In this document: piece after piece, positions 1 to 14,754 of the stretch
How the letters are laid out: each line of letters begins with the position of its first letter
How positions within the stretch are numbered: the stretch's first letter is position 1
Source: a virus
Lineage: Duplodnaviria > Heunggongvirae > Uroviricota > Caudoviricetes
Strand: one strand, 5' to 3'
Length of the DNA stretch: 14,754 nt
Virus record (IMG/VR): IMGVR_UViG_2660238499_000008
The notes under the pieces: model-generated
The model's input: the letters and a program-made list of their open reading frames with translations, nothing else
What the model was told of the DNA's origin: nothing
Databases searched by the model: none
Made by a program: the position numbers and the translations under genes

Positions 1-1260
1 ATGCCAAAACTCACAGACATGCAGATCCGCGCATGGATAAAGGCCGGGGAGCGATTCGAGGGACGCTCTGACGGTAACGGGCTTTATCTTTCATACCGCG
101 AAAACTACCAGACCCCCGTCTGGCGATTCCGCTATAAATTCGCAGGGAAACCCCGCGCCATGCTGATTGGCTCATATGCCGAGCTATCACTATCAAAGGC
201 CAGAGAGACAGCCAAAGAGCTATCGGCTCGCGTTGCGCTGGGCTATGACGTTGCAGGAGAGAAGCAGAAGCGCAAAACCGAAGCACTGGCGAAGATGGAA
301 GCAGAGAAGAACGCTATGCGCGTTTCAGAGCTTGCCGCTGAATACTTTGAGCGTCAGATCCTCCCGCGCTGGAAGCACCCCGATATACTCCGCCGCCGTA
401 TCGACAAAGATATAAACCCATGCATTGGCAGCATGAAGGTAGAGGGCGTGAAACCGCGCCATATCGATGACATGCTGAAAGGTATTGTTGACCGTGGAGC
501 GCCGACCATAGCAACGGACGTGCTGAGATGGACGCGCCGCATATTCGACTACGGAATCAAACGGCACGCGCTGGAGATTAACCCATGTTCAGCCTTTGAG
601 GTGGCAGACGCCGGAGGGAAAGAAGTTGCCCGTGACCGCTGGTTAACCCGCGATGAGTTAATCCAGCTATTCAAAGCCATGCGCACGGCTAAGGGATTCA
701 GTCGCCAGAACGAAATCACGTTCAAATTACTGTTAGCGTTATGCGTCCGCAAAATGGAGTTATGCGCCGCCCGCTGGGAGGAGTTCGATTTTGATAAAGC
801 CGTATGGCATTTACCAGAGGAACGCAGCAAAAACGGCGACGCTATAGACATTCCATTAGCACCGCCAGCCGTCGAATGGCTGAGAGAGCTTAAAACGTTC
901 TCATGCAACAGCGCATGGGTACTGCCAGCCAGAAAGATGCAAAACCGCATGATCCCCCATATTCAGGAAAGCACCCTGCCCGTAGCACTGGCTAAGGTTC
1001 GCGCCGAAATGCCGGACGTGCCGAATTTCACGATTCACGACTTCCGACGCACGGCCCGCACCCATTTAGCAGCGCTGGGCGTTGATCCGGTAGTGGCTGA
1101 AAGATGCCTTAATCACAAAATTAAAGGCGTGGAGGGTATCTATAACCGTCACCAGTATTTTGATGAGCGTAAAGCGGCGCTGGCGCAGTGGTGTGATTTG
1201 CTGGTGGCACTGGAGAGCGGTGAAGATTACAACGTCACGCCGATAAAAAAGGCTAATTAA
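1..1260 (+). CDS. int: Tyrosine recombinase / integrase, P4 / CP4-57 (IntA) type
   Basis: 419-aa ORF. N-terminal arm-binding-like region (MPKLTDMQIRAWIK...GLYLSYREN...WRFRYKFAGK) typical of P4-family integrases. C-terminal catalytic region with H-x-x-R (FTIHDFRRTART) and candidate catalytic Tyr near the C-terminus (GIYNRHQYF). ORF begins exactly at window position 1, so promoter and attL are not visible. Confidence 0.93.
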   Translation: MPKLTDMQIRAWIKAGERFEGRSDGNGLYLSYRENYQTPVWRFRYKFAGKPRAMLIGSYAELSLSKARETAKELSARVALGYDVAGEKQKRKTEALAKMEAEKNAMRVSELAAEYFERQILPRWKHPDILRRRIDKDINPCIGSMKVEGVKPRHIDDMLKGIVDRGAPTIATDVLRWTRRIFDYGIKRHALEINPCSAFEVADAGGKEVARDRWLTRDELIQLFKAMRTAKGFSRQNEITFKLLLALCVRKMELCAARWEEFDFDKAVWHLPEERSKNGDAIDIPLAPPAVEWLRELKTFSCNSAWVLPARKMQNRMIPHIQESTLPVALAKVRAEMPDVPNFTIHDFRRTARTHLAALGVDPVVAERCLNHKIKGVEGIYNRHQYFDERKAALAQWCDLLVALESGEDYNVTPIKKAN

Positions 1261-1354
1261 CCGAACAGATTGAGCCTAGCCCGACGGGGCGAAAAGTGGG
1301 AAGCCTTACCGCCTGGCTCAATTCTTTTTAAGGCAAAGCGTAGAAGGTGACGCA

Positions 1355-2188
1355 ATGGCATTACCAAAAAGGAAATATTACTCGCTTGAAAAAGCAGCGA
1401 AAGAATTGGAATGTGATGTTGATGATTTGCTTCATTATGCATCTTTAGGAATTCTACAGATTTGTGTCTACATAGAAATAAATGAAGATGAGGGCCTCTC
1501 CGAATGCTTCATAGACTCTGATGTTGACGATGAATTACTCGAATCTCTTAGCAGTGATGTTGATCCAACTCCATTAAGATGGGCTACTGAGTTAAATTAT
1601 ATAGTAGAAGATGCAGGGTTTTTCCTTTTGTCGAGAAGAGATGATGATTGTGATTCAAAGATAAACTCAGCAGGGGGATTTTTTGCGCTCAATCATACTG
1701 AGCTATCTACTCCAAAATTTGAAAAAGATAGAAAAATCGAAGTTTTTTCTCTTGGGCACTTGAGAGAGCATTATCACATTGTCAGTGGCAATCAATTTGG
1801 CGGAAGCACGCCAGGATATGAGCCGGGAAGCATTCTTTTTTACAAGCCACGAAAATTCGAAATTCATGACTTTTGCATCACATTGCCTGAGCTAGAGTTA
1901 TTGAAAAAAGGCGGAGAAAATCTACTTCATTCTGCATTTGGTTATAATCACCGTTCCTCTGAACTAATCGGTAGGAAAAAAGAAAATTTCTCAAAGCATA
2001 AAGCTTCCCTAATCAGATCTCTCACTGAACTGGCTTTTGTAAAGGATGGCGGGATTTCAAAACTTTCAATGGAATCAATAGCGGATCAATTACAACGAAA
2101 ATTTATGGACGCAGAGATAGATTATGATGATTTAAGTCCTTCAAATTTAAGGAATTGGTTAGGTACTGGCAGAAAGGATAAAATTTAA
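1355..2188 (+). CDS. Hypothetical protein, AT-rich cargo gene; possible N-terminal HTH, acidic linker, C-terminal domain of unknown function
   Basis: 277-aa ORF with purine-rich RBS (gaaggtga) about 6 nt before the ATG. Visibly AT-rich and different in codon usage from flanking GC-rich genes. N-terminus (YSLEKAAKELECDVDDLLHYASLGILQ) loosely resembles excisionase/AlpA-type HTH (inference only). Long acidic stretch (DSDVDDELLESLSSDVD, RRDDDCD). No recognisable catalytic motif. Confidence 0.65.
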   Translation: MALPKRKYYSLEKAAKELECDVDDLLHYASLGILQICVYIEINEDEGLSECFIDSDVDDELLESLSSDVDPTPLRWATELNYIVEDAGFFLLSRRDDDCDSKINSAGGFFALNHTELSTPKFEKDRKIEVFSLGHLREHYHIVSGNQFGGSTPGYEPGSILFYKPRKFEIHDFCITLPELELLKKGGENLLHSAFGYNHRSSELIGRKKENFSKHKASLIRSLTELAFVKDGGISKLSMESIADQLQRKFMDAEIDYDDLSPSNLRNWLGTGRKDKI

Positions 2189-2203
2189 AACTTTCAAAGT
2201 TTT
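2187..2203. promoter_or_regulatory. 17-bp perfect palindrome AAAACTTTCAAAGTTTT upstream of alpA (operator-like dyad or weak hairpin)
   Basis: Perfect dyad symmetry read directly from the sequence; overlaps the stop codon of the preceding gene and lies about 85 bp upstream of the alpA start. A partial repeat (cgaaagttt) follows at about 2213-2221. Function not demonstrable from sequence. Confidence 0.3.
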
Positions 2204-2287
2204 AAATGCTTATCGAAAGTTTGCTTTGGTTTATGCCTCAATTTTTTAATCATACCCGTAACAACGCAGAAAGGAGTTACGGGAAGC

Positions 2288-2491
2288 ATGAGCACAGAAA
2301 CTATTCCTACCAGCGGCTATATCCGCCGCTTTCGTTTAGCGAGCCATCTTGGCGTCCACGTCACAACAGTAGATCGCTGGGTCCGCGAGAAACGCATTCC
2401 AGCACCCGTCAAATTGGGTGAGAAGATTACCGCCTTTGATGCGGTAGAGATTAACAACTGGCTGGCAGAGCGTCGGGGAAAGGTGGCGTAA
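2288..2491 (+). CDS. alpA: AlpA-family phage transcriptional regulator (HTH)
   Basis: 67-aa ORF with good RBS (aaaggag). Sequence RFRLASHLGVHVTTVDRWVREKRIPAPVKLGEKITAFDAVEINNWLAERRG matches the AlpA / prophage CP4-57 regulator pattern (HTH followed by PxPVKLG and W-acidic C-terminus). Confidence 0.88.
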   Translation: MSTETIPTSGYIRRFRLASHLGVHVTTVDRWVREKRIPAPVKLGEKITAFDAVEINNWLAERRGKVA

Positions 2492-2928
2492 TGGGAAAGA
2501 AAAACCGCCCCGGACAGCAGGCGGCTAACAACATAGATATTCGCGGATCTGATGTTACGCCGACCACCAGCCCGGTACAAGTACCTAAGCGAACCCCAAA
2601 GAAACACCGCGCCCGCGTCTATATGCTGCGTACTGGCGTAGAGGGATGGACAGAAAACGACATTCTGCGCTACTGCCGTCTTTCATCCGGGCGTAATTAT
2701 GCGTCTGAACTGGAGCGCCAGCTTGATATTCAGCTTGAGCGTATAGACGAAAAGAACCCCGACGGGATCGGGTCACATTTACGCTATCGCTTTACCGGGC
2801 GCGGTGACGTTCTAAAAGTTATTCAGCTTGTGAACCACAACGCCACCGCTGGTGGCTATAACGGGCTTTCTAAGCAGGATATCGCGGACATTCTCAATCT
2901 ATACCCGGACAATCTCACCGCCGGCTAA
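2491..2928 (+). CDS. Hypothetical protein with basic, low-complexity N-terminus
   Basis: 145-aa ORF whose ATG overlaps the alpA stop (TAATG), suggesting translational coupling. No family recognised. Confidence 0.6.
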   Translation: MGKKNRPGQQAANNIDIRGSDVTPTTSPVQVPKRTPKKHRARVYMLRTGVEGWTENDILRYCRLSSGRNYASELERQLDIQLERIDEKNPDGIGSHLRYRFTGRGDVLKVIQLVNHNATAGGYNGLSKQDIADILNLYPDNLTAG

Positions 2929-2940
2929 CGGAGACTGAAA

Positions 2941-3774
2941 ATGAACATCGAAAAAAGCAGATTAATTTCTGAGGCCGCCCCTCATCTGAACGCCTATCAG
3001 GGCACAATTAACGGTAATGAATTTGCCGCAATTGTCCCGGTTATTCCTGGTCATATCGGTGGGCGTGAAACCAATATTGTTAGCGCAAAAGCGTTACACA
3101 AAGCGTTGGGCGTGGGAAAAGACTTCTCTACATGGATCACTGATCGCATCTCTGAATATGACTTCACCATTGGGCACGATTACTCAGTCCATAAAACAAT
3201 TTCCCCAAATCTGGGGAAAAGCCCGAATGGCGCGGCTTACAGCAAGATTAAACAGTCTGGCAGACCCGGCAAAGACTATCTGTTAAGTGTCGGAATGGCG
3301 AAAGAACTGGCAATGATCGAACGCACCGAACAGGGCCGCGCTATCCGCCGTTATTTCATCCAGTGCGAGGAAGAATTACAGCGTAGCGTGCCTGAAATCG
3401 CCGCCCGCTATCGTCGCCAGCTAAAAGCCCGTATCAGTGCCGCCAACCTGTTTAAACCGATGTGCGTAGCGCTGGAAAGCGCCCGCGCAGAACAGGGTAA
3501 ACAGACGCAGGCTCGCCACTACAGCAACGAGAGCAACATGATCGCCCGTATCGTGCTGGGTGGCATGACGGCGAAGCAGTGGGCGCAGGCAAATGGCATT
3601 ACTGGCGAACCACGGGACAGCATGAACGCAGCACAGCTTGAACACCTCGCCTATCTCGAAAGCACCAATATCACGTTAATTGATATGGGTATGGGATATG
3701 ACCTGCGTAAAGCCGAGCTAATCCGCCTCTCTCAGCGCTGGTTAGCTAAACATCTGGGGGCTAATCATGCTTAA
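2941..3774 (+). CDS. Phage antirepressor, AntA-like N-terminal domain plus KilA-C (ANT) C-terminal domain
   Basis: 277-aa ORF, RBS ggag 6-7 nt upstream. N-terminal segment (NIVSAKALHKALGVGKDFSTWITDRISEYDFTIGHDY) resembles the AntA domain. Central segment (GRPGKDYLLSVGMAKELAMIERTEQGRAIRRYFIQCEEEL) resembles the KilA-C antirepressor domain. Confidence 0.82.
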   Translation: MNIEKSRLISEAAPHLNAYQGTINGNEFAAIVPVIPGHIGGRETNIVSAKALHKALGVGKDFSTWITDRISEYDFTIGHDYSVHKTISPNLGKSPNGAAYSKIKQSGRPGKDYLLSVGMAKELAMIERTEQGRAIRRYFIQCEEELQRSVPEIAARYRRQLKARISAANLFKPMCVALESARAEQGKQTQARHYSNESNMIARIVLGGMTAKQWAQANGITGEPRDSMNAAQLEHLAYLESTNITLIDMGMGYDLRKAELIRLSQRWLAKHLGANHA

Positions 3775-3945
3775 TGCCGCCATCCAGAATAAAGCCTTTC
3801 CCCTGGCTGGCCTGATGTATGCAAATGTTAACGTCTGGAGCAAAGCAGCCCGCCGCCAGATTGCGACAAATAGCGACGTTTGGAACCTGTCAAAACCTGA
3901 CATTTGCCACCGCCAGATCTTTACAAATCTTGGTGTTTTCGGGAC

Positions 3946-4176
3946 AAGTACGCACGCGCATGAATGCGAAGCTGGCATAACAGTGCCAGCTAATGCCATC
4001 TCCTCATTTTCTCGTCGTGGTGACGAGGAGAGTTTCGAGACCAGTACGCGCACGAAGATTTATTGGGGGTCACTACGCGAGGAAGATTTTCCCATCATCA
4101 CTACACGAGGCGGGAAGATTTTTCTGACATCACCACTAGATGCAGGGAATTTATGCAACAGTACGCGCACGCGCGA
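3946..4176. repeat. Repeat-rich, probably non-coding region: three direct copies of GTACGCRCRCG and three degenerate tandem ~30-bp units (GAAGATTT...TCACTACRCGAGG)
   Basis: GTACGC(A/G)C(A/G)CG at 3948-3959, 4044-4054 and 4161-4175. Tandem ~30-bp units at about 4052-4082, 4081-4110 and 4113-4142. A GC-stem/UUCG-loop hairpin at about 4388-4407 followed by a U-rich tract. The 311-aa ORF the track draws across this region has low-complexity, non-protein-like composition. Confidence 0.5.
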
Positions 4177-4510
4177 AGGTGAGTTTCTGGAGTCCATAAA
4201 AAAGGGCTTGCCGACTATCGCCAACCCGGTTTATGGTTATAGCGCACCAGCAAAATCTGGTGTCGGGATTGGAACCCCGAACACACTAAGGGCGACACAG
4301 ACGCCGAAAGCGTCTTTTTTTGTGTCCATTCACTACGCACATCAAATCAGCGGACTTACCCGTACTGTATCAATGGTGGCGTTAGTGGGGCTACGTTCGC
4401 GTAGGCCGGTTTCCTTTGTGTCCGGTAGTTCCAACCCTGCTAACGTCACCGCCACTATTAAGATTGGAACCTTATGCGGTGACTCCTTAAACACAAAGGA
4501 GGCTGCCATA

Positions 4511-4702
4511 ATGGCTACTACCCCTACCCAAAAACCGCAATTTATCTGGATTATCGCAGCAGTTCGCCGCGATATGCCGACAATTACCGCCAAAATTCAC
4601 CATATCGCCGCAGAGACTGAGCAGGAAGCCCGCCGCATTCTGGCGCGGGATCACGTTTGCTTTTTTGCCGGACGTATTCGCACAGGGGGCGCACATGCTT
4701 AA
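4511..4702 (+). CDS. Small protein, possibly host cell-division-inhibitor Icd-like
   Basis: 63-aa reading frame (MATTPTQKPQFIWIIAAVRRD...ARRILARDHVCFFAGRI) with its own strong RBS (aggagg 8 nt before ATG at 4511), embedded at the 3' end of the long track ORF 3767-4702. The Icd-like assignment is from recalled similarity to small proteins of P4-like prophages and is not verified. Confidence 0.45.
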   Translation: MATTPTQKPQFIWIIAAVRRDMPTITAKIHHIAAETEQEARRILARDHVCFFAGRIRTGGAHA

Positions 4703-4874
4703 TTACTTCCGTGTTGCAGGATGCGCCACCGCCCGGAGCGGCGAATTAGTCGAGTTCGTTTATATCGTTGACGCCCGCAGCGCGATCAGCGCCAAAGCTG
4801 AGGCGCTAAATCAGGCCAGAAATGAACGCCTTTCCCACATCCAGATTACCCGCATTCGTGAGGTGGCGGCATGA
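4695..4874 (+). CDS. Hypothetical small protein
   Basis: 59 aa from ATG at 4695 (track shows an upstream TTG at 4665). The ATG overlaps the stop of the previous gene (ATGCTTAA); G-rich RBS upstream. Start choice uncertain. Confidence 0.4.
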   Translation: MLNYFRVAGCATARSGELVEFVYIVDARSAISAKAEALNQARNERLSHIQITRIREVAA

Positions 4875-5185
4875 GCATGTATAACGATTTAGTGTCCTGC
4901 AACTTTGATGGTTGTACACCTGATGATCTGAACGGAATTGAGAGCTGCGCCAGTGATGCCGTGGATGATTTAATGCTGGGCGTAAGTGCCATTGGTAGCC
5001 TCATGTTCTGGGCGGCTGGTAGCGATGGCTACCCGGAGGAAAGCGCTAAGGCTGATATGTACAGATTAGGCGCAATGCTGGGACATATCGGAGAAGTTGC
5101 GCGGGCGCTGAACGATAGCGCTGCAAACGCCGCATTCTTGCGCTCAATCAGTGAAAAAGAAGCCAAAGGGAGGGCGGGCAAATGA
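4871..5185 (+). CDS. Hypothetical protein
   Basis: 104-aa ORF; ATGA start/stop overlap with the upstream gene; same strand and operon context. Confidence 0.55.
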   Translation: MSMYNDLVSCNFDGCTPDDLNGIESCASDAVDDLMLGVSAIGSLMFWAAGSDGYPEESAKADMYRLGAMLGHIGEVARALNDSAANAAFLRSISEKEAKGRAGK

Positions 5186-5445
5186 ACAGAACTACCATCT
5201 ATCGCCACCCGGCAGAGCTGGAAGCCGAAGCGATGCTATCTCGCAAAGAAGCATACCCGGATGATTTTACGCTGGCAGACCGAACAGCAGAACGCATGAC
5301 CCGCGCCCGCAATGGGCTGGCTCACGTTATGACCGATTTATTACCACTCCTCGAAGTTGAGCAAGCAGCCATCGCGTATTGCTGGCTGAGTAAAGTCCTG
5401 ACGATTGTCGATATAGCCAGAATTGATGCGGAGGGCAGCGCATGA
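5182..5445 (+). CDS. Hypothetical protein
   Basis: 87-aa ORF; ATGA start/stop overlap with the upstream gene. Confidence 0.55.
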   Translation: MNRTTIYRHPAELEAEAMLSRKEAYPDDFTLADRTAERMTRARNGLAHVMTDLLPLLEVEQAAIAYCWLSKVLTIVDIARIDAEGSA

Positions 5446-6068
5446 GCAACGCACCGACCATTAAATCTGGAAATGCCGACTTATTACACGCAGAAGCCAC
5501 ACCGCACGGCGTAAACATCATGACCCGCAATGATGCCGGGATGTATGAGCATGTTGCTCTTATCAGCTACGAGAGCGCCGTGAACGGCCTTGACGCCGGA
5601 GAGTACGACGATAAGCCAGATATCGGATACGCCATTCATTTTGCCGTTGCTGATGGCGGGGCGCGTGGCTGGTTCGACTTCACCGCGCAGCATAACGTCA
5701 CTATGTGGCGCTGGCTGATTGCTGCGACGTTCATTTCTGAGATGAAGCGCGAAAACGGCACAACCACGGTAACTGAGTCTGACGGCACTTCATCGCAGGT
5801 GGCGATTTACTCCAATGGCACGGCGGGGATTGTGGTTTACCCGTTCGCGGAACGTCTGGCGATGGCTAACAACATGGAGGGCGCAATGATTGAGCGATAC
5901 GGCGTCGAACAGGGTACGGAAAAAGCCATTGTTTTTTATCAGGCCATGATCGACACGGAGCGCGGCGAGTTGACCCCGTTCGGGCGTGAAACGCTTGCTG
6001 AACTTCACAACAGCTTTATAGCTGAACTGGATGAAAACGGCTGGCCTGAAATGCCGCTGCCGCACTGA
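5442..6068 (+). CDS. Hypothetical protein
   Basis: 208-aa ORF; ATGA overlap with the upstream gene; no motif recognised. Confidence 0.6.
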   Translation: MSNAPTIKSGNADLLHAEATPHGVNIMTRNDAGMYEHVALISYESAVNGLDAGEYDDKPDIGYAIHFAVADGGARGWFDFTAQHNVTMWRWLIAATFISEMKRENGTTTVTESDGTSSQVAIYSNGTAGIVVYPFAERLAMANNMEGAMIERYGVEQGTEKAIVFYQAMIDTERGELTPFGRETLAELHNSFIAELDENGWPEMPLPH

Positions 6069-6077
6069 GGGGGCGAC

Positions 6078-6419
6078 ATGATTACTAAAAATTTCCGACT
6101 GAATGCGCTGGCGAATAAGTATGCGTCGGCACTGTATAACCACATTACCTCCACCAGCGGCGGTGACTATTTCATGGTTGATGCGGACGGCCTCGCCGTC
6201 CGTGTGGAAATCGTCAATGGAGTAAAAGGCTTTCGCAGCCTGATCGATAGCTACACACTGGCAGCCATGAAAGTGTCCTACCCGCAGTGGGAAACCGTGG
6301 GGATCGCGCTTCTTGAGCGTTGCGTCACTAAGGACGGATTAACTGACGTCGGGCGCGAGATATGGCAAAGCATGGTTAAAGACATGGGCGCGACCGTGGC
6401 AGGGGGCAACCATGCGTAA
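6078..6419 (+). CDS. Hypothetical protein
   Basis: 113-aa ORF with strong RBS (gaggggg); its stop overlaps the primase start (ATGCGTAA). Confidence 0.6.
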   Translation: MITKNFRLNALANKYASALYNHITSTSGGDYFMVDADGLAVRVEIVNGVKGFRSLIDSYTLAAMKVSYPQWETVGIALLERCVTKDGLTDVGREIWQSMVKDMGATVAGGNHA

Positions 6420-9177
6420 TATCGATCTTATCCGCGAAGTGACCAGTGCCGCCGCCGGGCGCTGGCCTTATGTGCTGGCTGGATTGTCTATCGACGTGCC
6501 TGATTCATCGCGCCGCCATTCTCCATGCCCTGCATGTGGTGGAAAAGACCGTTTCAGATTCGACGACAACGGGCGCGGTAGCTTTATCTGCAATCAGTGT
6601 GGCGCTGGTGACGGTTTAGACCTGATTAAGAAGGTGAACAACTGCGACACTACGGAGGCGGCACAGCTTGCCGCTGATGTGCTGGGTATTGATTACCGGG
6701 CAGCGCAAACCGACCCGGTGGCAGCGAGCCATAGAAGAGAGCAACTGGAAGCTGACCGCCAGCAGCGTGAGCAGGAGCGCCAGAAACAGGCAGCAGAGGA
6801 TGCAGAGCAGCGAAGGGCTACGTTTGCCCGTCTGTATGCCGGAATGCGCCAGAGTGCCACACAGGGAGAATCTGATTACCTGCAATCAAAAGGGCTGACC
6901 GGGTTTAACTATCCGGTTATGCCGGATGGTTCGTTATTGCTGGAGCTGGTGGACGAATCCGGCGCAGTGGCAGCAGCGCAAACCATTACACCGCAGGGAG
7001 AGAAGCGACTCCTGACAGGTTCAGCAAAGCGCGGGGCATATCACGCCGTAAACGCACCAGAACAGCCGCAGAGCGTATTAATTGCCGAGGGGCTGGCGAC
7101 GGCCCTGTCCGTTCACCTGATGCGCCCGGACGCGCTTACAGTGGCGGCAATTGACGCCGGGAACCTGATCCACGTTGCCGGAGTAATGCGCCGGAAACAC
7201 CCGCAGTCGCAAATTATCATTGCCGCAGATAACGACCACCAGCAGGACGAACAGGCGAACACGGGCAAAGATGCCGCAGAGAAAGCCGCCTTATCCGTGG
7301 CTGGCTGGGTGGCGCTGCCGCCGACAGACTACAAAGCCGACTGGGACGACTACCGCCAGCAAAACGGGCTGGAAGTCGCTACGGCTGCGTTTAACGATTC
7401 GATGTACCAGATTCAGGGGGAAGCCGTGAAACCGCGATTGCAAGCCATTGAGGGCGGTAAAACTGACCATCCAGAGAAAGACCCACTAAAACCCCACATT
7501 GAGAGCCGAAAAGATGGCGTTTTCTGGGTAACGCCGAAGGTGGACAAGGAAAGCGGGGAGATCATCAACGCTGAAAGCTGGTTATGTTCACCGCTGGAGG
7601 TTATCGGCACGGGACGCGACGACAAAGATCAGTATCTTATTATCTCATGGCTGGCATTTGGTGCAGGCATACCGACAACAGCGGCTATCCCGCTGGCTGA
7701 TATTGGCGAGCGTGAAGGCTGGCGCACCCTGAAAGCTGGTGGCGTCAACGTCACAACGAAAAACAGCCTACGGGCGATTCTTGCCGACTGGTTACAGCGA
7801 AGCGGCTCGCGTGAATTGTGGCGCGTTGCTCATGCTACAGGCTGGCAGTGCGGGGCATACATCATGCCGGACGGGGAAATCATCGGCACACCTGAGCGGC
7901 CTGTTTTGTTCAGCGGGCGCAGTTCAGCCGCTGCCGGGTATACCGTAGCAGGAACGTCGGAAAGCTGGCGTAACAGTGTTGCGCGGCTGGCATACGGTAA
8001 TTACGCGATGATGACAGGCATCGCCGCAGCACTGGCAGCGCCATTAATCGGGGTGGCAGATCGTGACGGATTCGGGATTCATTTTTATGAGCAATCGAGC
8101 GCCGGGAAAACAACCACGCAGAACGTGGCGAGCAGTCTATACGGCAACCCTGATGCCTTGCGCCTGACGTGGTACGGGACGGCGCTGGGGCTGATAAACG
8201 AGGCCGCCGCCCACAATGACGGGCTGATGCCACTGGATGAAGTCGGACAGGGCGCTGACCCGATAAGCGTTTCTCAGTCTGCCTATGCCCTGTTTAACGG
8301 CGTGGGGAAATTGCAGGGAGCAAAGGAAGGAGGCAACCGGGATCTGAAACGCTGGCGCACCGTGGCAATCAGCACCGGGGAAGTGGACTTAGAAACCTTC
8401 ATCGCCACCGCCGGACGCAAGACCAAAGCCGGGCAACTGGTGCGCTTGCTGAATATCCCGTTAAGTAAGGCGGTGCGCTTTCATGAACACCAGACAGGGA
8501 AAGAACACGCCGACGCGCTGAAAGATGCTTATCAGCACCATCATGGCGCTGCCGGGAGGGAGTGGATCAGATGGCTTTCAGACCACCAGCAACAGGCGAT
8601 TGATGTCGTTCGTGAGTGTGAAGCCCGCTGGCGCAGTCTAATCCCTGCCGACTATGGGGAACAGGTTCACCGTGTAGGGGCAAGATTTGCCATTCTGGAG
8701 GCCGCTTTACTGATGGGTGGCGTGGTTACTGGCTGGGATGCTCAAACGTGCCGGGATGCGATACAGCACGCCTATAACGCATGGCTAAAAGAGTTCGGCA
8801 CGGGGAACAAAGAGCACCAGCAGATCATCGAGCAGGCGGAGGCATTTTTAAATGCCTATGGCCTGAGTCGATTCGCGCCGCTGCCTTACGACCCCGCCAG
8901 CCTGCCGATTCATAATCTGGCTGGATACAGGCAGCGCGGAAATCATGACGATTCACCGATAACGTTTTACACGTTCCCCGACACTTTCGATAAGGATATT
9001 GCTAAGGGGTTTAACAGGCAGCAGGTGGCCCGCGTCCTGAAAGAATCGGGGATGCTTACCCCTTCAGCAGACGGAAAAAAATTTCAGAGGAAAAGCCCGC
9101 GCATTCAGGGGAGGCAGATTAACGTTTACGTTTTGCAATTCCTGCCGGATGGGGAGGAAAGCCAGCCAGGGCAATAA
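6412..9177 (+). CDS. Replicative primase-helicase (P4 alpha-like): N-terminal zinc ribbon, TOPRIM domain, C-terminal Walker-A/B NTPase
   Basis: 921-aa ORF. Zinc-ribbon CPACGG...FICNQCG near the N-terminus. TOPRIM-like acidic motifs (IAEGLATA; IIAADNDHQQDE). Walker A-like SSAGKTT and Walker B-like LMPLDEV in the C-terminal half. Immediately followed by an iteron array. Confidence 0.9.
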   Translation: MRNIDLIREVTSAAAGRWPYVLAGLSIDVPDSSRRHSPCPACGGKDRFRFDDNGRGSFICNQCGAGDGLDLIKKVNNCDTTEAAQLAADVLGIDYRAAQTDPVAASHRREQLEADRQQREQERQKQAAEDAEQRRATFARLYAGMRQSATQGESDYLQSKGLTGFNYPVMPDGSLLLELVDESGAVAAAQTITPQGEKRLLTGSAKRGAYHAVNAPEQPQSVLIAEGLATALSVHLMRPDALTVAAIDAGNLIHVAGVMRRKHPQSQIIIAADNDHQQDEQANTGKDAAEKAALSVAGWVALPPTDYKADWDDYRQQNGLEVATAAFNDSMYQIQGEAVKPRLQAIEGGKTDHPEKDPLKPHIESRKDGVFWVTPKVDKESGEIINAESWLCSPLEVIGTGRDDKDQYLIISWLAFGAGIPTTAAIPLADIGEREGWRTLKAGGVNVTTKNSLRAILADWLQRSGSRELWRVAHATGWQCGAYIMPDGEIIGTPERPVLFSGRSSAAAGYTVAGTSESWRNSVARLAYGNYAMMTGIAAALAAPLIGVADRDGFGIHFYEQSSAGKTTTQNVASSLYGNPDALRLTWYGTALGLINEAAAHNDGLMPLDEVGQGADPISVSQSAYALFNGVGKLQGAKEGGNRDLKRWRTVAISTGEVDLETFIATAGRKTKAGQLVRLLNIPLSKAVRFHEHQTGKEHADALKDAYQHHHGAAGREWIRWLSDHQQQAIDVVRECEARWRSLIPADYGEQVHRVGARFAILEAALLMGGVVTGWDAQTCRDAIQHAYNAWLKEFGTGNKEHQQIIEQAEAFLNAYGLSRFAPLPYDPASLPIHNLAGYRQRGNHDDSPITFYTFPDTFDKDIAKGFNRQQVARVLKESGMLTPSADGKKFQRKSPRIQGRQINVYVLQFLPDGEESQPGQ

Positions 9178-9201
9178 TCTTTTTCACGTGCGAGGTTTTT
9201 T

Positions 9202-9462
9202 GTGGTGGTTCAGGTGGTTCAGGTGGTTCAGTAAGTAATTGTTATTGATTTATAATGTTTTTTTGTAAGAAATTGAACCACCACTGAACCACCAAACGGG
9301 TATTTTGAACCACCAGAGAGAAACGGATTATTTTCACTGGCTGGCAGTGAACCACCAAGAAGGGCGACTGAACCACCAGATAAATTTAAAAGGTGGTTCA
9401 GCAAAACCCAGAGTTGGCGCGGCCTAGAGGGGTACTGAACCACCTGAACCACCTGAACCACC
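9202..9462. repeat. Iteron-type origin of replication: 12 copies of the 8-bp core GGTGGTTC / GAACCACC
   Basis: Three tandem 9-bp units GTGGTTCAG at 9205-9231 (forward). AT-rich spacer at about 9232-9272. Six dispersed copies (9274-9282, 9284-9293, 9306-9314, 9347-9356, 9368-9377 reverse; 9392-9401 forward). Three tandem reverse units at 9436-9462, followed by a T-rich/AT tract. Position directly after the primase-helicase gene matches P4 ori/crr-type logic. Confidence 0.82.
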
Positions 9463-9566
9463 AACTTTTTTGTTTATATACCAATAAATCTGGCGAAGGT
9501 GTCCCACAATAAGACGGAGCCGGGTAATCTTCATTAGCAAAACTAATAATTCGAGGTATTCGCAAA

Positions 9567-10028
9567 ATGACAGCACAGATATCAGCCTACGGGCGTTTAG
9601 TCGCAGACCCCCAGACCCGCACCACAACGAACGGTGCAAGCATGGCAATGGGACGGTTAGCGGTGGCACTGCCCTGCCATGCAGCAGAGGGCGGAGAGGT
9701 TACTTTCTGGCTGGGCGTGGTGGCATTCGGCAAACAGGCCGACGCACTGGCAGGACACGTTAAAGGCGATTTAGTCAGTGTTGCCGGAGCGATGCAGATC
9801 AATCAGTGGACGGGCAAGGATGGCGGTACACAGCAAGGTTATCAGGTAGTGGCCGACAGCGTGATCAGCGCCAGAACGGTACGCCCCGGCGGGAAGCGGG
9901 CCGAATCAGTCAAAGCAAGCGGAGCCAGCAGGGGCCACACAACACAATCCGCGCCGGGATGGGAGTTATATAATACCCCTGATGATTTTGACCAACGCCC
10001 ACCATTCGACGATGAAACGCCATTCTGA
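9567..10028 (+). CDS. ssb: Single-stranded DNA-binding protein (SSB), OB-fold with acidic C-terminal tail
   Basis: 153-aa ORF. N-terminal half aligns by eye with bacterial SSB OB-fold (GRLVADPQTRTTTNG; WLGVVAFGKQADALAGHVKGDLVSVAGAMQINQWT). Gly/Ser-rich linker and C-terminal ...FDDETPF resembling the SSB D-D-D-I-P-F tail. Confidence 0.88.
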   Translation: MTAQISAYGRLVADPQTRTTTNGASMAMGRLAVALPCHAAEGGEVTFWLGVVAFGKQADALAGHVKGDLVSVAGAMQINQWTGKDGGTQQGYQVVADSVISARTVRPGGKRAESVKASGASRGHTTQSAPGWELYNTPDDFDQRPPFDDETPF

Positions 10029-10038
10029 GAGGGAAGAT

Positions 10039-10680
10039 ATGAGTACACAACCCACCATTATCGAGTTAGGCAGCTATCGCTGGCCCAGACATCTCGCAAT
10101 ACACGAAGCAGGTCATGCGATAGCCGCATGGTTTTTCGGCATACAGGAGGTAGAAATTGCGTTATCGGGTAATAACCGAGTGGCAAAAACCTACCTTAGC
10201 GGCGATGTTGATGAGTGTGGAGCCGTCGCGGTATGGCACGCCAACTATCCACGGAATGTGGCTGAGGTTAAGTCTTACACCCTCTCGAACGATGACGCCA
10301 GATTACGTCTGATAGACCAGGTATGCCGGGATATGGTTATCTCTCTGGCTGGTATCGTCGCGCAATCACGCTATACGGGGGATGATATTAACGCACTGAT
10401 GGAAACGTCCGGGAAAGCAGACATGAAAAATGTTCGTGATTTATCAGAGGTATACCGGGTGGCTGGTGGAGAGGATGCTGATATACAGAGAATATCACTT
10501 TCCCGTGCTGAGGCGCTGATTGCCCTGAAATGGTGGGATGTTATCGCGCTGGCGAAAATACTGGAGAACCGTAACCATATGCCTGCCAGAAACTTCCAGC
10601 GCATTATGGGTGATATTGACAAGCCTGTACCAAAGCCTATGACGCTGGCTGAACTGGATGAATTGGTGGGTGAAGAATGA
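10039..10680 (+). CDS. Putative zinc metallopeptidase (HExxH motif; ImmA/IrrE-like or FtsH-like HEAGH)
   Basis: 213-aa ORF from ATG at 10039 (RBS gagggaag). Motif LAIHEAGHAIAAW encoded at about 10093-10131 (HEAGH at 10102-10116). Family not resolved and third metal ligand not identified. Confidence 0.55.
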   Translation: MSTQPTIIELGSYRWPRHLAIHEAGHAIAAWFFGIQEVEIALSGNNRVAKTYLSGDVDECGAVAVWHANYPRNVAEVKSYTLSNDDARLRLIDQVCRDMVISLAGIVAQSRYTGDDINALMETSGKADMKNVRDLSEVYRVAGGEDADIQRISLSRAEALIALKWWDVIALAKILENRNHMPARNFQRIMGDIDKPVPKPMTLAELDELVGEE

Positions 10681-11027
10681 AGCCATACATTCTGGCAGCC
10701 GTCCTGATCTCATCGGCACCGGCACTATCTGCTATCCATTGTGGGGGCTTTACTATACAGCCAGACCGTTATCGGACAACGATTAACGGCGATGTGGTTC
10801 ATATTGTTGATGCGCAATTTTACGGCGCACCGCGAGACTTTAGCCAGGCCGCCATAAAGTTATTGCCGGATGCCATTACCACTACCGACAGGCAATACCG
10901 ACTGGAGACGCAGGGAAGCAATGCCTTGCTTGAGTTGATGACCAGAGAAAACCCGCCACGTGTGCTTAATCGTGAGCGCTGCGATGCCGGGCTAACAGGC
11001 TTTTACTGGTACTCGTCTGTGCCGTGA
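10677..11027 (+). CDS. Small exported protein with N-terminal signal peptide
   Basis: 116-aa ORF; start overlaps the stop of the HExxH gene (ATGA). N-terminus MKPYILAAVLISSAPALSA has a positive n-region, hydrophobic core and AxA-like cleavage site. Confidence 0.6.
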   Translation: MKPYILAAVLISSAPALSAIHCGGFTIQPDRYRTTINGDVVHIVDAQFYGAPRDFSQAAIKLLPDAITTTDRQYRLETQGSNALLELMTRENPPRVLNRERCDAGLTGFYWYSSVP

Positions 11028-11096
11028 GGTTCGCACCGAACGCAGGCTAAAATTCTAGACTGTTCTTGACAGATTTTAAACCCAAGTAGCGCTAAA

Positions 11097-11195
11097 CCCG
11101 CGCCAGCAGAGGGCTGGAAACCAGAGCGTGATTTAGGTCGTCCAGAATATTCTGGTTCGCGCCACTGGTACGCAGTACGCAGTCAGGTACGCAGC
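11097..11195 (+). promoter_or_regulatory. Regulatory module copy A: CTGGAAACCAG dyad, perfect 14-bp palindrome CCAGAATATTCTGG, and three GTACGCAG heptamer repeats
   Basis: CTGGAAACCAG at 11114-11124; CCAGAATATTCTGG at 11142-11155; (G)TACGCAG at 11168-11175, 11176-11182 and 11187-11194. About 50 bp upstream of the TerS-like gene. About 85 bp is recognisably duplicated at 11692-11776. Confidence 0.5.
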
Positions 11196-11241
11196 AAAAC
11201 CGCGCATTCAGTTAGGTTTTTTGCGCACAGTGAGCCGTTAA

Positions 11242-11619
11242 ATGAAAAAAAATAGCCAACAATCAAGATCCGGATGGGGTGGCAAGCGGAAAGGCGCAGG
11301 CGCACCGTTGGGCAATACTAATGCCGTCAAACATGGCGAACGCAGTAGGCGGGCATTCTTCCCGTTTGAGGGAGAAGATGCGCTTTCTCCGCTGGTGCGA
11401 AATCGTGCAAGAAACCTCATGATGGCTGAGAGATACGGGCTATTACTGGCGACTAATCCGACGCCGGGAACAGAAGAATGGCGCGAGATGACATTGATTA
11501 ACGGACTCATGGGGCTACATGCCGACAGAATCGCACGGCTTGAGCTGAGTTTAGCGAGATCCGTTTCAATGCAAGCAAGGCGGGATCTGCGAAGGGTTAA
11601 AAAAAACGGCGCATGTTAG
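11242..11619 (+). CDS. Small basic protein with GxPxGNxNAxKHG motif; possible terminase small-subunit-like / packaging-redirecting protein
   Basis: 125-aa ORF. N-terminus GGKRKGAGAPLGNTNAVKHGERS resembles a motif I associate with phage small-terminase-family proteins (recalled, not verified). No large terminase or capsid genes in the element. Confidence 0.5.
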   Translation: MKKNSQQSRSGWGGKRKGAGAPLGNTNAVKHGERSRRAFFPFEGEDALSPLVRNRARNLMMAERYGLLLATNPTPGTEEWREMTLINGLMGLHADRIARLELSLARSVSMQARRDLRRVKKNGAC

Positions 11620-11691
11620 CAATCCGTATAGTCACCGATGTTGAAATACTGGACTGTACTGGACAGACTCAAAGCCCATATGAAGAGAGAA

Positions 11692-11866
11692 CCGCGCCAG
11701 TAGCGGGCTGGAAGCCATATTCGATTTAGGCAGTCCAAAATATTCTGGCTCGCGCCATTGGTTCGCAGTGCGCAAAATAGTGCGCAATTTACAGTAAAAT
11801 ACGCATATTATTTCGCATTCATTTTTGCGCACCGTTCGCAGTTAATGCGCAGTAATTCGCAGGAGG
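11692..11866 (+). promoter_or_regulatory. Regulatory module copy B: diverged duplicate of module A, extended by an array of at least 8 TNCGCA(G) repeats and ending in a strong RBS
   Basis: 11692-11776 aligns by eye with 11097-11181 (roughly three-quarters identity), with the palindrome degenerated to CCAAAATATTCTGG at 11735-11748. Between 11761 and 11860 are repeated ttcgcag / tgcgcaa / ttgcgca / atgcgcag / attcgcag elements. AGGAGG at 11861-11866. Confidence 0.5.
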
Positions 11867-11873
11867 CCCGCCA

Positions 11874-12485
11874 GTGAGAGACAGAACGCGCAGCTATATC
11901 ACCGACCTGCCCCGTATAGGGTTGCCATTCCTTGCGAACATGCGTAGCAGGCTGGCGGACGCCGAACCGGGGACGCAGCTTTATACCCAGACCGAAAGCG
12001 GAACGTTGTATACCTTCCGGCAAGCCGACAGCTACGCCATGACAATCAACGGCGTTACACGGGCAATCAGAACCACGACCACACAAGCCGGGTATGGTGT
12101 GCGGGAATGGTACGTCTGTCCCCACTGCATAAAGCGGGTAGCGAAGCTGTATATCGGCAAAAAAGATATTGGCTGCCGGGGATGCTGGAAACTCCACTAT
12201 AAAAGCCAGAGCGCCGACAGACTGGACAGGATGCGAATGAAGATACGCCAGCAGCGATGCGCGATATGGGGAAGCAATGACCTTGCCAATAATCTGTTTA
12301 ATGACATTCGCATGTTCCCAAAACCAAAGGGGATGCGCTGGGCTACGTTTGACAGGAAGCGGGCAGAGTTATCAGTTATGGAGATGGCTTACTGGCAGGC
12401 ATTCAGTCCGGTAGTAGATAGAATCAGGGGCATGGTTGAGCGTAAGACGGGGAAAGCAGCCAGAGGCATTGGCCTGACTTTGTAA
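11874..12485 (+). CDS. Hypothetical protein with C4 zinc-ribbon (CPHC...CRGC)
   Basis: 203-aa ORF starting at GTG 11874, 7 nt after a perfect AGGAGG (alternative ATG at 11939). CxxC pairs CPHC and CRGC separated by 16 residues. Preceded by regulatory module B. A 6-bp stem hairpin follows the stop (about 12489-12505) but has no U-tract. Confidence 0.65.
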   Translation: MRDRTRSYITDLPRIGLPFLANMRSRLADAEPGTQLYTQTESGTLYTFRQADSYAMTINGVTRAIRTTTTQAGYGVREWYVCPHCIKRVAKLYIGKKDIGCRGCWKLHYKSQSADRLDRMRMKIRQQRCAIWGSNDLANNLFNDIRMFPKPKGMRWATFDRKRAELSVMEMAYWQAFSPVVDRIRGMVERKTGKAARGIGLTL

Positions 12486-12716
12486 AAGCAAAACGCCCGC
12501 ACGGGGCGTCAAGGAACGGGATAGACTTCTGCGACAATTTGCATTCGCCGCCAATATAGCAAGCCGTCCACATCAAGCAATAAACTATCACCGGGAGGGG
12601 GAGGCCAAATCTCTGCAACCCTGAGCCTTAAGGACTGCCCGCCCCATCGTTTTTTTATACCCGCGAAAAATGAAATTTAATCCGGGCGTGTTTCATCCTT
12701 CCAGAGGGTATGACGT

Positions 12717-12902
12717 ATGACACCACGCGAAATAGCCTTATTGACCATCGCCAAACTTGAGCACGGAGGCCACCAGCTTACACTGGCAGATCAACGGGAG
12801 ATAGAACGCTCAGTTAATGCCGATATAGCCCGGCGCGACAGGTTCCGCGAAATGATGCGAGCACCTGCCTACCAGTGGAAGAAGCCAGCGCCGCGCAGGT
12901 AG
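12717..12902 (+). CDS. Hypothetical small basic protein
   Basis: 61-aa ORF (MTPREIALLTIAKLEHGG...); weak RBS; preceded by a T7 run at about 12646-12652. No family recognised. Confidence 0.45.
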   Translation: MTPREIALLTIAKLEHGGHQLTLADQREIERSVNADIARRDRFREMMRAPAYQWKKPAPRR

Positions 12903-13134
12903 ATATGGGATTATTCCACATGTAACTATACGAGCAATCAGCCCATTAGCTGCCTGCGTGGGAAAGGCACCACCCCGGCGGAAAACTCAGGCGGCTTGCA
13001 TGGTTACAATGAATTGCTATTACAGGCCAGAGAGTCTGATAATCCTGAGCAGGCCGAGATCCACAATTTCCTGATGCTGGATATTGAACGCCGGGTTTAC
13101 GACCTGAGCCGCATCAACGGCAGATTGCAGGCTA

Positions 13135-13494
13135 TTAACTGACCCGCATGTATTCACCTGATATTGCGTTATCAGCGCCGCCATTATCGCGCACAACGGC
13201 ACATTGACCGGGTAAACCGTAGCGAACGACCGTTGCGTTAGTTTTACCGCCACGCTTTACCTGACGAGATTCATACACTGTCACACGTTCCAGCAGCCCC
13301 CCGGCAACCATGCTTTCAAGAGTTCGCCGGGTGGATTCGAGCGGGTGGCGCTTATCGAACGACACCATGCCATGAAGAAGGTAGGCCACGCCCGACACAT
13401 CGAACGGCGGCGCACCAATCTCACCTGTCACCCATTCGAGGTTATCCGGCTCAAAGTAGCTGAGTATCTCTTTTTTGCGGCTGGTCATTCTCAT
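13135..13494 (-). CDS. Hypothetical protein, convergent to the rest of the element; possible winged-helix-like segment
   Basis: 119-aa ORF, the only convincing minus-strand gene. RBS aaggaa upstream of the ATG. Segment HPLESTRRTLESMVAGGLLERV is reminiscent of a recognition helix/wing, which is speculative. Confidence 0.5.
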   Translation of the reverse strand: MRMTSRKKEILSYFEPDNLEWVTGEIGAPPFDVSGVAYLLHGMVSFDKRHPLESTRRTLESMVAGGLLERVTVYESRQVKRGGKTNATVVRYGLPGQCAVVRDNGGADNAISGEYMRVS

Positions 13495-13742
13495 GGCTGG
13501 CTGATTCCTTATTGTGGGATAGCGGTATCATACAATAAGGCGCAAAAGATAAGAGGCCAGAACAGCAAGCATGAGAGCATAAAATGAGCAGCCAAAGACA
13601 GCACCTCAAAATACCGTGTACACAAGGGTGTACCTACTTAGAAAACGCATTACAAGGAATCCAGTAACCACGCGGCCTAGAGACTCCTACTCAATAAACA
13701 GATTCAGACTCGTAACGCCAATTCTTACTTTTCAGCCTTCAC

Positions 13743-13778
13743 AAATGCCGCCCACTCAAACAGAGCGGCATTTTTCTT
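13743..13778 (+). terminator. Putative intrinsic terminator (8-bp stem AATGCCGC/GCGGCATT, about 13-nt loop, then TTTTTCTT)
   Basis: Inverted repeat 13744-13751 / 13765-13772 followed directly by a T-run. Lies about 150 bp upstream of dinD; the loop is larger than typical, so confidence is moderate. Confidence 0.45.
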
Positions 13779-13868
13779 CCCCGCAACTTTCAATTCTGTT
13801 TTGCGTGCCTGCTCCAGATTTTGCGATGTCTTTTTGCCCAGCACACTGAGAACGTGAGACACTCACAA

Positions 13869-13884
13869 CTGTATATAAATACAG
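13869..13884 (+). promoter_or_regulatory. LexA operator (SOS box) CTGTATATAAATACAG of dinD
   Basis: Perfect CTGT-N8-ACAG match to the LexA consensus with an AT-rich centre, 46 bp upstream of the dinD start codon. Confidence 0.88.
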
Positions 13885-13929
13885 TTACAGATTTACTTTC
13901 TTTGCAATCGATATCACATGGAGTGGGCA

Positions 13930-14754
13930 ATGAACGAACATCATCAACCTTTTGAAGAAATACGGCATTATGGCACTGAAGGGCAAGAATTTTGGTCAGC
14001 GAGAGAATTGGCACCGTTACTGGATTATCGGGACTGGCGCAATTTTCAAAAGGTACTTGCCCGCGCGACTCAAGCGTGCGAAGCCAGCAATCAAGCTGCA
14101 TCTGACCATTTCGTTGAAACCACCAAAATGGTTGTATTAGGTTCAGGGGCTCAACGAGAACTTGAAGATGTTCATCTCTCCCGCTATGCCTGTTACCTGG
14201 TAGTACAAAACGGCGACCCTGCGAAACCGGTTATTGCGGCAGGACAAACTTATTTTGCTATCCAGACCCGACGGCAGGAGCTGGCTGACGATGAAGCTTT
14301 CAGGCAACTTCGTGAAGACGAAAAGCGTCTTTTTCTGAGAAATGAATTGAAAGAACATAACAAACAATTAGTTGAGGCAGCGCAGCAAGCTGGGGTAGCG
14401 ACAGCTATCGATTTCGCCATATTTCAGAATCATGGTTACCGGGGGCTGTATGGTGGATTAGATCAGAAAGCCATCCATCAGCGGAAGGGGCTGAAAAAGA
14501 GTCAGAAGATCCTGGATCATATGGGTTCAACAGAACTGGCGGCTAATCTCTTTCGAGCTACCCAAACAGAAGAAAAACTTAAGCGGGATGGCGTGAATTC
14601 AAAACAGCAAGCTAACACCACACACTTTGACGTAGGTCGCAAGGTGAGGCAAACCATTCAGGAACTTGGCGGAACCATGCCTGAGGAGTTGCCGACCCCG
14701 CAGGTCAGCATTAAGCAGTTGGAAAACAGTGTAAAAATTACAGAGAAAAAATAG
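13930..14754 (+). CDS. dinD: DNA-damage-inducible protein D (DinD), core chromosomal SOS gene
   Basis: 274-aa ORF from ATG 13930 (RBS ggag 6 nt upstream; the track ORF starts 4 codons earlier at 13918). N-terminus MNEHHQPFEEIRHYGTEGQEFWSARELAPLLDYRDWRNF matches my recollection of Escherichia coli DinD. Preceded by a consensus LexA box. Stop codon is the last 3 nt of the window. Confidence 0.88.
   Translation: MNEHHQPFEEIRHYGTEGQEFWSARELAPLLDYRDWRNFQKVLARATQACEASNQAASDHFVETTKMVVLGSGAQRELEDVHLSRYACYLVVQNGDPAKPVIAAGQTYFAIQTRRQELADDEAFRQLREDEKRLFLRNELKEHNKQLVEAAQQAGVATAIDFAIFQNHGYRGLYGGLDQKAIHQRKGLKKSQKILDHMGSTELAANLFRATQTEEKLKRDGVNSKQQANTTHFDVGRKVRQTIQELGGTMPEELPTPQVSIKQLENSVKITEKK

Follow-up and report, generated by a model that had tools for sequence, protein, structure and literature searches.

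The region between E. coli yicC and dinD, as represented by a DNA stretch of 14,754 nucleotides (the window), carries a compact set of phage-like genes and raises the question of what kind of element has settled there and by what route it could be packaged. The reading we favour, with a probability of about 0.7, is an EcCIMP1-like PICI of 13,908 bp (the distance between its two att cores), inserted by its own integrase, a member of the P4 family, in the terminal ~21 bp of yicC and dependent on a helper phage for packaging through an SfV-type cos site. Coordinates refer to the window, on the plus strand unless otherwise given.

Positions 1-13708 are the body of the integrative element. A preliminary description of the sequence had taken the whole window for the element, which is correct for this body; however, the window is only a partial element, as attL and the yicC end lie outside it and 13709-14754 is host DNA. 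The left junction was seen in the source contig (L012), which matches the window at 100% identity and carries yicC and attL 5′ of int, with attL ~190-209 nt 5′ of window position 1 and the exact integrase protein of the window adjoining yicC. The right end had been placed at 13700, almost exactly where we found the attR core CAGATTCAGA (13699-13708), which repeats the 3′ end of yicC in direct orientation. Previously regarded as the insertion point, the dinD promoter is only the downstream neighbour: alignments with the K-12 attB and with relatives showed that attB corresponds to the final ~21 bp of yicC, for which the element brings a substitute 3′ end. The comparison with the K-12 yicC-dinD region, proposed earlier as a check, revealed an empty site in K-12, and the direct repeat upstream of int was located in L012; in relatives the yicC 3′ end is found in duplicate, one copy per junction. 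The host part comprises the dinD promoter, in which 13869-13884 match the LexA box exactly, followed by a divergent allele of dinD (13918-14754) with a Bro-N domain; its product is 84.5% identical to K-12 DinD, and compared with the proteins encoded on the D5 and ECONIH4 chromosomes the identity is 99.6%.

The right end also bears on whether the element can still move. A likely integrase arm site is the GTGTACAC/GGTGTAC repeat (13614-13635), and the displaced yicC fragment beside attR shows an 11-nt deletion, by which one integrase core-binding site may have been lost and excision impaired. The shortened junction would suit a decaying, immobilised satellite relic that neither excises nor transfers and is inherited only vertically; some decay is likewise visible in a pRiA4b ORF-3 family gene (12930-13139), a 5′-truncated remnant with only residues 111-180 left (98.6% identity to the intact D5 protein by tblastn), and two further contigs (L014, L015) are deletion variants of the same element. 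Nevertheless, int, alpA, antA, pri and ssb are all intact ORFs, the iterons and the cos site are intact, and the 10-bp direct repeat is still present. Moreover, the junction deletions of independent relatives (0, 2, 11 and 12 nt) share one start point, which matches the "attR damage" known as a property of PICI integration (PMC10111431) and not random decay. We consider a relic possible but unlikely. Between the remnant and attR lies orf119 (13135-13494, minus strand; 94% identity in EcCIMP1, S43 and ECONIH4), the sole minus-strand gene of the element.

The modules of the putative PICI follow the order integration, AntA ("Bro"), replication and late genes, and profile and repeat searches confirmed the integrase, AlpA, antirepressor, primase-helicase, iteron origin and SSB that the preliminary description had listed. 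The integrase (1-1260) matches Pfam Arm-DNA-bind_3, Phage_int_M and Phage_integrase as well as phrog_1, and is followed by an int-alpA RNA motif (RF02996; 1269-1334; 61.8 bits, gathering score 35.8). The variable slot between int and alpA is occupied by orf277 (1355-2188), a rare cargo gene of low GC content (38-43%) that had no match in the family searches (Pfam, PHROGs, NCBIfam) and only four homologues among 5.8 billion proteins; in relatives this slot is filled by other genes. The AlpA-family HTH regulator (2288-2491; Pfam Phage_AlpA, 26.7 bits with a cut-off of 21, and HTH_17) presumably activates the operon of the island, by analogy with EcCICFT073 (PMC6092414) and EcCIMP1 (PMC11773190), in which this role was demonstrated. 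It is followed by a conserved family gene, orf145 (2491-2928; 75% identity to EcCIMP1 and 90% to S43).

An AntA/AntB antirepressor-family protein (2941-3774; Pfam AntA, 2e-21; phrog_5817; 88% identity to EcCIMP1) is encoded next, at the position that corresponds to the "Bro zone" of Gram-negative PICIs. The 311-aa ORF that follows antA (3767-4702) had been counted as a gene, but it consists mostly of RNA genes, an isrK-type sRNA and a C4 antisense RNA, preceding the Icd-like small protein that it contains (4512-4702; phrog_1743, phrog_6928; 83% identity to EcCIMP1); a Pfam Phage_ASH match falls on these RNA genes (nt 4235-4534). The isrK-type sRNA (RF01394; 4244-4320; 76 bits against 50) ends at a terminator detected by a terminator scan (4299-4315) and overlaps a c4-a1b1 target element (RF03163; 4231-4283; 43.5 bits). 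The C4 antisense RNA, which belongs to the P1 immI type (RF01695; 4369-4456; 81.3 bits against 45), has one loop (4412-4421) complementary to 4491-4500, a stretch overlapping the icd ribosome-binding site, and a second loop (4428-4434) complementary to TTGGAAC at 4269 and 4464. This C4 antisense RNA/icd module of phage P1 immI type is located 5′ of the replication genes. The most informative features of the element are these RNA genes, together with the cos site described below; none of them was in the earlier feature list.

Ahead of the primase lie five small to medium conserved ORFs assigned to PHROG families (orf69, orf104, orf87, orf208 and orf113; 4665-6419), belonging to an operon that runs into the primase; orf208 and orf113 are 65% and 94% identical to their EcCIMP1 counterparts. 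The primase-helicase (6412-9177) contains the Pfam domains Zn_Ribbon_Prim, Toprim_3 and DUF927, matches phrog_1139 (3e-176) and is 79% identical to that of EcCIMP1. In the origin (9203-9464, unstranded) a repeat search identified 12 iterons GGTGGTTCAG, 4 forward and 8 reverse, together with perfect inverted arms of 31 nt. An SSB (9567-10028; Pfam SSB, phrog_44; 51% identity to the EcCICFT073 SSB) with the acidic C-terminal tip DDETPF follows. The combination of SSB, antirepressor and metallopeptidase, formerly described as unusual, is less so on comparison: EcCIMP1, S43, D5 and ECONIH4 carry AntA and/or SSB, and EcCICFT073 too has an SSB after its origin. SSB and antirepressor are thus normal in E. 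coli PICIs, and only the peptidase of this trio is real accessory cargo.

This accessory gene (10039-10680) is predicted by structure to encode a stand-alone FtsH-like (M41) metallopeptidase domain with a HEAGH motif. In the fold search of its AlphaFold model (pLDDT 81), all but 2 of the top 48 PDB matches were FtsH/AFG3L2 protease domains, the best with E 3e-3 and a TM of about 0.5; across 17 homologues E-A-G-H does not vary, and the first H hardly does. The adjacent orf116 (10677-11027), with a hydrophobic signal-like N-terminal segment, gave no match in the family searches (Pfam, PHROGs, NCBIfam). The satellite-associated orf125 (11242-11619) combines a helical body with a basic motif that is conserved at the N-terminus. 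It has 108 homologues across Enterobacterales, none with a name, and Dickeya and Klebsiella carry it in PICI-like islands. Its former designation as TerS-like is not tenable, because the likeness is a 25-residue motif scoring 19 bits against TerS model NF040601 (cut-off 120), the fold search gave no match, and no similarity to SfV TerS, P27 TerS or RppA was found. The last gene before the cos site, orf203 (11874-12485), has a CxxC...CxxC motif, remained without significant match in Pfam, PHROGs and NCBIfam, and is directly followed by a hairpin terminator (12492-12510, terminator scan).

Capsid, tail, portal, terminase and lysis families were all unmatched in Pfam, PHROGs and NCBIfam, which upholds the earlier statement that capsid, tail, portal and large-terminase genes are missing, and the element encodes no homologue of terminase, Rpp, capsid or HNH proteins. 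Since the gene order is syntenic with EcCIMP1, whose PICI nature has been demonstrated by experiment, host genes stand on either flank in L012 as well as in relatives, and a helper-type cos site is present, the sequence supports a Gram-negative PICI, that is, a helper-dependent satellite and neither an autonomous prophage nor a canonical P4, in agreement with the preliminary description. The outline does recall a P4-like satellite with a P2-type helper, given the P4-family integrase, the AlpA/Vis-like protein, the Zn-ribbon/Toprim primase and the antisense-RNA immunity. However, the psu, sid, delta and epsilon families were unmatched in Pfam and PHROGs, the P2/P4 cos sequence was not found within 3 mismatches, the helicase part is a DUF927 domain and the cos is of SfV type, making such a satellite very improbable. 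We give equally little credit to a defective prophage remnant or to a PIME-like element, integrative and mobilised by conjugation: a PIME core also consists of int, alpA and a replicase (bioRxiv 10.64898/2026.01.12.698999), but the relaxase, TraJ, TrbJ and TrbL families were unmatched (Pfam, NCBIfam), the element contains a phage cos, and in the hundreds of genomes that keep its organisation structural genes are always missing from it.

The main novelty is that the non-coding, intergenic segment 12593-12680 is a cos site of the SfV/SfI/SfII/SfIV/ST64B/phiP27 type. By blastn it matched phage termini and one annotated cos site, with E-values down to 1e-20, and the similarity is limited to the phage intergenic region from the HNH gene to terS. 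The cosN 10-mer TGCCCGCCCC (12636-12645), identical to the SfI cohesive end found experimentally (PMC3636060), occurs once in the window against 0.04 expected by chance, and 49 nt are identical in the window, the SfV left end, phage 720R4, EcCIMP1, ECONIH4 and O111 08-4455. Directly 3′ of cos, in the slot that terS occupies in phages, lies the small conserved gene orf61 (12717-12902; 98% identity to EcCIMP1), for which tblastn found no phage homologue. Of 5426 complete E. coli genomes, 338 contain the unit of cos and orf61, which occupies more than one integration site, and 1108 of the 5426 have SfV-type cos+terS prophages; the common D5-type relatives, which share the integration site, are devoid of the SfV-type cos.

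Such an exact SfV-like cos in an element without packaging genes points to the helper that is probably exploited, and the SfI cohesive end, together with the 49 nt shared with the SfV left end, makes packaging by SfV/SfI/SfII-type phages (HNH endonuclease, P27-family TerS) most likely. The sole demonstrated helper of EcCIMP1, which bears the same cos segment, is nonetheless no SfV-type cos phage but the P22-like headful phage Kapi1, which induces and transduces it (PMC11773190). The element could accordingly be a functional PICI with a helper of this P22-like kind, its cos being a recombination relic or serving another role. Against this, Kapi1 transfers EcCIMP1 at a very low level (about 5e3 particles per ml), Kapi1-like prophages occur in only 2 of 21 EcCIMP1 strains, and the packaging mode was left unexplained by the authors (PMC11773190); P22-like ejection-protein genes are present in EcCIMP1 and not in the window. 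Moreover, of the phage sequence only the intergenic cos has been kept and not the flanking genes, and its identity is ≥95% in about 300 genomes, which argues for selection on cos function. We hold a headful helper to be rather improbable, a little more so than the relic.

For the cos-packaged PICI that we favour, the following life cycle can be proposed. A helper phage would turn on alpA, and AlpA would then activate the long rightward operon, while the C4 RNA would mask the icd ribosome-binding site and damp the downstream replication genes until induction. The island would excise and replicate from its own origin with its own primase-helicase and SSB. As cosN and the terS-side flank both match the helper's site, the helper HNH endonuclease and P27-family TerS/TerL terminase would recognise and cut the island cos. 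Dimers or trimers of island DNA would be packaged into helper-sized heads, as judged from sizes alone (three copies of 13.9 kb make 41.7 kb, and helper genomes measure 35-43 kb), and a capsid-remodelling or terminase-redirecting protein would be unnecessary. Accessory or hijacking functions might be provided by orf277, the M41-like peptidase, orf116, orf125 and orf203.

Among studied systems EcCIMP1 is the closest relative (PMC11773190): gene order is the same and the proteins are homologous over the stretch alpA-primase and also at the right end, and it has the same isrK/C4 region and the identical 49-nt cos core. Its integrase, by contrast, is only 28% identical and its site is tRNA-Thr instead of yicC; it lacks orf277 between int and alpA, and after the origin it carries the P22-like ejection-protein genes and PerC, where the window has SSB, the M41-like peptidase, orf116, orf125 and orf203. 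EcCIMP1 excises only with a helper present, and its transduction depends on int and alpA (PMC11773190). The prototype Gram-negative PICI, EcCICFT073 (PMC6092414, PMC6739421), shows the same layout (int, alpA, icd-like, small ORFs, primase, origin, SSB); it, too, lacks terS, and a cos helper packages it by way of its cos site. Homology is distant, however (Int 25%, Icd 36%, SSB 51%). Unlike the window, it encodes homologues of a capsid and a decoration protein as well as RppA, which redirects lambda-type TerS to a divergent cosB (PMC6092414, PMC6739421). The cos flank in the window is instead identical to that of the helper, and a search of the window for lambda cosN gave nothing above chance.

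The cos-type SaPIs (SaPIbov5) likewise combine the helper's cos site with the helper terminase in an island of about one third of the helper genome. Such SaPIs depend on the HNH endonuclease of the helper. SaPIbov5 reportedly encodes Ccm, a capsid homologue leading to small heads; a Ccm-like gene was not found in the window, and SaPIs are Gram-positive elements with a Stl repressor. According to their published description (PMC10803314), the PICMI of Vibrio have few genes and no capsid remodelling and are packaged as concatemers in helper-sized capsids; this packaging may serve as a purely functional analogy for our element, and PICMI have other hosts and virulent helpers. With phage P1 immI (c4 - icd - ant) the element has in common the C4 RNA, the upstream a1/b1-type targets and the downstream target overlapping the icd ribosome-binding site. 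In the window, however, the antirepressor lies 5′ of c4/icd and not 3′ as in P1, and, unlike in P1 immI, icd leads into a replication operon.

The window opens with an integrase start codon (ATG, position 1) and closes at the dinD stop codon (14754), and an ORF scan of the window placed almost all the long ORFs on the plus strand. Family searches identified a P4-family tyrosine integrase (1-1260, plus strand), an AlpA-type HTH protein (2288-2491, plus strand), an AntA antirepressor (2941-3774), a 921-aa primase-helicase with Zn-ribbon, Toprim and DUF927 domains (6412-9177) and an SSB (9567-10028). A repeat search located an iteron origin at 9203-9464, in the gap 3′ of the primase gene, with 12 copies of GGTGGTTCAG (4 forward and 8 reverse) and 31-nt perfect inverted arms. 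Most of the gene set named in the preliminary description (int, AlpA, AntA, primase-helicase, iteron origin and SSB) was recovered in this way. Within the element, Pfam, PHROGs and NCBIfam gave no match to capsid, portal, tail, terminase or lysis families, and PADLOC gave no match to a defence system.

To place the left boundary outside the window we used a contig (GCA_001484475.1) with 100% identity to window positions 1-11260, in which yicC stops 190 nt upstream of int and the ordinary chromosomal genes rph, pyrE, slmA, dut and coaBC lie farther left. The core CAGATTCAGA is present at both attL (window-equivalent position -209) and attR (13699-13708), which gives an element length of 13,908 bp. 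The empty site in K-12 has yicC and dinD 220 bp apart, and alignment of K-12 with the junctions found the final ~21 bp of yicC (CAGATTCAGAACATCGAATAA) at both of them; at attL the yicC 3′ end is replaced by a synonymous one that the element brings with it, and the original yicC fragment has been moved to attR. The related islands S43, D5 and ECONIH4, from complete E. coli genomes, also sit between yicC and dinD. Positions 13709-14754 are host DNA, comprising the dinD promoter with a LexA box at 13869-13884 and then dinD. The insertion is therefore in the yicC 3′ end, and the dinD promoter, which the preliminary description placed against the right junction, is only a downstream neighbour. No tRNA gene was found in the window, so a tRNA target was rejected. 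Virion genes adjoining the element were looked for and none was found, chromosomal genes being its flank in the 100%-identical contig.

At the attR junction, 11 nt of the displaced yicC fragment are missing. The comparison of attR positions (window 13690-13710; L001 19583-19603; L002 ~19277; L008 ~16540) showed deletions that share their start nucleotide and differ in length, with 0 nt lost in D5, 2 in S43, 11 in the window and 12 in ECONIH4. An earlier report describes 'attR damage' of variable length as peculiar to PICI integrases acting on tRNA targets (PMC10111431). The target here, yicC, codes for a protein, and as a PICI attachment site it displays this pattern too; since the deletions match it, we do not read them as proof of decay. 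Exact excision would give yicC a changed 3′ end. The core genes, the iterons and the cos site described below are all intact in the element. A pRiA4b ORF-3 family gene at 12930-13139 has lost its first 110 codons and keeps the last 70; it is intact in D5, ECONIH4 and EcCIMP1.

Compared with the Gram-negative PICI feature list of Fillol-Salom et al. (2018), the element has an integrase at one end in the same orientation as an AlpA-family regulator, a primase/replicase gene followed by an iteron-type origin, a specific attachment site with a direct repeat (the yicC 3′ end), and a small size (13,908 bp against ~10-20 kb) with no structural or lysis genes and host genes on both flanks. Other classes of element were considered. 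A P4-like satellite would agree with the family of the integrase, but no psu, sid, delta or epsilon family match was found and a P2-type cos is absent (no P2/P4 cos in the window within 3 mismatches). A capsid-forming PICI (cfPICI) was rejected, as Pfam and PHROGs detected no capsid, portal, protease, head-tail adaptors or terL. An integrative mobilisable element of the PIME-like kind, whose hallmarks are a relaxase or TraJ, trbJ/trbL and an oriT (bioRxiv 10.64898/2026.01.12.698999), was also rejected, with no relaxase, TraJ or trbJ/trbL match in Pfam and NCBIfam. We classify the element as a phage satellite of the PICI type, integrated at yicC.

We then compared the element with EcCIMP1 (record L004), the PICI of E. 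coli MP1 and its closest studied relative. By tblastn and blastn the two share the block running from alpA through orf145, antA, isrK/C4 and icd to the DUF927 primase, and the right end running from cos and orf61 to orf119 (ORFs are named by their length in amino acids). Protein identities are 75% for orf145, 88% for AntA, 83% for Icd, 65% for orf208, 94% for orf113, 79% for the primase, 98% for orf61 and 94% for orf119, and only 28% for the integrase. This gene order, together with the host-gene flanks, upholds the central reading of the preliminary description, that is, a helper-dependent satellite and not an autonomous prophage. Its remark that the combination of SSB and antirepressor is unusual was wrong: given the gene content of EcCIMP1 and of EcCICFT073, the prototype Gram-negative PICI, both are ordinary in E. 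coli PICIs. Two island variants with identical int, orf277 and alpA (L014 2825-3376; L015 9021-9572) carry a deletion in which antA, isrK/C4, icd and the small ORFs are gone and orf145 is fused to the sequence immediately ahead of the primase. In the SatelliteFinder scheme a PICI of Type A or B has 4-5 core components (PMC10085698), among which general libraries recognise only int, alpA and primase here; the EcCIMP1 authors placed their island in 'Type C #var01' (PMC11773190), and the element is probably a 'Type C' PICI as well. Of 5426 complete E. coli genomes, 366 carry the element's integrase, and the EcCIMP1-like lineage is common in E. coli, yet classifiers leave it as an uncertain 'Type C' because no packaging module is recognisable.

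The search for an interference or packaging module of the PICI kind (capsid morphogenesis gene, Rpp, TerS) found no similarity between the window proteins and the EcCICFT073 capsid and decoration homologues, RppA, the SfV or P27 TerS or the HNH protein. The protein labelled 'TerS-like' in the preliminary description, orf125 (11242-11619), matched the NCBIfam TerS model over a 25-residue basic motif only, with 19 bits against a cut-off of 120. It showed no similarity to SfV or P27 TerS, HNH or RppA; neither the single protein nor a 44-sequence profile matched any PDB sequence, and its AlphaFold model (pLDDT 77, all helical) had no significant PDB or BFVD match. It has 108 homologues across Enterobacterales, the named ones all 'hypothetical', and its family has the conserved motif QSRSGWGGKRxGAGAPxGNTNAVKHGERS (window 11242-11619; L025 9001-9381; L027 9001-9360). 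Members of the family turn up close to the right ends of int-alpA-primase islands from Klebsiella, Dickeya, Serratia, Salmonella and other bacteria, including int-alpA-DUF927 islands in Dickeya and a Klebsiella island in which the homologue adjoins PerC and DUF2280 genes. On these homologue, structure and neighbour results, orf125 is therefore a satellite-associated gene and not a demonstrable TerS, and its family is a candidate for a hijacking function.

The preliminary description had overlooked a cos site and the RNA genes. Lying between orf203 and orf61, the non-coding segment 12593-12690 aligns with the termini or the annotated cos of several phage genomes, among them SfII, SfV, SfIV, ST64B, phiP27, 118970_sal3 and 720R4, with 78-95% identity and E values down to 1e-20. 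In the phages the matching segment is intergenic, with an HNH endonuclease gene on one side and on the other the P27-family terS, ahead of terL and portal (PMC3851460); similarity ends at the flanking phage genes, the cos region alone being kept in the island. The cohesive end of SfI has been determined by experiment as the 10-mer 5′-TGCCCGCCCC-3′ (PMC3636060), and this sequence occurs once in the window, at 12636-12645, against a chance expectation of 0.04. The 49 nt at 12632-12680 are 100% identical in the SfV left end, phage 720R4, EcCIMP1 (at L004 3157-3205) and the ECONIH4 and O111 08-4455 islands. As for other signals, lambda cosN (GGGCGGCGACCT) gave matches at chance level only. A phage origin of orf61 as a packaging protein was rejected, with no tblastn match among 50,697 phage records.

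The set of 5426 complete E. coli genomes contains 338 with the unit formed by cos and orf61, which is not confined to a single integration site, and 1108 with an SfV-type cos together with terS. Scanning IMG/VR for the satellite-specific cos-orf61 junction returned 7 contigs whose identifiers resemble isolate-genome proviruses, and the scan thus gives no evidence of encapsidation. In the literature library that we searched, no paper was found linking PICIs with an SfV-type cos or with yicC. The D5-type islands (L002 16810-17010), common at the same yicC site, are without the SfV-type cos and keep only an orf203 remnant, so packaging signals vary within the family; their equivalent intergenic segment, considered as another cos, matched no phage record.

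Rfam found three RNA families above their own gathering thresholds in the window. isrK (4244-4320) overlaps the c4-a1b1 target element (RF01394, RF03163), a C4 antisense RNA lies at 4369-4456 (RF01695), and an int-alpA RNA motif lies 3′ of int at 1269-1334. The 311-aa 'ORF' at 3767-4702 consists mostly of RNA genes, and its Pfam Phage_ASH match (residues 157-256; nt 4235-4534) maps precisely to the isrK and C4 stretch; the long 'Ash' or 'Icd-like' ORFs annotated in RefSeq relatives are probably RNA genes written out as protein translations. The actual Icd is of about 63 aa, with its ATG at 4512. Two C4 loops have complementary sequences nearby: the loop 4412-4421 at 4491-4500, overlapping the icd Shine-Dalgarno, and the loop 4428-4434 in TTGGAAC at 4269 and 4464. 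C4 RNA, its targets and icd are thus arranged as in the immI antisense immunity region of phage P1, although the position of ant differs from that in P1. This base complementarity suggests an antisense repression of icd by C4, which could reach the downstream replication operon through polarity. The replication genes stand downstream of a P1-like antisense-RNA switch.

A variable cargo slot is documented as well. orf277 (1355-2188), between int and alpA, has a low GC content (38-43%) and only 4 homologues among 5.8 billion proteins, and relatives carry unrelated genes of 280-320 aa in the same slot, one annotated DUF6387, which gives the slot the look of a variable hotspot for cargo or defence genes. 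The HEAGH protein (10039-10680) gave an AlphaFold model (pLDDT 81) for which FtsH or AFG3L2 M41 protease domains account for the top 48 PDB matches with two exceptions; the protein's zinc motif is essentially invariant among homologues and it has no AAA module. These results support a predicted metallopeptidase. The dinD of the window (13918-14754) is a divergent allele, its product having 84.5% aa identity to K-12 DinD and 99.6% to the chromosomal copies in D5 and ECONIH4. In D5-type islands a second dinD paralogue lies within the element, beside attR (L002 18341-19165). DinD has a Bro-N domain, and the host DinD is the sole PADLOC match in the window, as the candidate defence family PDC-S13. 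It is a possibility that dinD itself is satellite-derived cargo.

We propose, at a probability of about 0.4, that this element and the other EcCIMP1-like 'Type C' PICIs make up a minimalist lineage of cos satellites, with no terminase, Rpp or capsid-remodelling protein, that spreads simply by means of an exact copy of the cos found in the abundant phages of the SfV, SfI, SfII, ST64B and phiP27 type (HNH endonuclease, P27-family TerS) and is packaged as multimers. To judge from the sequence match, the most economical model is that the helper's own terminase and HNH protein would directly recognise and cut the island cos. The sizes agree with this model: at 13.9 kb the island has about one third of the length of the SfV-type phage genomes (35-43 kb), and, reasoning from the packaging limits of lambda, a head of helper size would be filled by a dimer or trimer. 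Candidate helpers are the SfV-type prophages, a very common class that is present in ~20% of E. coli genomes and to which Shigella serotype-converting phages belong. For two further features on the PICI list, a packaging specific to helper particles and a high transfer frequency, the exact SfV/SfI-type cos gives indirect support. An exact helper-type cos would be the missing packaging link for 'Type C' islands, extending to EcCIMP1 and several hundred related islands, and, if the proposal is true, some of the over 6000 'Type C' elements unclassified by SatelliteFinder would be functional satellites.

Among the known systems, EcCICFT073 shares the outline of int, alpA, icd-like gene, primase, origin and SSB, but it is distant (Int 25%, Icd 36%, SSB 51%) and has a capsid homologue, a decoration homologue and RppA, which the element lacks. 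EcCIMP1 has the same gene order as the element but is located at tRNA-Thr. Helper-phage induction is known for both relatives; EcCIMP1 excises only with its helper Kapi1, its transduction is int- and alpA-dependent, and its authors had no explanation for its packaging or for its very low transfer by Kapi1, a headful phage (PMC11773190). The SfV-type cos offers a testable explanation for this low transfer: the shared cos core suggests that the efficient packaging helper of EcCIMP1 may be an SfV-type cos phage, in which case induction of an island (by Kapi1 in the case of EcCIMP1) and its efficient packaging could depend on different phages.

Follow-up and report, generated by a model that had tools for sequence, protein, structure and literature searches.

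The interval between the integrase gene and alpA of a satellite raises a plain question, namely whether the gene found there is passenger cargo or part of the element's own machinery. We addressed it for a 277-aa gene in the window, by which we mean the whole 14,754-nt stretch of viral DNA that was analysed (IMG/VR record IMGVR_UViG_2660238499_000008).

The slot gene and its host element

The window holds a roughly 13.7-kb PICI-type satellite between yicC and dinD, a placement that is also seen in E. coli relatives, in which the integrase adjoins yicC. The gene set of the island (int, alpA, AntA, Icd/Ash with the isrK and C4 RNAs, and a DUF927 primase) is the same as that of EcCIMP1. It has the features of Gram-negative PICIs, i.e., int, alpA and primase/replicase genes in one orientation, a length in the range of ~10–18 kb and no structural or lysis genes. 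Helper-phage induction and packaging have been demonstrated for the related EcCIMP1 and EcCICFT073 (PMC11773190, PMC6092414). The master activator of Gram-negative PICIs is alpA (PMC6092414, PMC11773190); helper phages induce it, and for these elements neither the inducing route nor a global repressor is known (PMC6092414). The accounts of well-studied PICIs consulted here treat them as int-alpA-pri elements and leave a gene of the slot type unmentioned.

The slot gene, X, extends from 1355 to 2188 (ATG at 1355, TAA at 2186–2188) and is preceded by a Shine-Dalgarno sequence, AAGGTG (1344–1349, + strand), which was read from the sequence, lies within the conserved leader and is invariant in the alignment. 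Directly upstream is the gene for a tyrosine integrase of 419 aa (1–1260; Pfam Arm-DNA-bind_3, Phage_int_M and Phage_integrase), and downstream is alpA (67 aa, 2288–2491; Pfam HTH_17 and Phage_AlpA), the proposed target of the cassette described below. All three genes are on the + strand. A sequence-only reading of the locus had noted a sharp drop in GC content and a different codon usage relative to both neighbours, and the computed values bear this out. X has a GC content of 0.368 and a GC3 of 0.284, as compared with 0.50–0.58 and 0.50–0.64 for the rest of the island genes. In sliding windows GC falls steeply from 0.51 to 0.37 at ~1350 and is back at 0.53 by ~2250. The composition is also foreign by CAI (reference, island pool), which is 0.61 for X versus 0.68–0.80 for most genes; one other low-CAI island gene is o125 (0.59). 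AT-richness extends to the whole protein family described below (median GC of alleles 0.40, n = 36) and is thus not a mark of recent one-off acquisition.

X had also been called an orphan, and this status persisted in our searches: the full-length protein had no family match in Pfam, NCBIfam or PADLOC and no match in PDB, and a PHROGs search gave marginal hits only (E = 0.02–0.05). No family at E ≤ 10 was returned by the defence models of PADLOC-DB 2.0, and the protein has neither an enzymatic nor a toxin motif. The exact window allele was present in 0 of 5,426 complete E. coli genomes; the search recovered just one protein of 99% identity (P0001) and one metagenome contig (L017), where the slot ORF is intact and identical to that of the window.

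The slot protein family, its leader and its architecture

An exhaustive HMM search yielded 214 representatives of the slot-protein family, typically 240–330 aa long (43 at E < 1e-10), and hhalign matched the N-terminal domain of the window protein to that of the PCN061 allele with E = 2e-8. Only ten proteins were obtained from a second, word-indexed protein search and only two loci from a degenerate-pattern scan of species-representative genomes; tblastn gave one N-terminal match, in a Klebsiella plasmid, among plasmids and none among phage genomes. Pfam searches with 68 family members produced no match and no HTH domain at threshold, and neither the whole-family profile nor that of the C-terminal module retrieved a PDB sequence below E = 0.06. 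In the literature we found no description of the slot-gene family and none of a repressor protein for Gram-negative PICIs, and the family appears undescribed.

The int-X-alpA arrangement was followed in loci L001–L007, L010, L011 and L012 (alpA was not called in L006). A co-oriented gene of 272–321 aa fills the int-alpA slot in nine of nine annotated related loci, which span three integration sites, two integrase types and two replicase types. Family-positive alleles lie on the same strand between a tyrosine integrase and alpA in the window, L003–L007 and L010–L012. The slot of L001 and L002 is occupied by a 293-aa allele that is not recognised by the family profile and is the commonest type sampled here (E. 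coli). It was rejected as a homologue of the window protein, as BLASTP and hhalign detected no homology; the two have position and size in common, and their C-terminal pattern is similar by eye only.

Ahead of X lies the int-alpA RNA motif (Rfam RF02996; 1269–1334, + strand), which scored 61.8 bits against a gathering threshold of 35.8 (E = 4.8e-12) over the full-length model (1–71). The Rfam entry is a candidate sRNA named for its flanking genes, and the window leader is a clear member. The motif ends 20 nt before the ATG of X, the spacing being 20–21 nt generally, and is placed alike relative to the slot-gene ATG in L003, L004, L005, L008 and L009. The slot ORF begins at a fixed, conserved ATG after the motif in 51 of 52 motif-bearing loci, 53–59 nt past the start of the search pattern. 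Complete ORFs of >150 aa are present at 47 motif-bearing loci and encode 36 distinct proteins; the slot ORF is truncated or frameshifted at a few loci (L024, L026, L034/L044). The constant position of the motif 20–21 nt upstream of the slot start codon suggests a cis-acting leader of the slot gene, or a 3' element of int, and as a slot-gene leader this orphan Rfam motif would gain a genomic role. A simple int terminator is not supported, since the RNA fold is no stabler than shuffles (z = -0.9) and the T-run is not conserved.

The intergenic DNA up to and including the ATG is >90% conserved across alleles with unrelated coding sequence. In most alleles a conserved N-terminus of 40 aa precedes a middle that diverges strongly, and a shared three-helix module forms the C-terminus; similarity was detectable by BLASTP in 90% (N-terminal segment), 7% (middle) and 12% (C-terminus) of representative pairs. 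The N-terminal domain is kept at the protein level despite DNA divergence and is absent from a few slot alleles (L015, L052, L056); residues 1–40 of the window protein fit the family motif M-x-L-P-x-R-x-Y-Y-x-L-x-x-A-A-x-x-L-x-C-x-x-x-D-L-x-H-x-A. The site next to the integrase had been taken for a cargo hotspot, to be checked by comparison of related elements. The comparison showed that slot content does vary between relatives; the part of the claim that fell is unrelated cargo, as the slot holds a single family behind a fixed ATG. Clear homology to a housekeeping satellite function, conserved here in all relatives, had been named as evidence against cargo. It applies in part, in that relatives have a homologous gene at this position and most alleles share the N-terminal domain and the C-terminal module. 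X is one allele of a fast-evolving family and is probably an exchangeable regulator of alpA, not random defence cargo; its product would belong to the core integration/regulation zone of an enterobacterial PICI-type lineage. This defines a protein family without a Pfam, NCBIfam or PDB counterpart.

A first structure prediction from a 5-sequence alignment was discarded (pLDDT 47). The AlphaFold model from a 68-sequence alignment (mean pLDDT 87.5) has two domains and a disordered linker, and the proposed Foldseek comparison gave no significant fold match for it. The conserved N-terminal segment (aa 1–42, 1355–1480) is modelled as a winged-HTH-like strand-helix-helix-strand (strand 8–10, helices 11–17 and 22–30, strand 37–42; pLDDT 95–98), in agreement with the HTH-like segment suspected earlier. 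Sequence matches are only sub-threshold, to HTH_17 and MerR in one of 11 N-termini (E = 0.07–0.2, best 0.068), and Foldseek found local, non-significant N-terminal matches to HTH and TorI-like proteins. P4, Y8, Y9, A14, C20, D24 and H27 are conserved in 84–96% of sequences and C37 in 69%. The divergent remainder of domain 1 (aa 43–195, 1481–1939) is beta-rich, is a candidate sensor or effector part and has no fold match in PDB or BFVD; in alignments the domain ends in I-T-x-x-E-L-x-L-L-K-x-G-G (aa 174–187). A previously postulated acidic linker (about aa 44–70) does not agree with the model, in which this region is folded (pLDDT 81–93) and the disordered inter-domain linker is aa 196–213 (1940–1993; pLDDT <50 at 204–208). 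The C-terminal three-helix module, of type A (aa 214–270, 1994–2164; helices 214–227, 239–252 and 262–270), has the signature …GGISKLSMESIA.QLQ.KF…SPSNLRNWLG. All four segments are encoded on the + strand. A long acidic loop, unusual for a classical HTH, separates helices 2 and 3. The window protein thus shows the two-module build, i.e., a domain 1 ending in E-L-x-L-L-x-x-G-G, a linker and a three-helix module ending in …T-x-x-x-W/Y-L. C-terminal modules of different types align with each other; searched against Pfam they gave noise only, and against PDB no match.

Repeats upstream of alpA follow the C-terminal module

The stop codon of X is overlapped by a palindrome, ATTTAAAACTTT-C-AAAGTTTTAAAT (2183–2207), which is perfect (12+1+12) and which we propose as a distal operator. 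The perfect 17-bp palindrome first reported at 2187–2203 is real, and its extent was understated, the arms being 12 nt long. Its centre lies ~59 nt upstream of the alpA leader, and in the window its 15-mer core and near-matches are confined to this site (4 overlapping versus 0.52 expected). A third half-site read from the sequence, AAAGTTT (2216–2222), lies 20 nt after the second and overlaps a weak -35-like TTGCTT (2221–2226). TTTAAT (2245–2250, + strand) is a candidate -10 hexamer of the alpA promoter by manual reading, and other alleles have A/T-rich hexamers at its place. A consensus promoter scan of 1100–2500 called no sigma-70 promoter at threshold, and where the sites lie with respect to the alpA start is thus a guess. 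The alpA leader contains a conserved inverted repeat, ACCCGTAAC … GTTACGGG (2254–2283, + strand), identified by alignment and a repeat finder, with the alpA Shine-Dalgarno sequence AAGGAG (2271–2276) between its arms; this inverted repeat is the right-hand limit of the variable cassette.

Each allele is followed, upstream of alpA, by its own repeats or palindromes, usually 20–21 bp apart (L003, L004, L007, L010, L011, L012). Repeats directly 3' of the stop codon had p ≤ 0.04 versus shuffles in 13 of 17 alleles (Fisher combined p = 8e-15), and the mid-gene control had p = 0.62. At L018 and L015 the inverted repeat also resembles an intrinsic terminator.

The AlpA HTH is identical in L001, L003 and L004, and their repeats are unrelated. 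The window and L005 have the same palindrome after a type-A allele, with slot proteins that are 32% and AlpA proteins that are 41% identical. The repeats hence do not track AlpA, because loci with the same AlpA differ and loci with 41%-identical AlpA agree. The slot proteins of L009 and L018 have identities of 18% in the N-terminus, 22% in the middle and 71% in the C-terminus, and their repeats, GGTACAGT-N6-ACTGTACC and GGCACAGT-N6-ACTGTGCC, differ by a symmetric change within unalignable flanking DNA. The corresponding pair of repeats in L010 and L012 is GTGATATCAC versus GTGAAATCAC. L021 is a mosaic: its identity to L004 is 93% in the N-terminus and 78% in the middle, its C-terminus and repeats resemble those of L003, and the switch between parents is located at the linker equivalent, just past the GG motif. 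The repeats follow the C-terminal module, and neither AlpA nor the N-terminal domain, and modules are naturally swapped at the linker. Since the repeats adjoin the DNA that encodes the C-terminus, the two may co-vary in part by hitch-hiking. We infer that the three-helix module is the DNA-binding and specificity module of the slot protein; in the Pfam and PDB profile searches no slot-protein domain had a significant match to a known DNA-binding family.

Possible roles of the cassette and comparison with known systems

The reading that we tentatively prefer, and to which we give slightly less than an even chance, is a modular cassette of regulator and operator by which alpA is controlled and the helper phage possibly sensed. 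The variable unit would begin at the second codon, right behind the conserved ATG, would stop ~35 nt short of the conserved alpA leader and would comprise the protein together with the repeats or palindromes that each allele has in the region of the alpA promoter. X would be expressed from the int side via the conserved int-alpA RNA leader. Its C-terminal three-helix module, probably as a dimer or oligomer, would bind the cognate repeats, the putative sites in the window, between -35 and -65 upstream of the alpA leader, being the palindrome at 2183–2207 and the half-site at 2216–2222. Binding would set the activity of the alpA promoter and would therefore control excision and replication of the island. 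The N-terminal domain (aa 1–195), whose core is conserved and whose surface varies, would be the input domain and may recognise a helper-phage product, so that the helper to which the island is coupled would depend on the allele, or related satellites would become hetero-immune. We infer DNA binding by the C-terminal module, the regulation of alpA, be it repression or activation, and helper sensing. A counterpoint is that the C4/isrK RNA immunity module of the element could already supply repression.

A broader version, which we regard as doubtful, would make the slot family the missing helper-phage sensor of many Gram-negative PICIs, as a one-component regulator of unseen fold whose exchangeable N- and C-terminal modules gate alpA, with the int-alpA RNA as leader. 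If this is true, allele swapping at the linker would rewire helper-satellite induction and create hetero-immune satellite types. Helpers induce alpA in Gram-negative PICIs, for which neither a repressor nor a sensor is known (PMC6092414), and the slot family is a testable candidate for the missing link by virtue of its position directly upstream of alpA, its exchange together with promoter-proximal repeats and its hypervariable putative input domain.

It is unlikely that X is cargo that alone encodes anti-phage defence or abortive infection, or that it serves helper interference or superinfection exclusion, with diversification driven by an arms race with phages and with repeats that are only promoter or terminator elements of the neighbouring genes. 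Such a gene could well be AT-rich, adjoin a satellite integrase and have an extremely divergent middle (7% of representative pairs detectable); immune systems carried by PICIs are cited in PMC13586616, and EcCIMP1 has superinfection immunity via an unidentified gene (PMC11773190). In EcCIMP1, however, the slot is taken by EcCIMP1_002, whose product is a different, small protein that is mis-annotated as UvrB-like and was rejected as a member of the slot family. The slot is also filled by one gene family with a fixed start codon and leader, not by diverse systems, PADLOC gave no match, enzymatic and toxin motifs are absent, and a pure effector role leaves unexplained why the repeats track the C-terminal module. 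Among the roles initially suggested for X, i.e., defence, anti-defence or sensor-regulator cargo, that of a sensor-regulator fits best, whereas PADLOC revealed no defence or abortive-infection signature. A foreign-composition signal beside an integrase can thus flag a core, fast-evolving regulatory cassette instead of defence cargo, which has a bearing on automated defence-island and hotspot mining.

Less probable still is that the repeats are bound by a helper-phage transcription factor that activates alpA, with the slot protein as a co-adapted partner (e.g., an anti-repressor or helper modulator) and not the binder. Ogr/Delta are phage activators that act in this manner at P4 late promoters. 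Induction of alpA by an unknown helper factor (PMC6092414), the location of the sites upstream of the -35 region, where activators bind (by manual geometry), and a C-terminal module with no recognisable DNA-binding signature are all in line with this explanation. It demands, however, that a protein module and the site of a phage factor are always co-swapped, even at the linker breakpoint, and the symmetric compensatory change between the L009 and L018 palindromes, together with their 71%-identical C-termini, fits a cis-encoded cognate pair.

We consider it very improbable that the slot protein assists site-specific recombination as an accessory factor, i.e., as an excisionase-like directionality or architectural protein acting with Int and AlpA. 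Its gene is directly downstream of int behind a conserved leader, with co-transcription possible, and Foldseek matched the N-terminal strand-helix-helix-strand locally to HTH and TorI-like proteins; these matches, like those to Pfam, are non-significant. The repeats are ~2.2 kb from the int-proximal att end and outside the attP arms, and the Xis-like role in PICIs is already filled by AlpA (PMC10111431). The N-terminal domain is moreover kept across two integrase families and 26%-identical AlpA proteins, and its constancy across integrase families argues against a specific Int partner. That X is a decaying or non-functional remnant, its composition drop and repeats being neutral leftovers of recombination, is hardly credible: truncated or frameshifted slot ORFs (L024, L026, L034/L044) and the rarity of the window allele would suit it, and against it are an intact ORF that is identical in an independent metagenome contig and has a 99%-identical copy elsewhere, 47 motif-bearing loci with complete ORFs of >150 aa, a deep alignment that gave a confident structure prediction, and an N-terminal domain conserved in protein while the DNA diverges.

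The preferred reading, a regulator plus operator cassette at alpA, was compared with known systems. YfjH of the E. coli K-12 prophage CP4-57 (318 aa) also lies between intA and alpA; it is on the opposite strand, had an hhalign probability of 0.8% against the family profile and was rejected as a family member. With the AlpA/Vis/Xis/TorI proteins (HTH_17, Phage_AlpA) the slot N-terminus shares a predicted strand-helix-helix-strand of 40 aa, and it resembles HTH_17 in the pattern xxLxxAAxxLxxxxxxLxxxxxxGxL. It differs in being packed in a 195-aa domain and in its conserved C20, D24, H27 and C37, for which we could establish no link to the AlpA type. Neither PF12728 nor PF05930 was matched at gathering threshold (full protein, no match; best N-terminal fragment, E = 0.068), and hhalign with the AlpA of the window revealed no relationship (probability 0.3%).

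Lambdoid immunity cassettes exchange regulator and operators between otherwise near-identical genomes and have paired sites about two helical turns apart. Low-GC regions, sharp homology breaks, joint exchange of regulator and operators and paired sites at this spacing are shared by the lambdoid cI/cro cassettes and the slot cassette, which differs from them in its protein family and in being a single gene with intra-protein shuffling at the linker. From SaPI Stl and the Rpr of Gram-positive PICIs the slot protein differs in lacking sequence or fold similarity and an XRE-type HTH, no Pfam HTH domain reaching threshold in 68 members, and its gene is co-directional with the gene to be regulated, whereas the master repressors are transcribed divergently from the str/xis operon. 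Its specificity module is apparently C-terminal, and its predicted target is the activator alpA. Shared with Stl and Rpr (PMC6092414) are the location beside int in a satellite, extreme divergence between related islands, modularity with a variable part and a DNA-binding part (putative in the slot protein), island-specific repeats before activation/excision genes, which for the slot protein are putative operators, and the proposed logic of coupling each island to particular helper phages.

The satellite and its AT-rich slot gene

The window starts with a tyrosine integrase gene (int; 1–1260, +), followed by the slot gene and, directly after it, alpA (2288–2491, +), which encodes an AlpA-type HTH protein. 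An AntA-domain protein, an Ash/Icd-like region and small ORFs (all +) lie between alpA and a Toprim/DUF927 primase (6412–9177, +), with more small genes beyond and the host gene dinD from 13918. The same island is flanked by yicC and dinD in E. coli genomes. Its gene set is that of EcCIMP1, a characterised phage-inducible chromosomal island (PICI; PMC11773190), which identifies the element as a Gram-negative PICI-type satellite. The G+C content falls to 0.44 at 13500–13950, just ahead of dinD (13918–end), and this stretch is likely the right end of the island (attR). An isrK RNA (4244–4320, +, 76 bits) and a C4 antisense RNA (4369–4456, +, 81 bits), a pair also found in the related loci L003, L004, L005, L009 and L011, form a P1/P4-type RNA immunity module. 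Both lie within the 311-aa 'Ash/Icd-like' ORF 3767–4702, which is probably over-called.

The slot gene runs from ATG 1355 to TAA 2186–2188 (+; 277 aa), with an AAGGTG ribosome-binding site 5 nt before the ATG. Its description as AT-rich and deviant in codon usage, made in the sequence-only reading, was borne out: GC is 0.368 and GC3 0.284, as compared to 0.50–0.58 and 0.50–0.64 in all other island genes, and the codon-adaptation index, derived from the island's own genes, is 0.61 versus 0.68–0.80 for most genes. An identical copy of the ORF is present in a second sample. The body of the ORF was found in none of the complete E. coli genomes, in which conservation is limited to the 95-nt int–ORF spacer. 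The protein had no matches in Pfam, NCBIfam or PADLOC and at best marginal ones in PHROGs.

An int-alpA RNA (RF02996; Rfam, 61.8 bits, E = 5e-12), entered in Rfam as an sRNA, lies at 1269–1334 (+). The motif ends 20–21 nt before the slot ATG in the window and in L003 (motif at 4289–4355), L004 (4289–4355), L005 (7914–7980), L008 (3915–3980) and L009 (3916–3979), and is present in 202 of 5,426 complete E. coli genomes. Motif, Shine-Dalgarno sequence and ATG are conserved and the slot coding sequence is not. This fixed spacing ahead of diverging coding sequence looks like that of a cis-acting leader of the slot gene or a 3' element of int; the predicted fold of the leader was no more stable than shuffled sequences.

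One slot and one modular protein family

Each related island has a single gene in the slot, in the same orientation and of about the same length; it encodes 293 aa (strains 64.1 and PK6), 281 aa (S43, L003) or 307 aa (PCN061, L004). Upstream DNA is >90% identical through the ATG and diverges immediately thereafter, and conservation returns ~35 nt ahead of the alpA start codon. Scanning metagenomes with a 22-nt int-alpA-motif pattern recovered 47 contigs, which together with other loci gave 52 motif-bearing loci; the slot ORF started 53–59 nt past the start of the search pattern in 51 of these and was truncated or degraded in a few. The 47 loci with a complete ORF of >150 aa encoded 36 distinct proteins in at least 12 unrelated-looking groups. 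All slot alleles are AT-rich (median GC 0.40 versus 0.53 in the flanks), so low GC is a property of the slot and not of the window allele alone. The order int, slot gene, alpA was found in six loci from five homologues (L006 without an alpA call), which vary in integration site, integrase (419 versus 392 aa) and replicase (DUF927 versus DUF5906). The proposal of a cargo slot beside the integrase thus held in that contents vary among relatives, but the slot always contains one similar-sized, co-oriented gene and is not a cargo dump. 'Orphan cargo' is a misleading label for what is a positional core component of the satellite lineage.

A word-indexed search of 5.8 billion proteins returned just four relatives, and an exhaustive profile search 214 cluster representatives with E < 1e-3 (43 with E < 1e-10), mostly of 240–330 aa. 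The family to which ORF 1355–2188 belongs is widespread but undescribed, modular and hypervariable, and this allele of it is rare. When 132 full-length representatives were compared pairwise by BLASTP, 90% of pairs were detectable over residues 1–45, 7% over the middle and 12% over the final 75 residues. Residues P4, Y8, Y9, A14, C20, D24, H27 and G108 are kept in 84–96% of sequences and C37 in 69%. The window and PCN061 alleles have the N-terminal domain in common (hhalign E = 2e-8), the S43 allele shares it weakly (6e-4), and the 293-aa allele of 64.1/PK6 was not recognised by family comparison. The last 70 residues could be aligned across several apparent types as a single module of three helices (K-T…L-I-x-x-L-L…G-I-x-F-P…T-x-x-x-W-L). 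None of 68 members had a Pfam domain, and neither the family profile nor the C-terminal-module profile matched PDB sequences. Source annotations, where given, were hypothetical proteins from Pluralibacter, Serratia, Rosenbergiella and Kosakonia. Neither Pfam nor hhalign placed the slot protein in the AlpA/Xis family, and YfjH, encoded between intA and alpA in K-12, and EcCIMP1_002 are unrelated to the slot protein. The sole plasmid match, a hypothetical protein on a Klebsiella variicola conjugative plasmid (NZ_CP063404.1, 338354–338488), has its N-terminal 47 residues in common with the family (E = 2e-5, 55% identity). The family, or just its N-terminal domain, is therefore found occasionally away from chromosomal satellites.

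AlphaFold modelling was poor with five sequences (pLDDT 47) and confident with 68 (pLDDT 87.5, pTM 0.70). Domain 1 (residues 1–195) is predicted to open with a winged-helix-like strand-helix-helix-strand, in agreement with the HTH-like N-terminal segment suspected earlier, and to continue as a beta-rich body closing with ELxLLKxGG. A disordered linker (residues 196–213) and a C-terminal module of three helices (214–270) follow in the model; the acidic stretch at about residues 44–70, previously read as a linker, is predicted to be folded. No DNA-binding signature was detected in either domain. C20 (84%), D24 (91%), H27 (96%) and C37 (69%) are arranged as C-x3-D-x2-H-x9-C in the 'winged-helix' segment (1355–1480, aa 1–42), and this arrangement may bind metal or be redox-active instead of marking a plain DNA-binding helix.

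Repeats upstream of alpA follow the C-terminal module

Allele-specific repeats lie directly 3' of each slot-gene stop codon. In the window, the palindrome noticed at the 3' end is real but larger than first described (ATTTAAAACTTT-C-AAAGTTTTAAAT, 2183–2207, overlapping the stop codon), and a third half-site, AAAGTTT (2216–2222), lies 20 nt downstream of a palindrome half-site. The other alleles carry TCGCACCGAAAA / TTTTCGCTGCGA (L001, a 293-aa allele), two copies of TGA(T/C)AATAAAATTTA at 21-bp spacing (L003), GGAATT half-sites at 21 bp (L004) and, in annotated homologue loci, two copies each of TTGGGA(T/A)TCCCA at 20 bp (L007), GTGATATCAC at 21 bp (L010) and TGGAATATT at 20 bp (L011), or GTGAAATCAC / GTGATTTCAC (L012). 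Repeats were enriched at p ≤ 0.04 in 13 of 17 alleles in a shuffle test (Fisher's combined p 8e-15; mid-gene control windows, p = 0.62). By manual count, site centres lie ~32–64 nt before the conserved ACCCGTAAC at the start of the alpA leader. A promoter scan of 1100–2500 called none.

The repeats track the C-terminal module and neither AlpA nor the N-terminal domain. The AlpA HTH region is the same in L001, L003 and L004 and their repeats are unrelated, whereas the window and L005 share the palindrome with AlpA only 41% identical, which uncouples the repeats from AlpA. L021 is 93% identical to L004 in the N-terminus and 78% in the middle and nonetheless has L003-like repeats, so these are not tied to the N-terminal domain either. 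This metagenome contig (ERZ773228 NODE-119) is a natural chimera, PCN061 type in residues 1–232 and S43 type in C-terminus and repeats, with the switch right after the GG motif, that is, in the predicted linker. L009 and L018 are 18% (N-terminus), 22% (middle) and 71% (C-terminus) identical and carry a palindrome GG(T/C)ACAGT-N6-ACTGT(A/G)CC, changed symmetrically within otherwise unalignable DNA. A shared C-terminal type goes with a shared GTGA-WWT-CAC core in L010 and L012, and shared type A with a shared palindrome in the window and L005. From these cases, C-terminal module and repeats move and evolve as a unit, and domain 1 is exchangeable; as the two are physically adjacent, part of the co-variation could be hitch-hiking.

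Short alleles (213–223 aa; contigs L015, L042, L052, L056 and L059) are without the conserved N-terminal domain and retain a C-terminal module (…APSVAAIKKWLNSAGI); the AAAAAGGGGT/ACCCCTTTTT inverted repeat 3' of them could double as a bidirectional terminator. A further conserved inverted repeat, ACCCGTAAC … GTTACGGG (2254–2283, +), brackets the alpA Shine-Dalgarno sequence, is common to E. coli relatives with differing slot genes, and could act as a hairpin in the alpA mRNA leader that governs translation, or as a site of AlpA autoregulation. The C-terminal half of the window AlpA is identical to that of E. coli relatives and the N-terminal HTH half differs (SHLGVHVTTVDRWVREKRIPAP versus ELLGVSVSTIDRKVRNGSLPRP), a split which suggests mosaicism reaching into alpA.

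A putative regulatory cassette and its known analogues

Gram-negative PICIs have AlpA as their master activator; helper phage induces alpA transcription by an unknown route, and no global repressor is known (PMC6092414). The cassette is thus located where such control would act. Most plausibly, if still tentatively, it is a regulator-plus-operator cassette acting on alpA: the slot gene would encode a modular regulator whose C-terminal module binds cognate repeats in the alpA promoter region and whose N-terminal domain supplies the input. We infer DNA binding, control of alpA and helper sensing, and would leave the sign to either reading, since sites at about −35 to −65 would suit an activator as well as a repressor occluding the −35 region. 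Weak points of the regulator reading are the terminator-like inverted repeats of some alleles, the adjacency of module and repeats, the missing promoter call and DNA-binding signature, and the alleles without N-terminal domain.

The hypervariability and AT-richness of the slot would also fit single-gene defence, exclusion or interference cargo, which we regard as unlikely given that PADLOC found no match, one family occupies the slot and the repeats co-vary with the protein. Less probable still, the repeats would be helper-phage activator sites with the slot protein as a co-adapted partner. There is little to recommend a recombination accessory factor, as the repeats are distant from the att ends and the N-terminal domain is kept across differing integrase families. 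A pseudogene or remnant is very improbable in view of the identical copy in a second sample and the confident fold from a deep alignment.

The PICI 'integration zone' has been described as int plus alpA, and the literature found on it does not mention the slot family (PMC10111431); a protein repressor of Gram-negative PICIs was likewise sought in the literature and not found. The interest of the putative regulatory cassette is that it brings the induction of Gram-negative PICIs within reach of direct tests. Its kind is already known from satellite and phage regulatory and immunity cassettes, and the protein family is without known relatives. The nearest functional analogues of the cassette are the immunity cassettes of lambdoid phages and, in Gram-positive PICIs, the Stl/Rpr master repressors. 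Unlike these, the slot protein has no XRE-type HTH and no detectable homology to them, and thus is not a member of either group, and the slot gene is co-directional with its proposed target.

Follow-up and report, generated by a model that had tools for sequence, protein, structure and literature searches.

The antA gene of the island described here (positions 2941–3774, + strand) encodes an AntA-domain protein that is an antirepressor in name, not a demonstrated one. Its C-terminal half is a conserved helical module that recurs behind several kinds of DNA-binding head, and its predicted fold resembles that of the DNA-binding protein DdrC. We put at about even the chance that the antA product is a dimeric DNA-binding regulator with a DdrC fold, produced from the Bro zone as part of the AlpA operon, which would act on helper and/or island DNA and whose translation would be coupled to that of an eta-like read-through ORF. 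The window referred to below is the whole 14,754 nt stretch of IMG/VR record IMGVR_UViG_2660238499_000008.

The antA ORF starts with ATG, has a GGAG Shine-Dalgarno sequence 7 nt upstream, and encodes 277 aa. Residues 47–129 match the Pfam AntA family (PF08346) with an E-value of 2.1e-21 and a score of 76.7 bits (gathering cut-off 27), placing the product in the AntA/AntB family. The best PHROG match is PHROG 5817, "anti-repressor Ant" (E-value 4e-37), and RefSeq names the identical ORF "antA/AntB antirepressor family protein". Comparison with three homologues gave a dN/dS of 0.25–0.46. Thus, antA is a real coding gene under purifying selection. Many positions are invariant in the alignment of 21 homologues, which come from several enterobacterial genera. 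The gene and its placement have been annotated and published before.

The preliminary description labelled the product "AntA/KilA-C". The first half of the label stands, and the AntA domain, a beta-hairpin and winged helix, occupies residues ~34–129 (3040–3327, + strand). The second half does not stand. The C-terminal domain (residues ~150–277; 3388–3771, + strand) is helical and similar to the DdrC C-terminal domain (CTD), not ANT/KilAC. A Pfam search with the C-terminal half (~residues 130–277) returned no family even at E≤10, and hhalign of the C-terminal family profile gave probabilities of 0.2% against P1 KilA and 4.9% against P1 Ant1. Pfam does score ANT/KilAC in both P1 proteins (E-values 2e-32 and 1e-30, respectively). 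A KilA-C/ANT identity for this half is therefore rejected. The domains of P22-type antirepressors, P22_AR_N and P22_AR_C, are absent as well, and AntA is the sole Pfam family in the protein.

What the C-terminal half does contain is a widespread module with the motif NE..MI.RIVLG..TAK..........PRD.M...QL. An exhaustive HMMER search with residues 125–277 recovered 299 clusters (50% identity) at E≤0.001. Hits longer than ~180 aa match in their C-terminal half, and the shorter hits are fragments. Among 98 full-length representatives plus the antA product, the heads on the module are Rha (35), AntA (33), KilA-N (19), and Bro-N (3). The module is the conserved partner of interchangeable DNA-binding heads, and such head shuffling characterises the "Bro network". 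In PADLOC the module has one weak match, to the defence candidate PDC-S22 (E-value 7.8e-9), and the scanned neighbouring genes had none. Membership of a defence system was considered and rejected.

A structural model was built with AlphaFold2 from 99 diverse relatives and has a mean pLDDT of 85.6, with 90–98 in the C-terminal domain. A prediction from close homologues alone reached a pLDDT of only 56.5 and was discarded. In the model a beta-hairpin and winged helix (~34–129) are followed by long helices (130–184) and a helical bundle (191–276). Its sole significant structural match is DdrC of Deinococcus radiodurans (PDB 7QVB, 7UDI, 8U0G). The match spans both domains, running from the beta-hairpin and winged helix through the long linker helix to the C-terminal helical bundle, so that the predicted fold is DdrC-like over its length. 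TM-scores are low (0.39–0.47) because the domain orientations differ. At the sequence level DdrC was the only PDB entry found by two family profiles, at E-values of 0.28 and 0.87, which are below significance. The aligned stretch places the family motif NRIVLG...RD.LT..QL over DdrC residues 153–191, a region that takes in the CTD "clasp", where R164 and K170 contact DNA and D174 is a clasp residue (PMC11347143). A search of the BFVD viral structure library gave only unnamed matches or matches called "antirepressor" or KilA-N in name only, none of them characterised.

DdrC dimerises by domain swapping and binds duplex DNA as well as nicks and ends (PMC9303277, PMC11347143), and the model points to the antA product likewise being a dimeric DNA-binding protein. 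The two proteins also differ. DdrC, in which R14 and R81 are the nick-sensing residues, has an acidic winged helix and is a chromosomal DNA-damage response protein, whereas the antA product is satellite-borne and basic throughout after its first 30 residues (pI 9.2–9.7 per segment). Since the DdrC winged helix is acidic and DdrC is no transcription factor, the fold does not dictate that the antA product is a regulator, and the predicted DNA-binding fold would be compatible with binding a repressor too. New here are a defined C-terminal module, the finding that it is shuffled behind four kinds of head, and the specific structural link to DdrC; all three so far depend on a predicted structure.

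Every listed gene of the island is on the + strand. The tyrosine integrase (1–1260; Pfam Arm-DNA-bind_3, Phage_int_M, Phage_integrase) is followed by an int-alpA RNA motif (RF02996, 1269–1334; 61.8 bits, gathering score 35.8), a 277-aa ORF without assignment (1355–2188), and an alpA-type HTH regulator/excisionase (2288–2491; Pfam HTH_17, Phage_AlpA). The alpA stop overlaps the start of hyp145 (2491–2928) in the sequence TAATG. This gene, the conserved upstream partner of antA, encodes a basic protein of 145 aa (pI 9.6) with no match in Pfam, PHROG, NCBIfam or PADLOC and no structure or name found. Its 673 homologues are all named hypothetical. A gap of 12 nt separates hyp145 from antA, and the antA stop overlaps the start of an eta-like ORF (3767–4702) by 8 nt (ATGCTTAA). 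An automatic scan of 1200–5200 found zero sigma-70-like promoters against 4.5 ± 1.8 expected. By analogy with the role of AlpA in PICIs (PMC11773190), alpA presumably encodes the master activator of the antA-containing operon. Small ORFs (4665–6419) lead to the replication zone, a primase/helicase with zinc ribbon, Toprim, and DUF927 domains (6412–9177; Pfam; PHROG 1139, E-value 3e-176). An SSB follows (9567–10028). "Late" ORFs without annotation extend from about 9982 to 13500, and the chromosomal dinD begins at 13918. Two of the late-zone ORFs (11242–11619 and 11874–12485) have no phage homologues and no Pfam or PHROG match. They were considered as terminase-like or Rpp-like proteins and rejected for want of phage matches. 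No packaging module was recognised in the island.

Judged by gene content, the island is an EcCIMP1-like Gram-negative PICI. It carries int, alpA, a Bro zone, and a primase in one orientation, and the genes are homologous to those of a validated PICI: EcCIMP1 of E. coli MP1 has been shown experimentally to be excised and transduced only with its helper phage Kapi1 (PMC11773190). The two share alpA, hyp145, and antA, then ash/Icd and a Toprim-DUF927 primase. Amino acid identities are 75% for hyp145, 88% for antA (over 277 aa; the EcCIMP1 "antirepressor" is WP_001019374.1), 83% for icd, 65% for orf208, 94% for orf113, and 79% for the primase. Two late-zone ORFs are 94–98% identical to EcCIMP1, and the shared genes range over 59–98%. 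This homology bears out the earlier suggestion that antA is satellite-encoded. EcCIMP1 differs in having a DUF4222 gene between antA and ash, a different integrase, and a different late zone, and it is integrated at tRNA-Thr rather than in the yicC-dinD region. Gram-negative PICIs and HE-PICIs have been described as having the zone order Integration, Bro, Replication, Late, in which the "Bro zone" contains domain-swapping AntA, Bro-N, Rha, KilA-N, and Phage_ASH proteins together with C4/isrK RNAs (PMC10111431). The island matches this scheme in its four-zone order, domain swapping, and immunity RNAs. That study is descriptive and does not define the C-terminal module or its DdrC-like fold.

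The island also resembles P4, with an alpA-like gene, an eta-like ORF with an immunity RNA, small ORFs, and then the primase, but P4 has neither antA nor hyp145 between orf88 and eta. A tblastn of P4 against the window matched only int, the cI/eta-icd region, and the primase. PHROG, Pfam, and tblastn found no homologues of P4 sid, delta, psu, or epsilon in the window, and thus the island is not a canonical P4.

EcCIMP1-like PICIs are common, and antA was found (at least 80% coverage) in 614 of 5426 complete E. coli genomes. Outside E. coli, we compared 23 loci with full-length homologues, taken from representative genomes of other Enterobacterales and Orbaceae species. An integrase and/or P4-type primase lies near the antA homologue in 22 of them, mostly in the order int, antA, primase, and hyp145 was detected directly upstream in 16. 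The "antirepressor" is reported to be one of the best-conserved genes of EcCIMP1-like elements (PMC11773190). In a collection of 50,697 phage records the only full-length homologue is in Edwardsiella phage EPP-1. Given this single phage homologue and the satellite loci, the antA family is predominantly satellite-borne. The EPP-1 copy is a moron inside the lysis cassette, adjoining a GNAT/HTH pair, a setting that does not inform on function. By eye, the region upstream of it has no LexA-type box, only the palindrome TTCCTAAATTTAGGAA.

The eta-like ORF (311 aa; + strand), annotated as "ash family"/Icd-like, reads through the immunity RNAs. Pfam Phage_ASH matches its residues 157–256 and NCBIfam Icd-like its residues 259–306 (~4541–4684), and the P4 cI/eta ORF aligns to 4325–4678. 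Direct repeats lie at 3937–4171 (+ strand), with three copies of TTTCG.GAC.AGTACGCGCACG and three ~30-nt units GGAAGATTTT...CAC.AC; six related islands have the motif CAGTACGCRCRCG in the corresponding region. The earlier observation that antA immediately precedes a repeat-rich region and an Icd-like gene is therefore correct. A candidate constitutive promoter for the immunity transcript, read by eye (4208–4237, + strand; TTGCCG, 18 nt, TATGGT) and below the threshold of the automatic scan, is situated inside the eta-like ORF just upstream of isrK, much as the P4 promoter PLE sits inside eta. The isrK-type RNA (4244–4320, + strand; RF01394, 76 bits) contains an intrinsic terminator at 4299–4315 followed by a T run. 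Next is a C4 antisense (immunity) RNA (4369–4456, + strand; RF01695, 81.3 bits), and then a short Icd-like ORF (4511–4702, + strand) with its ATG at 4511 and the Shine-Dalgarno sequence AAGGAGG at 4496–4502.

The C4 loop (4412–4421) is complementary to 4491–4500, which overlaps this AAGGAGG. A second C4 segment (4428–4437) is complementary to 4266–4275 inside isrK, and the same sequence, GATTGGAACC, occurs again at 4462–4471. The island thus has an immunity module of the P1/P4 type, a C4/CI-type RNA with targets, one of them over the ribosome-binding site of a downstream gene. The only C4-complementary sites found were these three and 3878–3887, and none of the four is near the ribosome-binding site of antA. 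By analogy with P4, we infer that the activator-dependent operon (alpA to eta) reads into the internally promoted immunity transcript.

The layout had been compared to P1 immI. The resemblance holds for the components, a C4-type RNA and an Icd-like ORF whose ribosome-binding site lies under a C4 target, but fails for the gene order. In P1 the order is c4, icd, ant1/2, and the antirepressor gene follows icd and depends on its translation. In D6, a P1-like phage, the antirepressor is likewise 3′ of icd and the RNA, and under RNA control. Gifsy-1 has the order isrK, orf45, anrP, again with the antirepressor downstream of the RNA and controlled by it (PMC4825925). In this island, antA precedes isrK, C4, and icd and belongs to the alpA operon, which places it beyond C4 control of the P1 kind. 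The antirepressor arrangement of immI, downstream of icd, coupled to it, and repressed by C4, is not the one found here. Given the inverted order relative to P1, D6, and Gifsy-1, the layout is that of the P4/Gram-negative PICI "Bro zone" (PMC10111431). We also considered homology between the antA product and the D6 antirepressor; the D6 protein is Rha-type and unrelated.

The main alternative to a DNA-binding regulator is that the antA product is a true antirepressor, a functional analogue of P4 epsilon that binds and inactivates a CI-type repressor of the helper or a repressor acting on the island, inducing the helper, e.g., after transduction into a lysogen. The family name and the PHROG matches favour this reading. 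Real antirepressors exist among Bro-network proteins, P1 Ant1/2 for example, and satellites that derepress their helpers are known (P4 epsilon, by annotation, and a mycobacterial satellite; PMC12822802). Moreover, the immunity and replication modules of the island are P4-like but come without an epsilon homologue, which by analogy would leave vacant the part that epsilon could play when the satellite enters a lysogen. We nonetheless regard this alternative as unlikely. The antA product lacks the ANT/KilAC and P22_AR domains, the name having been carried over with the AntA domain, and P1 Ant1 itself has an ANT domain and no detectable AntA domain. The phi24B Ant resembles P22 Ant in the C-terminal domain (PMC3064807). 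The gene is outside the C4/isrK control seen in P1, D6, and Gifsy-1, has no promoter of its own or LexA-type control, and its product has a predicted fold that matches a DNA-binding protein.

The preliminary description went further in suggesting that the satellite may actively derepress a resident helper. Experiments with EcCIMP1 speak against this. Deletion of the whole of EcCIMP1 left both Kapi1 titres after induction and Kapi1 CI-lux unaltered, and reduced the superinfection immunity of the lysogen (PMC11773190). Unchanged titres and CI-lux argue against constitutive derepression of the resident helper, at least for the EcCIMP1-Kapi1 pair.

A regulator that acts on DNA has precedents. Listeria AriS is the only AntA protein that has been dissected experimentally. 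Its AntA head, rather than behaving as an antirepressor, reduces how strongly its own phage is transcribed and replicated, and its ANT tail inhibits SOS (PMC9043618). The antA product belongs to the same AntA Pfam family, and in both cases a variable head (AntA, Bro-N, Rha) is joined to a conserved C-terminal module, which is ANT/KilAC in AriS and a different, unnamed domain here. The functional model we favour is CapR of the Vibrio PLE, a satellite-encoded Bro-network DNA-binding protein that represses the helper capsid operon, as cited in PMC10111431. CapR is of a different domain family, and we claim no homology to it.

From the gene order, we infer that antA would be silent in the resident island and expressed only when the AlpA-dependent operon fires, which might be triggered by helper induction or by entry into a new cell. 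The product would dimerise via its C-terminal bundle and bind helper phage DNA and/or island DNA, tuning transcription rather than sequestering a CI-type repressor. One possible effect would be to dampen genes of the helper or of a superinfecting helper, like the AriS AntA domain and PLE CapR. Translation of antA would be coupled to that of the eta-like ORF across isrK and C4, with antA handing ribosomes over. In P4, ribosomes translating eta are believed to overcome termination (PMC10111431), and by this precedent the activated operon may read past the terminator of the RNA immunity system into icd and the replication genes.

The resemblance to DdrC allows more specific proposals. The broadest is that the antA product and the ~300-cluster family of its C-terminal module are true homologues of DdrC, that DdrC is a domesticated Bro-network protein from a phage or satellite, and that the antA product is a DdrC-type nick/end sensor or clamp on incoming or excised DNA, its own or that of a superinfecting helper, underlying EcCIMP1-like superinfection immunity. 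This seems to us distinctly unlikely. The two studies of DdrC report no homologues outside Deinococcus (PMC9303277, PMC11347143), and if the resemblance were real these would be the first. Slimmer still is the chance that the protein is a DdrC-like compaction protein that binds nicks and ends. As a dimer it would recognise breaks, ends, or cos/pac termini and then circularise, protect, or block DNA, either that of the satellite once excised or injected or that of a superinfecting helper. The full-length structural match, the conserved motif over the DNA-contacting clasp of DdrC (PMC11347143, PMC9303277), the match to PDC-S22, and the unexplained superinfection immunity of EcCIMP1, which has no known defence system (PMC11773190), would all fit. 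Specific activity, however, does not follow from similarity of fold, and the PDC-S22 association may merely reflect residence on mobile islands.

An effector directed against a host process during the satellite cycle is quite improbable. It would have parallels in the AriS C-terminal domain, which inhibits SOS (PMC9043618), in P1 KilA, annotated as able to kill the host, and in the toxic P4 Kil (PMC10111431), and antA does neighbour an Icd-like division inhibitor. The effector domains of the precedents (ANT/KilAC), however, are absent from the antA product. That antA is mainly a translated spacer, delivering ribosomes to the eta-like ORF for antitermination while its protein is dispensable, would suit the 8-nt stop/start overlap and the coupling to eta in P4 (PMC10111431), but is highly improbable for a gene under purifying selection with many residues invariant across genera, a confidently folded two-domain model, and, in some islands, a DUF4222 gene between it and the ash ORF.

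The label "antirepressor" implies derepression of the helper, which the sequence does not support, and its propagation among elements as common as the EcCIMP1-like PICIs could misdirect studies of helper sensing and manipulation by Gram-negative PICIs. Establishing whether it is DNA or a repressor that the antA product binds would reveal how EcCIMP1-like satellites control the helper.

The interval downstream of antA (2941-3774) holds a complete RNA immunity module of the P1/P4 type (4244-4702), in which isrK with its terminator is followed by C4 and then by an Icd-like ORF. The Shine-Dalgarno region of icd (4491-4500) is complementary to the C4 loop. A second segment of C4 pairs with 4266-4275, and the same sequence, GATTGGAACC, is found again at 4462-4471. 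Both isrK and C4 are read through in frame by a 311-aa "ash/Icd" ORF (3767-4702), and in this in-frame read-through of the immunity RNAs the ORF resembles eta of P4. Between antA and isrK lie two sets of direct repeats (3937-4171). The first consists of three copies, each with AGTACGCGCACG at its end, and the second of three units of about 30 nt with GGAAGATTT at the start. The motif CAGTACGCRCRCG is present at the equivalent place in six related islands. These repeats may be protein-binding sites.

On the other side of antA is hyp145 (2491-2928), which encodes a basic protein of 145 aa with no family match in any of the libraries searched. The gene is translationally coupled to alpA and was detected immediately before antA in 16/23 related islands. 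It is a conserved, uncharacterised partner gene of antA. A scan of 1200-5200 for sigma-70-like promoters found none (shuffled sequences predict 4.5 ± 1.8), which is consistent with activator-dependent (AlpA-dependent) expression of the operon. An acidic 277-aa ORF (1355-2188), also without a match in any library searched, is located between the int-alpA RNA motif (1269-1334) and alpA. Related islands hold different genes in the corresponding slot, and because of this variable content the slot is possibly a site for accessory or defence cargo.

The late zones of the related islands L085 (16551-18834) and L087 (15315-17766), both at the same yicC site as the island studied here, and that of EcCIMP1, the validated PICI of E. 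coli MP1, carry genes for a P22-like "DNA ejection protein" and DUF2824. The late zone of the window instead contains ORFs without phage homologues, a difference that suggests late zones are swapped between helpers. A 232-aa ORF in this late zone (9982-10680) has no match in Pfam, PHROG or PADLOC and contains a metalloprotease-like HEAGH (HExxH) motif. Such a protease, if real, would give the satellite an alternative means of removing a repressor.

The chromosomal gene flanking the island, dinD (13918-14754), carries a Bro-N domain (Pfam E-value 3e-11), so that the island directly adjoins a host gene from the domain network to which AntA belongs. In many E. coli genomes the yicC-dinD interval is where this island resides. 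A single full-length phage homologue of antA was found, in Edwardsiella phage EPP-1 (67% identity; locus L002, 4976-6729). The gene has been inserted into the lysis cassette, with endolysin on one side and Rz on the other; it adjoins a divergent, toxin-antitoxin-like pair of GNAT acetyltransferase and HTH genes and has the palindrome TTCCTAAATTTAGGAA upstream.

The C-terminal module of AntA spans residues 150-277 approximately (3388-3771). The only significant structural match to the AlphaFold2-predicted protein is DdrC of Deinococcus (PDB 7QVB/7UDI/8U0G), with both domains covered. DdrC is also the sole PDB sequence match of the family profile, at a non-significant score. DdrC has been described as genus-specific and without homologues (PMC9303277, PMC11347143). 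DdrC may be a domesticated protein of the Bro network, in which DNA-binding heads are shuffled on C-terminal modules.

Follow-up and report, generated by a model that had tools for sequence, protein, structure and literature searches.

The immunity region of satellite P4 consists of the promoter PLE, seqA, the CI RNA and seqC, in this order, with the genes eta and kil nested over them. When Rfam models are applied to P4, C4 matches CI (8420-8507, minus strand) and isrK matches seqA (8615-8692), and both RNA genes lie inside the 214-aa ORF Eta (8168-8812, minus strand), which itself matches the Pfam family Phage_ASH and ends in the Icd-like Kil. That isrK and C4 correspond to seqA and CI has already been published (PMC3632133, PMC10111431), as has the presence of isrK/C4 in Gram-negative PICIs (PMC10111431), and seqA is required for P4 immunity (PMC3632133). 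According to Forti et al. (1999), as summarised in PMC10111431, eta translation and CI RNA production coexist in P4, on different transcripts, and translation of the long ORF suppresses the immunity-specific termination.

Related parts are found in two other systems. In the immI region of phages P1 and P7, an RNA of the C4 family pairs with its target at two sites, one of which (b') lies over the icd ribosome-binding site, an a1b1 decoy is located upstream and heteroimmune alleles are found; in P1-type phages the regulated output is an antirepressor encoded downstream of icd. The isrK-orf45-anrP region of Gifsy-1 (IsrK, STnc1160) contains an RNA of the IsrK family with its own terminator and a read-through transcript, and a processed RNA of about 80 nt from the downstream C4-like region pairs with the middle hairpin of IsrK (PMC4825925). 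The downstream frame is in this case a 45-aa uORF coupled to the antirepressor, and it is trans-activation that has been stressed, the IsrK-like RNA being a trans-activator in Gifsy-1, whereas in P4 it is needed for termination. Finally, Gram-negative PICIs are arranged in an Integration, a Bro and a Replication zone (PMC10111431), although this source gives their C4/isrK matches in summary only.

The DNA analysed here (IMGVR_UViG_2660238499_000008, 14,754 nucleotides, hereafter the window) follows the same zone order, with an integrase, an int-alpA RNA motif, AntA (a Bro-network gene), a Phage_ASH ORF containing C4 and isrK, a primase of the DUF927/Toprim_3 type and an SSB. The origin iterons of the element (GGTGGTTCA / TGAACCACC) are located at 9204-9462. 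Pfam gave no AlpA match in the window, and none of its genes was recognised as sid, psu, delta, a late gene or a capsid gene. With its integrase, int-alpA RNA, primase, SSB and iterons the element is a candidate PICI or P4-like satellite, and the region 3767-4702 is very probably the immunity region of a satellite of this type, built like eta-kil of P4 and following the logic of P1 c4. Its features, with the two flanking genes that the original prediction had named (an antirepressor and an Icd-like gene, both confirmed), are the following:

2941-3774, + strand: AntA/AntB-type antirepressor gene (Pfam AntA, 76.7 bits)
3767-4702, + strand: Eta-like long ORF of 311 aa (BLASTP to P4 Eta, E = 5e-13)
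3948-3962, + strand: box 1 (GTACGCACGCGCATG), at the junction of leader modules A and B
4044-4054, + strand: box 2 (GTACGCGCACG), where modules B and C meet
4053-4144, + strand: three degenerate tandem units of about 30 bp (GGAAGATTTTyC...CATCACTAC), equivalent to module C
4161-4175, + strand: box 3 (GTACGCGCACGCGCG), where module C meets the conserved core, 83 nt before the 5' end of isrK
4199-4237, + strand: putative internal promoter (A-tract 4199-4204, -35 TTGCCG 4208-4213, 18-nt spacer, -10 TATGGT 4232-4237, start near 4244)
4244-4320, + strand: IsrK/seqA/a1b1-like RNA (Rfam isrK, RF01394, full-length, 76 bits, GA 50)
4267-4276, + strand: site a1 (GATTGGAACC), in the loop of isrK hairpin 2, identical to a'
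4281-4291, + strand: site b1, in the isrK linker (ACACAC-UAAGG, compared with ACACAAAGG in b')
4369-4456, + strand: C4/CI-like antisense RNA (Rfam C4, RF01695, 81.3 bits, GA 45, model positions 1-87 of 87)
4462-4471, + strand: target a' (GATTGGAACC), a direct repeat of a1 just after C4
4491-4502, + strand: target b' (ACACAAAGGA at 4491-4500), overlapping the Shine-Dalgarno GGAGG (4498-4502) of icd
4511-4702, + strand: Icd/Kil-like gene of 63 aa, ATG at 4511 (NCBIfam phage_ICD_like, NF033153, 73.5 bits, cut-off 25)

The order of elements is that of P4, inside one long ORF whose start overlaps the upstream gene, with conserved promoter geometry and with the cassette placed upstream of a primase operon. 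The differences are a longer frame (311 aa in the window and 214 aa in P4, which lacks modules A-C and the boxes, about 100 extra aa in the window), the upstream gene (an AntA antirepressor instead of the AlpA/Vis-like orf88 of P4), the a/b specificity and, in the remainder of the window, the primase type and the lack of any recognisable sid, psu or delta. The P1-like phage D6 shares the isrK-C4-icd order, although it has no long ORF over the RNA genes (its longest open stretch there is 46 codons). With P1 and P7 the window shares the C4 family RNA, the two-site pairing, b' over the icd ribosome-binding site, the upstream a1b1 decoy and alleles of heteroimmune type, and with Gifsy-1 the IsrK family RNA followed by its own terminator and the C4-like region downstream. 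Unlike in P1 and Gifsy-1, the antirepressor gene lies upstream of the cassette and outside C4 control, and the downstream frame is icd/kil followed by replication genes instead of a uORF coupled to an antirepressor. The icd/kil-like gene opens an operon running to the primase (6412-9177), with overlapping stop/start junctions downstream, and the CATGCTTAAT junction found between antA and the long ORF recurs between icd and the next gene; the operon from icd to the primase is predicted from these junctions to be translationally coupled and, judging by gene order alone, the regulated output would be the replication genes.

The stretch 4244-4510 is a complete IsrK/C4 cassette, corresponding to seqA/CI of P4 and to a1b1/c4 of P1. 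The isrK-like RNA is composed of hairpin 1 (4244-4263), hairpin 2, which exposes a1 in its loop, the linker with b1, and an intrinsic terminator (4299-4322) that forms its end and that was the sole terminator-like site in the region in a terminator scan. Its 5' half is also overlapped by a match to the family c4-a1b1 (RF03163, described as "a1, b1 targets of C4"), with 43.5 bits (below GA, 46.7; E = 2e-9). In C4, a long closing stem (4374-4390/4435-4451) surrounds two hairpins and is followed by an invariant CCA (4452-4454). Hairpin 1 (4391-4404, CUACG-UUCG-CGUAG) has a UUCG loop, hairpin 2 carries the b2 loop at 4410-4421, and a2 is single-stranded at 4427-4437. Because a tRNA-like closing stem is followed by the invariant CCA, C4 is probably matured by RNase P. 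The hairpin with a UUCG loop and a U-rich tail that had been pointed out in the original prediction does exist, internal to C4, although its tail already belongs to the following hairpin with the targeting loop and not to a terminator.

Pairing between C4 and its targets can be read directly from the window. The C4 loop at 4412-4421 (UCCUUUGUGU) is a perfect 10-nt complement to 4491-4500 (ACACAAAGGA), and the single-stranded GUUCCAACCC (4428-4437) complements GAUUGGAAC, which is present at both 4267-4276 and 4462-4471; the a2:a' complementarity is perfect over 7 nt (4464-4470 on the a' side). Site b1 matches C4 imperfectly (5 + 4 bp with a 2-nt bulge) and is a weaker partner than b'. By its sequence, this layout is the a1b1/a2b2/a'b' arrangement of phage P1 c4.

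A genome scan of species representatives yielded 13 related loci, from Kosakonia, Enterobacter, Lonsdalea, Kluyvera, Buttiauxella, Shimwellia, Pluralibacter, Klebsiella, Raoultella, Escherichia and Leclercia, all of which contain isrK and C4 in the same order (13/13). Covariation was analysed in a set of 15 composed of the window, 12 of the genomic loci, the P1-like phage D6 and P4. Within each of the 15 loci b2:b' is perfect over 8-10 nt, compared with a mean of 3.9 nt between loci; there are 13 distinct C4 loops, and b' changes along with the loop in every case, always at a position 33-38 nt 3' of C4. Likewise, a2:a' and a2:a1 are perfect over 7 nt in 15/15 loci, with 7 alleles, and b1 of the isrK linker tracks b' across loci. 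The folds are also supported by compensated changes, with 15 of the 28 pairs of C4 (14 sequences including P4 and D6) and 6 of the 16 pairs of isrK. The original prediction had proposed an RNA-based immunity locus of the P1 c4/P4 CI type and a folding and covariance analysis across homologous elements; the full-length Rfam matches above GA, the compensated pairs in both RNAs and the target covariation in all 15 loci bear it out.

L001, the closest relative from E. coli, has flanks 100% identical to the window and another a/b cassette, the swap extending from the loop of isrK hairpin 2 to just before the Shine-Dalgarno; as far as sequence can tell, such a pattern is the mark of heteroimmune variants. 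The same C4 allele as in the window was found in one 16-kb IMG/VR contig, in which homology to the window begins at the promoter (4199), and INPHARED contained no phage with the immunity allele of the window (best identity 72%). Two resemblances were considered and discarded. GTTTGGAACC at 3878 looks like a third a-like site, but module A is unchanged in homologues with differing C4 alleles, so that there is no covariation and the likeness was taken as coincidence. TTTGTGTCC at 4319, 3' of the isrK terminator, resembles the C4 loop but is conserved whatever the loop, and this likeness is coincidental.

The long ORF encloses the boxes, the internal promoter and both RNA genes, with icd/kil in frame at its end, and its start at 3767 overlaps the antA stop by 8 nt (ATGCTTAA). 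Overlap of the start with an upstream stop was found in 12/14 loci including P4 (4-49 nt). Over isrK and C4, one frame stays open for 215-356 codons in every satellite-type locus (14/14) and in P4; the long frame departs from the icd frame after C4 in four loci, and in L001 it is broken into two overlapping ORFs, so an unbroken frame is not indispensable. The region, first taken as probably non-coding, is not simply so: it sits inside a homologue of P4 eta.

Upstream of icd, the leader part of this frame contains, as had been noted in the original prediction, three copies of GTACGCRCRCG (3948, 4044 and 4161), all on the + strand and the only ones in the 14.7-kb window (expected 0.04; 0/200 shuffles reach 3). 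Each box is the end of a longer 22-nt direct repeat (TTTCGGGACAAGTACGCACGCG and relatives) and consists of purines and pyrimidines in perfect alternation over 11-15 nt. The three degenerate units, also part of that prediction, are real as well: they are spaced 28 and 32 nt with 63-72% identity and, although TRF does not detect them, autocorrelation over 4033-4195 has z values of 3.1-4.1 for shifts of 28, 32 and 60, with the observed maximum reached in only 1/500 shuffles. A protein alignment of homologues divides the leader into three in-frame modules (A, aa 18-61; B, aa 62-93; C, aa 94-132) that are present or absent as blocks, with the boxes at the module junctions. In loci without module C, the left flank of box 2 is joined to the right flank of box 3 within the GTACGCGC|ACGCGCG run, and in several E. 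coli elements among the matches listed homology to the window starts at or near box 3. Among 103 homologous ORFs module B alone is the commonest state (43), and none has the A + B + C combination of the window. In 170 kb of related loci the 7-mer GTACGCG has 29 copies, 19 of them on the + strand and at most 400 nt upstream of isrK. Two codon phases are occupied by the box in two loci, and it is therefore a DNA-level motif. Candidate RNA structures in this part were rejected: the hairpins of module B (3971-3992 and 3999-4031) are broken by changes in Lonsdalea without compensation, and pairing of GAAGAUUUU in the 30-bp units with the invariant loop of isrK hairpin 1 involves 7 A/U-rich bases and shows no covariation in L003. 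The STAXI motif (repeated pseudoknots) is associated with c4 in some cases (PMC2864571), and neither STAXI nor any other Rfam family was found for the tandem units at E <= 10 in 3600-4750.

If the labels given by PGAP, Pfam and PHROG were taken literally, the 311-aa ORF would be a functional "Ash" or repressor protein and the RNA matches would be secondary. The match to Phage_ASH (68 bits), the PHROG families annotated as "transcriptional repressor", the 429 homologous ORFs in the databases (to the N-terminal 156 residues, 225-273 aa long) and the conservation of the open frame described above agree with this. However, the Phage_ASH match (aa 157-256, nt 4235-4534) is exactly isrK + C4 + a'b', and the PHROG families cover this stretch too. 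The "cI protein" annotation of P4 is a historical label on an RNA gene (PMC3632133). Third-position bias is found nowhere upstream of the icd ATG and is strong in icd: counted by codon position, variable sites number 18/17/18 in C4, 14/19/18 in isrK and 18/15/49 in icd, the last being a coding signature, and a comparison of eight closely related pairs counted 152/166/135 differences upstream of icd and 58/50/182 in icd. Moreover, one pair sharing an allele differs at 4 positions in the 240 nt of the RNA cassette and at 20 in 186 nt of icd, a low divergence of the cassette that indicates constraint on it at the nucleotide level in that pair. The N-terminal parts of the long ORFs are unrelated mosaics between loci, without domain match, and no Pfam domain other than Phage_ASH was found in any of 10 long ORFs; AlphaFold gives the 311-aa ORF a mean pLDDT of 30, and a folded domain was therefore discarded. 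A functional Ash protein is thus very improbable: upstream of 4511 the long frame is without selection at the amino-acid level, and the "protein-unlike" composition first assigned to it holds in this sense, although the frame itself is conserved and has many homologues. Because the frame is open in all satellite-type loci and yet without amino-acid selection, the reason for its upkeep seems to be translation as such and not the product. It is also possible, though on the whole doubtful, that the cassette works in the manner of Gifsy-1, with the IsrK-like RNA acting in trans on a long transcript that is inactive, opening it and activating translation of icd and the genes downstream. The same components are present, a1 and b1 are complementary to a2 and b2 of C4 in the window, and experiments in Salmonella showed both the pairing of IsrK with the C4-like region and the activation of downstream translation (PMC4825925). 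Nevertheless, such activation is compatible with C4-mediated repression, being the same circuit seen from the other side, the requirement of seqA for immunity in P4 speaks for the P4-like role, and the weaker b1 of the window favours C4 at the Shine-Dalgarno site.

The boxes and the 30-bp units had been proposed as leader-transcript targets of the small immunity RNA, following the idea of seqA and seqC in P4. Their direct repetition is not random, every copy is on the + strand, and they would be present on transcripts from the upstream promoter. However, being 5' of the internal promoter, they are not included in the immunity transcript, and the true targets (a1/a' and b1/b') are elsewhere and co-vary with C4, whereas boxes and units show neither pairing with C4 nor covariation. 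The search for a segment complementary to the box, which the original prediction had suggested, gave as best match to C4 the 6 nt CGCGUA of hairpin 1, a sequence that differs from allele to allele while the box is constant; an unconstrained duplex scan returned mostly artefacts, and boxes were discarded as targets of either C4 or IsrK, being without meaningful complementarity. They are, in addition, missing from P4 and from 3 of the 15 related loci scanned (14 distinct elements). A role as RNA targets is thus extremely improbable and already largely refuted, and boxes and units are outside the RNA pairing scheme. Another explanation is that they are binding sites for a protein (operators or iterons) tuning the internal promoter, or a secondary replication origin. 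A direct-repeat array spaced by about three helical turns immediately 5' of the promoter would fit, as would the fixed position of one box at -83 from isrK in 7/15 loci scanned (-74 to -95 in 4 more), and the second GTACGC-core cluster, three intergenic copies of GGTACGCAG at 11167-11195 that are conserved in L002, can be counted in its favour. The fixed position of box 3 may, however, reflect mere homology, most homologues do without the modules that contain the units (43/103 have module B only), no candidate binding protein was identified, and the evident origin iterons differ in sequence and are placed elsewhere, for which reason a replication origin in these repeats was rejected; binding sites are altogether unlikely. 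Still less likely is that the 22-nt repeats are active sites of a dedicated shuffling of modules in the leaders of satellite "Bro zones", or operators of a regulator of the immunity promoter, with the Eta-like frame being a "translation-only" ORF; if this were true, in-frame gain and loss of modules would tune the length and composition of the frame and hence the efficiency with which ribosomes override RNA immunity. Most likely, boxes and units are direct repeats of the DNA itself, marking places where the Eta-like leader gains and loses in-frame modules.

The circuit proposed for the cassette borrows its promoter, RNase P processing, Rho-dependent polarity and translational bypass from work on P1, P4 and Gifsy-1. 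The internal promoter is inferred by homology to P4 PLE: the motif is kept in 13/14 loci and aligns with TTGCCT-18-TATAGT upstream of seqA, although its 8/12 consensus matches fall below the threshold of a consensus scan. Transcription from this probably constitutive promoter (-35 at 4208, -10 at 4232) would start near 4244, and most transcripts would end at the 4299-4322 terminator, giving an IsrK/seqA-like RNA of about 77 nt that carries the decoy sites a1 and b1. Read-through transcripts would be processed, probably by RNase P, to a C4/CI-like RNA of about 80 nt (4369-4456), whose b2 loop and a2 strand would pair with b', over the Shine-Dalgarno, and with a', blocking translation of the icd/kil-like gene. 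Polarity or premature termination would then keep the coupled operon to the primase off, and the element would remain quiescent and immune to incoming elements of like specificity. When an upstream promoter fires, ribosomes from the antirepressor gene may enter the 311-aa frame by translational coupling, which is suggested by the overlap of its start with the antA stop, and on crossing isrK, C4 and the targets they would be expected to prevent both termination and antisense pairing, so that immunity is bypassed. Translation of the 311-aa frame had been named as an observation that would speak against an RNA locus; given the coexistence of eta translation and CI RNA in P4 summarised above, the two are not exclusive.

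What the window adds to the published equivalence of isrK/C4 and seqA/CI and to their presence in PICIs is a new specificity allele, an antirepressor gene upstream of the cassette and about 100 extra codons of modular leader. It is a textbook case of an RNA immunity switch, carried by a chromosomal satellite, with an unusual gene order and with the replication genes as its probable output. Its value is modest and lies in a lesson for annotation, in the generality of the Eta-like frame and in the repeats at module junctions. For annotation, labels such as "Ash family protein", "transcriptional repressor" and the "cI protein" of P4 come from translating two RNA genes. The a/b sites, which covary three ways and can be read from sequence, may allow homo- and hetero-immune satellites and phages to be predicted, and a frame that is open and yet unconstrained supports the P4 model, in which translation overrides immunity, for many satellites of Enterobacteriaceae.

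Several protein annotations in the satellite immunity region and its relatives correspond to RNA genes, namely the Phage_ASH region (PF10554; 4235-4534 in the window), several PHROG families described as transcriptional repressors or regulators and the CDS annotated as "cI gene product" in P4 (L015, 8168-8812), all of which are translations of the isrK/seqA and C4/CI RNA genes. Amino-acid-level selection is absent where these entries match the RNA genes. In four of the related loci (L010, L011, L013 and L014, at about 4700-5770 in each), the open frame through isrK and C4 differs from that of icd, and this long frame spans the whole of icd out of its frame, ending beyond the icd stop by 4 nt in L014 and by about 170-210 nt in L010, L011 and L013 (4-211 nt overall).

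The E. coli relative (GDSC2239PM island, L001) carries a different a/b specificity allele (11567-11810) in place of the window cassette (4266-4495) and is 100% identical to the window on both sides of it. As a further result of the cassette swap, the long ORF is split in two, and the resulting ORFs, which overlap, are named by PGAP "ash family" and "Icd-like". In the P1-like phage D6 (L016), an extra, weaker C4-like match (2564-2643; 40.2 bits, below the gathering score) is located about 430 nt upstream of the isrK-C4-icd cassette.

Three intergenic copies of GGTACGCAG / AGTACGCAG are found at 11167-11195, about 50 nt upstream of an ORF (11242-11619), and the cluster is kept in Kosakonia (L002, 10633-10660). 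It has a GTACGC core in common with the boxes (the GTACGCRCRCG direct repeats), and six of the seven + strand GTACGC sites in the window lie within these two clusters; the 11167-11195 cluster might mark a regulator site or might be coincidental.

Features in the rest of the window
1269-1334: int-alpA RNA motif (Rfam RF02996, 61.8 bits)
9204-9231: iteron array, GGTGGTTCA, 3.1 copies
9274-9294: iteron array, TGAACCACCAC, 1.9 copies
9435-9462: iteron array, CTGAACCAC, 3.1 copies
13918-14754: Bro-N domain protein gene (44 bits), cut off by the right window end

The int-alpA motif immediately follows the integrase gene (1-1260), and 8 of the 13 related loci share the motif. At the opposite end, the Bro-N gene represents a second Bro-network gene, far from the "Bro zone", whereas the island of H1 ends with PerC-family and pRiA4b ORF-3 genes, adjoining dinD.

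The same 10-nt junction, CATGCTTAAT, in which the start ATG overlaps the stop TAA, occurs twice, between antA and the long ORF (3766-3775) and between icd and the next ORF (4694-4703). Further ATGA-type overlaps continue from the icd junction down to primase, a sequence arrangement indicating that the genes from icd to primase would form one translationally coupled operon. Between the primase and SSB genes lie the iteron arrays, and this region (9204-9462) is probably the replication origin of the element.

Follow-up and report, generated by a model that had tools for sequence, protein, structure and literature searches.

What are the six small ORFs (O1–O6) that lie on the plus strand at positions 4511–6419 of a 14,754-nucleotide stretch of viral DNA (IMG/VR record IMGVR_UViG_2660238499_000008; the whole stretch is called the window here), how are they controlled, and what do they do? 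We think it probable, at roughly 70%, that O1–O6 form the translated body of a PICI-like satellite's early (replication) operon, built on the design of the left operon of phage P4 and of the immI region of phage P1. The ORFs are chained into a P4-type primase gene as follows.

O1, 4511–4702, plus strand, 63 aa: Kil/Icd-like protein
O2, 4695–4874, plus strand, 59 aa: no family assigned
O3, 4871–5185, plus strand, 104 aa: matches phrog_6805 (E = 2e-13)
O4, 5182–5445, plus strand, 87 aa: acidic, no family match
O5, 5442–6068, plus strand, 208 aa: small stand-alone family
O6, 6078–6419, plus strand, 113 aa: stop codon overlaps the ATG of the primase gene
P4-alpha-type primase-helicase, 6412–9177, plus strand, 921 aa: last gene of the coupled chain

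Inspection of the sequence showed that the junctions inside this chain are ATGA or ATGCNTAA overlaps, plus a single 9-nt gap. The stop codon of O1 and the start codon of O2 share ATGCTTAA at 4695–4702, ATGA overlaps follow at 4871, 5182 and 5442, and the stop codon of O6 and the start codon of the primase gene share ATGCGTAA at 6412–6419, all of them where the initial annotation of this DNA had placed them. The 9-nt spacer between O5 and O6 contains GAGGGGG, and a G-rich Shine-Dalgarno sequence lies 5′ of each start codon from O1 to O6. The primase itself matches Pfam Zn_Ribbon_Prim, Toprim_3 and DUF927 as well as phrog_1139 (E = 3e-176). The tightly coupled operon feeding into the primase-helicase that the initial annotation had proposed is also seen in 28 related Enterobacterales loci, where 110 of 134 junctions (82%) between the Icd-like ORF and the primase gene overlap, by 4 nt in 72 cases and by 8 nt in 32; 22 of the non-overlapping junctions have gaps of 7–16 nt and only 2 have gaps of more than 20 nt. 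Chaining this rich in overlaps is more than chance. All 28 loci run from the Icd-like ORF through 1–7 small ORFs to the primase gene with the order of families conserved, and in the smallest elements a single ORF of ~70 aa separates the two. The six frames, which had been taken to be genes, are conserved as ORFs and under purifying selection, with pooled dN/dS values at intermediate divergence of 0.19, 0.11, 0.33, 0.24, 0.23 and 0.27 for O1 to O6 (that is, 0.11–0.33). Within 4511–6419 a scan for promoter-like and terminator-like sites found none, and no Rfam family matched. Taken together, the ORFs at 4511–6419 are real genes and make up the body of a satellite early operon.

O1, for which a likeness to Icd had been suggested tentatively, matches NCBIfam NF033153 (phage_ICD_like) with E = 1e-20 and 73.5 bits (cut-off 25), the match running from residue 11 to residue 58 and spanning the entire 48-position model. 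It aligns with P4 Kil (the C-terminal 65 aa of the 'cI' ORF of P4) with 41% identity across 58 aa (E = 1e-5) and with Icd of phage D6 at 33% identity (E = 8e-6). Judged by these alignments, O1 is homologous to both P4 Kil and P1 Icd. A tblastn search of phage genomes with O1 gave no match; because O1 is too short and too diverged for tblastn, we made the link to Icd of the P1 type through nucleotide similarity to phage D6. The O1 family is present in all 28 loci, with dN/dS of 0.10–0.24. O1 is the first ORF after the C4 RNA described below, has its ribosome-binding site (RBS) within the antisense target, and overlaps O2 by 8 nt; its 5′ half is C-rich and G-poor, and the strongest negative GC skew lies there. 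From this arrangement, O1 would be translated first on the short transcript and would gate all downstream genes.

The operon reaches further upstream than 4511: O1 is immediately preceded by a leader that encodes two RNAs, isrK and C4, followed by target sites in the mRNA.

isrK/seqA-like leader RNA, 4231–4320, plus strand: Rfam isrK, 76 bits (cut-off 50)
C4/P4-CI-type antisense immunity RNA, 4369–4456, plus strand: Rfam C4 (RF01695), 81.3 bits (cut-off 45)
mRNA target sites, 4464–4502, plus strand: a2, TTGGAAC, at 4464–4470 and b2, ACACAAAGGAGG, at 4491–4502

The leader interval, within which the isrK/seqA-like RNA takes up 4244–4320, holds an a1/b1 mimic of the C4 target at 4231–4283 and ends in an intrinsic-terminator hairpin with a U-run at 4299–4320; this was the only terminator-like site that the terminator scan found, with no intrinsic terminator 3′ of isrK. 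The c4-a1b1 model (RF03163) scores 43.5 bits (E = 4.7e-9) at this locus, just under its cut-off of 46.7, and exceeds that cut-off in the related loci L003, L005 and L009. Both RNAs are present in every related locus tested. Within C4, the b′ loop, TTTCCTTTGTGT at 4410–4421, is complementary to b2, and the adjoining single-stranded a′ stretch, GTTCCAA at 4428–4434, is complementary to a2, so that C4 has two complementary target copies, one upstream (a1b1/seqA, within isrK) and one downstream (a2b2/seqC). The b2 site includes the Shine-Dalgarno sequence of O1, GGAGG at 4498–4502, which lies 8 nt 5′ of the ATG at 4511.

These pairings hold across lineages. Among about 18 specificity types, the energy of the b′–b2 duplex averages −13.9 kcal/mol for cognate partners against −5.5 kcal/mol for non-cognate partners (p ≤ 5e-5), and that of the a′–a2 duplex is −9.8 against −4.5. 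Changes have occurred on both sides of 8 of the 12 b′–b2 pairs and 6 of the 7 a′–a2 pairs, and 95% of the structure cells are paired, compared with 38–49% when the partners are slid. Compensatory changes are also found in the stems of C4 itself, in 9 of 17, 5 of 5 and 1 of 5 pairs (25 distinct sequences), and co-variation of all three elements (upstream copy, C4 and downstream copy) is visible in alignments A3 and A5. Since the pairing co-varies across lineages, immunity specificity differs from one lineage to the next. By analogy with phages P4 and P1, the early operon would be switched off by an antisense RNA at its first gene, and from the same analogy we infer that C4 would repress by blocking translation and thereby allowing Rho-dependent termination; the C-rich, G-poor 5′ half of O1 and the lack of an intrinsic terminator 3′ of isrK speak for this indirectly.

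Upstream, the coupled chain continues across the leader.

AlpA-like regulator/excisionase, 2288–2491, plus strand: Pfam Phage_AlpA and HTH_17; phrog_66
ORF145, 2491–2928, plus strand: ATGA overlap with the AlpA-like gene
AntA-family antirepressor-like gene, 2941–3774, plus strand: Pfam AntA (E = 2.1e-21); PHROG anti-repressor Ant
Eta-like long open frame, 3767–4702, plus strand: 311 codons, spanning the isrK and C4 genes and ending as O1

The AlpA-like gene heads this upstream part of the coupled chain, which runs through ORF145 to the AntA gene, whose stop codon overlaps the ATG of the Eta-like frame at 3767–3774 (again ATGCTTAA). One stop-free frame crosses the Eta-like region in all 28 loci, where the other frames have a mean of 3.3 stop codons per 270 nt; in 6 loci it is a different frame that is open across the RNA genes, and it is open through the whole of O1. 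The N-terminal 159 codons have dN/dS values of mostly 0.7–1.05 (range 0.55–1.14, in alignments of at least 40 residues), as against 0.1–0.3 for O1–O6, and carry in-frame indels. By these values the stretch upstream of isrK is close to neutral, free of selection at the protein level. Because the sequence is near-neutral, tolerates in-frame indels and has been frame-switched in six lineages, selection may act on translatability and not on a protein, and the frame appears to be selected for openness rather than for its product. Pfam Phage_ASH maps to residues 157–256 of the Eta-like frame, the stretch that coincides with the RNA genes, which corrects the database annotation: beneath the proteins named 'Ash family' and the long 'Icd-like' ones lie two RNA genes. 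We considered whether these long PGAP coding sequences ('Icd-like', 'ash family') are pure artefacts of translating RNA genes and rejected the idea, the frame being stop-free in 28 of 28 loci.

On the paradigms of P1, P4 and Gifsy-1, the switch may work in the following manner. In the resident state C4 RNA would mask the RBS of O1, and the untranslated, C-rich start of O1 would be exposed to Rho, such that transcription ends before O2–O6 and the primase gene are reached. If C4 masks this RBS and Rho stops transcription, coupling would put toxin, cargo and replication under one RNA switch: a single antisense RNA acting at a single RBS would silence all three, which would explain why the chain of gene overlaps is unbroken. 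When transcription instead comes from further upstream, through the AlpA–ORF145–AntA chain, ribosomes could enter the Eta-like frame and read through isrK, C4 and O1, making expression insensitive to immunity, as for P4 eta.

What the cargo does is harder to say. For O2–O6 we found no match of assigned function in Pfam, NCBIfam, PHROGs or PADLOC, in agreement with the initial annotation, which could name no motif in these five proteins; the PHROG matches of O3, O5 and O6 are to families that have no function assigned, and PADLOC-DB gave no match at E ≤ 0.01 for O1–O6 or for four downstream ORFs. The names 'ubiquinol-cytochrome C reductase' and 'nicotinic acetylcholine receptor subunit beta' look spurious and are unsupported in Pfam, NCBIfam and PHROGs. 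O2 is basic (pI 9.2), has dN/dS of 0.11–0.12 and occurs in 7 of the 28 loci, its slot alternating with another family (f2). O3, likewise in 7 of 28 loci, is acidic (pI 4.3) and helical, with 67 homologues in E. coli and Klebsiella (full-length ones 101–105 aa, 49–97% identity); its dN/dS at depth is 0.33–0.38, and it evolves fast among close relatives, close pairs differing by 37 nonsynonymous and 6 synonymous changes. O4 (dN/dS 0.2–0.4) and O5 are the most widespread accessory families, each in 20 of 28 loci. Long forms of O4 (167–171 aa, in L018 and L028) were considered as fusions to O3, which we rejected, the extension being unrelated. Searches of phage genomes by tblastn with O3 and O4 gave no match. 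O5 is very acidic (net charge −18), and members of its family are found in early-left operons of temperate phages as well. The structure models of O5 and O6 are confident; they had no structural relatives in the PDB, nor did that of O5 in BFVD, and no DNA-binding or ATPase fold was detected. PDB sequence searches with O3, O5 and O6, as single sequences and as family profiles, gave nothing below E = 0.05. O5 and O6 probably share a domain, O6 being the likely paralogue of the C-terminal domain in O5.

By analogy with P4, O2–O6 would be a swappable cassette of conserved gene order that sits in the slot of epsilon, orf151 and orf106, and we regard its members as exchangeable accessory proteins directed at helper phage or host and not as replication machinery. 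The initial annotation had remarked that such proteins in satellites are often helper-interference or host-takeover factors; what points that way here is the positional analogy to P4 epsilon, which derepresses the helper, and the growth-arrest phenotype of the ECOR61 locus discussed below. The five families, two of which have confident but unmatched structure models, are thus candidate factors for satellite–helper or satellite–host interaction. We offer only tentatively, as a possibility we would not bet on, the joint proposal that O2–O6 are a cassette of specificity proteins, which recognise or neutralise particular factors of helper phage or host or set off abortive infection as in ECOR61, and that the Eta-like frame is a pure ribosome track. 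On that view O5 and O6 would carry a domain for which no relative was detected in the PDB (or, for O5, in BFVD), and O3 would be subject to diversifying selection.

Other readings of the small ORFs need to be weighed against this one. O2–O6, or at least O5 and O6, might be accessories of replication, for instance a primase partner, a factor for origin recognition or a helicase loader, with coupling to the primase gene keeping the proteins in fixed proportion. They are indeed cotranscribed and coupled with the primase gene, the stop codon of O6 overlaps the ATG of the primase gene here and in 14 of 28 loci, O4 and O5 are common, and an SSB gene follows the primase gene. Yet temperate phages phi467 and EKP1 carry homologues of both O5 and O6 in their early-left operons, and O5 occurs alone in phiP27, Stx and Klebsiella phages beside antirepressor, excisionase and integrase genes, with no P4-type primase annotated in the phage stretches shown, those of phi467, phiP27 and CharmingMan included. 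Closely similar primases, moreover, are found in loci that lack O5 (L005) or O6 (L009, L017 and L022), and in L029, L030 and L032 a similar primase is accompanied by a single 70-aa ORF only. P4 alpha is not known to need a phage-encoded partner. Together with the failure to detect a DNA-binding or ATPase fold, these observations make a replication role improbable in our judgement. That the small frames, O2 and O3 especially, are chance open frames held open by neighbouring coding constraint is barely credible: both lack a Pfam or NCBIfam family and are found in few loci, and O3 has dN/dS above 1 among close relatives, but against diverged copies both show the low dN/dS values given above, O3 has its many homologues and PHROG matches, a Shine-Dalgarno sequence precedes every start codon, and the neutral N-terminal stretch of the Eta-like frame shows that the method can pick out frames that are not selected.

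An abortive-infection or superinfection-exclusion device, in which O2–O6 sense an incoming phage protein and release toxic O1 or runaway replication, so that the cell dies before the phage cycle is complete, is also unlikely, if somewhat easier to entertain. A similarly organised prophage locus of ECOR61 (Icd-like gene, small ORFs overlapping by 8 nt and 1–2 nt, primase gene), described by Silas et al. as a cause of programmed cell death, stops growth when an accessory protein of T7-group phages is expressed, and a P4 prophage acts alike with P22 Abc1 (bioRxiv 10.1101/2023.04.06.535777). Six linked genes, including the primase gene, are required in ECOR61, and the growth arrest triggered by the phage protein is suppressed by Tn5 insertions in the Icd-like gene and in the two small ORFs that follow it (bioRxiv 10.1101/2023.04.06.535777). 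The nonsynonymous excess in O3 among close relatives is likewise what an arms race would give. Against this, none of the proteins has a PADLOC match, toxicity on derepression is expected of any Kil/Icd operon and is not necessarily its selected function, and the Tn5 insertions may be polar or lie inside the RNA genes. The ECOR61 authors left the isrK and C4 RNAs in the 'N-terminal extension' out of account (bioRxiv 10.1101/2023.04.06.535777), and on rereading their transposon data we suspect that insertions in this extension may disrupt the RNA switch and not a protein. At about 61 and 63 aa, the ECOR61 small ORFs point to a different cassette from the one here, the comparison being of sizes only.

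The reading we prefer, that O1–O6 are the early operon of a PICI-like satellite, agrees with the rest of the window, which is bounded by two further features.

Integrase gene, 1–1260
dinD, 13918 to the end of the window: chromosomal gene

As the initial annotation had proposed, the element is of the satellite type: it has genes for an integrase, an AlpA-like protein, AntA, a P4-type primase and SSB (3′ of the primase gene), adjoins dinD, and has no structural gene among the window ORFs by Pfam and PHROGs. Its closest relatives are inserted between yicC and dinD. It thus has the core of a Gram-negative PICI (int, alpA and primase genes, with no structural or lysis genes), and from its genes alone it would be a PICI-like satellite, a known kind. 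By gene content it is not a P4-like satellite in the strict sense, sid, delta, psu and epsilon being absent; no window ORF matches the sid, delta or psu families in Pfam or PHROGs. The exact mosaic is not found in complete E. coli genomes, the best match reaching 96% identity over 74% of the window, although about 10% of these genomes contain parts of the region; relatives also turned up in other species, represented by 20 loci from ten genera or more.

With the Gram-negative PICIs and cf-PICIs, such as EcCICFT073 and EcCIMP1, the element shares a core of int, alpA, (antirepressor) and primase genes, a length of about 14 kb, and freedom from lysis and tail genes. An antirepressor, an 'Ash family protein' and the primase are conserved in EcCIMP1-like elements, C4 and isrK profiles match Gram-negative PICIs (PMC10111431), and the capsid-forming PICI of E. 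coli PE15 carries the same six-gene cassette at 95% identity. The element differs from these PICIs in that the window shows no recognisable packaging or capsid module.

The Salmonella Gifsy-1 isrK–orf45–anrP system has a leader RNA of the same Rfam family, isrK, and there, too, downstream expression needs translation of a short first ORF, by coupling. Both the translational coupling of IsrK, orf45 and anrP and the blocking of the ribosome-binding site by c4 have been summarised (PMC12197685). The two systems differ in that the short IsrK RNA of Gifsy-1 activates translation, whereas here a C4 repressor RNA lies between isrK and the first ORF, and in their downstream genes.

The left operon of P4, laid out as vis/AlpA, the cI/kil ORF, epsilon (−8), orf151 (−8), orf106 and alpha, resembles the present locus in gene order and logic. 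In both, an AlpA/Vis-like gene lies upstream, an immunity RNA is embedded in a long open frame and flanked by its target sites, a Kil protein of 63–65 aa ends that frame and overlaps the next gene by 8 nt, and small ORFs follow, with an alpha-type primase last. The Eta-like frame is the analogue of P4 eta, at whose end kil is nested just as O1 is here; the translation and termination logic of kil and eta in P4 has been summarised (PMC10111431). The differences are that the present element lacks homologues of sid, delta, psu, epsilon, orf151 and orf106, that its RNA fits the C4 model of the P1 type with separate a and b sites, that its RNA genes are preceded by an AntA antirepressor gene, and that five unrelated genes occupy the accessory slot in front of a primase with a DUF927 helicase module. 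When P4 epsilon, orf151 and orf106 were compared with all cassette proteins by blastp, none appeared among the best 25 matches listed, all of which were alignments of Kil with O1 (E up to 2e-5). We therefore rejected, among the matches listed, any cassette protein as a homologue of P4 epsilon; homology of O6 to orf106 and of O5 to orf151 was rejected on hhalign probabilities below 1%.

The immI regions of P1, P7 and D6 (a1b1 – c4 – a2b2 – icd – ant) have the same C4 fold, and their b2 site covers the RBS of an ORF of the Icd family that overlaps the next gene. Phage D6 has 72% nucleotide identity to the present locus from isrK through C4 to the start of icd and the same isrK–C4–icd layout, with an ATGA overlap into the antirepressor gene. 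Whereas P1 and D6 gate the antirepressor, the present locus has its antirepressor-like gene upstream and gates the accessory cassette together with the primase for replication. Co-varying a and b sites define heteroimmune types in P1 and P7, and likewise here. The reading we prefer would place a widespread group of Enterobacterales islands under the RNA-immunity logic of P4 and P1.

The region at 4511–6419 is an early operon of the P4/P1 type that is gated by an antisense RNA and carried by a PICI-like satellite, a kind of arrangement that is already known. The initial annotation had described it as six translationally coupled ORFs (O1–O6) feeding into the primase, an interpretation that is broadly right and incomplete, as it missed an RNA switch located upstream of O1.

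Features of the window. For O1–O6, dN/dS (Nei–Gojobori) is given; for O2–O6, the number of 28 related Enterobacterales loci carrying the family.
1–1260, tyrosine integrase, at the window start
1269–1334, int-alpA RNA motif (Rfam RF02996, 61.8 bits), directly 3′ of the integrase stop
277-aa ORF, + strand, between the int-alpA RNA motif and the AlpA-like gene
2288–2491, + strand, AlpA-like gene
145-aa ORF, + strand, between the AlpA-like and AntA-family genes
2941–3774, + strand, AntA-family gene
4244–4320, isrK RNA (Rfam, 76 bits), upstream of O1
4369–4456, C4 antisense RNA (Rfam, 81 bits), directly upstream of O1
4511–4702, + strand, O1, dN/dS 0.10–0.24
4695–4874, + strand, O2, dN/dS 0.11–0.12, 7/28
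4871–5185, + strand, O3, dN/dS 0.33–0.38 (greater divergence), 7/28
5182–5445, + strand, O4, dN/dS 0.2–0.4, 20/28
5442–6068, + strand, O5, dN/dS 0.18–0.24, 20/28
6078–6419, + strand, O6, dN/dS 0.14–0.27, 14/28
6412–9177, + strand, primase
Far end of the window, chromosomal dinD

The six ORFs lie exactly where they had been placed, and all five of the overlaps originally quoted are found in the sequence (ATGCTTAA at 4695–4702, ATGA at 4871, 5182 and 5442, and ATGCGTAA at 6412–6419). A 9-nt spacer with GAGGGGG forms the remaining junction, O5/O6, and a Shine–Dalgarno sequence is present at each of the O1–O6 starts. Within 4511–6419, consensus scans returned no promoter-like or terminator-like sites, and there were no RNA family matches. 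We note that the 8-nt junction ATGC(T/G)TAA, which gives the upstream protein a C-terminal ...HA, occurs three times in the window (AntA/Eta-like frame, 3767–3774; O1/O2, 4695–4702; O6/primase, 6412–6419). Further downstream, a 232-aa ORF (9982–10680) that overlaps the end of the SSB gene encodes a metalloprotease-like HEAGH motif; it has no match in Pfam, PHROG or PADLOC, its counterpart in locus L004 is annotated 'peptidase M41 family protein', and its real start is probably a later ATG.

The 28 related loci, which form 13 clusters at ~85% identity, came from complete E. coli genomes, contigs encoding diverged O3 homologues, and one genome per species across Enterobacterales. All six ORFs are real genes: the dN/dS values (0.10–0.4 overall) indicate that each is protein-coding and under purifying selection, which counters the refutation named in the initial annotation, a lack of conservation of these frames in related elements. 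O3 is exceptional at short range, with 37 nonsynonymous and 6 synonymous differences among close relatives, mostly in its N-terminal third (residues ~8–33); this may reflect diversifying selection, which we regard as a lead only because the close pairs are few and non-independent. Gene coupling is also conserved, in that every locus has an Icd-like ORF, between one and seven small ORFs after it, and lastly a primase, with 110 of the 134 junctions overlapping and the −8 overlap being the second commonest junction type (32/134). Clustering indicates that family order is kept, as O1, (O2 or f2), (O3), O4, (f0 or f1), O5, (O6), (f3), primase, where f0–f3 are other small-ORF families; minimal elements have only one ~70-aa ORF between the Icd-like ORF and the primase. 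In comparisons among E. coli, similarity ends at gene boundaries. The module from isrK and C4 through O1 to O6 is present at 95% identity in L001, a capsid-forming PICI of E. coli PE15 (NZ_CP041628.1) that adjoins yhdJ, another integration site, and carries capsid, protease, portal, connector, HNH, TerS and TerL genes, indicating that satellites of different types and at different integration sites exchange the early module. The exact mosaic of the window was found in none of the complete E. coli genomes, and the int-alpA RNA motif was found in all seven related satellite loci scanned.

The tentative suggestion of an Icd-like ORF is borne out by O1, which matches NCBIfam phage_ICD_like (E=1e-20) and shares 33% identity with D6 Icd and 41% with P4 Kil, the C-terminal 65 residues of the P4 'cI' ORF. 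At the level of sequence, O1 is thus a homologue of Kil and Icd.

Directly upstream of O1, the C4 RNA pairs with the O1 ribosome-binding site. The 12-nt loop of its second hairpin (b′, TTTCCTTTGTGT, 4410–4421) is complementary to b2 (ACACAAAGGAGG, 4491–4502), which contains GGAGG, the O1 Shine–Dalgarno sequence, 8 nt ahead of the ATG, and the single-stranded a′ segment GTTCCAA (4428–4434) is complementary to a2, TTGGAAC (4464–4470); the a1/b1 target motif overlaps the isrK 5′ end. Across the 28 loci this pairing co-varies. Predicted duplexes between C4 loops and ribosome-binding regions (18 distinct types) average −13.9 kcal/mol for cognate and −5.5 kcal/mol for non-cognate combinations, the own target ranks first for 17 of the 18 loop types (permutation p ≤5e-5), and predicted duplex energies of the a′/a2 pair show the same cognate preference. 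With column pairs fixed, 95% of cells are paired, as against 38–49% when partners are slid by 1–3 columns, and changes on both sides occur in 8/12 b′–b2 pairs and 6/7 a′–a2 pairs. A weak sigma-70-like pair seen by eye only (TTGCCG-18 nt-TATGGT, 4208–4237; 8/12 matches, below the scan threshold) stops ~7 nt short of where the isrK match begins and is a candidate for a constitutive promoter resembling P4 PLE.

P4 Kil forms the end of eta, a longer ORF, and is translated only upon read-through of an immunity-controlled terminator, whereas an upstream late promoter gives full-length eta, whose translation is coupled to an alpA homologue and keeps termination from occurring (as summarised in PMC10111431, which cites Forti et al. 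1999). The equivalent in the window is the Eta-like frame, 311 codons (3767–4702) whose start, ATGCTTAA, overlaps the AntA stop and which runs through isrK and C4 into O1. This long frame stays open over the RNA genes: in 28/28 loci exactly one frame is stop-free in the 270 nt before O1, the other frames averaging 3.3 stops, and in the six loci where it differs from the frame of O1 it reads through all of O1 without a stop, ending level with the O1 stop or past it. Selection seems to act on openness rather than on the product, because upstream of isrK dN/dS is mostly 0.7–1.05, with in-frame indels; this part has no match in Pfam or PHROG. Such openness fits a role in ribosome transit. Pfam PF10554 (Phage_ASH, the Ash protein family) maps to nt ~4235–4534 inside this ORF, a stretch that comprises the isrK and C4 genes and the C4 target sites, so that the conserved 'protein' signature falls on RNA genes, as do the names assigned by PGAP, 'ash family protein' and long 'Icd-like protein'. 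The long CDS annotated in L002 is out of the O1 frame.

We infer that the operon would have two transcription modes and be subject to Rho-dependent polarity. If the analogy with P4 timm holds, a Rho-utilisation site is to be expected in 4460–4640. C-over-G bias in the region peaks at these positions (GC skew −0.2 to −0.37, 80-nt windows), which take in the 5′ half of O1 together with the C4 target sites. Direct repeats lie between the AntA stop and isrK (3937–4171), including three tandem ~30-nt units, GGAAGATTTT...ATCACTAC, at 4053–4144 and three copies of TTTCGnGACnAGTACGCGCACG (3937, 4033 and 4150); they could be regulator-binding sites or the origin of the in-frame indels. Related loci have a DUF4222 ORF between AntA and isrK that is absent from the window.

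The initial annotation named no motif beside the tentative Icd-like one; sequence searches gave no assigned function for O2–O6, and no resemblance to P4 epsilon, orf151 or orf106 was seen in any of the five. O3, O4 and O5 are acidic, O5 strongly so (net charge −18). The O5 family is small and stand-alone, with 124 cluster representatives in a set of 1.84 billion proteins; it is also found in the early-left operons of several Stx and Klebsiella phages and of the temperate phages phiP27, phi467 and CharmingMan, and O6 adjoins an O5 homologue in phi467 and EKP1. The public names of O3 ('ubiquinol-cytochrome C reductase'), O4 ('nicotinic acetylcholine receptor subunit beta') and O5 ('2-polyprenylphenol hydroxylase related flavodoxin oxidoreductase'), which occur at L001, L004 and L009 and in protein clusters P0088, P0121 and P0187, gained no support from any family search and are probably spurious. 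Any biochemical role of O2–O6 would be one that we infer. We favour accessory proteins that may act on the helper or host, because this slot in P4 holds a helper-derepression gene and because the similarly built ECOR61 locus causes growth arrest upon expression of a phage accessory protein, with suppressor insertions hitting the Icd-like gene and the two small ORFs after it (bioRxiv 10.1101/2023.04.06.535777). A replication-accessory role ranks second to a helper- or host-directed one, and a role in defence would be compatible with either.

The arrangement of C4 and O1 has the same architecture as the immI region of P1/P7, in which c4 RNA blocks the ribosome-binding site (review PMC12197685), and C4 and isrK profiles match PICIs of Gram-negative bacteria (PMC10111431). 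The P1-like phage D6 is 72% identical to the window over isrK-C4-icd, and its icd gene runs through an ATGA overlap into the D6 antirepressor gene. In P4 the left operon reads vis/AlpA, the cI/kil ORF, epsilon (−8), orf151 (−8), orf106 and alpha, and the window follows the same plan.

Follow-up and report, generated by a model that had tools for sequence, protein, structure and literature searches.

The Rep proteins of SaPIs load themselves as helicases. Their C-terminal winged helix recognises 6-12 iterons that lie immediately after rep around an AT-rich centre, and neither binding nor melting of the origin requires ATP (PMC9371898, PMC7581432). The DUF927 protein Cch is related to SaPIbov1 Rep (PMC9371898, PMC7581432), and the sites bound by Cch2 are three direct repeats that follow its own gene (PMC7581432). 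For the SaPI origin and Rep work (SaPIbov1 Rep, 8tch; PriRep5) we follow Ubeda et al. 2007 as relayed in PMC7581432 and PMC9371898. In the PICI EcCICFT073, two iteron sets flank an AT-rich region (PMC6092414), and a pri-rep-ori segment maintains a plasmid, deletion of either part abolishing or reducing maintenance (Fillol-Salom et al. 2018, PMC6092414). AT-rich centres have been reported for both SaPI and PICI origins (PMC9371898, PMC6092414).

In the P4 annotation, crr (2 x 120 bp, with five type I iterons in each copy) comes directly 3' of alpha, and ori occupies 9310-9413 (P4 coordinates), 4.5 kb from crr. The short, mixed-orientation iterons of P4 are bound by the C-terminal domain of its initiator. 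Here we analyse a 14,754-nucleotide stretch of viral DNA (the window) in which a dense array of 9-bp repeats directly follows a primase-helicase gene. Judged from the sequence and by analogy with these systems, the array is, with a probability of roughly 85%, the vegetative replication origin of a Gram-negative PICI-type satellite inserted between yicC and dinD.

The island and the repeat array

The window carries an integrated island of ~13.7 kb at the yicC-dinD site, almost certainly a PICI-type satellite in an E. coli-like genome, running from int (position 1) to dinD (13918). yicC and dinD flank the island in E. coli relatives, and the same site is given for EcCIRM13514 in Table S1 of PMC6092414. 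The island matches Gram-negative PICIs, which measure 8-15 kb, in its size, its specific att site, the single direction of int, the AlpA-type regulator (so annotated in relatives) and pri-rep, and its lack of phage lysis and tail genes. Pfam, PHROGs and NCBIfam scans of the window ORFs found no structural or lysis domains, and no homologues of sid, delta, psu or epsilon. The small HTH ORF had no family match in profile scans, and Pfam, PHROGs, NCBIfam and PADLOC returned almost nothing for the remaining ORFs, with no packaging, capsid-remodelling or defence assignment. As the window begins at the int start codon, attL lies outside it; the published EcCIRM13514 att core GAGCAGATTCAA is absent from the window, and no attR was identified. 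Directly after the array comes a gene for an SSB, and the SSB gene of EcCICFT073 holds the same position, after the origin of that island.

The 14,754 bases contain 12 exact copies of the repeat GGTGGTTC, every one inside 9204-9462, with four copies on the plus strand (at 9204, 9213, 9222 and 9392) and eight on the minus strand (at 9275, 9286, 9307, 9349, 9370, 9437, 9446 and 9455). Allowing up to one mismatch yields 26 matches, against 8.9 ± 3.2 in shuffled sequence (26 reached in 0 of 200 shuffles), the one-mismatch copies outside the array being scattered and single. The 9-mer GGTGGTTCA/TGAACCACC forms the invariant core at all 12 sites, with G present as a tenth base in nine. Beginning 27 nt past the initiator stop codon (9177), the array has a very regular layout of 12 sites grouped 3, 3, 2, 1 and 3 (Table 1), with centre-to-centre spacings of 9, 9, 54, 11, 21, 42, 21, 21, 46, 9 and 9 bp, so that the triplets have no gaps between their sites, while the inner sites keep helical phase, recurring at multiples of ~10.5 bp, about one helical turn. 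The outer triplets lie within a perfect 31-nt inverted repeat (arms 9203-9233 and 9433-9463, 199 nt apart), and the sites at 9369-9377 and 9392-9400 make a local palindrome (arms 9368-9384 and 9385-9401).

An earlier note on this DNA had described 12 motif copies within about 260 bp, a large inverted structure, and an AT-rich segment at 9232-9272 between the left triplet and the inner copies, and these descriptions hold in full, the 41-bp segment having a GC content of 14.6% against 51.8% window-wide. Its picture of an array symmetric around an AT-rich core is inexact: the AT tract falls between the left triplet and the first three inner sites, away from the middle of the array, and the inner sites lack symmetry, five pointing in one direction and one in the other.

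Table 1 Features of the island, its initiator gene and the repeat array, in window coordinates
Feature	Position	Strand	Remarks
Island integrase	1-1260	+	Pfam; 86% identity to the EcCIRM13514 integrase (published PICI); marks the element as a PICI relative of the yicC-dinD site
Small HTH ORF	2206-2421		AlpA/HTH per annotation of relatives
AntA-type antirepressor	2941-3774
Ash/Icd-like protein	3767-4702
pri-rep initiator gene	6412-9177	+	921 aa; Pfam zinc ribbon, TOPRIM, DUF927 helicase
Zinc ribbon	6511-6618		residues 34-69
TOPRIM primase	7075-7368		residues 222-319
DUF927 helicase	7510-8346		residues 367-645; Walker A AGKT at residue 564
Mosaic block	8850-9480	+	C-terminal-domain coding sequence and whole array; travels with the word, independently of other pri-rep sequence and of ssb
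Predicted winged helix-turn-helix	8959-9141	+	residues 850-910; AlphaFold model
Predicted recognition helix			residues ~869-878 (RQQVARVLKE)
Predicted wing			residues ~892-910 (QRKSPRIQGRQINVYVLQF)
Left triplet	9204-9230	+	three contiguous GGTGGTTCA, sites 9204, 9213, 9222; 9-bp period
AT-rich tract	9232-9272		proposed DNA unwinding element between oppositely oriented iteron sets
Three inner sites	9274-9314	-	TGAACCACC at 9274-9282, 9285-9293, 9306-9314; spaced 11 and 21 bp, opposed to left triplet
Scaffold motif TGGCTGG	9338-9344	+	non-iteron; in the array of 31/57 relatives vs 58/358 background windows
Two further inner sites	9348-9356, 9369-9377		within 9348-9400; orientation as the preceding inner sites
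AT spacer	9379-9391		13 bp, 7.7% GC
Single inner site	9392-9400		opposite orientation
Scaffold motif TGGCGCGG	9415-9422	+	non-iteron, within AAAACCCAG..TGGCGCGGC; 15/57 relatives vs 8/358 background windows
Right triplet	9436-9462	-	three contiguous TGAACCACC; perfect inverted partner of left triplet
SSB gene	9567-10028	+	first gene after the array; Pfam SSB; 61% identical to EcCICFT073 SSB
dinD	from 13918

The perfect inverted repeat raises the alternative that the two triplets form a long RNA or DNA hairpin or a cruciform, serving for example in processing or termination, with the inner copies being incidental. The single-strand DNA fold of -57.9 kcal/mol (z = -7.9 against shuffles) agrees with such a structure, as do the arms, which co-vary between relatives with pairing preserved. 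However, the six inner sites bear the word though a stem needs none of them, many relatives without the right arm retain 3+3 sites around the AT tract, and no Rfam family fits, the array giving only two miRNA-like hairpin matches of 21 bits, far below the gathering scores of 65 and 117. With no T-run terminator present either, we regard a structural role of this kind as highly improbable.

Relatives and their words

A scan of one genome per species identified 78 loci with relatives of the initiator in Enterobacterales, 57 of which could be scored over 450 bp past the stop codon. In about 40 of the 57, spread over many Enterobacterales genera, a repeated word recurs at offsets from the stop codon close to those in the window (~25/34/43, 98/109/130, 172/193, 214 and 260/269/278) with the orientation pattern conserved, and a triplet or doublet of the local word lies ~25-45 nt past the stop in most relatives, including all 15 that were aligned. 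The words themselves differ, at least nine being found: TGAACCAAC is the commonest, and TGAACCGAC, TGAGACAACA, TAACCCGT, TACCCGAC, TTATCCC, TGTTACCA and GTTACACC occur besides the TGAACCACC of the window. Many relatives have the left six sites only, a 'half origin' comprising the left triplet, the AT tract and three inner sites, and those with a full array keep the positions of the 9348-9400 sites. An alignment across several word classes also recovered conserved non-iteron pieces, namely TTGATTTATAAGG in the AT tract, CTGGCTGG, AAAACCCAG..TGGCGCGGC, and CTTTTGCTTATATA past the right triplet; the AT-tract core TTGATTTATAA(G/T)G is conserved in most iteron classes, and TGGCGCGG is kept across word classes.

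The closest E. coli relative (L001, strain SW07096) carries the array word TGAGACAAC, which differs from that of the window by G3>T, G6>T and T7>C at all 12 sites. Between the sites the two arrays diverge irregularly (62% identity), and past 9470 the identity is 96%. Sites that are uniform within an array and changed in concert between arrays are what the sites of a single sequence-specific factor would be expected to look like.

Within the family, the TGAACCACC allele is rare, one among at least nine. Neither 5,426 complete E. coli genomes nor the 78 species-representative loci contain it, and besides the window it was seen only in six metagenome contigs. The suggestion made earlier that the initiator specificity may be new is apt as far as rarity goes and overreaches if taken as uniqueness, because the word recurs together with a 99% identical C-terminal domain in six metagenome contigs. 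An exact triplet scan of viral and metagenome collections returned 139 loci, with a two-orientation array in just six. Most of these 139 matches are unrelated and presumably represent linker-coding tandem repeats, since tandem GGTGGTTCA also encodes Gly-Gly-Ser, and a 78-aa minus-strand ORF (9228-9464) overlaps the array in the window, so that a chance or coding repeat has to be weighed here as well. Against this explanation, the sites run in both orientations at spacings that are not multiples of 3, the array region is intergenic in all annotated relatives, and non-GGS words occupy the same positions in relatives. As far as computation goes, the comparative data refute a coding repeat, to which we assign next to no probability.

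Circular 'plasmid' records of 16-22 kb from Klebsiella and Raoultella represent relatives with arrays of like layout, and one of these records is a capsid-forming PICI-like element. Such records are consistent with autonomous replication and may be assembled excision products instead of stable replicons.

The initiator and its C-terminal domain

Residues 7-331 of the initiator, Pri-Rep, are 35% identical to the P4 alpha primase, and sequence searches matched SaPIbov1 Rep (8tch) and SCCmec Cch (5dgk). Past the helicase, a C-terminal helical bundle followed by a winged helix is predicted. An AlphaFold model of the last 222 residues, built with 34 homologues (pLDDT 82), contains the helical bundle and then a strand-helix-helix-strand-strand succession, a winged helix at residues ~850-910. 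In a Foldseek comparison with the PDB, 8tch and 5dgk ranked at the top (E about 2e-5, ~212 columns), followed by the oriT-binding winged helix of TcpK (5vfx) with an rmsd of ~2 Å over 61 columns. Searching for homologues of the C-terminal 222 aa brought up chiefly gene fragments; of the full-length proteins found, none had an identical C-terminal domain.

At equal core identity, the identity of the C-terminal domain follows the word class. The initiators of the window and L001, whose words differ, are 92% identical overall and ~96% identical in the core, but identity falls to 66% and 52% over the last 100 residues and is ~57% for the C-terminal domain. By contrast, a metagenome contig (L113) with the same word and a near-identical array encodes an initiator whose identity is 82.9% over residues 1-829 but rises to 98.9% in the last 92. 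The nucleotide sequence, scored per 100 nt, has the same mosaic structure: identity to L001 is 80-100% up to ~8900, 51-74% in 8912-9511 and 87-99% beyond, and identity to L113 is 63-98% up to 8800 and 96-100% in 8812-9511. When a segment was required to be shared with same-word relatives and divergent from other-word relatives, no part of the window outside ~8850-9480 tracked the word class.

The class-diagnostic residues fall in the predicted recognition helix and wing. Wing residues 893-898 read R-K-S-P-R-I in 24 of 24 CCAAC loci and G-R-V-gap-R-E in seven of seven GACAAC loci, and Q870/V872/R874, common to the window and to a relative with the word TGAACCGA (L016), are replaced by K/F/E in CCAAC loci. 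In a blind test, an E. coli fragment (P0003) was predicted from its C-terminal residues to belong to the CCAAC class; the prediction was correct, its contig carrying three copies of GTTGGTTCA, an AT tract and three copies of TGAACCAAC. Sequence covariation and the modelled fold thus both point to a helicase initiator whose C-terminal winged helix sets iteron specificity, and we propose this predicted winged helix as the iteron reader. More tentatively, the residue patterns suggest a division of labour, in which reading of the 3' half of the word (CCACC / CCGAC / CCAAC) would fall to the recognition helix (870, 872, 874) and reading of its 5' half (TGAAC / TGAGA) to the wing loop (893-898).

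The earlier note had named the N-terminal domain as the binder to be purified for EMSA, which now looks like the wrong half of the protein: that domain is a P4-alpha-like zinc-ribbon/TOPRIM primase that does not track the word, whereas the C-terminal winged helix does. In the Pri-Rep of EcCIRM13514, the helicase and C-terminal domain are 49% identical to P4 alpha, and P4's iteron is present. Because EcCIRM13514 and the window share opposite halves with P4 alpha, the word follows the helicase/C-terminal half rather than the primase half, a further argument against the N-terminal domain as the test target.

The coding sequence of the C-terminal domain and the array lie only ~30-300 bp apart, and their co-inheritance could therefore reflect, in part, physical linkage instead of selection for a matched pair. 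We tentatively suggest, at somewhat less than even odds, that the ~0.6-kb block at 8850-9480 may be an exchangeable specificity cassette, whose at least nine word alleles on a near-fixed scaffold would amount to a natural recognition code. The alleles might have diversified under selection for replicons that stay orthogonal when satellites meet in the same cell. Strain KpvST101_OXA-48 holds two co-resident elements of one word class, a counter-example to avoidance of a shared word.

Proposed origin function and comparison with known replicons

The array lies directly downstream of the initiator gene, as it does in the 57 scored relatives, EcCICFT073 and EcCIRM13514, and opens with three plus-strand sites, a 41-bp AT tract and three minus-strand sites. 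The proposal, already put forward in the earlier note, that the iterons would constitute an origin serving the adjacent primase-helicase draws support from where the array lies, from its comparative anatomy and its covariation with the initiator, and from precedent. From the SaPI and PICI homologues, we infer binding, melting and initiation at the array. Once the early operon of the island is expressed, Pri-Rep would recognise the 9-bp TGAACCACC through its C-terminal winged helix, and Pri-Rep hexamers, probably two, would assemble on the oppositely oriented sets of sites and melt the 41-bp AT-rich tract at 9232-9272 without DnaA. Pri-Rep would then load itself as the replicative helicase and prime with its own TOPRIM domain, and SSB from the next gene would coat the unwound strands. 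The minimal origin would consist of the left triplet, the AT tract and the three inner sites, the right-hand six sites being an optional extension, perhaps a loading platform for the second hexamer, a copy-control element or an enhancer.

By analogy with P4, position by itself is no proof of a start site, because the P4 cluster directly 3' of the initiator gene is crr, which is required in cis, and initiation takes place 4.5 kb away. The array could likewise be a crr-like cis-acting enhancer or a 'handcuffing' copy-control site, with initiation elsewhere, and the right-hand six sites, dispensable in many relatives, could be such an accessory part. We consider this unlikely, since no second cluster exists between the integrase start codon and dinD (the attL end upstream of int lies outside the window), the strongly AT-rich tract between opposed sites is typical of a melting site, and this position is that of the origin proper in the closer PICI and SaPI relatives. 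The absence of a second cluster in the window argues for the array as the origin proper.

The main role of the array might instead be transcriptional, as an operator or insulator that separates pri-rep from the ssb operon and regulates the genes downstream when bound by the initiator or another island protein. The conserved TTATATA directly past the right triplet (9474-9480), present in 17 of 57 relatives and in 4 of 358 background windows, might serve as a -10 element, its -35 overlapping the last iteron; moreover, the iteron-binding initiators of iteron plasmids often autoregulate. However, a consensus promoter and terminator scan of 9000-9700 found no sigma-70-like promoter and no plus-strand terminator, 12 sites over 260 bp with an AT-rich tract far exceed the needs of an operator, and no other island protein tracks the word class, which makes this explanation less likely still than a crr-like one. 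If the array does act as an operator for the ssb promoter, it would do so only in a secondary role, which is compatible with the origin.

With the origin reading, the intergenic region gains a function, the choice of domain for binding tests is corrected, and the island is classed as a PICI-type satellite whose replicon joins a P4-like primase to a SaPI/SCCmec-like DUF927 helicase. One 12-site scaffold carrying at least nine 9-bp words, each matched to a winged-helix variant, offers a set from which to learn how such origins are read. The word/domain series could supply orthogonal replicons and help to predict which satellites cross-replicate or exclude one another. The current understanding of satellite replication is not overturned: the kind of origin is already known, and what is new is the TGAACCACC allele and the clear view of a cassette of winged helix plus array, to which we add the fusion of a P4-like primase to a DUF927 helicase.

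Among the described systems, P4 has an N-terminal primase homologous to that of the window, and in both the initiator gene is directly followed by an iteron cluster. By BLAST, the helicase and C-terminal domain of P4 are unrelated to those of the window, and P4 has two separated clusters (ori and crr) where the window has one. The P4 type I iteron is GGTGAACAG/CTGTTCACC (also (C)TGTTCACC), from which the window's GGTGGTTCAG differs. The motif had been called related to, yet distinct from, this iteron; it is distinct, and the likeness to GGTGAACAG is superficial, because the helicase and C-terminal domain are of the DUF927/SaPIbov1-Rep/Cch type, not of the P4 D5 type. We therefore rejected a P4-like satellite replicon, only the primase being shared, with a DUF927 helicase, a different word, one cluster and no sid, psu or delta. 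Iteron plasmids (RepA, pi, TrfA) resemble the window in placing repeated initiator sites beside an AT-rich unwinding element, but their initiators are not helicases, and they need DnaA boxes and loading of host DnaB/DnaC. A classical iteron plasmid origin was likewise rejected, because no DnaA box (TTATCCACA, up to one mismatch) occurs in the window and the initiator is itself a helicase and primase.

SCCmec Cch (5dgk) shares the DUF927 helicase family and the C-terminal fold with the window initiator, but lacks a fused primase, and no comparable 12-site origin has been described for it. The window resembles SaPIs in a helicase-initiator predicted to load itself and to recognise its sites through a C-terminal winged helix, with short iterons directly after the gene, opposed around an AT-rich stretch. 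The helicase core and C-terminal domain of the window protein are sequence and fold homologues of SaPIbov1 Rep, though the C-terminal regions are only 13-15% identical. SaPI iterons measure 5-6 bp against 9 bp in the window, the host of the window is Gram-negative, and the N-terminal P4-alpha-type zinc-ribbon/TOPRIM primase is a further difference from SaPIs.

The published PICIs EcCICFT073 and EcCIRM13514 have the gene order of the window (int, HTH regulator, AntA/Rha, Icd-like, pri-rep, array, ssb), and EcCIRM13514 has the same yicC-dinD site. As in the window, their arrays lie directly 3' of pri-rep and comprise opposed 9-bp iterons around an AT-rich tract. The words differ, TGAACCACC in the window against CTGTCTACC in EcCICFT073 and CTGTTCACC in EcCIRM13514, as does the helicase module, DUF927 in the window against a D5/P4-type 'DNA primase family protein' in both PICIs. 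The very regular 12-site layout of the window (3|3|2|1|3) is a further difference. The idea that the window and EcCICFT073 origins are homologous but inverted, based on TGGCGCGG shared in reverse orientation, was dropped because the layouts fail to align. On these sequence comparisons, the family to which the replicon is closest is PICI/SaPI, not P4.

Half arrays and conserved motifs at the proposed origin

In many relatives, the region after the initiator stop codon contains the left half of the array alone, with a triplet or doublet of iterons on one side of the AT tract and three sites of opposite orientation on the other (loci L013, L020, L021, L025, L028, L031, L033, L034, L037, L038, L042, L047, L054, L060 and L228), whereas the window contains the full 12-site form, which suggests that the array combines a minimal origin with an optional right-hand module. 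Three motifs other than the iterons, in and beside the array, are kept across different iteron classes (groups of relatives sharing one iteron word), and all three are enriched over background windows, their roles perhaps being to bind a host factor, to support priming or to provide the −10 element of the ssb gene.

Coordinates of the features discussed, with motif counts in relatives and background windows
Feature	Coordinates	Setting	Relatives	Background windows
TGGCTGG	window 9338-9344	inside array	31/57	58/358
TGGCGCGG	window 9415-9422	inside array	15/57	8/358
TTATATA	window 9474-9480	just after array	17/57	4/358
Locus of replaced replication module	L003:9834-10151	E. coli S43		
P22-like injection-protein genes	L228:1241-2156 (with half-origin)	E. 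coli contig		
ORF with faint small-terminase match	window 11242-11619	125-aa product		
Likely cargo	window 1355-2188			
Likely cargo	window about 9900-11100			
Likely cargo	window about 12000-12600			
EcCIRM13514 array	L223:8555-8800	published PICI		

Module exchange and other carriers of the replicon

Among whole islands, the one most similar to that of the window comes from E. coli S43 (L003; compare L072). It is 96% identical outside the replication module, and its entire module is replaced by one comprising a P4-family primase-helicase and its own array of TATCCCTAC iterons, with an extra small ORF ahead of ssb. The module has been exchanged as a unit, with its position unchanged relative to the window. 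L226 (NZ_CP069874.1), a circular 16-kb capsid-forming PICI-like element, encodes major capsid, protease, portal, connector, HNH and large terminase proteins, and carries an array of 11 sites of the TGAACCAAC class next to a shorter DUF927 initiator that lacks the primase part, indicating that one replicon module is in use by different satellite types.

On the E. coli contig L228, P22-like injection-protein genes (DUF2824 and P22_gp7) lie less than 600 bp past the half-origin, and its initiator and origin may therefore belong not to a satellite but to a P22-like prophage or its immediate surroundings. A contig labelled Chryseobacterium sp. (L007, CACSKA010000004.1) carries an Enterobacter-like island whose initiator shares 84% identity with that of the window; the assembly is probably contaminated or wrongly labelled.

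Other ORFs and likely cargo of the island

Three window regions that are missing or variable in otherwise close relatives, and for which family searches returned no matches, are likely accessory cargo. The 125-aa product of window 11242-11619 matches a model of small terminases faintly, with an E value of 7e-4 and a score of 19 bits where the cut-off is 120, too weak for assignment; a small terminase at this position, if true, would bear on island packaging.

Iteron sharing within one strain and with P4

Two distinct circular records of 19-22 kb, deposited as 'plasmids' of the single strain K. pneumoniae KpvST101_OXA-48, are both relatives of the window island: L225 (CP031371.2) and L230 (CP031370.2). 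As both arrays belong to the TGAACCAAC class, two same-class replicons seem to coexist in this strain, which argues against strict incompatibility.

The iteron of EcCIRM13514, CTGTTCACC, is identical to the type I iteron of P4, and the helicase and C-terminal domain of its Pri-Rep are 49% identical to those of P4 alpha (L222). Given the iteron and domains common to both elements, P4 alpha and the EcCIRM13514 initiator might recognize each other's origins.

Follow-up and report, generated by a model that had tools for sequence, protein, structure and literature searches.

[quoted passage not shown] At the left end, a tyrosine integrase (1-1260, + strand) with Arm-DNA-bind_3, Phage_int_M and Phage_integrase matches, which adjoins yicC in E. 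coli S43, is followed by an int-alpA RNA (1269-1334, +; Rfam gathering-level match) and by an AlpA-family regulator or excisionase (2288-2491, +; PF05930 Phage_AlpA at 26.7 bits against a cutoff of 21, with HTH_17). The island also encodes an AntA protein, and its Ash/Icd zone contains an isrK RNA (4244-4320, +; Rfam, 76 bits) and a C4 antisense RNA (4369-4456, +; Rfam, 81.3 bits). Nearly the same island is found between yicC and dinD in E. coli S43 (96% identity, 74% of the window). Genomes lacking the island, K-12 among them, match the window only from 13708 on, and this match runs into the 3' end of yicC. The island thus extends from the 3' end of yicC to position 13707 or so, a length of about 13.9 kb. 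A perfect LexA box, CTGTATATAAATACAG (13869-13884, +), lies upstream of the host dinD gene, just beyond the right end of the island, and the island is therefore inserted directly upstream of an SOS promoter.

The label of satellite given to this DNA in the first-pass annotation is borne out by the combination of integrase, AlpA, primase-helicase and iteron origin, and searches of Pfam, PHROGs and NCBIfam with the island proteins revealed no structural genes. More specifically, the window is a Gram-negative PICI-type satellite at the 3' end of yicC. The sequence features by which Fillol-Salom et al. 2018 (PMC6092414) define such islands are present, i.e., an integrase and AlpA at the left end with core genes running rightward (in the S43 island, the annotated core genes share a strand, the only exception being a gene at the right end), a pri-rep gene followed by two iteron sets around an AT-rich region, a specific attachment site, a small size (about 10-15 kb in that definition) and a lack of structural and lysis genes. 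The CI/C4 immunity RNA of P4-like elements is also present, yet sid, psu and delta families are absent among the island proteins (Pfam, PHROGs, NCBIfam), and the island is for that reason not classified as P4-like. The int-alpA, isrK and C4 RNAs, all Rfam gathering-level matches, make up a P4-type RNA immunity set (CI/seqA-like) carried on a PICI-type island without sid, psu or delta.

The replication region and its downstream neighbours

The primase-helicase, the replication initiator of the island, is a protein of 921 aa (6412-9177, +) with Zn_Ribbon_Prim, Toprim_3 and DUF927 matches, and it is matched by the DNA primase family PHROG 1139 at 3.4e-176. The replication origin (9204-9464) follows and consists of 12 GAACCACC iterons, as determined by repeat search and TRF and by an 8-mer count of 12. 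Three tandem copies form the left set (9204-9231), an AT-rich core occupies 9232-9272, and eight copies in the opposite orientation are found within 9273-9464, together with one copy in the first orientation (9392-9401). An AT-rich stretch between two sets of iterons is the origin layout described for Gram-negative PICIs (PMC6092414). The ssb gene starts 102 bp past the last iteron and is preceded by a conserved leader of 79 nt (9488-9566, +) comprising the palindrome ATTAGCAAAACTAAT and a GAGG ribosome-binding site. This leader is nearly identical in two further islands with different iterons (L002 and L004) and is partly conserved in two others (L008 and L022). The palindrome is perfect and located about 25 nt 5' of the start codon, and the leader that bears it may be a protein-binding site. 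Folding of the leader RNA was no better than that of shuffled sequences (z=-0.72), and no sigma-70 consensus promoter or terminator rose above background between the origin and ssb. Likewise, no LexA box was found near ssb, the dinD box described above being the sole perfect match in the window. As neither a promoter nor a LexA box was found upstream, the timing of ssb expression can only be inferred.

Comparing the window with the S43 island reveals how the parts of this region have moved relative to each other. The N-terminal part of the primase (residues 1-351) is 99% identical and the SSB 98% identical between the two, while the helicase half is of the DUF927 type in the window versus the P4 family in S43, and the iterons are GAACCACC versus ATCCCTAC. 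The helicase half and the entire iteron origin have been exchanged as one block, corresponding to 7465-9566 in the window and 11995-14000 in island L001. Since helicase and origin were swapped with the SSB unchanged, the SSB is not tied to one helicase, and any partner bound by its C-terminal tip is thus more likely to be found among host proteins or in the N-terminal primase part common to both islands.

Directly after ssb, the window encodes a 213-aa protein (10039-10680, +) with an invariant HEAGH zinc-protease motif at residues 22-26. No Pfam, NCBIfam, PHROG or PADLOC match was obtained for this protein, and its AlphaFold2 model (pLDDT 77.5) bears a weak resemblance to the FtsH/AFG3L2 protease domain, the AAA+ part being absent (Foldseek E about 1e-3, TMq about 0.5). 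Overlapping its reading frame by 4 bp is that of a 116-aa protein (10677-11027, +) with a hydrophobic N-terminus that by eye resembles a signal peptide. The pair co-occurs in L001, L020 and L022, where it fills the slot taken by PerC in other PICIs. Only 23 protein clusters are known, and the pair may represent accessory or interference cargo. A functional pairing of the SSB with this HEAGHA metalloprotease was considered and rejected, as the two are adjacent only in the window and in those same three islands, with PerC or other proteins occupying the position elsewhere. Further downstream, the N-terminus of a 125-aa protein (11242-11619, +), conserved in L001-L003, L005 and L007, weakly matches the small-terminase motif NF040601 (E=6.6e-4, residues 9-33). 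It may be an Rpp-like protein, as known from EcCICFT073, that redirects helper packaging.

The SSB, its fold and its C-terminal tip

The ssb gene (9567-10028, +) encodes 153 aa followed by a stop codon, begins with ATG and is intact, with the coordinates of the first-pass annotation confirmed. Its start codon is supported by a methionine that is invariant among homologues and by the GAGG Shine-Dalgarno sequence 10 nt upstream. The protein belongs to the SSB family, as PF00436 matches residues 4-99 at 54.2 bits (cutoff 26 bits, E=1.7e-14), the 'single strand DNA binding protein' family PHROG 44 matches at 3e-29, solved SSBs are found by sequence search at about 1e-10, and the RefSeq-annotated SSB WP_073528242.1 of E. 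coli S43 is the 98% identical homologue mentioned above. The score of 50.7 bits against the NCBIfam 'ssb' model TIGR00621 falls just under its cutoff of 53.95 bits, a marginal miss consistent with a divergent clade of mobile elements, and PRK13732 (NCBIfam) reaches 20.6 bits against a cutoff of 265 bits.

The AlphaFold model, built from an input alignment of 32 homologues, displays a confident OB fold of five strands and one helix over residues 1-103 (block pLDDT 77-93), while residues 104-153 are disordered (pLDDT below 50). The best Foldseek matches to this model are S. aureus SsbA and SsbB, B. subtilis SsbA, mycobacterial SSBs and E. coli SSB (1eqq), with TMt values of 0.65-0.8 to SsbA, SsbB and the E. 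coli protein. Together with the selection pattern and the alignment of aromatic residues described below, these data delimit an OB-fold ssDNA-binding domain (aa 1-105; 9567-9881, +), a disordered and fast-evolving linker (aa 106-137; 9882-9977, +) and a conserved acidic tip, PDDFDQRPPFDDETPF (aa 138-153; 9978-10025, +), the predicted C-terminus reading ...DQRPPFDDETPF in the translated frame.

In total, 746 SSB homologues were found at E<=1e-5, and among the best 120 of these, all entries with a named source are from Enterobacterales. In an alignment of these 120 homologues, the columns of the OB core are about 90-100% conserved, while positions 111-137 are about 40-70% conserved and contain indels. 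Conservation then rises again in the tip, where D142, Q143, P146, F147, D148 and D149 are conserved in 78-97% of sequences, forming the pattern D142-Q143-x-P-P-F-D-D. The last residues vary among homologues (ETPF, EDPF, EAPF, EAQF, SIPL, DDF, EDDF and others), with TP, DP, AP, AQ, IP or nothing at positions -2/-3, while the acidic run is kept, as is a C-terminal F, replaced in rare cases by L or Y. Pairwise Nei-Gojobori dN/dS was calculated for 35 genes, and its median is lowest in the OB fold (0.16), intermediate in the tip (0.24) and highest in the linker (0.52), indicating purifying selection on OB fold and tip and relaxation of the linker.

The E. coli SSB used as the host reference (sequence identical to PDB 1eqq_A) shares only 25% identity with the satellite protein, but the two have in common an OB fold, a disordered linker and an acidic tip with terminal Pro-Phe. 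W48, F54 and W81 of the satellite SSB align with the E. coli stacking residues W54, F60 and W88, and within the family each of the three has a conservation of at least 98%, whereas an equivalent of E. coli W40 is absent, as the satellite protein has a short L23 loop without an aromatic residue at that place. The satellite linker is about 32 aa long and lacks the Gly/Gln-rich repeats of the host protein. In addition, the tetramer-interface residue H55 of E. coli SSB is replaced by L49. This replacement bears on the idea that the satellite SSB poisons replication of the helper phage, either through mixed tetramers with host SSB or through titration of host replisome contacts. The idea could draw on the common interference of satellites with their helpers and on the host-like tip, but L49 and the low identity to host SSB make mixed tetramers unlikely. 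Moreover, a related SSB is carried by capsid-forming EcCIEDL933-type PICIs, and EcCIEDL933 has been reported not to block helpers (bioRxiv 10.1101/2022.09.08.507074), leaving interference with the helper a very unlikely role.

At the tip, PPFDDETPF in the satellite protein corresponds to PPMDFDDDIPF in the host (host tip DFDDDIPF). The first-pass annotation had described the terminal DDETPF as a variant tail and proposed comparing it with that of the host SSB. This comparison confirms that it differs from the host DDDIPF, yet the variation is mild, as four of the six positions (D, D, P and F) are identical, the exchange of D for E is conservative, and the exchange of I for T is the sole real change. 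Unlike E. coli SSB, however, the satellite protein has a second DDF motif ahead of DDETPF.

Distribution and integrity of the gene among PICIs

While an SSB had been regarded as unusual cargo for a small satellite, the distribution of the gene speaks against this view, as the SSB clade recurs in the replication zones of Gram-negative PICIs. Mageeney et al. 2023 (PMC10111431) assign 'Primase, SSB and DUF5906' to the PICI Replication category and give example gene profiles reading '...DUF4222,Primase,SSB,...'. Using sensitive blastn, DNA relatives of ssb were found in 1465 of 5426 complete E. coli genomes, with as many as six in a single genome and nearly all of them on the chromosome, and 39 of 40 sampled matches lie under the annotation 'single-stranded DNA-binding protein'. 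All contexts inspected were PICIs, and within these the lineage was seen only in replication zones. For example, the island at roxA-phoQ of O157:H7 encodes a RepA-family helicase, a small ORF, the SSB, PerC, capsid genes and TerS; the one at cspD-clpS encodes a DNA primase, a small ORF, the SSB, capsid/protease and TerS; and the one at pntB-mdtJ encodes DUF5906, a small ORF, the SSB, PerC and a capsid module. Further contexts were a circular Klebsiella PICI assembly and two more yicC-dinD islands.

The gene itself is thus already known, being annotated in RefSeq at 97-98% identity and published as present in PICIs. The published Gram-negative PICI SSBs (PMC10111431), including those of the EcCIEDL933 type at roxA-phoQ, belong to the same clade by DNA and protein similarity, and their islands display the same order of initiator, iteron origin and ssb within the same architecture of int, alpA, Bro/Icd zone, replication zone and variable right end. 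The window differs from these islands in its DUF927-type initiator, its GAACCACC iterons, the lack of a small ORF between origin and ssb, and the M41-like metalloprotease after ssb instead of PerC.

The position of ssb was further analysed in two sets of loci. The first was assembled by finding the SSB and comprises 41 loci from a scan of one genome per species in Enterobacterales, together with the E. coli islands L001-L003, 44 in all. In 37 of these 44 loci, ssb is preceded by a primase-helicase gene of the same strand, whose end lies less than 1.5 kb away, usually at a distance of 160-760 bp. The iterons in the spacers between primase and ssb fall into at least seven sequence classes, and the arrangement of initiator, origin and ssb is found with four initiator types, i.e., DUF927, P4-family primase, RepA-family helicase and the DUF5906/DNA-primase family. 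The second set of 80 IMG/VR loci was chosen only by similarity of the primase, and here a satellite-type SSB lies at most 3.5 kb downstream of the primase in 48 loci, while the remaining 32 contain no SSB-like ORF anywhere. Some of these 32 evidently belong to other element types, since phage tail- or capsid-like ORFs, as read from N-terminal sequences only, follow the primase. Because 32 of 80 primase-related loci are without an SSB, the gene is dispensable, an optional rather than an essential component of such elements.

Broken copies and SSB-less loci also indicate that ssb is gained and lost often among PICIs. A noticeable fraction of copies is truncated or frameshifted (L031, L040, L043, L062, L071, L114, L116, L120 and L123); among the 48 primase-found copies, about 7 are truncated. 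Homologues such as those of L031, L040 and L043 and the truncated primase-found copies could be taken to suggest that the gene of the window is likewise a decaying, non-functional remnant, a case also raised in the first-pass annotation. This is contradicted by the copy itself, which is full length with every conserved position present, and by the family, whose 746 homologues and low dN/dS in OB fold and tip, together with the alternation of conserved and variable regions, form the classical pattern of a working SSB. A remnant is therefore ruled out for practical purposes and is retained only as an extremely improbable reading.

Two other origins of the gene were examined and rejected. A plasmid origin was suggested by matches in a plasmid database, yet the two best contexts proved to be PICIs: NZ_CP033626.1, deposited as a plasmid, is a circular Klebsiella record of 22.9 kb that consists of a PICI, part of which was apparently duplicated during assembly, and CP088587.1, likewise deposited as a plasmid, is a 32.6-kb E. 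coli sequence with the chromosomal genes pntB and mdtJI around a capsid-forming PICI. A phage origin is not supported either, as no record of the phage collection reaches 60% identity and the matches listed are at most 37% identical.

Candidate roles of the satellite SSB

Taken together, the satellite protein is probably a functional bacterial-type SSB serving as an accessory part of the satellite replication module. That a private SSB supports the satellite's own replication was proposed in the first-pass annotation alongside the premise of unusual cargo, and while this premise was wrong, the proposal itself is plausible and fits the position of the gene next to the origin and the primase. 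In agreement with a replication role, three of the four E. coli stacking aromatics are kept. According to this model, a helper phage would induce the island, leading to AlpA-dependent rightward transcription, after which the primase-helicase would bind the GAACCACC iterons, open the AT-rich core and unwind the DNA. The SSB, whose gene directly follows the origin, would then coat the exposed single strands via its OB fold, presumably as a tetramer, while the PPFDDETPF tip may engage host SSB-tip partners (e.g., Pol III chi, PriA and DnaG) and/or the island primase. Being host-like, the tip could recruit host replisome or restart factors. The satellite would thereby gain its own supply of SSB when replication of phage and satellite makes ssDNA abundant. 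Any such benefit would be accessory, as the pri-ori segment of EcCICFT073 alone replicates a plasmid in DH5alpha (PMC6092414), showing that the SSB is not essential. In the literature searched, PICI SSBs are mentioned at annotation level only, and no experiment on any of them was found.

A second SSB on a mobile element has a parallel in the leading regions of conjugative plasmids (PRK13732 type). Plasmid-encoded SSBs complement host ssb mutants. The plasmid proteins, however, form a different clade, and the satellite gene is located beside a replication origin and not in a transfer leading region. The SSBs of PHROG 44, for example those of staphylococcal and streptococcal temperate phages, are the best profile match, and Firmicutes-type SsbA and SsbB are the best structural and sequence matches. 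In these phages the partner of the SSB is often an Erf-type recombinase rather than a primase-helicase with an origin. As the closest SSB relatives in Gram-positive phages adjoin Erf-type annealing proteins according to annotation, it could be speculated that the satellite SSB protects or processes ssDNA outside replication initiation, for example in recombination-dependent concatemers, in packaging intermediates or during establishment after transduction. Yet, no recombinase or annealing protein was found among the scanned island proteins, several of which match no family, and ssb is tied to the origin and initiator and not to packaging genes, which makes this role quite unlikely.

The host-like tip raises a further option, also put forward in the first-pass annotation, namely that the protein acts as a competitor or decoy. 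It would then occupy host SSB-interacting proteins, mask ssDNA from nucleases or defence systems, or divert defences that sense SSBs. Conservation of the tip under purifying selection would suit such a function, as would the divergence of the clade, at 25% identity to host SSB and at most about 37% to the phage SSB matches listed. Moreover, phage SSBs are reported to trigger the Retron-Eco8 and DARNA defence systems. However, constraint on the protein is strongest in the OB fold, which retains three of the four stacking aromatics, and a pure tip decoy would need neither, and ssb occupies a fixed site beside the origin and not a variable accessory slot. In addition, no consistent link to defence or anti-defence genes was observed, and PADLOC returned no match for the SSB or its downstream neighbours to 13491, with only weak DRT-type matches for the primase; membership of ssb in a defence system was rejected on this result. 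A decoy or competitor is therefore unlikely, and a supporting role in satellite replication is preferred.

What the analysis adds concerns less the gene than its setting, since published work had already counted SSB among the replication-zone families of Gram-negative PICIs. An SSB from this clade, borne by a satellite and lying beside origins of many specificities, is present in roughly one in four complete E. coli genomes. As phage SSBs can trigger defences, such a widespread resident SSB of non-host type is a reasonable and cheap experimental target. It is conceivable, though we consider the chance small, that this possibly satellite-specific lineage uses its tip to compete for host SSB-interacting proteins or modulates SSB-sensing defences during helper infection. 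If so, roughly one in four E. coli genomes would carry a gene that shapes the outcomes of phage defence.

What the first reader, a model, noticed from the sequence alone, without database searches (positions are those of the whole stretch)
10039..11027. HExxH putative metallopeptidase co-translated with a small signal-peptide protein
A stand-alone HEAGH protein in a satellite could be a repressor-cleaving (ImmA/IrrE-like) protease used for induction or helper manipulation. The overlapping downstream gene encodes a small exported protein, a pairing I do not recognise; it might be an exclusion factor or toxin partner.
Basis: partly seen in the sequence, partly recalled or inferred. Interest (0 to 1): 0.55.

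Follow-up and report, generated by a model that had tools for sequence, protein, structure and literature searches.

The report
ATPase-less FtsH-like protease in a phage satellite
A phage-satellite island in E. coli carries an uncharacterised small zinc protease shaped like the cutting half of the cell's FtsH protease, followed by a gene for a small exported protein; the genes are real and conserved, but the protease is not the repressor-cleaving type first suggested and its target is unknown.

Summary
ORF 10039-10680 encodes a 213-aa protein with HEAGH at residues 22-26. It overlaps by ATGA an ORF (10677-11027) for a 116-aa protein with a Sec-type signal peptide and two conserved cysteines.

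The window is a PICI-type satellite between yicC and dinD. The gene sits directly after primase, iteron origin and ssb, ahead of packaging-like genes. Diverged relatives hold the same position in other satellite lineages.

The gene is optional: sibling islands go straight from ssb to PerC. Its downstream neighbour varies between the exported protein, PerC, a 356-aa lipoprotein and a TerS-like gene. The exported protein was found only behind an M41-like gene, in three diverged lineages.

I read it as an accessory helper- or host-directed protease with separate envelope cargo. The substrate is unknown.

Moderate interest: a new variant of a known kind.

The parts
10039..10680 (+). 213-aa soluble stand-alone M41 (FtsH protease-domain)-like zinc metallopeptidase gene
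10102..10116 (+). HEAGH zinc-binding/catalytic motif (H22 E23 A24 G25 H26)
   Evidence: Read from the sequence. E23, A24 and H26 are invariant and H22 is kept in all but one sequence across 26 sequences down to about 20% identity.
10420..10422 (+). D128 codon, candidate third zinc ligand (SGKADM, compare FtsH GASNDI)
   Evidence: Invariant in the narrow and wide family alignments. Equivalence to the FtsH Asp is inferred from motif spacing and helix position. It was not checked on coordinates.
10677..10680 (+). ATGA stop/start overlap (translational coupling)
   Evidence: Read from the sequence. Conserved in E. coli, L003, L008, L018 and Salmonella L026.
10677..11027 (+). 116-aa exported small all-beta protein gene
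   Evidence: ORF. 17 homologue clusters, with C22 nearly invariant (12 of 13) and C102 invariant. AF2 model has 8 strands, pLDDT 81. No significant fold match. Ka/Ks 0.20-0.32.
10677..10733 (+). predicted Sec signal peptide (residues 1-19, cleavage ALSA|IHC)
   Evidence: Hydropathy maximum 1.97 at residues 5-19 after K2. Homologues keep the same pattern. SignalP was not available, so the cleavage site is inferred.
9567..10028 (+). satellite ssb gene, immediately upstream (10-nt gap), probably in the same transcript
   Evidence: Pfam SSB E 1.7e-14. RefSeq annotation. No + strand promoter or terminator pattern in 9100-11900.
6412..9177 (+). P4-type primase/helicase of the satellite replication module
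   Evidence: RefSeq 'phage/plasmid primase, P4 family'. Homologues carry Zn_Ribbon_Prim, Toprim_3 and DUF927.
9203..9464 (.). iteron cluster (12 x GGTGGTTCAG), probable origin
11242..11619 (+). 125-aa protein with a TerS-like N-terminal motif; the next conserved gene downstream, marking the start of the packaging-related region
   Evidence: Weak TerS hits. A 60% identical homologue sits beside DUF2280 in L035. Present after PerC in sibling islands.

Best explanation
**What it is (shown).** ORF 10039-10680 encodes a 24-kDa soluble zinc metallopeptidase. It has the fold and active-site signature of the FtsH (MEROPS M41) protease domain, but no AAA+ unfoldase and no membrane anchor. It is an optional gene of a PICI-type phage satellite integrated between yicC and dinD. 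It lies 10 nt behind ssb, at the end of the primase, iteron-origin and ssb replication module, and ahead of the packaging-related genes. Diverged relatives occupy the same place in other satellite lineages.

**How it most likely works (inferred).**
- It is transcribed with the replication genes once the satellite is induced.
- It needs no ATP, so it would cut an exposed or unstructured segment of a helper-phage or host protein.
- That cut would bias the infection toward the satellite. I call this an interference or helper-manipulation protease.

**The exported protein (inferred).** The 116-aa ORF overlapping by ATGA encodes a Sec-exported, probably disulfide-bonded, small beta-barrel protein. 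It sits in a swappable cargo slot, where the alternatives are a PerC regulator or a 356-aa lipoprotein. It most likely acts on its own in the periplasm, for example as an exclusion factor or enzyme inhibitor. It would use the protease gene only for coupled expression, and is neither the protease's substrate nor an obligate partner.
For: **Identity of the protease**
- AF2 model pLDDT 81, pTM 0.82.
- All of the top 28 Foldseek PDB hits are FtsH, AFG3L2 or FtsHi protease domains.
- hhalign of the 26-sequence family against the E. coli FtsH protease domain gives probability 94%, E 1e-7 over the C-terminal helices.
- Motif-level M41 hits occur in several family members.
- RefSeq names a relative 'peptidase M41 family protein'.
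- Family-wide invariant residues are E23, A24, H26, G105, A108 and D128. These mirror FtsH HEAGH...GGRxAE...GASND.
- No transmembrane segment.

**Position**
- It is directly after ssb in E. coli, Klebsiella, Serratia and the 'Pseudomonas graminis'-labelled locus L003. One gene intervenes in Dickeya and Pectobacterium.
- In L035-L042 the order is primase, p183, M41-like, DUF2280/TerS-like.
- More distant relatives lie beside AAA_25/DnaB replication genes of other mobile elements.
- Fillol-Salom 2018 (PMC6092414) places phage-interference genes after the replication genes in PICIs.

**Optional gene**
- Sibling islands at the same site go straight from ssb to PerC.
- The pair is in 28 of 5426 E. 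coli genomes, against 121 genomes that match the wider ssb-containing query.

**Independence of the small gene**
- Downstream neighbours vary: the 116-aa protein, PerC, a lipoprotein or DUF2280.
- There is a recombination breakpoint at about 10660. L018 has the M41 gene at 67% aa identity and Ks 1.1, but the small gene at 95% and Ks 0.14.
- The two products are in different compartments.
Against: - No substrate, activity or phenotype is known, so the functional half rests on position and analogy.
- The small gene was never seen without an M41-like gene directly upstream. Three M41 lineages that share only 24-35% identity precede it, and the ATGA overlap is kept wherever the two genes abut. That argues for a functional link I may be underrating.
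- The close family has Gln109 where FtsH and distant relatives have Glu (LAGxVAE). One member has QEAGH. Activity may therefore be reduced in some members.
- The sequence does not reach the Pfam M41 gathering score (12.3 against 29.9 bits).
- Expression timing is inferred only from gene order and from the absence of promoter or terminator patterns in a crude scan.
Confidence: 0.4

Rival explanations
1. The two genes form one functional anti-phage or superinfection-exclusion module. The cytoplasmic protease controls or senses, and the exported protein is the envelope effector or a toxin held in check. An example would be the protease degrading the precursor until infection disturbs it.
For: - In every locus examined the small gene follows an M41-like gene.
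- This holds across three M41 lineages (24-35% identity between them), while the small protein stays 59-100% identical.
- The Dickeya, Pectobacterium and Serratia variants are also followed by an exported protein, a lipoprotein with a lipobox LPLGAC.
- The module sits in a slot that is swapped between sibling islands, as satellite defence cargo often is.
Against: - No PADLOC match for either protein.
- The protease occurs without any exported neighbour in Klebsiella (PerC) and in L035-L042 (DUF2280).
- The products are in different compartments.
- There is free recombination at the junction.
- The lipoprotein and the 116-aa protein are unrelated.
Confidence: 0.22
2. It works like ImmA/IrrE although it is not a member of that family. 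The protease would cleave a transcriptional repressor or regulator of the satellite or of the helper prophage, to trigger or lock in induction.
For:
- Some relatives have HTH proteins nearby: a 331-aa HTH protein upstream in Dickeya and a 198-aa HTH protein downstream in Pectobacterium.
Against: - No M78 profile or fold match.
- No adjacent HTH gene in the window, and none consistently across loci.
- The gene lies downstream of the replication genes, so it is probably expressed after induction rather than before it.
- Per PMC6092414 these islands are organised around AlpA. That Gram-negative PICIs are induced through AlpA rather than through a cleavable repressor is my own knowledge and was not tested.
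Confidence: 0.1
3. It mimics or poisons FtsH. The ATPase-less protease domain would co-assemble with, or compete with, host FtsH. That would change turnover of FtsH substrates such as lambda CII/CIII, and so change the helper's lysis-lysogeny choice.
For: - The fold is that of the FtsH protease domain, which forms the hexameric base of FtsH.
- The C-terminal helices, which align to those of FtsH, are the most conserved part of the close family (KWWD..ALAKILENRNHMP).
- FtsH control of lambda CII/CIII is established knowledge.
Against: - Only 13-21% identity to FtsH.
- Nothing tested here addresses oligomerisation or binding.
- Catalytic residues would not need to be invariant for a pure mimic.
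Confidence: 0.08
4. It is a catalytically dead protease-fold protein, like the plastid FtsHi proteins, that serves as a scaffold or binding protein in replication or packaging.
For: - FtsHi (inactive) chains are among the best structural matches.
- Gln109 replaces the conserved Glu.
- One member has QEAGH.
Against: HExxH and D128 are conserved across the family down to about 20% identity and under purifying selection. That pattern is not expected of a pseudo-enzyme.
Confidence: 0.05

Closest known systems
FtsH / MEROPS M41 protease domain (E. coli FtsH, T. maritima 2CE7, A. aeolicus 2DI4, human AFG3L2)
   Different: No AAA+ ATPase and no transmembrane anchor. Only 213 aa, with 13-21% identity. 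Below the Pfam M41 threshold. Encoded on a phage satellite. Gln replaces the conserved Glu in the close family.
ImmA/IrrE (M78) anti-repressor proteases of mobile elements
   Same: A small, stand-alone, ATP-independent HExxH protease carried by a mobile element. It could in principle cleave a regulator.
   Different: Different family and fold. No PF06114 match, no structural match and no cognate HTH repressor gene next to it. A true HTH+M78 gene sits elsewhere in the Salmonella locus (L026:11140-12252), which shows that such genes are detectable.
Gram-negative PICIs (EcCI elements; Fillol-Salom et al. 2018, PMC6092414)
   Same: The host element has int, alpA and a P4-type primase in one orientation, iterons after pri, about 13.5 kb, a fixed chromosomal site, and PerC variants as accessory genes in siblings.
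   Different: The papers searched do not describe an M41-like protease or this exported protein as a PICI gene.
MliC/PliC-type periplasmic lysozyme inhibitors and T4 Sp-type periplasmic exclusion proteins (for the 116-aa protein)
PDB 5IQJ, uncharacterised Vibrio cholerae protein
   Different: 131 aa, function unknown. Not examined further.

Membership tests
MEROPS M41 / FtsH protease domain | HExxH zinc-binding and catalytic motif in the first helix (HEAGHA in FtsH) | tested here: met
   HEAGHA at residues 22-27. E23 and H26 are invariant and H22 is kept in all but one sequence across 26 sequences. The E. coli FtsH motif was read from ftsH.
MEROPS M41 / FtsH protease domain | Third zinc ligand Asp at the start of a later helix (FtsH GASND) | tested here: inconclusive
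   D128 (SGKADM) is invariant family-wide and lies at the N-terminus of helix 126-141. hhalign did not align this stretch to FtsH, and model coordinates could not be inspected.
MEROPS M41 / FtsH protease domain | M41 protease-domain fold | tested here: met
MEROPS M41 / FtsH protease domain | Reaches the Pfam PF01434 gathering score | tested here: not met
   12.3 bits against 29.9, motif only. NCBIfam gives no hit. Profile-profile comparison with the wider family gives 94% probability for the C-terminal part.
FtsH proper (ATP-dependent membrane protease) | N-terminal transmembrane segments and an AAA+ ATPase module fused to the protease | tested here: not met
   213 aa, no AAA domain hit, maximum 19-residue hydropathy 1.33.
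M78 ImmA/IrrE | PF06114 profile match or IrrE-like fold | tested here: not met
M78 ImmA/IrrE | Adjacent cognate HTH repressor gene | tested here: not met
   The neighbours are ssb and the exported-protein gene. No consistent HTH neighbour across loci.
M50B-like peptidases (PF13398) | Membrane-embedded HExxH protease with several transmembrane helices | tested here: not met
   Only a 26-residue motif hit, E 0.011, below threshold. No transmembrane segment.
Known anti-phage defence systems (PADLOC-DB 2.0) | Profile match of either protein to a catalogued defence protein | tested here: not met
   No hits at E<=1 for either protein or for four neighbours.
Gram-negative PICI (host element) | int, alpA and pri in one orientation, iteron origin after pri, 10-15 kb, no virion structural genes, fixed att site | tested here: met
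   RefSeq annotation of the 99% identical island and its siblings between yicC and dinD. Iterons. No structural-gene hits in the window ORFs that were scanned.
Gram-negative PICI (host element) | Induction, packaging and transfer by a helper phage | not testable with these tools
   Needs experiments.
MliC/PliC lysozyme inhibitors (116-aa protein) | Family profile or motifs and a clear fold match | tested here: inconclusive

The most novel reading that the evidence does not exclude
Phage satellites of Enterobacterales carry a previously unrecognised family of ATPase-less FtsH-fold proteases as a dedicated weapon. The protease would cleave a specific helper-phage or host protein (or subvert host FtsH) to steer the helper's life cycle. 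In one branch it would be functionally coupled to a periplasmic partner, giving a two-compartment interference and exclusion module of a new type.
Probability: 0.2. Interest if true: 0.65.

Novelty: new variant of a known kind. Interest (0 to 1): 0.4.

Why it matters
- **Satellite biology.** If the protease has a defined phage or host target, it would add proteolysis to the known ways satellites manipulate helpers. Those known ways are packaging redirection, capsid resizing and late-gene repression.
- **Enzymology.** It would also show that the FtsH protease domain can work as a free-standing enzyme.
- **Annotation.** The family currently has no Pfam model. RefSeq labels most members 'hypothetical protein'. 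Placing the family in the M41 fold with a conserved genomic position gives a usable annotation and a testable hypothesis.
- **The exported protein.** It is a candidate envelope-level exclusion or inhibitor factor.
- **Limit.** As things stand this is a well-supported family assignment, not a surprising mechanism.

Tried and rejected
- **Profile libraries.** Pfam, NCBIfam, PADLOC and PHROGs gave nothing significant for either protein.
- **Sequence search of PDB.** A family-profile search found only chance or motif-level hits.
- **Narrow-alignment hhalign.** Comparison with FtsH aligned only the motif. It needed the wider alignment.
- **tblastn against 50,697 GenBank phages.** No match.
- **Genome-contig scan.** Only 2 loci, because the patterns were too specific.
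- **Rfam on 9100-12000.** Nothing.
- **Promoter and terminator scan.** No + strand sites and counts no higher than in shuffled sequence, so it is uninformative about independent expression.
- **Lipoprotein as a larger relative of the 116-aa protein.** Rejected (hhalign probability 0.3%).
- **Literature.** Searches on PICIs, cf-PICIs, helper-embedded satellites, yicC islands, stand-alone M41 and satellite metalloproteases found no description of this family.
- **Prohead protease.** Considered and rejected from my own knowledge of prohead proteases: wrong protease family and wrong position (the gene lies before TerS), and the window has no capsid genes.
- **Lit-like EF-Tu protease.** Considered and rejected, because PADLOC gave no hit.

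Full report
**1. Observation**

The window holds an ORF at 10039-10680 (+) encoding 213 aa, with HEAGH at residues 22-26 (nt 10102-10116). A second ORF at 10677-11027 (+) encodes 116 aa, and its ATG overlaps the first ORF's TGA as ATGA.

The 10039 start has a Shine-Dalgarno sequence and lies 10 nt after the ssb stop. Nearly all homologues start at the equivalent Met.

The small protein begins MKPYILAAVLISSAPALSA|IHC. It has a hydrophobic core (Kyte-Doolittle 1.97 at residues 5-19) and two conserved cysteines: C22 (12 of 13 sequences) and C102 (invariant). The protease has no membrane-like segment.

Both genes are under purifying selection, with Ka/Ks 0.12-0.32.

**2. Where the window comes from**

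The region is 99% identical to E. coli S43. There it is part of an island of about 13.5 kb between yicC and dinD.

The gene order is integrase, a DUF6387-like gene, an AlpA-type regulator, AntA, DUF4222, an Icd-like gene, several small genes, a P4-family primase, ssb, the two genes of interest, and further hypothetical genes.

Between the primase and ssb lie twelve copies of GGTGGTTCAG, including 31-nt perfect inverted arms. This is a typical iteron origin.

This architecture matches Gram-negative phage-inducible chromosomal islands as described by Fillol-Salom et al. 2018 (PMC6092414). Calling the element a satellite is reasonable, although mobilisation cannot be tested here.

**3. Which protease family**

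- **Sequence libraries.** Pfam, NCBIfam, PADLOC and PHROGs give no significant match. Only motif-length hits to M50B (E 0.011) and M41 (E 0.15) appear, and nothing to M78/ImmA. A profile search of PDB sequences is also negative.
- **Size of the family.** It is small. There are 23 clusters at 90% identity, almost all from Enterobacterales. There are 64 representatives at E<=1e-3 among 1.84 billion proteins.
- **Structure.** An AlphaFold model built on 17 sequences is confident (pLDDT 81, pTM 0.82).
- **Foldseek against PDB.** Its top 28 hits are all protease domains of FtsH, AFG3L2 or plastid FtsHi.
- **Conserved residues.** Across 26 relatives down to about 20% identity, the invariant residues are E23, A24, H26, G105, A108, D128 and A172. 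H22 is kept in all but one sequence.
- **Match to FtsH.** This pattern parallels E. coli FtsH: HEAGHA ... GGRLAEE ... GASNDI. Profile comparison of the family with the E. coli FtsH protease domain gives 94% probability (E 1e-7) over the C-terminal helices.
- **Independent annotation.** RefSeq names one relative 'peptidase M41 family protein'.

I conclude that the protein is a stand-alone M41-fold zinc peptidase lacking the AAA+ and membrane parts of FtsH. It is not an ImmA/IrrE protein.

There are three caveats:
- The close family has Gln109 where FtsH and distant relatives have Glu.
- One Pectobacterium member has QEAGH.
- I could not inspect model coordinates, so the role of D128 as zinc ligand is inferred.

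**4. Genomic behaviour of the protease gene**

The gene is found in islands of the same type. It lies directly after ssb in E. coli, Klebsiella, Serratia and locus L003, which is labelled 'Pseudomonas graminis'. One gene intervenes in Dickeya and Pectobacterium.

Diverged relatives (22-28% identity) in IMG/VR contigs L035-L042 follow this order: P4-type primase, a conserved 183-187-aa protein, a small ORF, the M41-like gene, then DUF2280 (TerS-like). In L035, a 60% identical homologue of the window's 125-aa protein follows DUF2280. In the loci whose later genes were scanned (L035) or read from ORF lists (L036, L037), capsid and tail genes come next.

Still more distant relatives lie near AAA_25/DnaB replication genes of other mobile elements. 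No deposited phage genome encodes a relative.

The family therefore recurs at the boundary between the replication and packaging modules of satellite-like elements.

It is not essential. Sibling islands at the same yicC-dinD site run straight from ssb into a PerC-family gene. Only 28 of 5426 complete E. coli genomes carry the pair, against 121 that match the wider ssb-containing query.

**5. The pairing**

The gene downstream of the protease varies:

| Downstream gene | Where seen |
|---|---|
| 116-aa exported protein | E. coli and relatives |
| PerC | Klebsiella |
| 356-aa lipoprotein (lipobox LPLGAC) | Dickeya, Pectobacterium, Serratia |
| DUF2280 | L035, L037-L039 |

The lipoprotein is unrelated to the 116-aa protein.

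The converse is different. Every copy of the small gene that I examined follows an M41-like gene.

- **Salmonella.** A 186-aa M41-like protein is only 32% identical to the window's (hhalign probability 99.8%). It precedes a 59-64% identical small protein with the same ATGA overlap, in a different upstream context.
- **E. coli 30COLEC.** An L035-type M41 gene is followed by a 3' remnant of the window-type gene and then the small gene.
- **Recombination.** The two genes nonetheless recombine independently. L018 has a 67% identical protease (Ks 1.1) but a 95% identical small protein (Ks 0.14). The breakpoint lies near 10660.

The pairing is therefore real and recurrent, but asymmetric. It is not obligatory for the protease.

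**6. The small protein**

It is best described as a periplasmic, probably disulfide-bonded, small beta-barrel of unknown function. An inhibitor or exclusion role is a guess.

**7. Mechanism**

- **Shown:** an FtsH-fold peptidase signature, solubility, lack of an ATPase, position behind the replication module, optional presence, and translational coupling to an exported protein.
- **Inferred:** expression with the replication genes after induction. No promoter or terminator pattern interrupts 9100-11900, but that scan is weak.
- **Inferred:** ATP-independent cleavage of an exposed segment of a helper-phage or host protein, as an interference or helper-manipulation function. Published descriptions place interference genes after the replication genes in PICIs.
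- **Inferred:** the small protein acts separately in the envelope.

I give this reading 0.4. The rivals are:

| Rival | Confidence |
|---|---|
| Genuine two-gene defence or exclusion module | 0.22 |
| ImmA-like regulator cleavage by a non-M78 enzyme | 0.10 |
| FtsH mimicry or poisoning | 0.08 |
| Pseudo-enzyme scaffold | 0.05 |

**8. Novelty and verdict**

No paper found in six literature searches describes this family or the pairing.

It is a new variant of a known kind: an M41-fold peptidase stripped of its unfoldase and borne by a satellite. It is not a new kind of system.

Its favoured family is wrong, and its broader functional idea remains open.

Interest is moderate (0.4). The family assignment and the conserved position are solid and make a clear experiment possible, but nothing here is yet surprising to a specialist.

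Noticed in passing
window 9203-9464: Twelve copies of GGTGGTTCAG (4 forward, 8 reverse) lie between the primase stop and the ssb start. They include perfect 31-nt inverted arms at 9203-9233 and 9433-9463. This is probably the satellite's iteron origin.
   Followed up: partly
window 11050-11181 and 11644-11774: A direct repeat of about 130 nt (73-87% identity) brackets the 125-aa gene. Copies are also present in related islands L003, L006, L015 and L018. There is no Rfam match. It could be a repeated regulatory, packaging or recombination site.
   Followed up: partly
window 11242-11619: A 125-aa protein has an N-terminus (GWGGKRKGAGAPLGNTNAVKHG) that resembles small-terminase N-termini (NCBIfam E 7e-4, PHROG E 3e-3). 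A 60% identical homologue sits beside DUF2280 in L035. It is a candidate packaging-redirection gene.
   Followed up: partly
L006:11659-11970, L007:11474-11755, L015:10687-10992: In sibling islands the slot after ssb or after the M41 gene holds a PerC-family regulator instead of the exported protein. The slot behaves as a swappable cargo position.
   Followed up: yes
L004:10718-11788, L023:10757-11827; also L035-L041 near their left ends: A 356-aa lipoprotein with no Pfam domain follows the M41-like gene in Dickeya, Pectobacterium and Serratia. In 7 of 8 distant loci, homologues of 62-66% identity lie about 6-8 kb upstream of the M41-like gene, where checked (L037, L040, L041) just before a recombinase of about 300 aa. 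The co-occurrence is unexplained.
   Followed up: partly
L047:5287-6709 (E. coli 30COLEC): A second-lineage M41-like gene, which RefSeq calls 'peptidase M41 family protein', is followed by a 115-aa 3' remnant of the window-type gene and then the small exported gene. This is evidence of cassette replacement inside the protease gene.
   Followed up: yes
L026:11140-12252 (-): The Salmonella locus carries a genuine HTH_3 + Peptidase_M78 gene of 370 aa close to the M41-like/small-protein pair. It is an ImmA-type protein of a different family.
   Followed up: no
L008 and L003: These records are labelled Chryseobacterium sp. and Pseudomonas graminis. They carry islands whose M41-like genes are 95% and 73% identical to the E. 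coli one. This probably reflects contamination or mislabelling of the assemblies.
   Followed up: no
P0016 / L021:10001-10663: One Pectobacterium member has QEAGH instead of HEAGH. The whole close family has Gln109 where FtsH and distant relatives have Glu.
   Followed up: partly
L035-L039: In the loci examined in detail (L035, L037), satellite-like modules (recombinase, P4 primase, p183, M41-like, DUF2280) lie directly next to capsid genes, and in L035 tail-sheath genes, on 28-53-kb viral contigs, without an obvious portal or large terminase between them. This may be a helper-embedded or capsid-forming satellite arrangement.
   Followed up: partly

Follow-up and report, generated by a model that had tools for sequence, protein, structure and literature searches.

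To our knowledge, few packaging routes of Gram-negative satellites have been worked out: the λ-type cos with Rpp, the capsid-forming PICIs, the cos of P4 and the pac mimic of PLE. Many PICIs, "type C" elements like EcCIMP1 included, have, as far as we know, no recognisable packaging module. Among the headful phages, the pac of P1 contains the hexamers TGATCA/G, and the pacL and pacR boxes of SPP1 are bound by its TerS protein, G1P. The satellite EcCICFT073 carries two exact copies of the λ cosN, cos1 and cos2, which are mutually inverted. Its small protein Rpp is related to the TerS of the helper and has been proposed to redirect packaging (PMC6092414, PMC6739421). The PLE of ICP1 possesses a single 14-bp pac mimic, which was verified by transduction (Boyd & Seed 2024, 10.1101/2024.04.22.590561). 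The cos SaPIs include SaPIbov5 and SaPIbov4, the latter with two cos sites (cited in PMC6092414).

The window, i.e., the whole stretch of 14,754 nucleotides analysed here, belongs to the PICI type of phage satellites and comes from E. coli S43. It shares with EcCICFT073 the order int, alpA, Icd/Ash, primase, SSB and PerC, followed by the packaging region, where a packaging signal, putative in the window, is present twice, once on each side of a small gene. The copies in the window are direct repeats, in contrast to the inverted cosN pair of EcCICFT073, and the λ cosQ and cosN are absent; the presumed signal consists of heptamer arrays, as in the terS of pac-type phages. The 12-nt λ cosN sequence GGGCGGCGACCT was not found in or near the two copies at up to three mismatches, and its matches across the window are at chance level. 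The 125-aa product of the flanked gene, unlike the satellite protein of EcCICFT073, is not an Rpp homologue; a search of PDB sequences gave no match to RppC. The first-pass annotation had compared the locus to cosB-type regions: the likeness to a TerS-binding site is supported, in the form of a putative pac within terS, but the part referring to the λ cosB is not, no cosN being present.

The locus resembles the PLE/ICP1 pair in that a short copy of a helper pac would lie on the satellite, which would also encode a protein acting on the terminase. It differs from PLE in that the putative mimic consists of duplicated multi-copy arrays of mixed variants, and the hosts and phage groups are unrelated. 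As in P1 and SPP1, several short direct repeats in or beside terS would constitute the TerS recognition region, but the motif differs from those of P1 and SPP1, and the sites of both the window and the HK639/GZ7-type phages are putative. SaPIs also carry a packaging signal beside a terS-like gene, and duplicated signals occur among them; however, the SaPI TerS is complete and reads a SaPI-specific pac, whereas the window protein has no identifiable DNA-binding domain and the signal is helper-like. By gene content, the closest experimentally studied relative is EcCIMP1 (Pick et al. 2025, PMC11773190), the helper of which is the P22-like phage Kapi1 (PMC11773190). EcCIMP1 has in common with the window the AntA, DUF4222, Ash/Icd, TOPRIM-DUF927 primase and PerC genes, a 61-aa gene and a pRiA4b-ORF3 gene; the duplicated module, the TNCGCA arrays and the 125-aa gene are all absent from it. 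PLE/ICP1 and the cos1/cos2 pair of EcCICFT073 are precedents for satellites mimicking the pac or cos of a helper. Where the window has the module, relatives of the same gene order have different packaging determinants (cosN in EcCICFT073), which was counted in favour of a pac mimic, as was the lack of module and arrays in EcCIMP1.

The duplicated cassette and its repeat arrays

Modules A (11046..11241) and B (11640..11845), both on the plus strand, are direct repeats of a non-coding cassette of about 200 bp with the 125-aa gene (11242..11619, plus strand) in between. Module A is the whole intergenic cassette from the 116-aa gene, which occupies the PerC slot, to the 125-aa gene (nhmmer E = 8e-63), and module B is the second copy, between the 125-aa gene and a zinc-ribbon gene (nhmmer profile E = 2e-66). 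The MAFFT alignment of 11041-11240 with 11640-11873 has a mean column identity of 79%, and in-register repeat blocks of 74, 52 and 24 nt are 73%, 87% and 83% identical, respectively, at a spacing of about 594 bp. This confirms the diverged duplicate flanking the 125-aa gene that the first-pass annotation had described. Its module size of about 85 bp was an underestimate: the homology of A and B begins about 50 bp upstream of where it had been placed, and array B runs on to 11862. The duplication is not absent from relatives either; it has been kept, the median for 51 E. coli genomes being two places each, and it also occurs in about 40 metagenome or genome loci, Shimwellia and Enterobacter among them. 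The first module copy of the relatives always starts about 20 bp past the stop codon of PerC or of the 116-aa gene, which in the window fills the PerC slot without being homologous to PerC and has the same module downstream. The 125-aa gene lies between the copies in all 25 two-copy loci, and 19 single-copy loci are without it. In locus L004, an A-type 5' part is joined to a B-type array, a chimera expected from recombination between A and B.

The 5' end of module A contains a tandem direct repeat phased by 10 bp, TTCTAGACTG/TTCTTGACAG (11053..11072, plus strand), represented in module B by TACTGGACTG/TACTGGACAG (11647..11666, plus strand). The halves of the repeat vary together between islands, as in TTTAGTACTG/TTTAGTACGG and ATAGGACTAC/ATAGGACGGA, and within one island the repeat of module A is unlike that of module B. 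The core of module A, CGCGCCAG..GGGCTGGAA..GATTTAGG..CCAGAATATTCTGG..TTCGCGCCACTG (11099..11167, plus strand), is the most conserved block among 28 diverse copies; the most conserved part of the module is its 5' 120 bp, with the phased direct repeat, CGCGCCAG..GGGCTGGAA, GATTTAGG and AAATATTC. The 14-bp palindrome is perfect in module A (CCAGAATATTCTGG, 11142-11155, no strand assigned; conserved string GTCCaAAATATTCtGG) and degenerate in module B (CCAAAATATTCTGG, 11735-11748, no strand assigned), exactly as had been noticed earlier, but the weight given to it finds no support. Among the 51 distinct copies from relatives, only two, the window and its 99.9% twin, have the perfect form; since the palindrome is degenerate in the other 49, dyad symmetry is not the conserved feature.

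Neither the core nor the 5' 120 bp has a counterpart in phage terS loci, and nhmmer and blastn-short revealed no homology between the 5' part and the stretch of terS that codes for the helix-turn-helix. A likeness of translations seen by eye (WKPE versus KPDWE) was dismissed as not collinear. Mimicry does not account for the 5' 120 bp, which may have a regulatory or promoter role or may be a site of terminase-complex assembly or cutting.

Array A (11168..11228, plus strand), the proposed TerS-recognition (pac-mimic) repeats, comprises three GTACGCAG units (11168, 11175, 11187) and a TGCGCA at 11222. Array B (11761..11862, plus strand) contains nine same-orientation TNCGCA units, four TTCGCA, four TGCGCA and one TACGCA, and reaches the ribosome-binding site of the next gene. 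The plus-strand TNCGCA units of module A begin at 11169, 11176, 11188 and 11222, and those of module B begin at 11762, 11769, 11781, 11800, 11812, 11826, 11835, 11846 and 11856. With a further unit at 11030, they account for 14 of the 24 forward-strand occurrences in the window, against 1.17 ± 1.06 expected in the two non-coding stretches and a maximum of 7 in 2000 dinucleotide-preserving shuffles. The repeat arrays reported for both modules are real, with four units in A, nine in B and an enrichment tested by shuffling. All arrayed units point one way. Compared with the phage arrays described below, those of the satellite are more degenerate, with a mixed N and, in many units, no flanking GG.

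The array units have been kept, and expanded to 9-20, in non-coding DNA of islands otherwise diverged to 60-80%. GC-rich islands, which have only the integrase and the DUF927 helicase in common with the window, carry arrays before a methylase gene, and in GC-rich relatives the arrays surround an intrinsic terminator upstream of a gene. The arrays adjoin ribosome-binding sites and are always located 5' of genes, so operator or leader functions would fit too. The gene downstream of module B (11874..12485, plus strand) encodes a 203-aa CxxC..CxxC (zinc-ribbon) protein that has no match in Pfam, PHROG, NCBIfam or PADLOC; its homologues form 82 clusters in Enterobacterales, each of them labelled hypothetical. 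It directly follows the TNCGCA array in islands without the 125-aa gene. Defence-system models found no match among the neighbouring genes.

Matching repeats in phage terS genes and the 125-aa protein

A scan of IMG/VR with GGTNCGCAGTNCGCAG led to the terS gene of HK639-like phages. The terS of HK639 contains, within 177 bp, six of the 18 forward GTNCGCA of the genome, the densest cluster in 49.6 kb, and has in common with array A the architecture CTGG-TACGCA-..-CAGGTACGCA. Within the module, only the array A stretch has a match in phage terS loci, with 23 of 26 nt identical, and the match falls in the terS repeat cluster. Arrays of (G)GTNCGCA were found inside the terS genes of HK639-, SEN34- and GZ7-type phages and of Klebsiella phages, just 3' of the region coding for the N-terminal helix-turn-helix, and the satellite and phage units have the same orientation and the same 7- and 12-bp spacings. 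A BLAST comparison of the module with 50,697 phage genomes gave no match at E ≤ 0.01 and chance matches only at E ≤ 10; the link between module and phages came from the motif scan alone and not from this search. The literature searched for the repeat motif yielded primers only, and no mapping of the pac site of HK639- or GZ7-type phages was found in it.

In five phages of 80-98% nucleotide identity, the GTA-CGC codons are invariant at three repeat sites, and at the fourth CGC is kept and the valine codon is GTA or GTC; codons beside the repeat sites vary synonymously. In GZ7-type terS, four to seven GGTACGCA units occur in two reading frames, which shows that the constraint acts on the DNA. 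The repeats also co-vary with the helix-turn-helix. The recognition helix EGAIRKRAK pairs with the GGTACGCA repeats, SDTAIRKRAK with three GGTTCGCA and SHQAISKRAK with three GGTTGCCA. An independent scan for GGTTCGCA-N4-9-GGTTCGCA found 13 loci, in phages of 44-62% GC, with the repeat after a TerS-type helix-turn-helix, and all 13 read [DE]TAI/VRK[RK]A. The specificity classes behind this co-variation number three, and part of it comes from linkage within diverged alleles.

By sequence comparison, the 125-aa protein bears a weak resemblance to a TerS without the DNA-binding domain. Its GAPxGNxNAVKHG motif gave weak matches over about 20-25 residues to PHROG 1889 (E = 0.0026) and, far below the NCBIfam cut-off, to NF040601 (E = 6.6e-4). 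BLASTP aligned 52 aa of it with residues 109-160 of GZ7 TerS (42% identity, E = 6e-5), and hhalign against the TerS alignment gave a weak match (E = 0.018). It aligns just after the repeat-encoding linker of GZ7 TerS, so the order of array and TerS core is collinear with phage terS. No helix-turn-helix was detected in the protein; the alignment with GZ7 TerS begins past the helix-turn-helix and linker, and residues 1-37 are predicted to be disordered. The AlphaFold2 model consists of a disordered N-terminus and a helical hairpin, with confidence for the hairpin only, and a Foldseek search of the PDB with it returned nothing specific. The label "TerS-like" in the first-pass annotation is weakly supported for a possible TerS core, by matches of E ~1e-3, 6e-5 and 0.018, and not for the helix-turn-helix domain.

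Function of the arrays and rival explanations

The TNCGCA arrays are most likely a decoy packaging signal, a pac mimic that would load island DNA into helper capsids; confidence in this reading, drawn from sequence comparison, is little better than even. Each module would be composite, its 3' part being a same-orientation (G)TNCGCA(G) array that copies the terS repeats of HK639/SEN34/GZ7-type siphophages. Those phage repeats are most probably the sites bound by the TerS helix-turn-helix at the beginning of headful packaging, and the phage cluster is itself a putative pac. By carrying them, the satellite would offer its replicated concatemer to the TerS-TerL terminase of the helper, and the mixed N (A, T or G) could allow helpers that differ in TerS specificity to recognise it. 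Perhaps a TerS core devoid of the helix-turn-helix, the 125-aa protein may join or perturb the TerS ring of the helper, similar to what is proposed for Rpp in EcCICFT073. The duplication would exist because the module and the 125-aa gene form a cassette: two direct copies would let the gene come or go by homologous recombination, and two pac arrays would be harmless under headful packaging.

It had also been suggested that the modules are co-regulated promoters, a packaging-recognition region or both, and the packaging side gains support for the arrays from the terS repeats co-varying with the TerS helix-turn-helix. P2 Cox boxes activate the P_LL promoter of P4. The modules could similarly be duplicated promoter or operator regions of late or accessory satellite genes, whose phased direct repeat, core and TNCGCA arrays would bind a regulator of the satellite or of the helper (AlpA-, PerC-, Xis- or Cox-like), the 125-aa and zinc-ribbon genes being co-induced after helper induction. 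Each module lies directly 5' of a gene, the array ends at a ribosome-binding site, and the gene before the first copy is invariably PerC or the 116-aa gene in its place; the spacer downstream of PerC in EcCICFT073 resembles a terminator and promoter with inverted repeats. The 10-bp-phased direct repeat with its concerted variation resembles a transcription-factor site, direct-repeat arrays are typical of Xis/Cox-type proteins, and those of the GC-rich relatives lie around an intrinsic terminator before a gene. However, the consensus scan found no sigma-70-like site on the plus strand of either module, its only hit being a leftward TTTAAA-17-TAGAAT that overlaps the direct repeat; reading of the alignment shows a weak CA(A/G/T)AAT -10-like element in the palindrome region. 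The P. aeruginosa AlpA element GGGACGN5GGTA is unrelated (PMC7969949), and the difference between the direct repeats of A and B within one island argues against a single shared regulator. PerC as a candidate binder has no support, given the non-homologous 116-aa gene in its slot with the same module and the different direct repeats, and the spacings of the LexA box, of the P2 Ogr/P4 Delta site TGT-N12-ACA and of sigma-54 sites do not fit by eye. A promoter would leave unexplained why the coding sequence of phage terS contains identical arrays and why these co-vary with the TerS helix-turn-helix. As the whole explanation it is rather unlikely; it is a partial rival only, since a promoter role of the 5' part is compatible with a pac mimic.

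It is improbable that the arrays are the decaying remnant of a captured phage terS, linker and TerS core, the latter now the 125-aa ORF, and the duplication a functionless recombination scar. The array, the GNxNAxKHG motif and the helices are indeed collinear with GZ7 terS, modules recombine, as the L004 chimera indicates, and a second copy is never seen apart from the 125-aa gene. A remnant would nevertheless hardly be kept and expanded to 9-20 units in the non-coding DNA of diverged islands, nor stand equally before the unrelated zinc-ribbon gene and the methylase gene of the GC-rich islands, and selection is suggested by units that strictly point one way at conserved spacings (7, 12). The ori and crr of P4 include a pair of 120-bp direct repeats carrying iterons. 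The modules might by comparison be replication elements with iterons of the island primase-helicase, and the arrays in GC-rich islands sharing only the integrase and DUF927 helicase would suit this; the P4 crr direct repeats are also mentioned in PMC6092414. A complete iteron origin with a different repeat is, however, present at 9200-9465, where GGTGGTTCAG/CTGAACCACC flank an AT-rich stretch directly 3' of the primase gene. It contains no TNCGCA, and its motif does not occur in the modules. Because this true origin exists, the replication reading is rejected as very improbable. A structured RNA (leader, sRNA or riboswitch-like) is just as hard to credit. The modules are conserved, non-coding and 5' of genes and have local inverted repeats (CCAGC..GCTGG and the palindrome), but RNAalifold on 28 diverse copies gave weak energies and, on either strand, no covariation, single-sequence fold z-scores range from -1.2 to +0.1, Rfam has no match at E ≤ 1, and the palindrome is not maintained.

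If the arrays are pac mimics, the candidate helpers would be HK639-, SEN34- and GZ7-type prophages, which abound in Klebsiella and E. coli. Of the complete E. coli genomes, only about nine have HK639-type terS, and GZ7-type terS occurs in 113-137 of 5426. Among the matches listed (40 of 137), the island and GZ7-type terS are found together once, in strain SCU-308; about 1.3 such genomes would be expected by chance from the full lists. On these matches, the island and a candidate helper terS do not share complete E. coli genomes more often than chance predicts, and an enrichment is not claimed.

A broader proposal is offered tentatively, as possible but less than probable. A widespread TerS class with a helix-turn-helix and the recognition helix xxAIRKRAK may read the 8-mers GGTNCGCA or GGTTGCCA in its own gene by a simple code in which EG specifies A, [DE]T specifies T and HQ..S specifies TGCC. 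Enterobacterial PICIs, together with GC-rich DUF927 islands, may use long mixed arrays to suit several helper lineages at once, with a TerS paralogue lacking the helix-turn-helix retargeting the terminase. In that case, one could predict the range of helpers from sequence and reprogram the pac specificity of phages, satellites or cosmid-like vectors. Should the arrays be pac mimics, the link between the TerS recognition helix and the DNA repeat would be readable from sequence, directly testable and usable to predict or engineer transduction specificity, and it would mean that a DNA signal lying within terS can dictate the linker of the encoded protein. For the satellites themselves, a pac mimic in the arrays would explain the mobilisation of a common Enterobacterales island family.

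Island organisation and the duplicated modules

The window matches the genome of E. coli S43 at 99.9% and represents an island located between yicC and dinD, with the gene order of Gram-negative PICI satellites such as EcCICFT073 and EcCIMP1 (PMC11773190). The tyrosine integrase gene (1-1260) is followed by genes of an AlpA-type HTH protein, an AntA antirepressor and an Ash/Icd-like protein, and then by those of a Zn-ribbon/Toprim/DUF927 primase (6412-9177), SSB (9567-10028) and a 232-aa protein of unknown function. Further downstream are the genes of a 116-aa protein (10677-11027), a 125-aa protein (11242-11619) and a 203-aa CxxC protein (11874-12485), and several small genes before dinD. In most relatives, a PerC-family regulator directly precedes module A; in the window this slot is occupied by the non-homologous 116-aa gene, whose product was assigned to no family and has no detectable similarity to PerC. 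In the comparison locus L001, positions 14931-15143 (approximately 12930-13142 of the window) are annotated in RefSeq as a pseudogene fragment, 'IS1096 element passenger TnpR family' (pRiA4b ORF-3-like), and this gene is intact (543 nt) in relatives.

The first-pass annotation described a duplicated module flanking the 125-aa gene. The alignment confirmed direct repeats with 79% identity at 11046-11241 (module A) and 11640-11845 (module B), recovered by an nhmmer profile search with E-values of 8e-63 and 2e-66, respectively; the homology extends some 50 bp further upstream than the proposed start. The two non-coding stretches contain 14 TNCGCA on the + strand versus 1.2 ± 1.1 in dinucleotide shuffles (shuffled maximum 7), and all non-palindromic units run in the direction of the genes. 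The described 14-bp palindrome was confirmed. Among 51 distinct copies from relatives, only two have it in perfect form, so its symmetry is not the conserved property.

A 10-bp-phased tandem direct repeat (11053-11072 and 11647-11666) lies at the 5′ end of every module and was also located in the loci L003 (~3010-3030) and L104 (~12190-12215). Its variable 3-4 bases change jointly in both halves between islands (TCTGGAC/CCTGGAC, TTAGTAC/TTAGTAC, ATAGGAC/ATAGGAC), and in one island the repeats of modules A and B differ; it looks like a candidate binding site with evolving specificity. The strongly conserved core CGCGCCAG..GGGCTGGAA..GATTTAGG..GTCCaAAATATTCtGG..TTCGCGCCAcTGG is followed by the fixed triplet TNCGCAG-TNCGCAG-(T/C)CAGG-TNCGCAG, where N is free to vary, and by a variable further array. 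Array A contains TACGCA only, and array B is a mix of TTCGCA, TGCGCA and TACGCA. In a variant of the second copy, preceding a DUF6979 gene (L005 3910-3933, L126 202-233, L158 253-300, L166 8300-8347), the TNCGCA array is replaced by 3-7 units of the tandem repeat CAGCGACC, which may be an alternative specificity array.

Of 5426 complete E. coli genomes, 51 contain the module (median, two places per genome), which is also present in about 40 further metagenome loci and in loci from Shimwellia and Enterobacter. In the compared loci, approximately 20 bp always separate the stop codon of the preceding gene (PerC or 116-aa) from the start of the first copy, and the second copy occurs only where the 125-aa gene is present. 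Two copies of the 5′ type with the 125-aa gene between them were found in 25 loci, and one copy without this gene in 19; seven loci, which are truncated contigs or have a degenerate first copy, combine one copy with the gene. Islands without the 125-aa gene possess one 5′ part and then a TNCGCA array reaching the Zn-ribbon gene, and one of them, L070, has a ~450-bp non-coding stretch dense in TNCGCA. In L004, which also lacks the gene, the single module (3001-3206) combines a 5′ part of type A with an array of type B. Such a chimera is the expected outcome of recombination between two module copies, and L004 appears to be a deletion (or pre-insertion) form generated by recombination between the direct repeats.

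Repeats inside phage terS genes

A scan of IMG/VR with GGTNCGCAGTNCGCAG, a pattern taken from the array, recovered island relatives and a recurrent phage sequence. This sequence is the terS gene of a group of related phages that comprises the lambdoid HK639, SEN34 and several Klebsiella phages. The HK639 genome (49.6 kb) has 18 forward GTNCGCA; six of them are packed into 177 bp of terS, oriented as the gene, and make up its densest cluster. At three repeat sites, the Val-Arg codons are invariably GTA-CGC in five phages sharing 80-98% nucleotide identity; at the fourth, CGC is kept and the Val codon is GTA or GTC. The neighbouring codons vary synonymously. Read from the sequence, the HK639 units fall in all three reading frames. 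The GZ7-type TerS has an N-terminal HTH as in the HK639 type and a different C-terminal part, and its gene contains 4-7 GGTACGCA units in two frames after the HTH-coding region. The invariance of codons and the placement of units in several frames indicate a constraint on DNA, not on the protein. It appears that the TerS linker peptides encoded by the GGTACGCA units, low-complexity WVRNSGTQVRKNGTQSGTQ in Klebsiella phage GZ7 (L293 1030-1100) and LVRKQEVRKQVRNE in HK639 (L288 224-401), are dictated by a DNA signal within the gene. The first 55 nt of HK639 terS (MAKPDWEAIE...) also show an 89% match to unannotated DNA in many E. coli genomes, including strains B, C and E2348/69; this DNA could have been left by the terS of a cryptic prophage.

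The repeats within one phage are identical to each other and differ between phages along with the TerS recognition helix. In the three specificity classes covered, helix GISEGAIRKRAK or GVTEGAIRKRAK accompanies the repeat GGTACGCA, helix GISDTAIRKRAK accompanies three copies of GGTTCGCA, each produced in parallel by a synonymous change of GTA to GTT, and helix GISHQAISKRAK accompanies three copies of GGTTGCCA. An independent scan for GGTTCGCA-N4-9-GGTTCGCA yielded 119 loci, in 13 of which a TerS-type HTH immediately precedes the repeat. Each of these 13 HTHs reads [DE]TAI/VRK[RK]A, and the GC content of the phages ranges from 44 to 62%. Such co-variation would be expected of repeats read by the TerS HTH as the pac recognition part inside terS. 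In phages P22 and SPP1, the pac recognition site is located inside terS. HK639 encodes a TerL with a weak Terminase_6N match, a DUF4055 portal and a Mu-F-like head protein, presumably the types expected of a headful packager. The literature searched contained no published pac mapping for HK639/SEN34/GZ7-type phages and no report of terS-internal TerS recognition repeats co-evolving with the HTH.

The array is the sole part of the module matching phage terS loci, and 11175-11200 agrees with the terS repeat cluster at 23 of 26 nt. Array and cluster have in common that they start with CTGG-TACGCA, contain the 7-bp doublet and show the 12-bp spacing of ..CAGGTACGCA... The module as a whole is not phage-derived, since a whole-module BLAST search against 50,697 phage genomes gave no match. 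Arrays of GGTTCGCA/TGCGCA are also located around an intrinsic terminator in the GC-rich islands L244 (~1590-1745, - strand) and L195 (~7918-8090), where they immediately precede a ParB-N + N6_N4 methylase gene. These islands have only a P4-type integrase (27% identity) and a DUF927 helicase (33%) in common with the window, and their GGTTCGCA arrays match GC-rich phages of the DT class. With its mixed units, array B could make the island recognisable to a wider range of TerS specificities. Co-residence of candidate helper terS genes with the island in complete E. coli genomes gained no support; among the matches listed, the two share only one genome (SCU-308).

Alternative functions of the modules

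A replication origin within the modules was rejected because the DUF927 primase gene is immediately followed by a complete iteron origin (9200-9465) with another repeat, distinct from TNCGCA. It includes three copies of GGTGGTTCAG (9204-9231), an AT-rich spacer and eight inverted copies of CTGAACCACC (9273-9464), with one additional GGTGGTTCAG at 9392, and its iterons resemble the P4 type I iteron TGTTCACC. A lambda-type cos site was rejected as well, as no cosN was found; the equivalent region of EcCICFT073 contains two exact cosN sites around a small gene. Nor do the modules behave as a structured RNA: RNAalifold detected no covariation over 28 diverse copies, single-sequence folds were no more stable than those of shuffles, and the Rfam search gave no match. 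A regulatory role of the arrays would agree with their position adjoining ribosome-binding sites. A sigma-70-type promoter scan of the + strand found none in either module, a scan which activator-dependent promoters would escape.

The 125-aa protein and a possible packaging mechanism

The 125-aa protein is a member of an Enterobacterales family of about 108 clusters, none of which has a name or a Pfam domain. Its invariant motif GWGGKRxGAGAPxGNxNAVKHGERS gives weak matches to TerS models. In a single BLASTP comparison (E = 6e-5), residues 24-69 aligned with residues 109-160 of GZ7 TerS, the part beyond the HTH and the repeat-encoded linker, with 42% identity, and a profile-profile comparison aligned the protein over the same region, weakly (E = 0.018). 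In the AlphaFold model, the N-terminus is disordered and a helical hairpin is predicted with confidence; a Foldseek search gave no specific match. Since the TerS matches are weak and the Foldseek result is non-specific, it is only hypothesised here that the protein might be a TerS core without the DNA-binding domain. If so, the island order of array and core would be collinear with phage terS, and the protein could act on the helper TerS ring similarly to Rpp of EcCICFT073 (PMC6739421).

The following scheme is proposed. Upon helper induction, the island would replicate from its own origin, and a helper TerS with an HTH of the HK639/GZ7 class would bind both TNCGCA arrays, in modules A and B, like its own pac. 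TerS at the arrays would recruit TerL, and headful packaging, for which two arrays 600 bp apart would do no harm, would run in the gene direction. The duplication would reflect a cassette of the module and the 125-aa gene, gained or lost by recombination. The conserved 5′ 120 bp, the most conserved stretch of the module, are not accounted for by this scheme and may be a promoter/operator of the downstream genes or a terminase assembly/cutting site.

Known satellites with helper cos or pac signals include SaPIbov5, EcCICFT073 (cos1/cos2), P4 and PLE, with its 14-bp pac mimic (10.1101/2024.04.22.590561). Unlike these, the putative signal of the window consists of multiple copies of a short unit, in mixed variants, arrayed within a duplicated cassette, and its partner is a possible TerS paralogue lacking the HTH. 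The syntenic relative EcCIMP1 has four genes in common with the window's family, namely those of PerC, the 61-aa protein, pRiA4b-ORF3 and the 119-aa protein, but its post-PerC spacer (L454, E. coli MP1, 2121-2417) is unrelated. Neither the module nor TNCGCA arrays occur in EcCIMP1, and the phage proven to be its helper is P22-like and differs in its TerS (PMC11773190). Given cos in EcCICFT073, TNCGCA arrays here and another sequence in EcCIMP1, the post-PerC region looks like the slot that determines packaging specificity in these satellites.

Follow-up and report, generated by a model that had tools for sequence, protein, structure and literature searches.

A conserved protein family with a small-terminase-type N-terminal motif in PICI-like satellites of Enterobacterales: a candidate accessory factor of DNA packaging

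The window analysed here (the whole stretch of DNA, 14,754 nucleotides) holds a satellite that begins with an integrase gene and ends in an attR core (Table 1). The integrase gene is followed by an int-alpA RNA, then AlpA and then AntA, and past the replication origin come SSB and a run of genes without assigned function. Matches in the window from Pfam, PHROGs and NCBIfam were to integrase, AlpA, AntA, Ash, the DUF927/Toprim primase and SSB. The same three collections returned no capsid, portal, protease or terminase genes in the window, which upholds the claim, made earlier from the letters of the DNA (the sequence-only reading), that capsid and large-terminase (TerL) genes are missing. Escherichia coli S43 carries the same island at 99% identity (~13.9 kb), between yicC and dinD. 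A search for att repeats with a 12-nt seed found none, and the att core was taken instead from a 9.7-kb metagenomic viral contig (L047) in which the right end of the island is joined to its left end. This junction is of the attP type and derives from a circular, concatemeric or tandem form. The gene organisation is the same as that of Gram-negative PICIs (PMC6092414), with integrase, AlpA, pri-rep, iterons, size, att sites and the lack of capsid and terminase genes all in agreement. On its gene content and layout, the island is a predicted capsid-less PICI-like satellite with a helper-type cos site.

Table 1. Positions of the features of the satellite in the window.
Feature	Position	Strand	Description
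Satellite	1..13708	+	integrase to attR core CTCAATAAACAGATTCAGA (13690-13708); integrated between yicC and dinD
Integrase	1-1260		
Ash-family ORF	3767-4702		C4 antisense RNA and isrK matches within span
Primase	6412-9177		921 aa; Zn-ribbon/Toprim/DUF927
Replication origin	9204..9462	.	GGTGGTTCAG / CTGAACCACC iterons around AT-rich stretch, downstream of primase gene
Leader copy A	11028..11241	+	before target gene; TTCTAGACTGTTCTTGACAG (11053-11072), palindrome CCAGAATATTCTGG (11142-11155), 3 x TACGCAG (11169-11194)
Target gene	11242..11619	+	ATG start, 125-aa protein; invariant Gly/Asn-rich basic N-terminal arm, then predicted alpha-helical hairpin
TerS-homologous part of target gene	11257..11373	+	codons 6-44; corresponds to post-HTH linker of PF10668/YqaS-type TerS
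Leader copy B	11620..11873	+	before zinc-ribbon gene; TACTGGACTGTACTGGACAG (11647-11666), CCAAAATATTCTGG (11735-11748), nine NCGCA heptamers (11762-11862)
Zinc-ribbon gene	11874..12485	+	203 aa, CxxC...CxxC; adjoins target gene, in the slot of the DUF2280 TerS in related islands
cos junction	12593..12690	+	SfV/SfII/ST64B/phiP27-type phages; blastn vs phages, E 1e-20
PerC-like gene	12717..12902	+	61 aa; directly past cos, position of terS in phages

The target gene encodes a protein whose residues 20-32, GAPLGNTNAVKHG, fit the pattern GxPxGNxNAxKHG; both the open reading frame and this N-terminus are present exactly as first described. A search of 5.8 billion proteins returned 108 homologous clusters at 90% identity, all of them from Enterobacterales (Escherichia, Klebsiella, Kluyvera, Serratia, Dickeya, Pectobacterium, Salmonella, Rosenbergiella and Brenneria), and every named homologue is a 'hypothetical protein'. 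Pairwise dN/dS values against ten homologues range from 0.06 to 0.38, and the long minus-strand open reading frame that overlaps the target gene is interrupted by stop codons in homologues. The target open reading frame is a real gene under purifying selection. In an alignment of 36 sequences (A1), the first ~40 residues (QQSRSGWGGKRxGAGAPxGNTNAVKHGERSRRAFFP) are nearly invariant, with G20, A21, P22, N25, N27, V29, G32, E33 and S35 identical throughout, and the remainder is far more variable. The gene is rare among complete E. coli genomes (42 of 5426). The target protein represents a conserved family restricted to integrase/P4-type-primase islands of Enterobacterales. Against Pfam, NCBIfam, PHROGs and PADLOC, it gave sub-threshold, motif-only matches to small terminases (TerS) and nothing else, and the PADLOC defence models matched neither it nor nine neighbouring open reading frames. 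All PDB chains, searched by phmmer with the single sequence and with a profile, returned just chance lectin matches.

The TerS-like segment is short. The match to phrog_1889 (TerS) covers residues 14-33 only (E 0.0026) and that to NF040601 (TerS) residues 9-33 only (19.4 bits against a cut-off of 120); no TerS profile matched the target protein over its full length above a curated threshold, and Pfam gave no TerS match to it. A Streptococcus-phage TerS of the PF10668/YqaS type, encoded directly upstream of TerL, was used for comparison by hhalign. A1 paired with this protein and with its profile at probabilities of 94.9% and 94.7%, respectively (E 4e-8 and 6e-8, 37 columns), and the alignments reach query residues 6-44 only, on the segment after the TerS HTH. 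TerS similarity was not detected beyond residue 44.

A profile search of 1.84 billion representatives yielded 243 proteins at E up to 0.001, of which ~28 are true family members; the others are small proteins that have the N-terminal motif alone in common. Among 114 motif-carrying proteins, 34 fell into phrog_1889, 14 into phrog_509 and 13 into phrog_9231, and all three families are annotated 'terminase small subunit'. By tblastn, matches in 50,697 phage genomes were mostly annotated TerS genes of Streptococcus phages, the others being the leftmost (unnamed) open reading frames of two genomes, Faecalibacterium and Haloarcula tailed viruses. No full-length homologue of the target protein, and no enterobacterial phage TerS bearing the motif, was found in these 50,697 genomes. 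Judged by these comparisons, GxPxGNxNAxKHG is a genuine TerS signature at the level of the motif. It is not exclusive to packaging, because motif-only small proteins adjoin acyl-CoA dehydrogenase or CoA-transferase genes in Chloroflexota and in an Alphaproteobacterium. A placement of the distant motif-only proteins beside integrases was considered and rejected: seven of ten neighbouring genes scanned were metabolic and three had no Pfam match. The contigs of distant homologues are too short to inform on neighbourhood.

The AF2 model of the target protein (pLDDT 77.6) has disordered residues 1-28, followed by helices at 30-38, 50-71 and 77-123 that form a hairpin. Neither an HTH nor a winged HTH is present in the model, and neither the model nor the fold search revealed a recognisable DNA-binding fold. 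Three fold searches, covering PDB and viral structures, had no TerS among the top matches listed and gave generic hairpins only. The proposal that the motif marks a TerS-family fold therefore divides in two: the motif stands, TerS models being its best matches (hhalign 94.7%), and the fold does not, since no TerS was retrieved. The check that had been suggested for it, structure prediction and profile comparison, gave in the same way an hhalign match to the linker at residues 6-44, no HTH and a generic hairpin.

Typical of TerS is a helical-hairpin core that forms a ring of 8-12 subunits, and an HTH is found as the N-terminal DNA-binding domain in most TerS families. Absence of the HTH alone does not exclude TerS function, because HK97 TerS likewise has no folded DNA-binding domain; none is defined in the TerS of HK97, P22 or 44RR (PMC11331095). 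In the model of the Streptococcus TerS, an HTH (2-38) is followed by the motif region (47-83), which is disordered, and then by a short helix that comes before the long ones. From the motif onward the order is alike in both models (disordered motif, short helix, long antiparallel helices), and this common order of modelled elements weakly suggests TerS kinship. The N-terminal arm of 35 residues is probably disordered on its own, and we infer that the helical hairpin is likely an oligomerisation or coiled-coil module.

The comparison of gene neighbourhoods covered 39 loci taken from species-representative genomes and another 18 taken from IMG/VR. Among the enterobacterial ones, the target gene lies in the post-origin region, toward the end opposite the integrase, and a P4-type primase and/or integrase is detectable within the flank in most of them. 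PICIs have their genes for packaging and interference in the post-origin region (PMC6739421, PMC6092414), and the region downstream of pri has been described as a hotspot for accessory and immunity genes, that is, defence cargo (PMC11364771). Around the target gene the cargo varies and includes toxin-antitoxin-like open reading frames (recognised by eye), DprA and PRTase genes, phage-like morons, the zinc-ribbon gene, the PerC-like gene and a 119-aa reverse-strand gene. The target gene itself is kept across islands that differ in integrase, origin iterons and cargo.

In 15 loci a DUF2280 gene (PF10045, E 3e-47; 157-169 aa) immediately adjoins the target gene, lying directly after it and once before it. 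Homologues of DUF2280 are present in 324 phage genomes, where they lie immediately ahead of TerL and overlap it; some carry a TerS annotation. Islands with DUF2280 are pac-type satellites having their own TerS. The description of the target gene as a lone TerS-like gene does not survive this comparison, and its placement is not that of a terS, the window having no TerL and 15 relatives carrying a separate DUF2280 TerS beside it. Because relatives have a DUF2280 TerS right beside the target gene, we regard the target protein as a partner within the packaging module and not as the TerS of that module. A phage gene upstream of a DUF2280 TerS showed no relation to the target protein by hhalign. 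In another locus (L012), a fragment of the N-terminal (HTH) part of Terminase_2 lies just upstream of the target gene. As the target gene lies by DUF2280, a Terminase_2 fragment or, at some distance, a cos site, it is a fixture of the packaging module, irrespective of the packaging determinant in a given satellite.

The zinc-ribbon protein had no match in Pfam, PHROG, NCBIfam, PADLOC or PDB, its homologues are confined to Enterobacterales and are all 'hypothetical', and neither the SfV HNH endonuclease nor the product of a 203-aa phage gene was similar to it. For related loci of E. coli, RefSeq names the PerC-like gene a 'PerC family transcriptional regulator', and this gene is repeatedly found close to the target gene. 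At the same integration site, another E. coli island (L069) shows 96% identity on either flank and is missing positions 11054-12496; the cos site and a 42-nt remnant of the zinc-ribbon gene are kept, and the target gene and its neighbour are deleted. The target gene can therefore be lost.

Compared with phages by blastn, the post-origin region gave one short strong match, the cos junction, which corresponds to the genome ends of SfV, SfII, SfIV, SfI, ST64B and 118970_sal3 and to the annotated cos-site of phiP27. The match spans both phage genome ends and includes the 10-nt cohesive-end core, TGCCCGCCCC (12636-12645), which aligns with CGCCCGCCCC of the phiP27 site. Against the joined right and left ends of SfV, the island cos is 87% identical over 99 nt. 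It resembles SfV on both sides of the core, with no distinct cosB evident, and the match runs ~45 nt beyond the core, nearly reaching the start of the phage terS. Phages of the SfV/phiP27 type are HK97-like and HNH-dependent and have the order HNH endonuclease, cos, TerS (Terminase_4/P27 family), TerL. The TerS site of HK97 lies at +15 to +29 (PMC11331095). As the match to ~+45 covers an HK97-type TerS site, the terminase of the helper could, we think, act on the island without assistance; the cos is probably sufficient by itself, and the helper terminase may need no redirecting factor. The similarity of this site identifies the island, as a prediction, as a cos-type satellite of SfV/phiP27-type phages.

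The repeat arrays that flank the target gene had been put forward as candidate recognition sites. Since the cos at 12593-12690 matches the helper, this is the helper-derived site and the arrays are not the demonstrable recognition site. In the window and in two further loci (L001 and L004), the stop codon of the target gene is followed at 260-970 bp by an SfV-type cos, and no other locus carrying the gene has one. A cos-like sequence is present in 339 E. coli genomes. S43 has the island's copy alone, no resident helper being visible at the search sensitivity used. Lambda cosN and P4 cos patterns gave nothing above chance, and a search of L047 and L005 against phages for helper-derived sites had just shared cargo genes among the top matches. 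The TerS of SfV (Terminase_4) paired with the target protein at 0.9% probability by hhalign. The TerS of the likely helper being unrelated to the target protein, co-assembly by homology is not expected.

The flanking repeats are the 3' parts of two leaders, which are paralogous (78% identical over ~200 bp) and precede two successive genes. Each leader has a doubled CTGGAC-like motif, a palindrome of the CCAGAATATTCTGG type and NCGCA heptamers. The heptamer GTACGCA occurs 1.47 times per kb within the 2 kb that precede the target gene against 0.15 times elsewhere, a ~10-fold enrichment, and GTACGCA arrays lie upstream of the target gene in roughly 24 of 41 related loci, across genera. A typical array has 3-5 direct copies with 13/8/13 bp spacing, then one inverted copy. 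The heptamer is conserved while the origin iterons vary between islands (TGAACCAC, TGAACCAA, GAACCGAC, AGGGATA and GAGACAAC). Arrays are absent from the SfV genome and are therefore not helper-derived. Their distance to the gene varies between -50 and -660 bp; the Pectobacterium sites are next to the origin, separated from the target gene by 2-4 kb that include cargo, and two Rosenbergiella loci (L007 and L008) have the target gene and no array. A motif resembling the CTGGAC repeat was seen by eye before the DUF2280 TerS gene in several related loci, where a regex scan returned nothing. Scans for promoters and terminators gave nothing above shuffled expectation, and no consensus promoter was found on the target-gene strand near the arrays. 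Because of its invariant arm, the target protein is a candidate binder of the heptamer arrays.

We propose, tentatively and as the best of several possible readings, that the target protein serves as an accessory factor in the terminase step; any packaging role and any binding partner are inferred here from sequence comparison and gene context. It would be a conserved accessory protein of the DNA-packaging module in Enterobacterales PICI-like satellites, in which a TerS-homologous arm is carried on a helical, probably oligomeric scaffold and the HTH of those terminases is missing. It would act within the packaging pathway of the helper, either favouring satellite DNA or interfering with the helper terminase, and it would work beside each satellite's own packaging determinant, which is a DUF2280 TerS in many relatives and, in this island, the copied SfV/phiP27-type (HK97-like) cos 1 kb downstream. 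The homology of the motif to a segment of TerS and the matching order of elements after it point this way, as does guilt by association with DUF2280, the Terminase_2 fragment and the SfV-type cos. So do the post-origin position and the retention of the gene across differing islands, unlike the variable cargo around it, and there is a precedent in the PLE, where site mimicry is combined with terminase-directed proteins (Gpi and GpsA/GpsB). Against the same proposal stand the confinement of TerS similarity to 39 residues, fold matches to generic hairpins, the unrelated helper TerS, a cos that is probably self-sufficient and the deletion variant that keeps this cos. Occurrence of the motif outside packaging, the post-primase defence hotspot and the lack of the motif in the enterobacterial phage TerS searched also weigh against it. 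That the target protein is a new packaging-hijack factor, as the sequence-only reading had suggested, is plausible but unproven; it is plausible because the gene lies in the packaging region of the island, near a copied helper cos. A more specific form, which we consider doubtful, is a new class of satellite packaging factor in which an HTH-less oligomer of TerS-type arms would sit on the conserved phased GGTACGCA arrays and cooperate with the satellite's terminase determinant, be it a DUF2280 TerS of its own or an HK97-type cos taken from a helper, marking satellite concatemers for the motor of the helper or excluding helper DNA.

The main rival to an accessory factor at the terminase step also starts from the arrays, and we rate it as rather unlikely: the target protein would be a sequence-specific DNA-binding regulator or architectural protein on phased GGTACGCA/NCGCA arrays that leaves the terminase untouched. 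The invariant arms of the oligomer would bind the arrays and control transcription of its own gene and of neighbouring late or packaging genes, or would serve a replication-linked cis site. The enrichment and stereotyped form of the arrays across genera favour such a protein, and the constancy of the heptamer despite differing iterons parallels the invariance of the arm. The arrays are foreign to SfV, the paralogous leaders are arranged as co-regulated promoters would be, and in HK97 TerS it is a disordered N-terminal arm that reads the DNA (PMC11331095). Regulation fits poorly with the variable distance between array and gene, which places the Pectobacterium sites near the origin, and with the Rosenbergiella loci that carry the gene without an array; the protein also has no recognisable DNA-binding fold and the gene strand no consensus promoter near the arrays. 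Unlikely too is that the target gene is unrelated post-primase cargo with an anti-phage, anti-defence or host-takeover function, its motif being a widely reused peptide module for some other partner. The described accessory and immunity hotspot downstream of pri (PMC11364771), the high variability of the neighbouring genes (among them the toxin-antitoxin-like frames seen by eye and DprA plus PRTase), the non-mobile contexts of the motif and the loss of the gene in one island would suit cargo, but there was no PADLOC match, the gene is retained far more widely than any of the cargo genes around it, its place being linked to that of TerS or cos, and small terminases are the only annotated proteins that share the motif.

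It is very improbable that the target protein is a minimal TerS of the HK97 kind that replaces the helper TerS and recruits helper TerL to a site in the flanking arrays. The TerS-type arm motif, the architecture of arm plus hairpin in the light of the HK97, P22 and 44RR proteins, which have no defined DNA-binding domain (PMC11331095), and the arrays flanking the gene, in the way that pac sites frequently flank terS, would all accommodate it. A full DUF2280 TerS next to the target gene in 15 relatives, however, would make a second TerS redundant, and this island has a helper-type cos instead. Scores to TerS models fall far under the cut-offs, phages hold no full-length homologue among the genomes searched, and TerS was missing from the top fold-search matches listed for PDB and viral structures. 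Overall, the sequence-only reading is partly supported.

Gram-negative PICIs spread virulence and defence genes. To our knowledge, Rpp is the sole packaging-hijack family understood in these elements, and it acts on lambda-type terminases only; we know of no description of a Gram-negative PICI that uses an SfV/phiP27-type cos. The target protein belongs to an uncharacterised family that goes with the packaging module in many satellites of enterobacteria, both pac-type, with their own TerS, and cos-type. Action on the terminase, if real, would reveal how a second major class of helper is exploited by satellites, and the short arm motif that many small terminases have in common would gain a function. 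If it were an array-binding packaging factor, it would be a functional counterpart of Rpp for helpers beyond the reach of Rpp. The cos match is a concrete, testable prediction of the helper type of the island.

The Rpp proteins (RppA/B/C) of E. coli PICIs such as EcCICFT073 have 144-153 aa and an N-terminal winged HTH like that of lambda Nu1 (PDB 6HLK, 6HN7); they target the TerS of lambda and phi80, redirecting it to a cosB specific to the satellite, and HK97 is insensitive to them (PMC6739421). Like Rpp, the target protein is small, is encoded past the origin of a capsid-less Gram-negative PICI that is predicted to be cos-packaged, is homologous to one portion of a TerS, ends in helices through which it could oligomerise and is proposed to act at the terminase step. 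Unlike Rpp, it has no HTH and shares just a linker motif with a different TerS family, and the helper cos here is an SfV/phiP27-type (HK97-like) one. In this island the cos follows the phage sequence to the left and to the right of the cut, whereas the cosB of EcCICFT073 differs. An identification of the target protein as Rpp was rejected, the model having no winged HTH and the search of PDB chains, a set that should include 6HLK and 6HN7, having given no match; no other open reading frame in the window resembled RppC or Rpp in these searches. Of the proposed match to the strategy of E. coli PICIs, the capsid-less satellite, the helper-type cos and the gene in a packaging module hold up. The match does not extend to the Rpp type, there being no similarity to any solved chain, RppC included, and the helper being HK97-like and not lambda-like.

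The closest likeness in sequence is to TerS of the PF10668/NF040601 (YqaS/YjcR) type, with which the target protein shares the segment W..R..W-GAPxGNxNAxKHG-(x)n-F(F/L)P. Those terminases have 220-245 aa, start with an HTH, carry two copies of the motif and a beta-hairpin within the core, and are encoded before TerL; the target protein starts at the motif, has one copy and helices without detectable homology, and its gene has no adjoining TerL. HK97 TerS is alike in having no folded DNA-binding domain and a flexible N-terminal arm on a helical core, its arm being disordered without DNA and its core serving oligomerisation (PMC11331095), but it has no sequence or detectable fold match to the target protein. 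In the PLE, pac mimicry occurs together with Gpi, which inhibits TerL, and with the specifiers GpsA/B; these and SaPI Ppi are small proteins of satellite packaging modules that act on helper TerS or TerL, in satellites that also have a TerS or pac/cos mimicry (PMC11417361). The parallel of the target protein with Ppi, Gpi and GpsA/GpsB is one of functional analogy only, drawn without comparing sequences. SaPIbov5, which uses HNH-dependent cos phages, and the E. coli HE-PICI 11capE (PMC10111431) resemble the island in carrying a close copy of a helper cos, a likeness that concerns the island and not the target protein. The literature searched held no description of the target family, of a PICI with an SfV/phiP27-type cos or of the pairing of this gene with DUF2280. 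Proteins of satellite packaging modules are known as a kind; relative to the literature searched, this family, its architecture and its helper class are new.

A cos junction of the type found in SfV, SfII, ST64B and phiP27 lies in the window between the zinc-ribbon gene on one side and the PerC-like gene on the other, and its sequence predicts that the helper of the window island would belong to the same class of phages. In the literature searched, no description was found of a Gram-negative PICI with a cos site of the SfV/phiP27 type. A natural deletion variant of the island occurs in E. coli 2017.17.03CC (NZ_AP027829.1). Relative to window 11054-12496, it has lost the target gene, encoding the protein with the small-terminase-type N-terminal motif, and the zinc-ribbon gene except for a 42-nt remnant; it retains both the cos site and the PerC-like gene. 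In many loci, and in an order that differs between them, the target gene is accompanied by the PerC-like gene, for which phrog_7271 (unknown function) was the sole library match, and by a 119-aa reverse-strand gene, which had no match in the libraries searched.

Coordinates of features in the window and in loci carrying homologues of the target gene
Feature	Location	Strand	Description
cos junction	window 12593-12690 (core 12636-12645)		SfV/SfII/ST64B/phiP27-type (HK97-like, HNH-dependent) phages
Rfam matches	window 1269-1334, 4231-4283, 4244-4320, 4369-4456		
Replication origin	window 9204-9462		iterons and AT-rich stretch
PerC-like gene	window 12717-12902	+	61 aa
Reverse-strand gene	window 13135-13494	-	119 aa
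Terminase_2 N-terminal (HTH) fragment	L012:9703-9903		~62 aa; just upstream of target homologue, overlapping its start
Protein with zinc-ribbon-like motif	L009:9229-9642		137 aa; C-x10-C-x10-C-x2-HGG motif; just upstream of target homologue

A DUF2280 (PF10045) gene directly adjoins the target homologue at L046:8436-8909, at L049:8403-8912 and at 13 other loci. Because the DUF2280 gene immediately precedes TerL in phage genomes, DUF2280 is a small terminase, though its Pfam entry still reads "unknown function". The Terminase_2 fragment in locus L012 is either a recombination scar or one half of a split arrangement, in which a DNA-binding domain is paired with the arm protein. Beyond the packaging module of L046, the cargo (9501-11035) encodes a DprA/Smf-like protein (DNA_processg_A) and, after it, one resembling phosphoribosyltransferases; the two may form a defence pair.

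Small proteins with solely the GAGAPxGNxNAxKHG motif are encoded in Chloroflexota/Dehalococcoidia and Rhizomicrobium (loci L030, L032, L033, L036, L037, L038 and L042), where their neighbours are acyl-CoA dehydrogenase, CoA-transferase III or HAD hydrolase genes and not mobile-element genes, a pairing that recurs. In some motif-only proteins (e.g. P0170), an HGG motif and the GAPxGN motif are joined in one chain.

The replication origin of the window consists, in order, of three tandem GGTGGTTCAG iterons, the AT-rich stretch and eight inverted copies of TGAACCACC, including one tandem triplet. Related islands carry other iterons in the same place (TGAACCAA, GAACCGAC, AGGGATA and GAGACAAC). Upstream of the target homologue in two loci (L005:9000-10000 and L009:9100-9960), ~0.8-1 kb is filled by several different heptamer arrays (CTGAACCGAC, GGTACGCA, GTTTCCAC, GGTCGGAC, GTAACCA and GGTTCGCA), each laid out as direct copies and then an inverted copy. 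The L005 region is non-coding, and one of its heptamer sets is the origin iteron of another island type; in L009, the 137-aa ORF sits among the arrays, with the GTAACCA array at 9130-9215 in the same region.

At L047:7721-8137, in a 9677-bp IMG/VR metagenome contig, the right end of the island runs through the att core into the left end with the integrase. The join is an attP-type junction, so the island behind this contig was an excised circle or else lay in a concatemer or tandem array.

Among the Rfam matches in the window, C4 antisense RNA scored 81.3 bits, isrK 76 and int-alpA RNA 61.8, all above their gathering scores, and c4 a1b1 targets (43.5 bits) fell just under theirs (46.7). Combined, these sequence matches point to a putative antisense immunity module of the P1/P7/P4 type within the limits of the Ash-family ORF (3767-4702).
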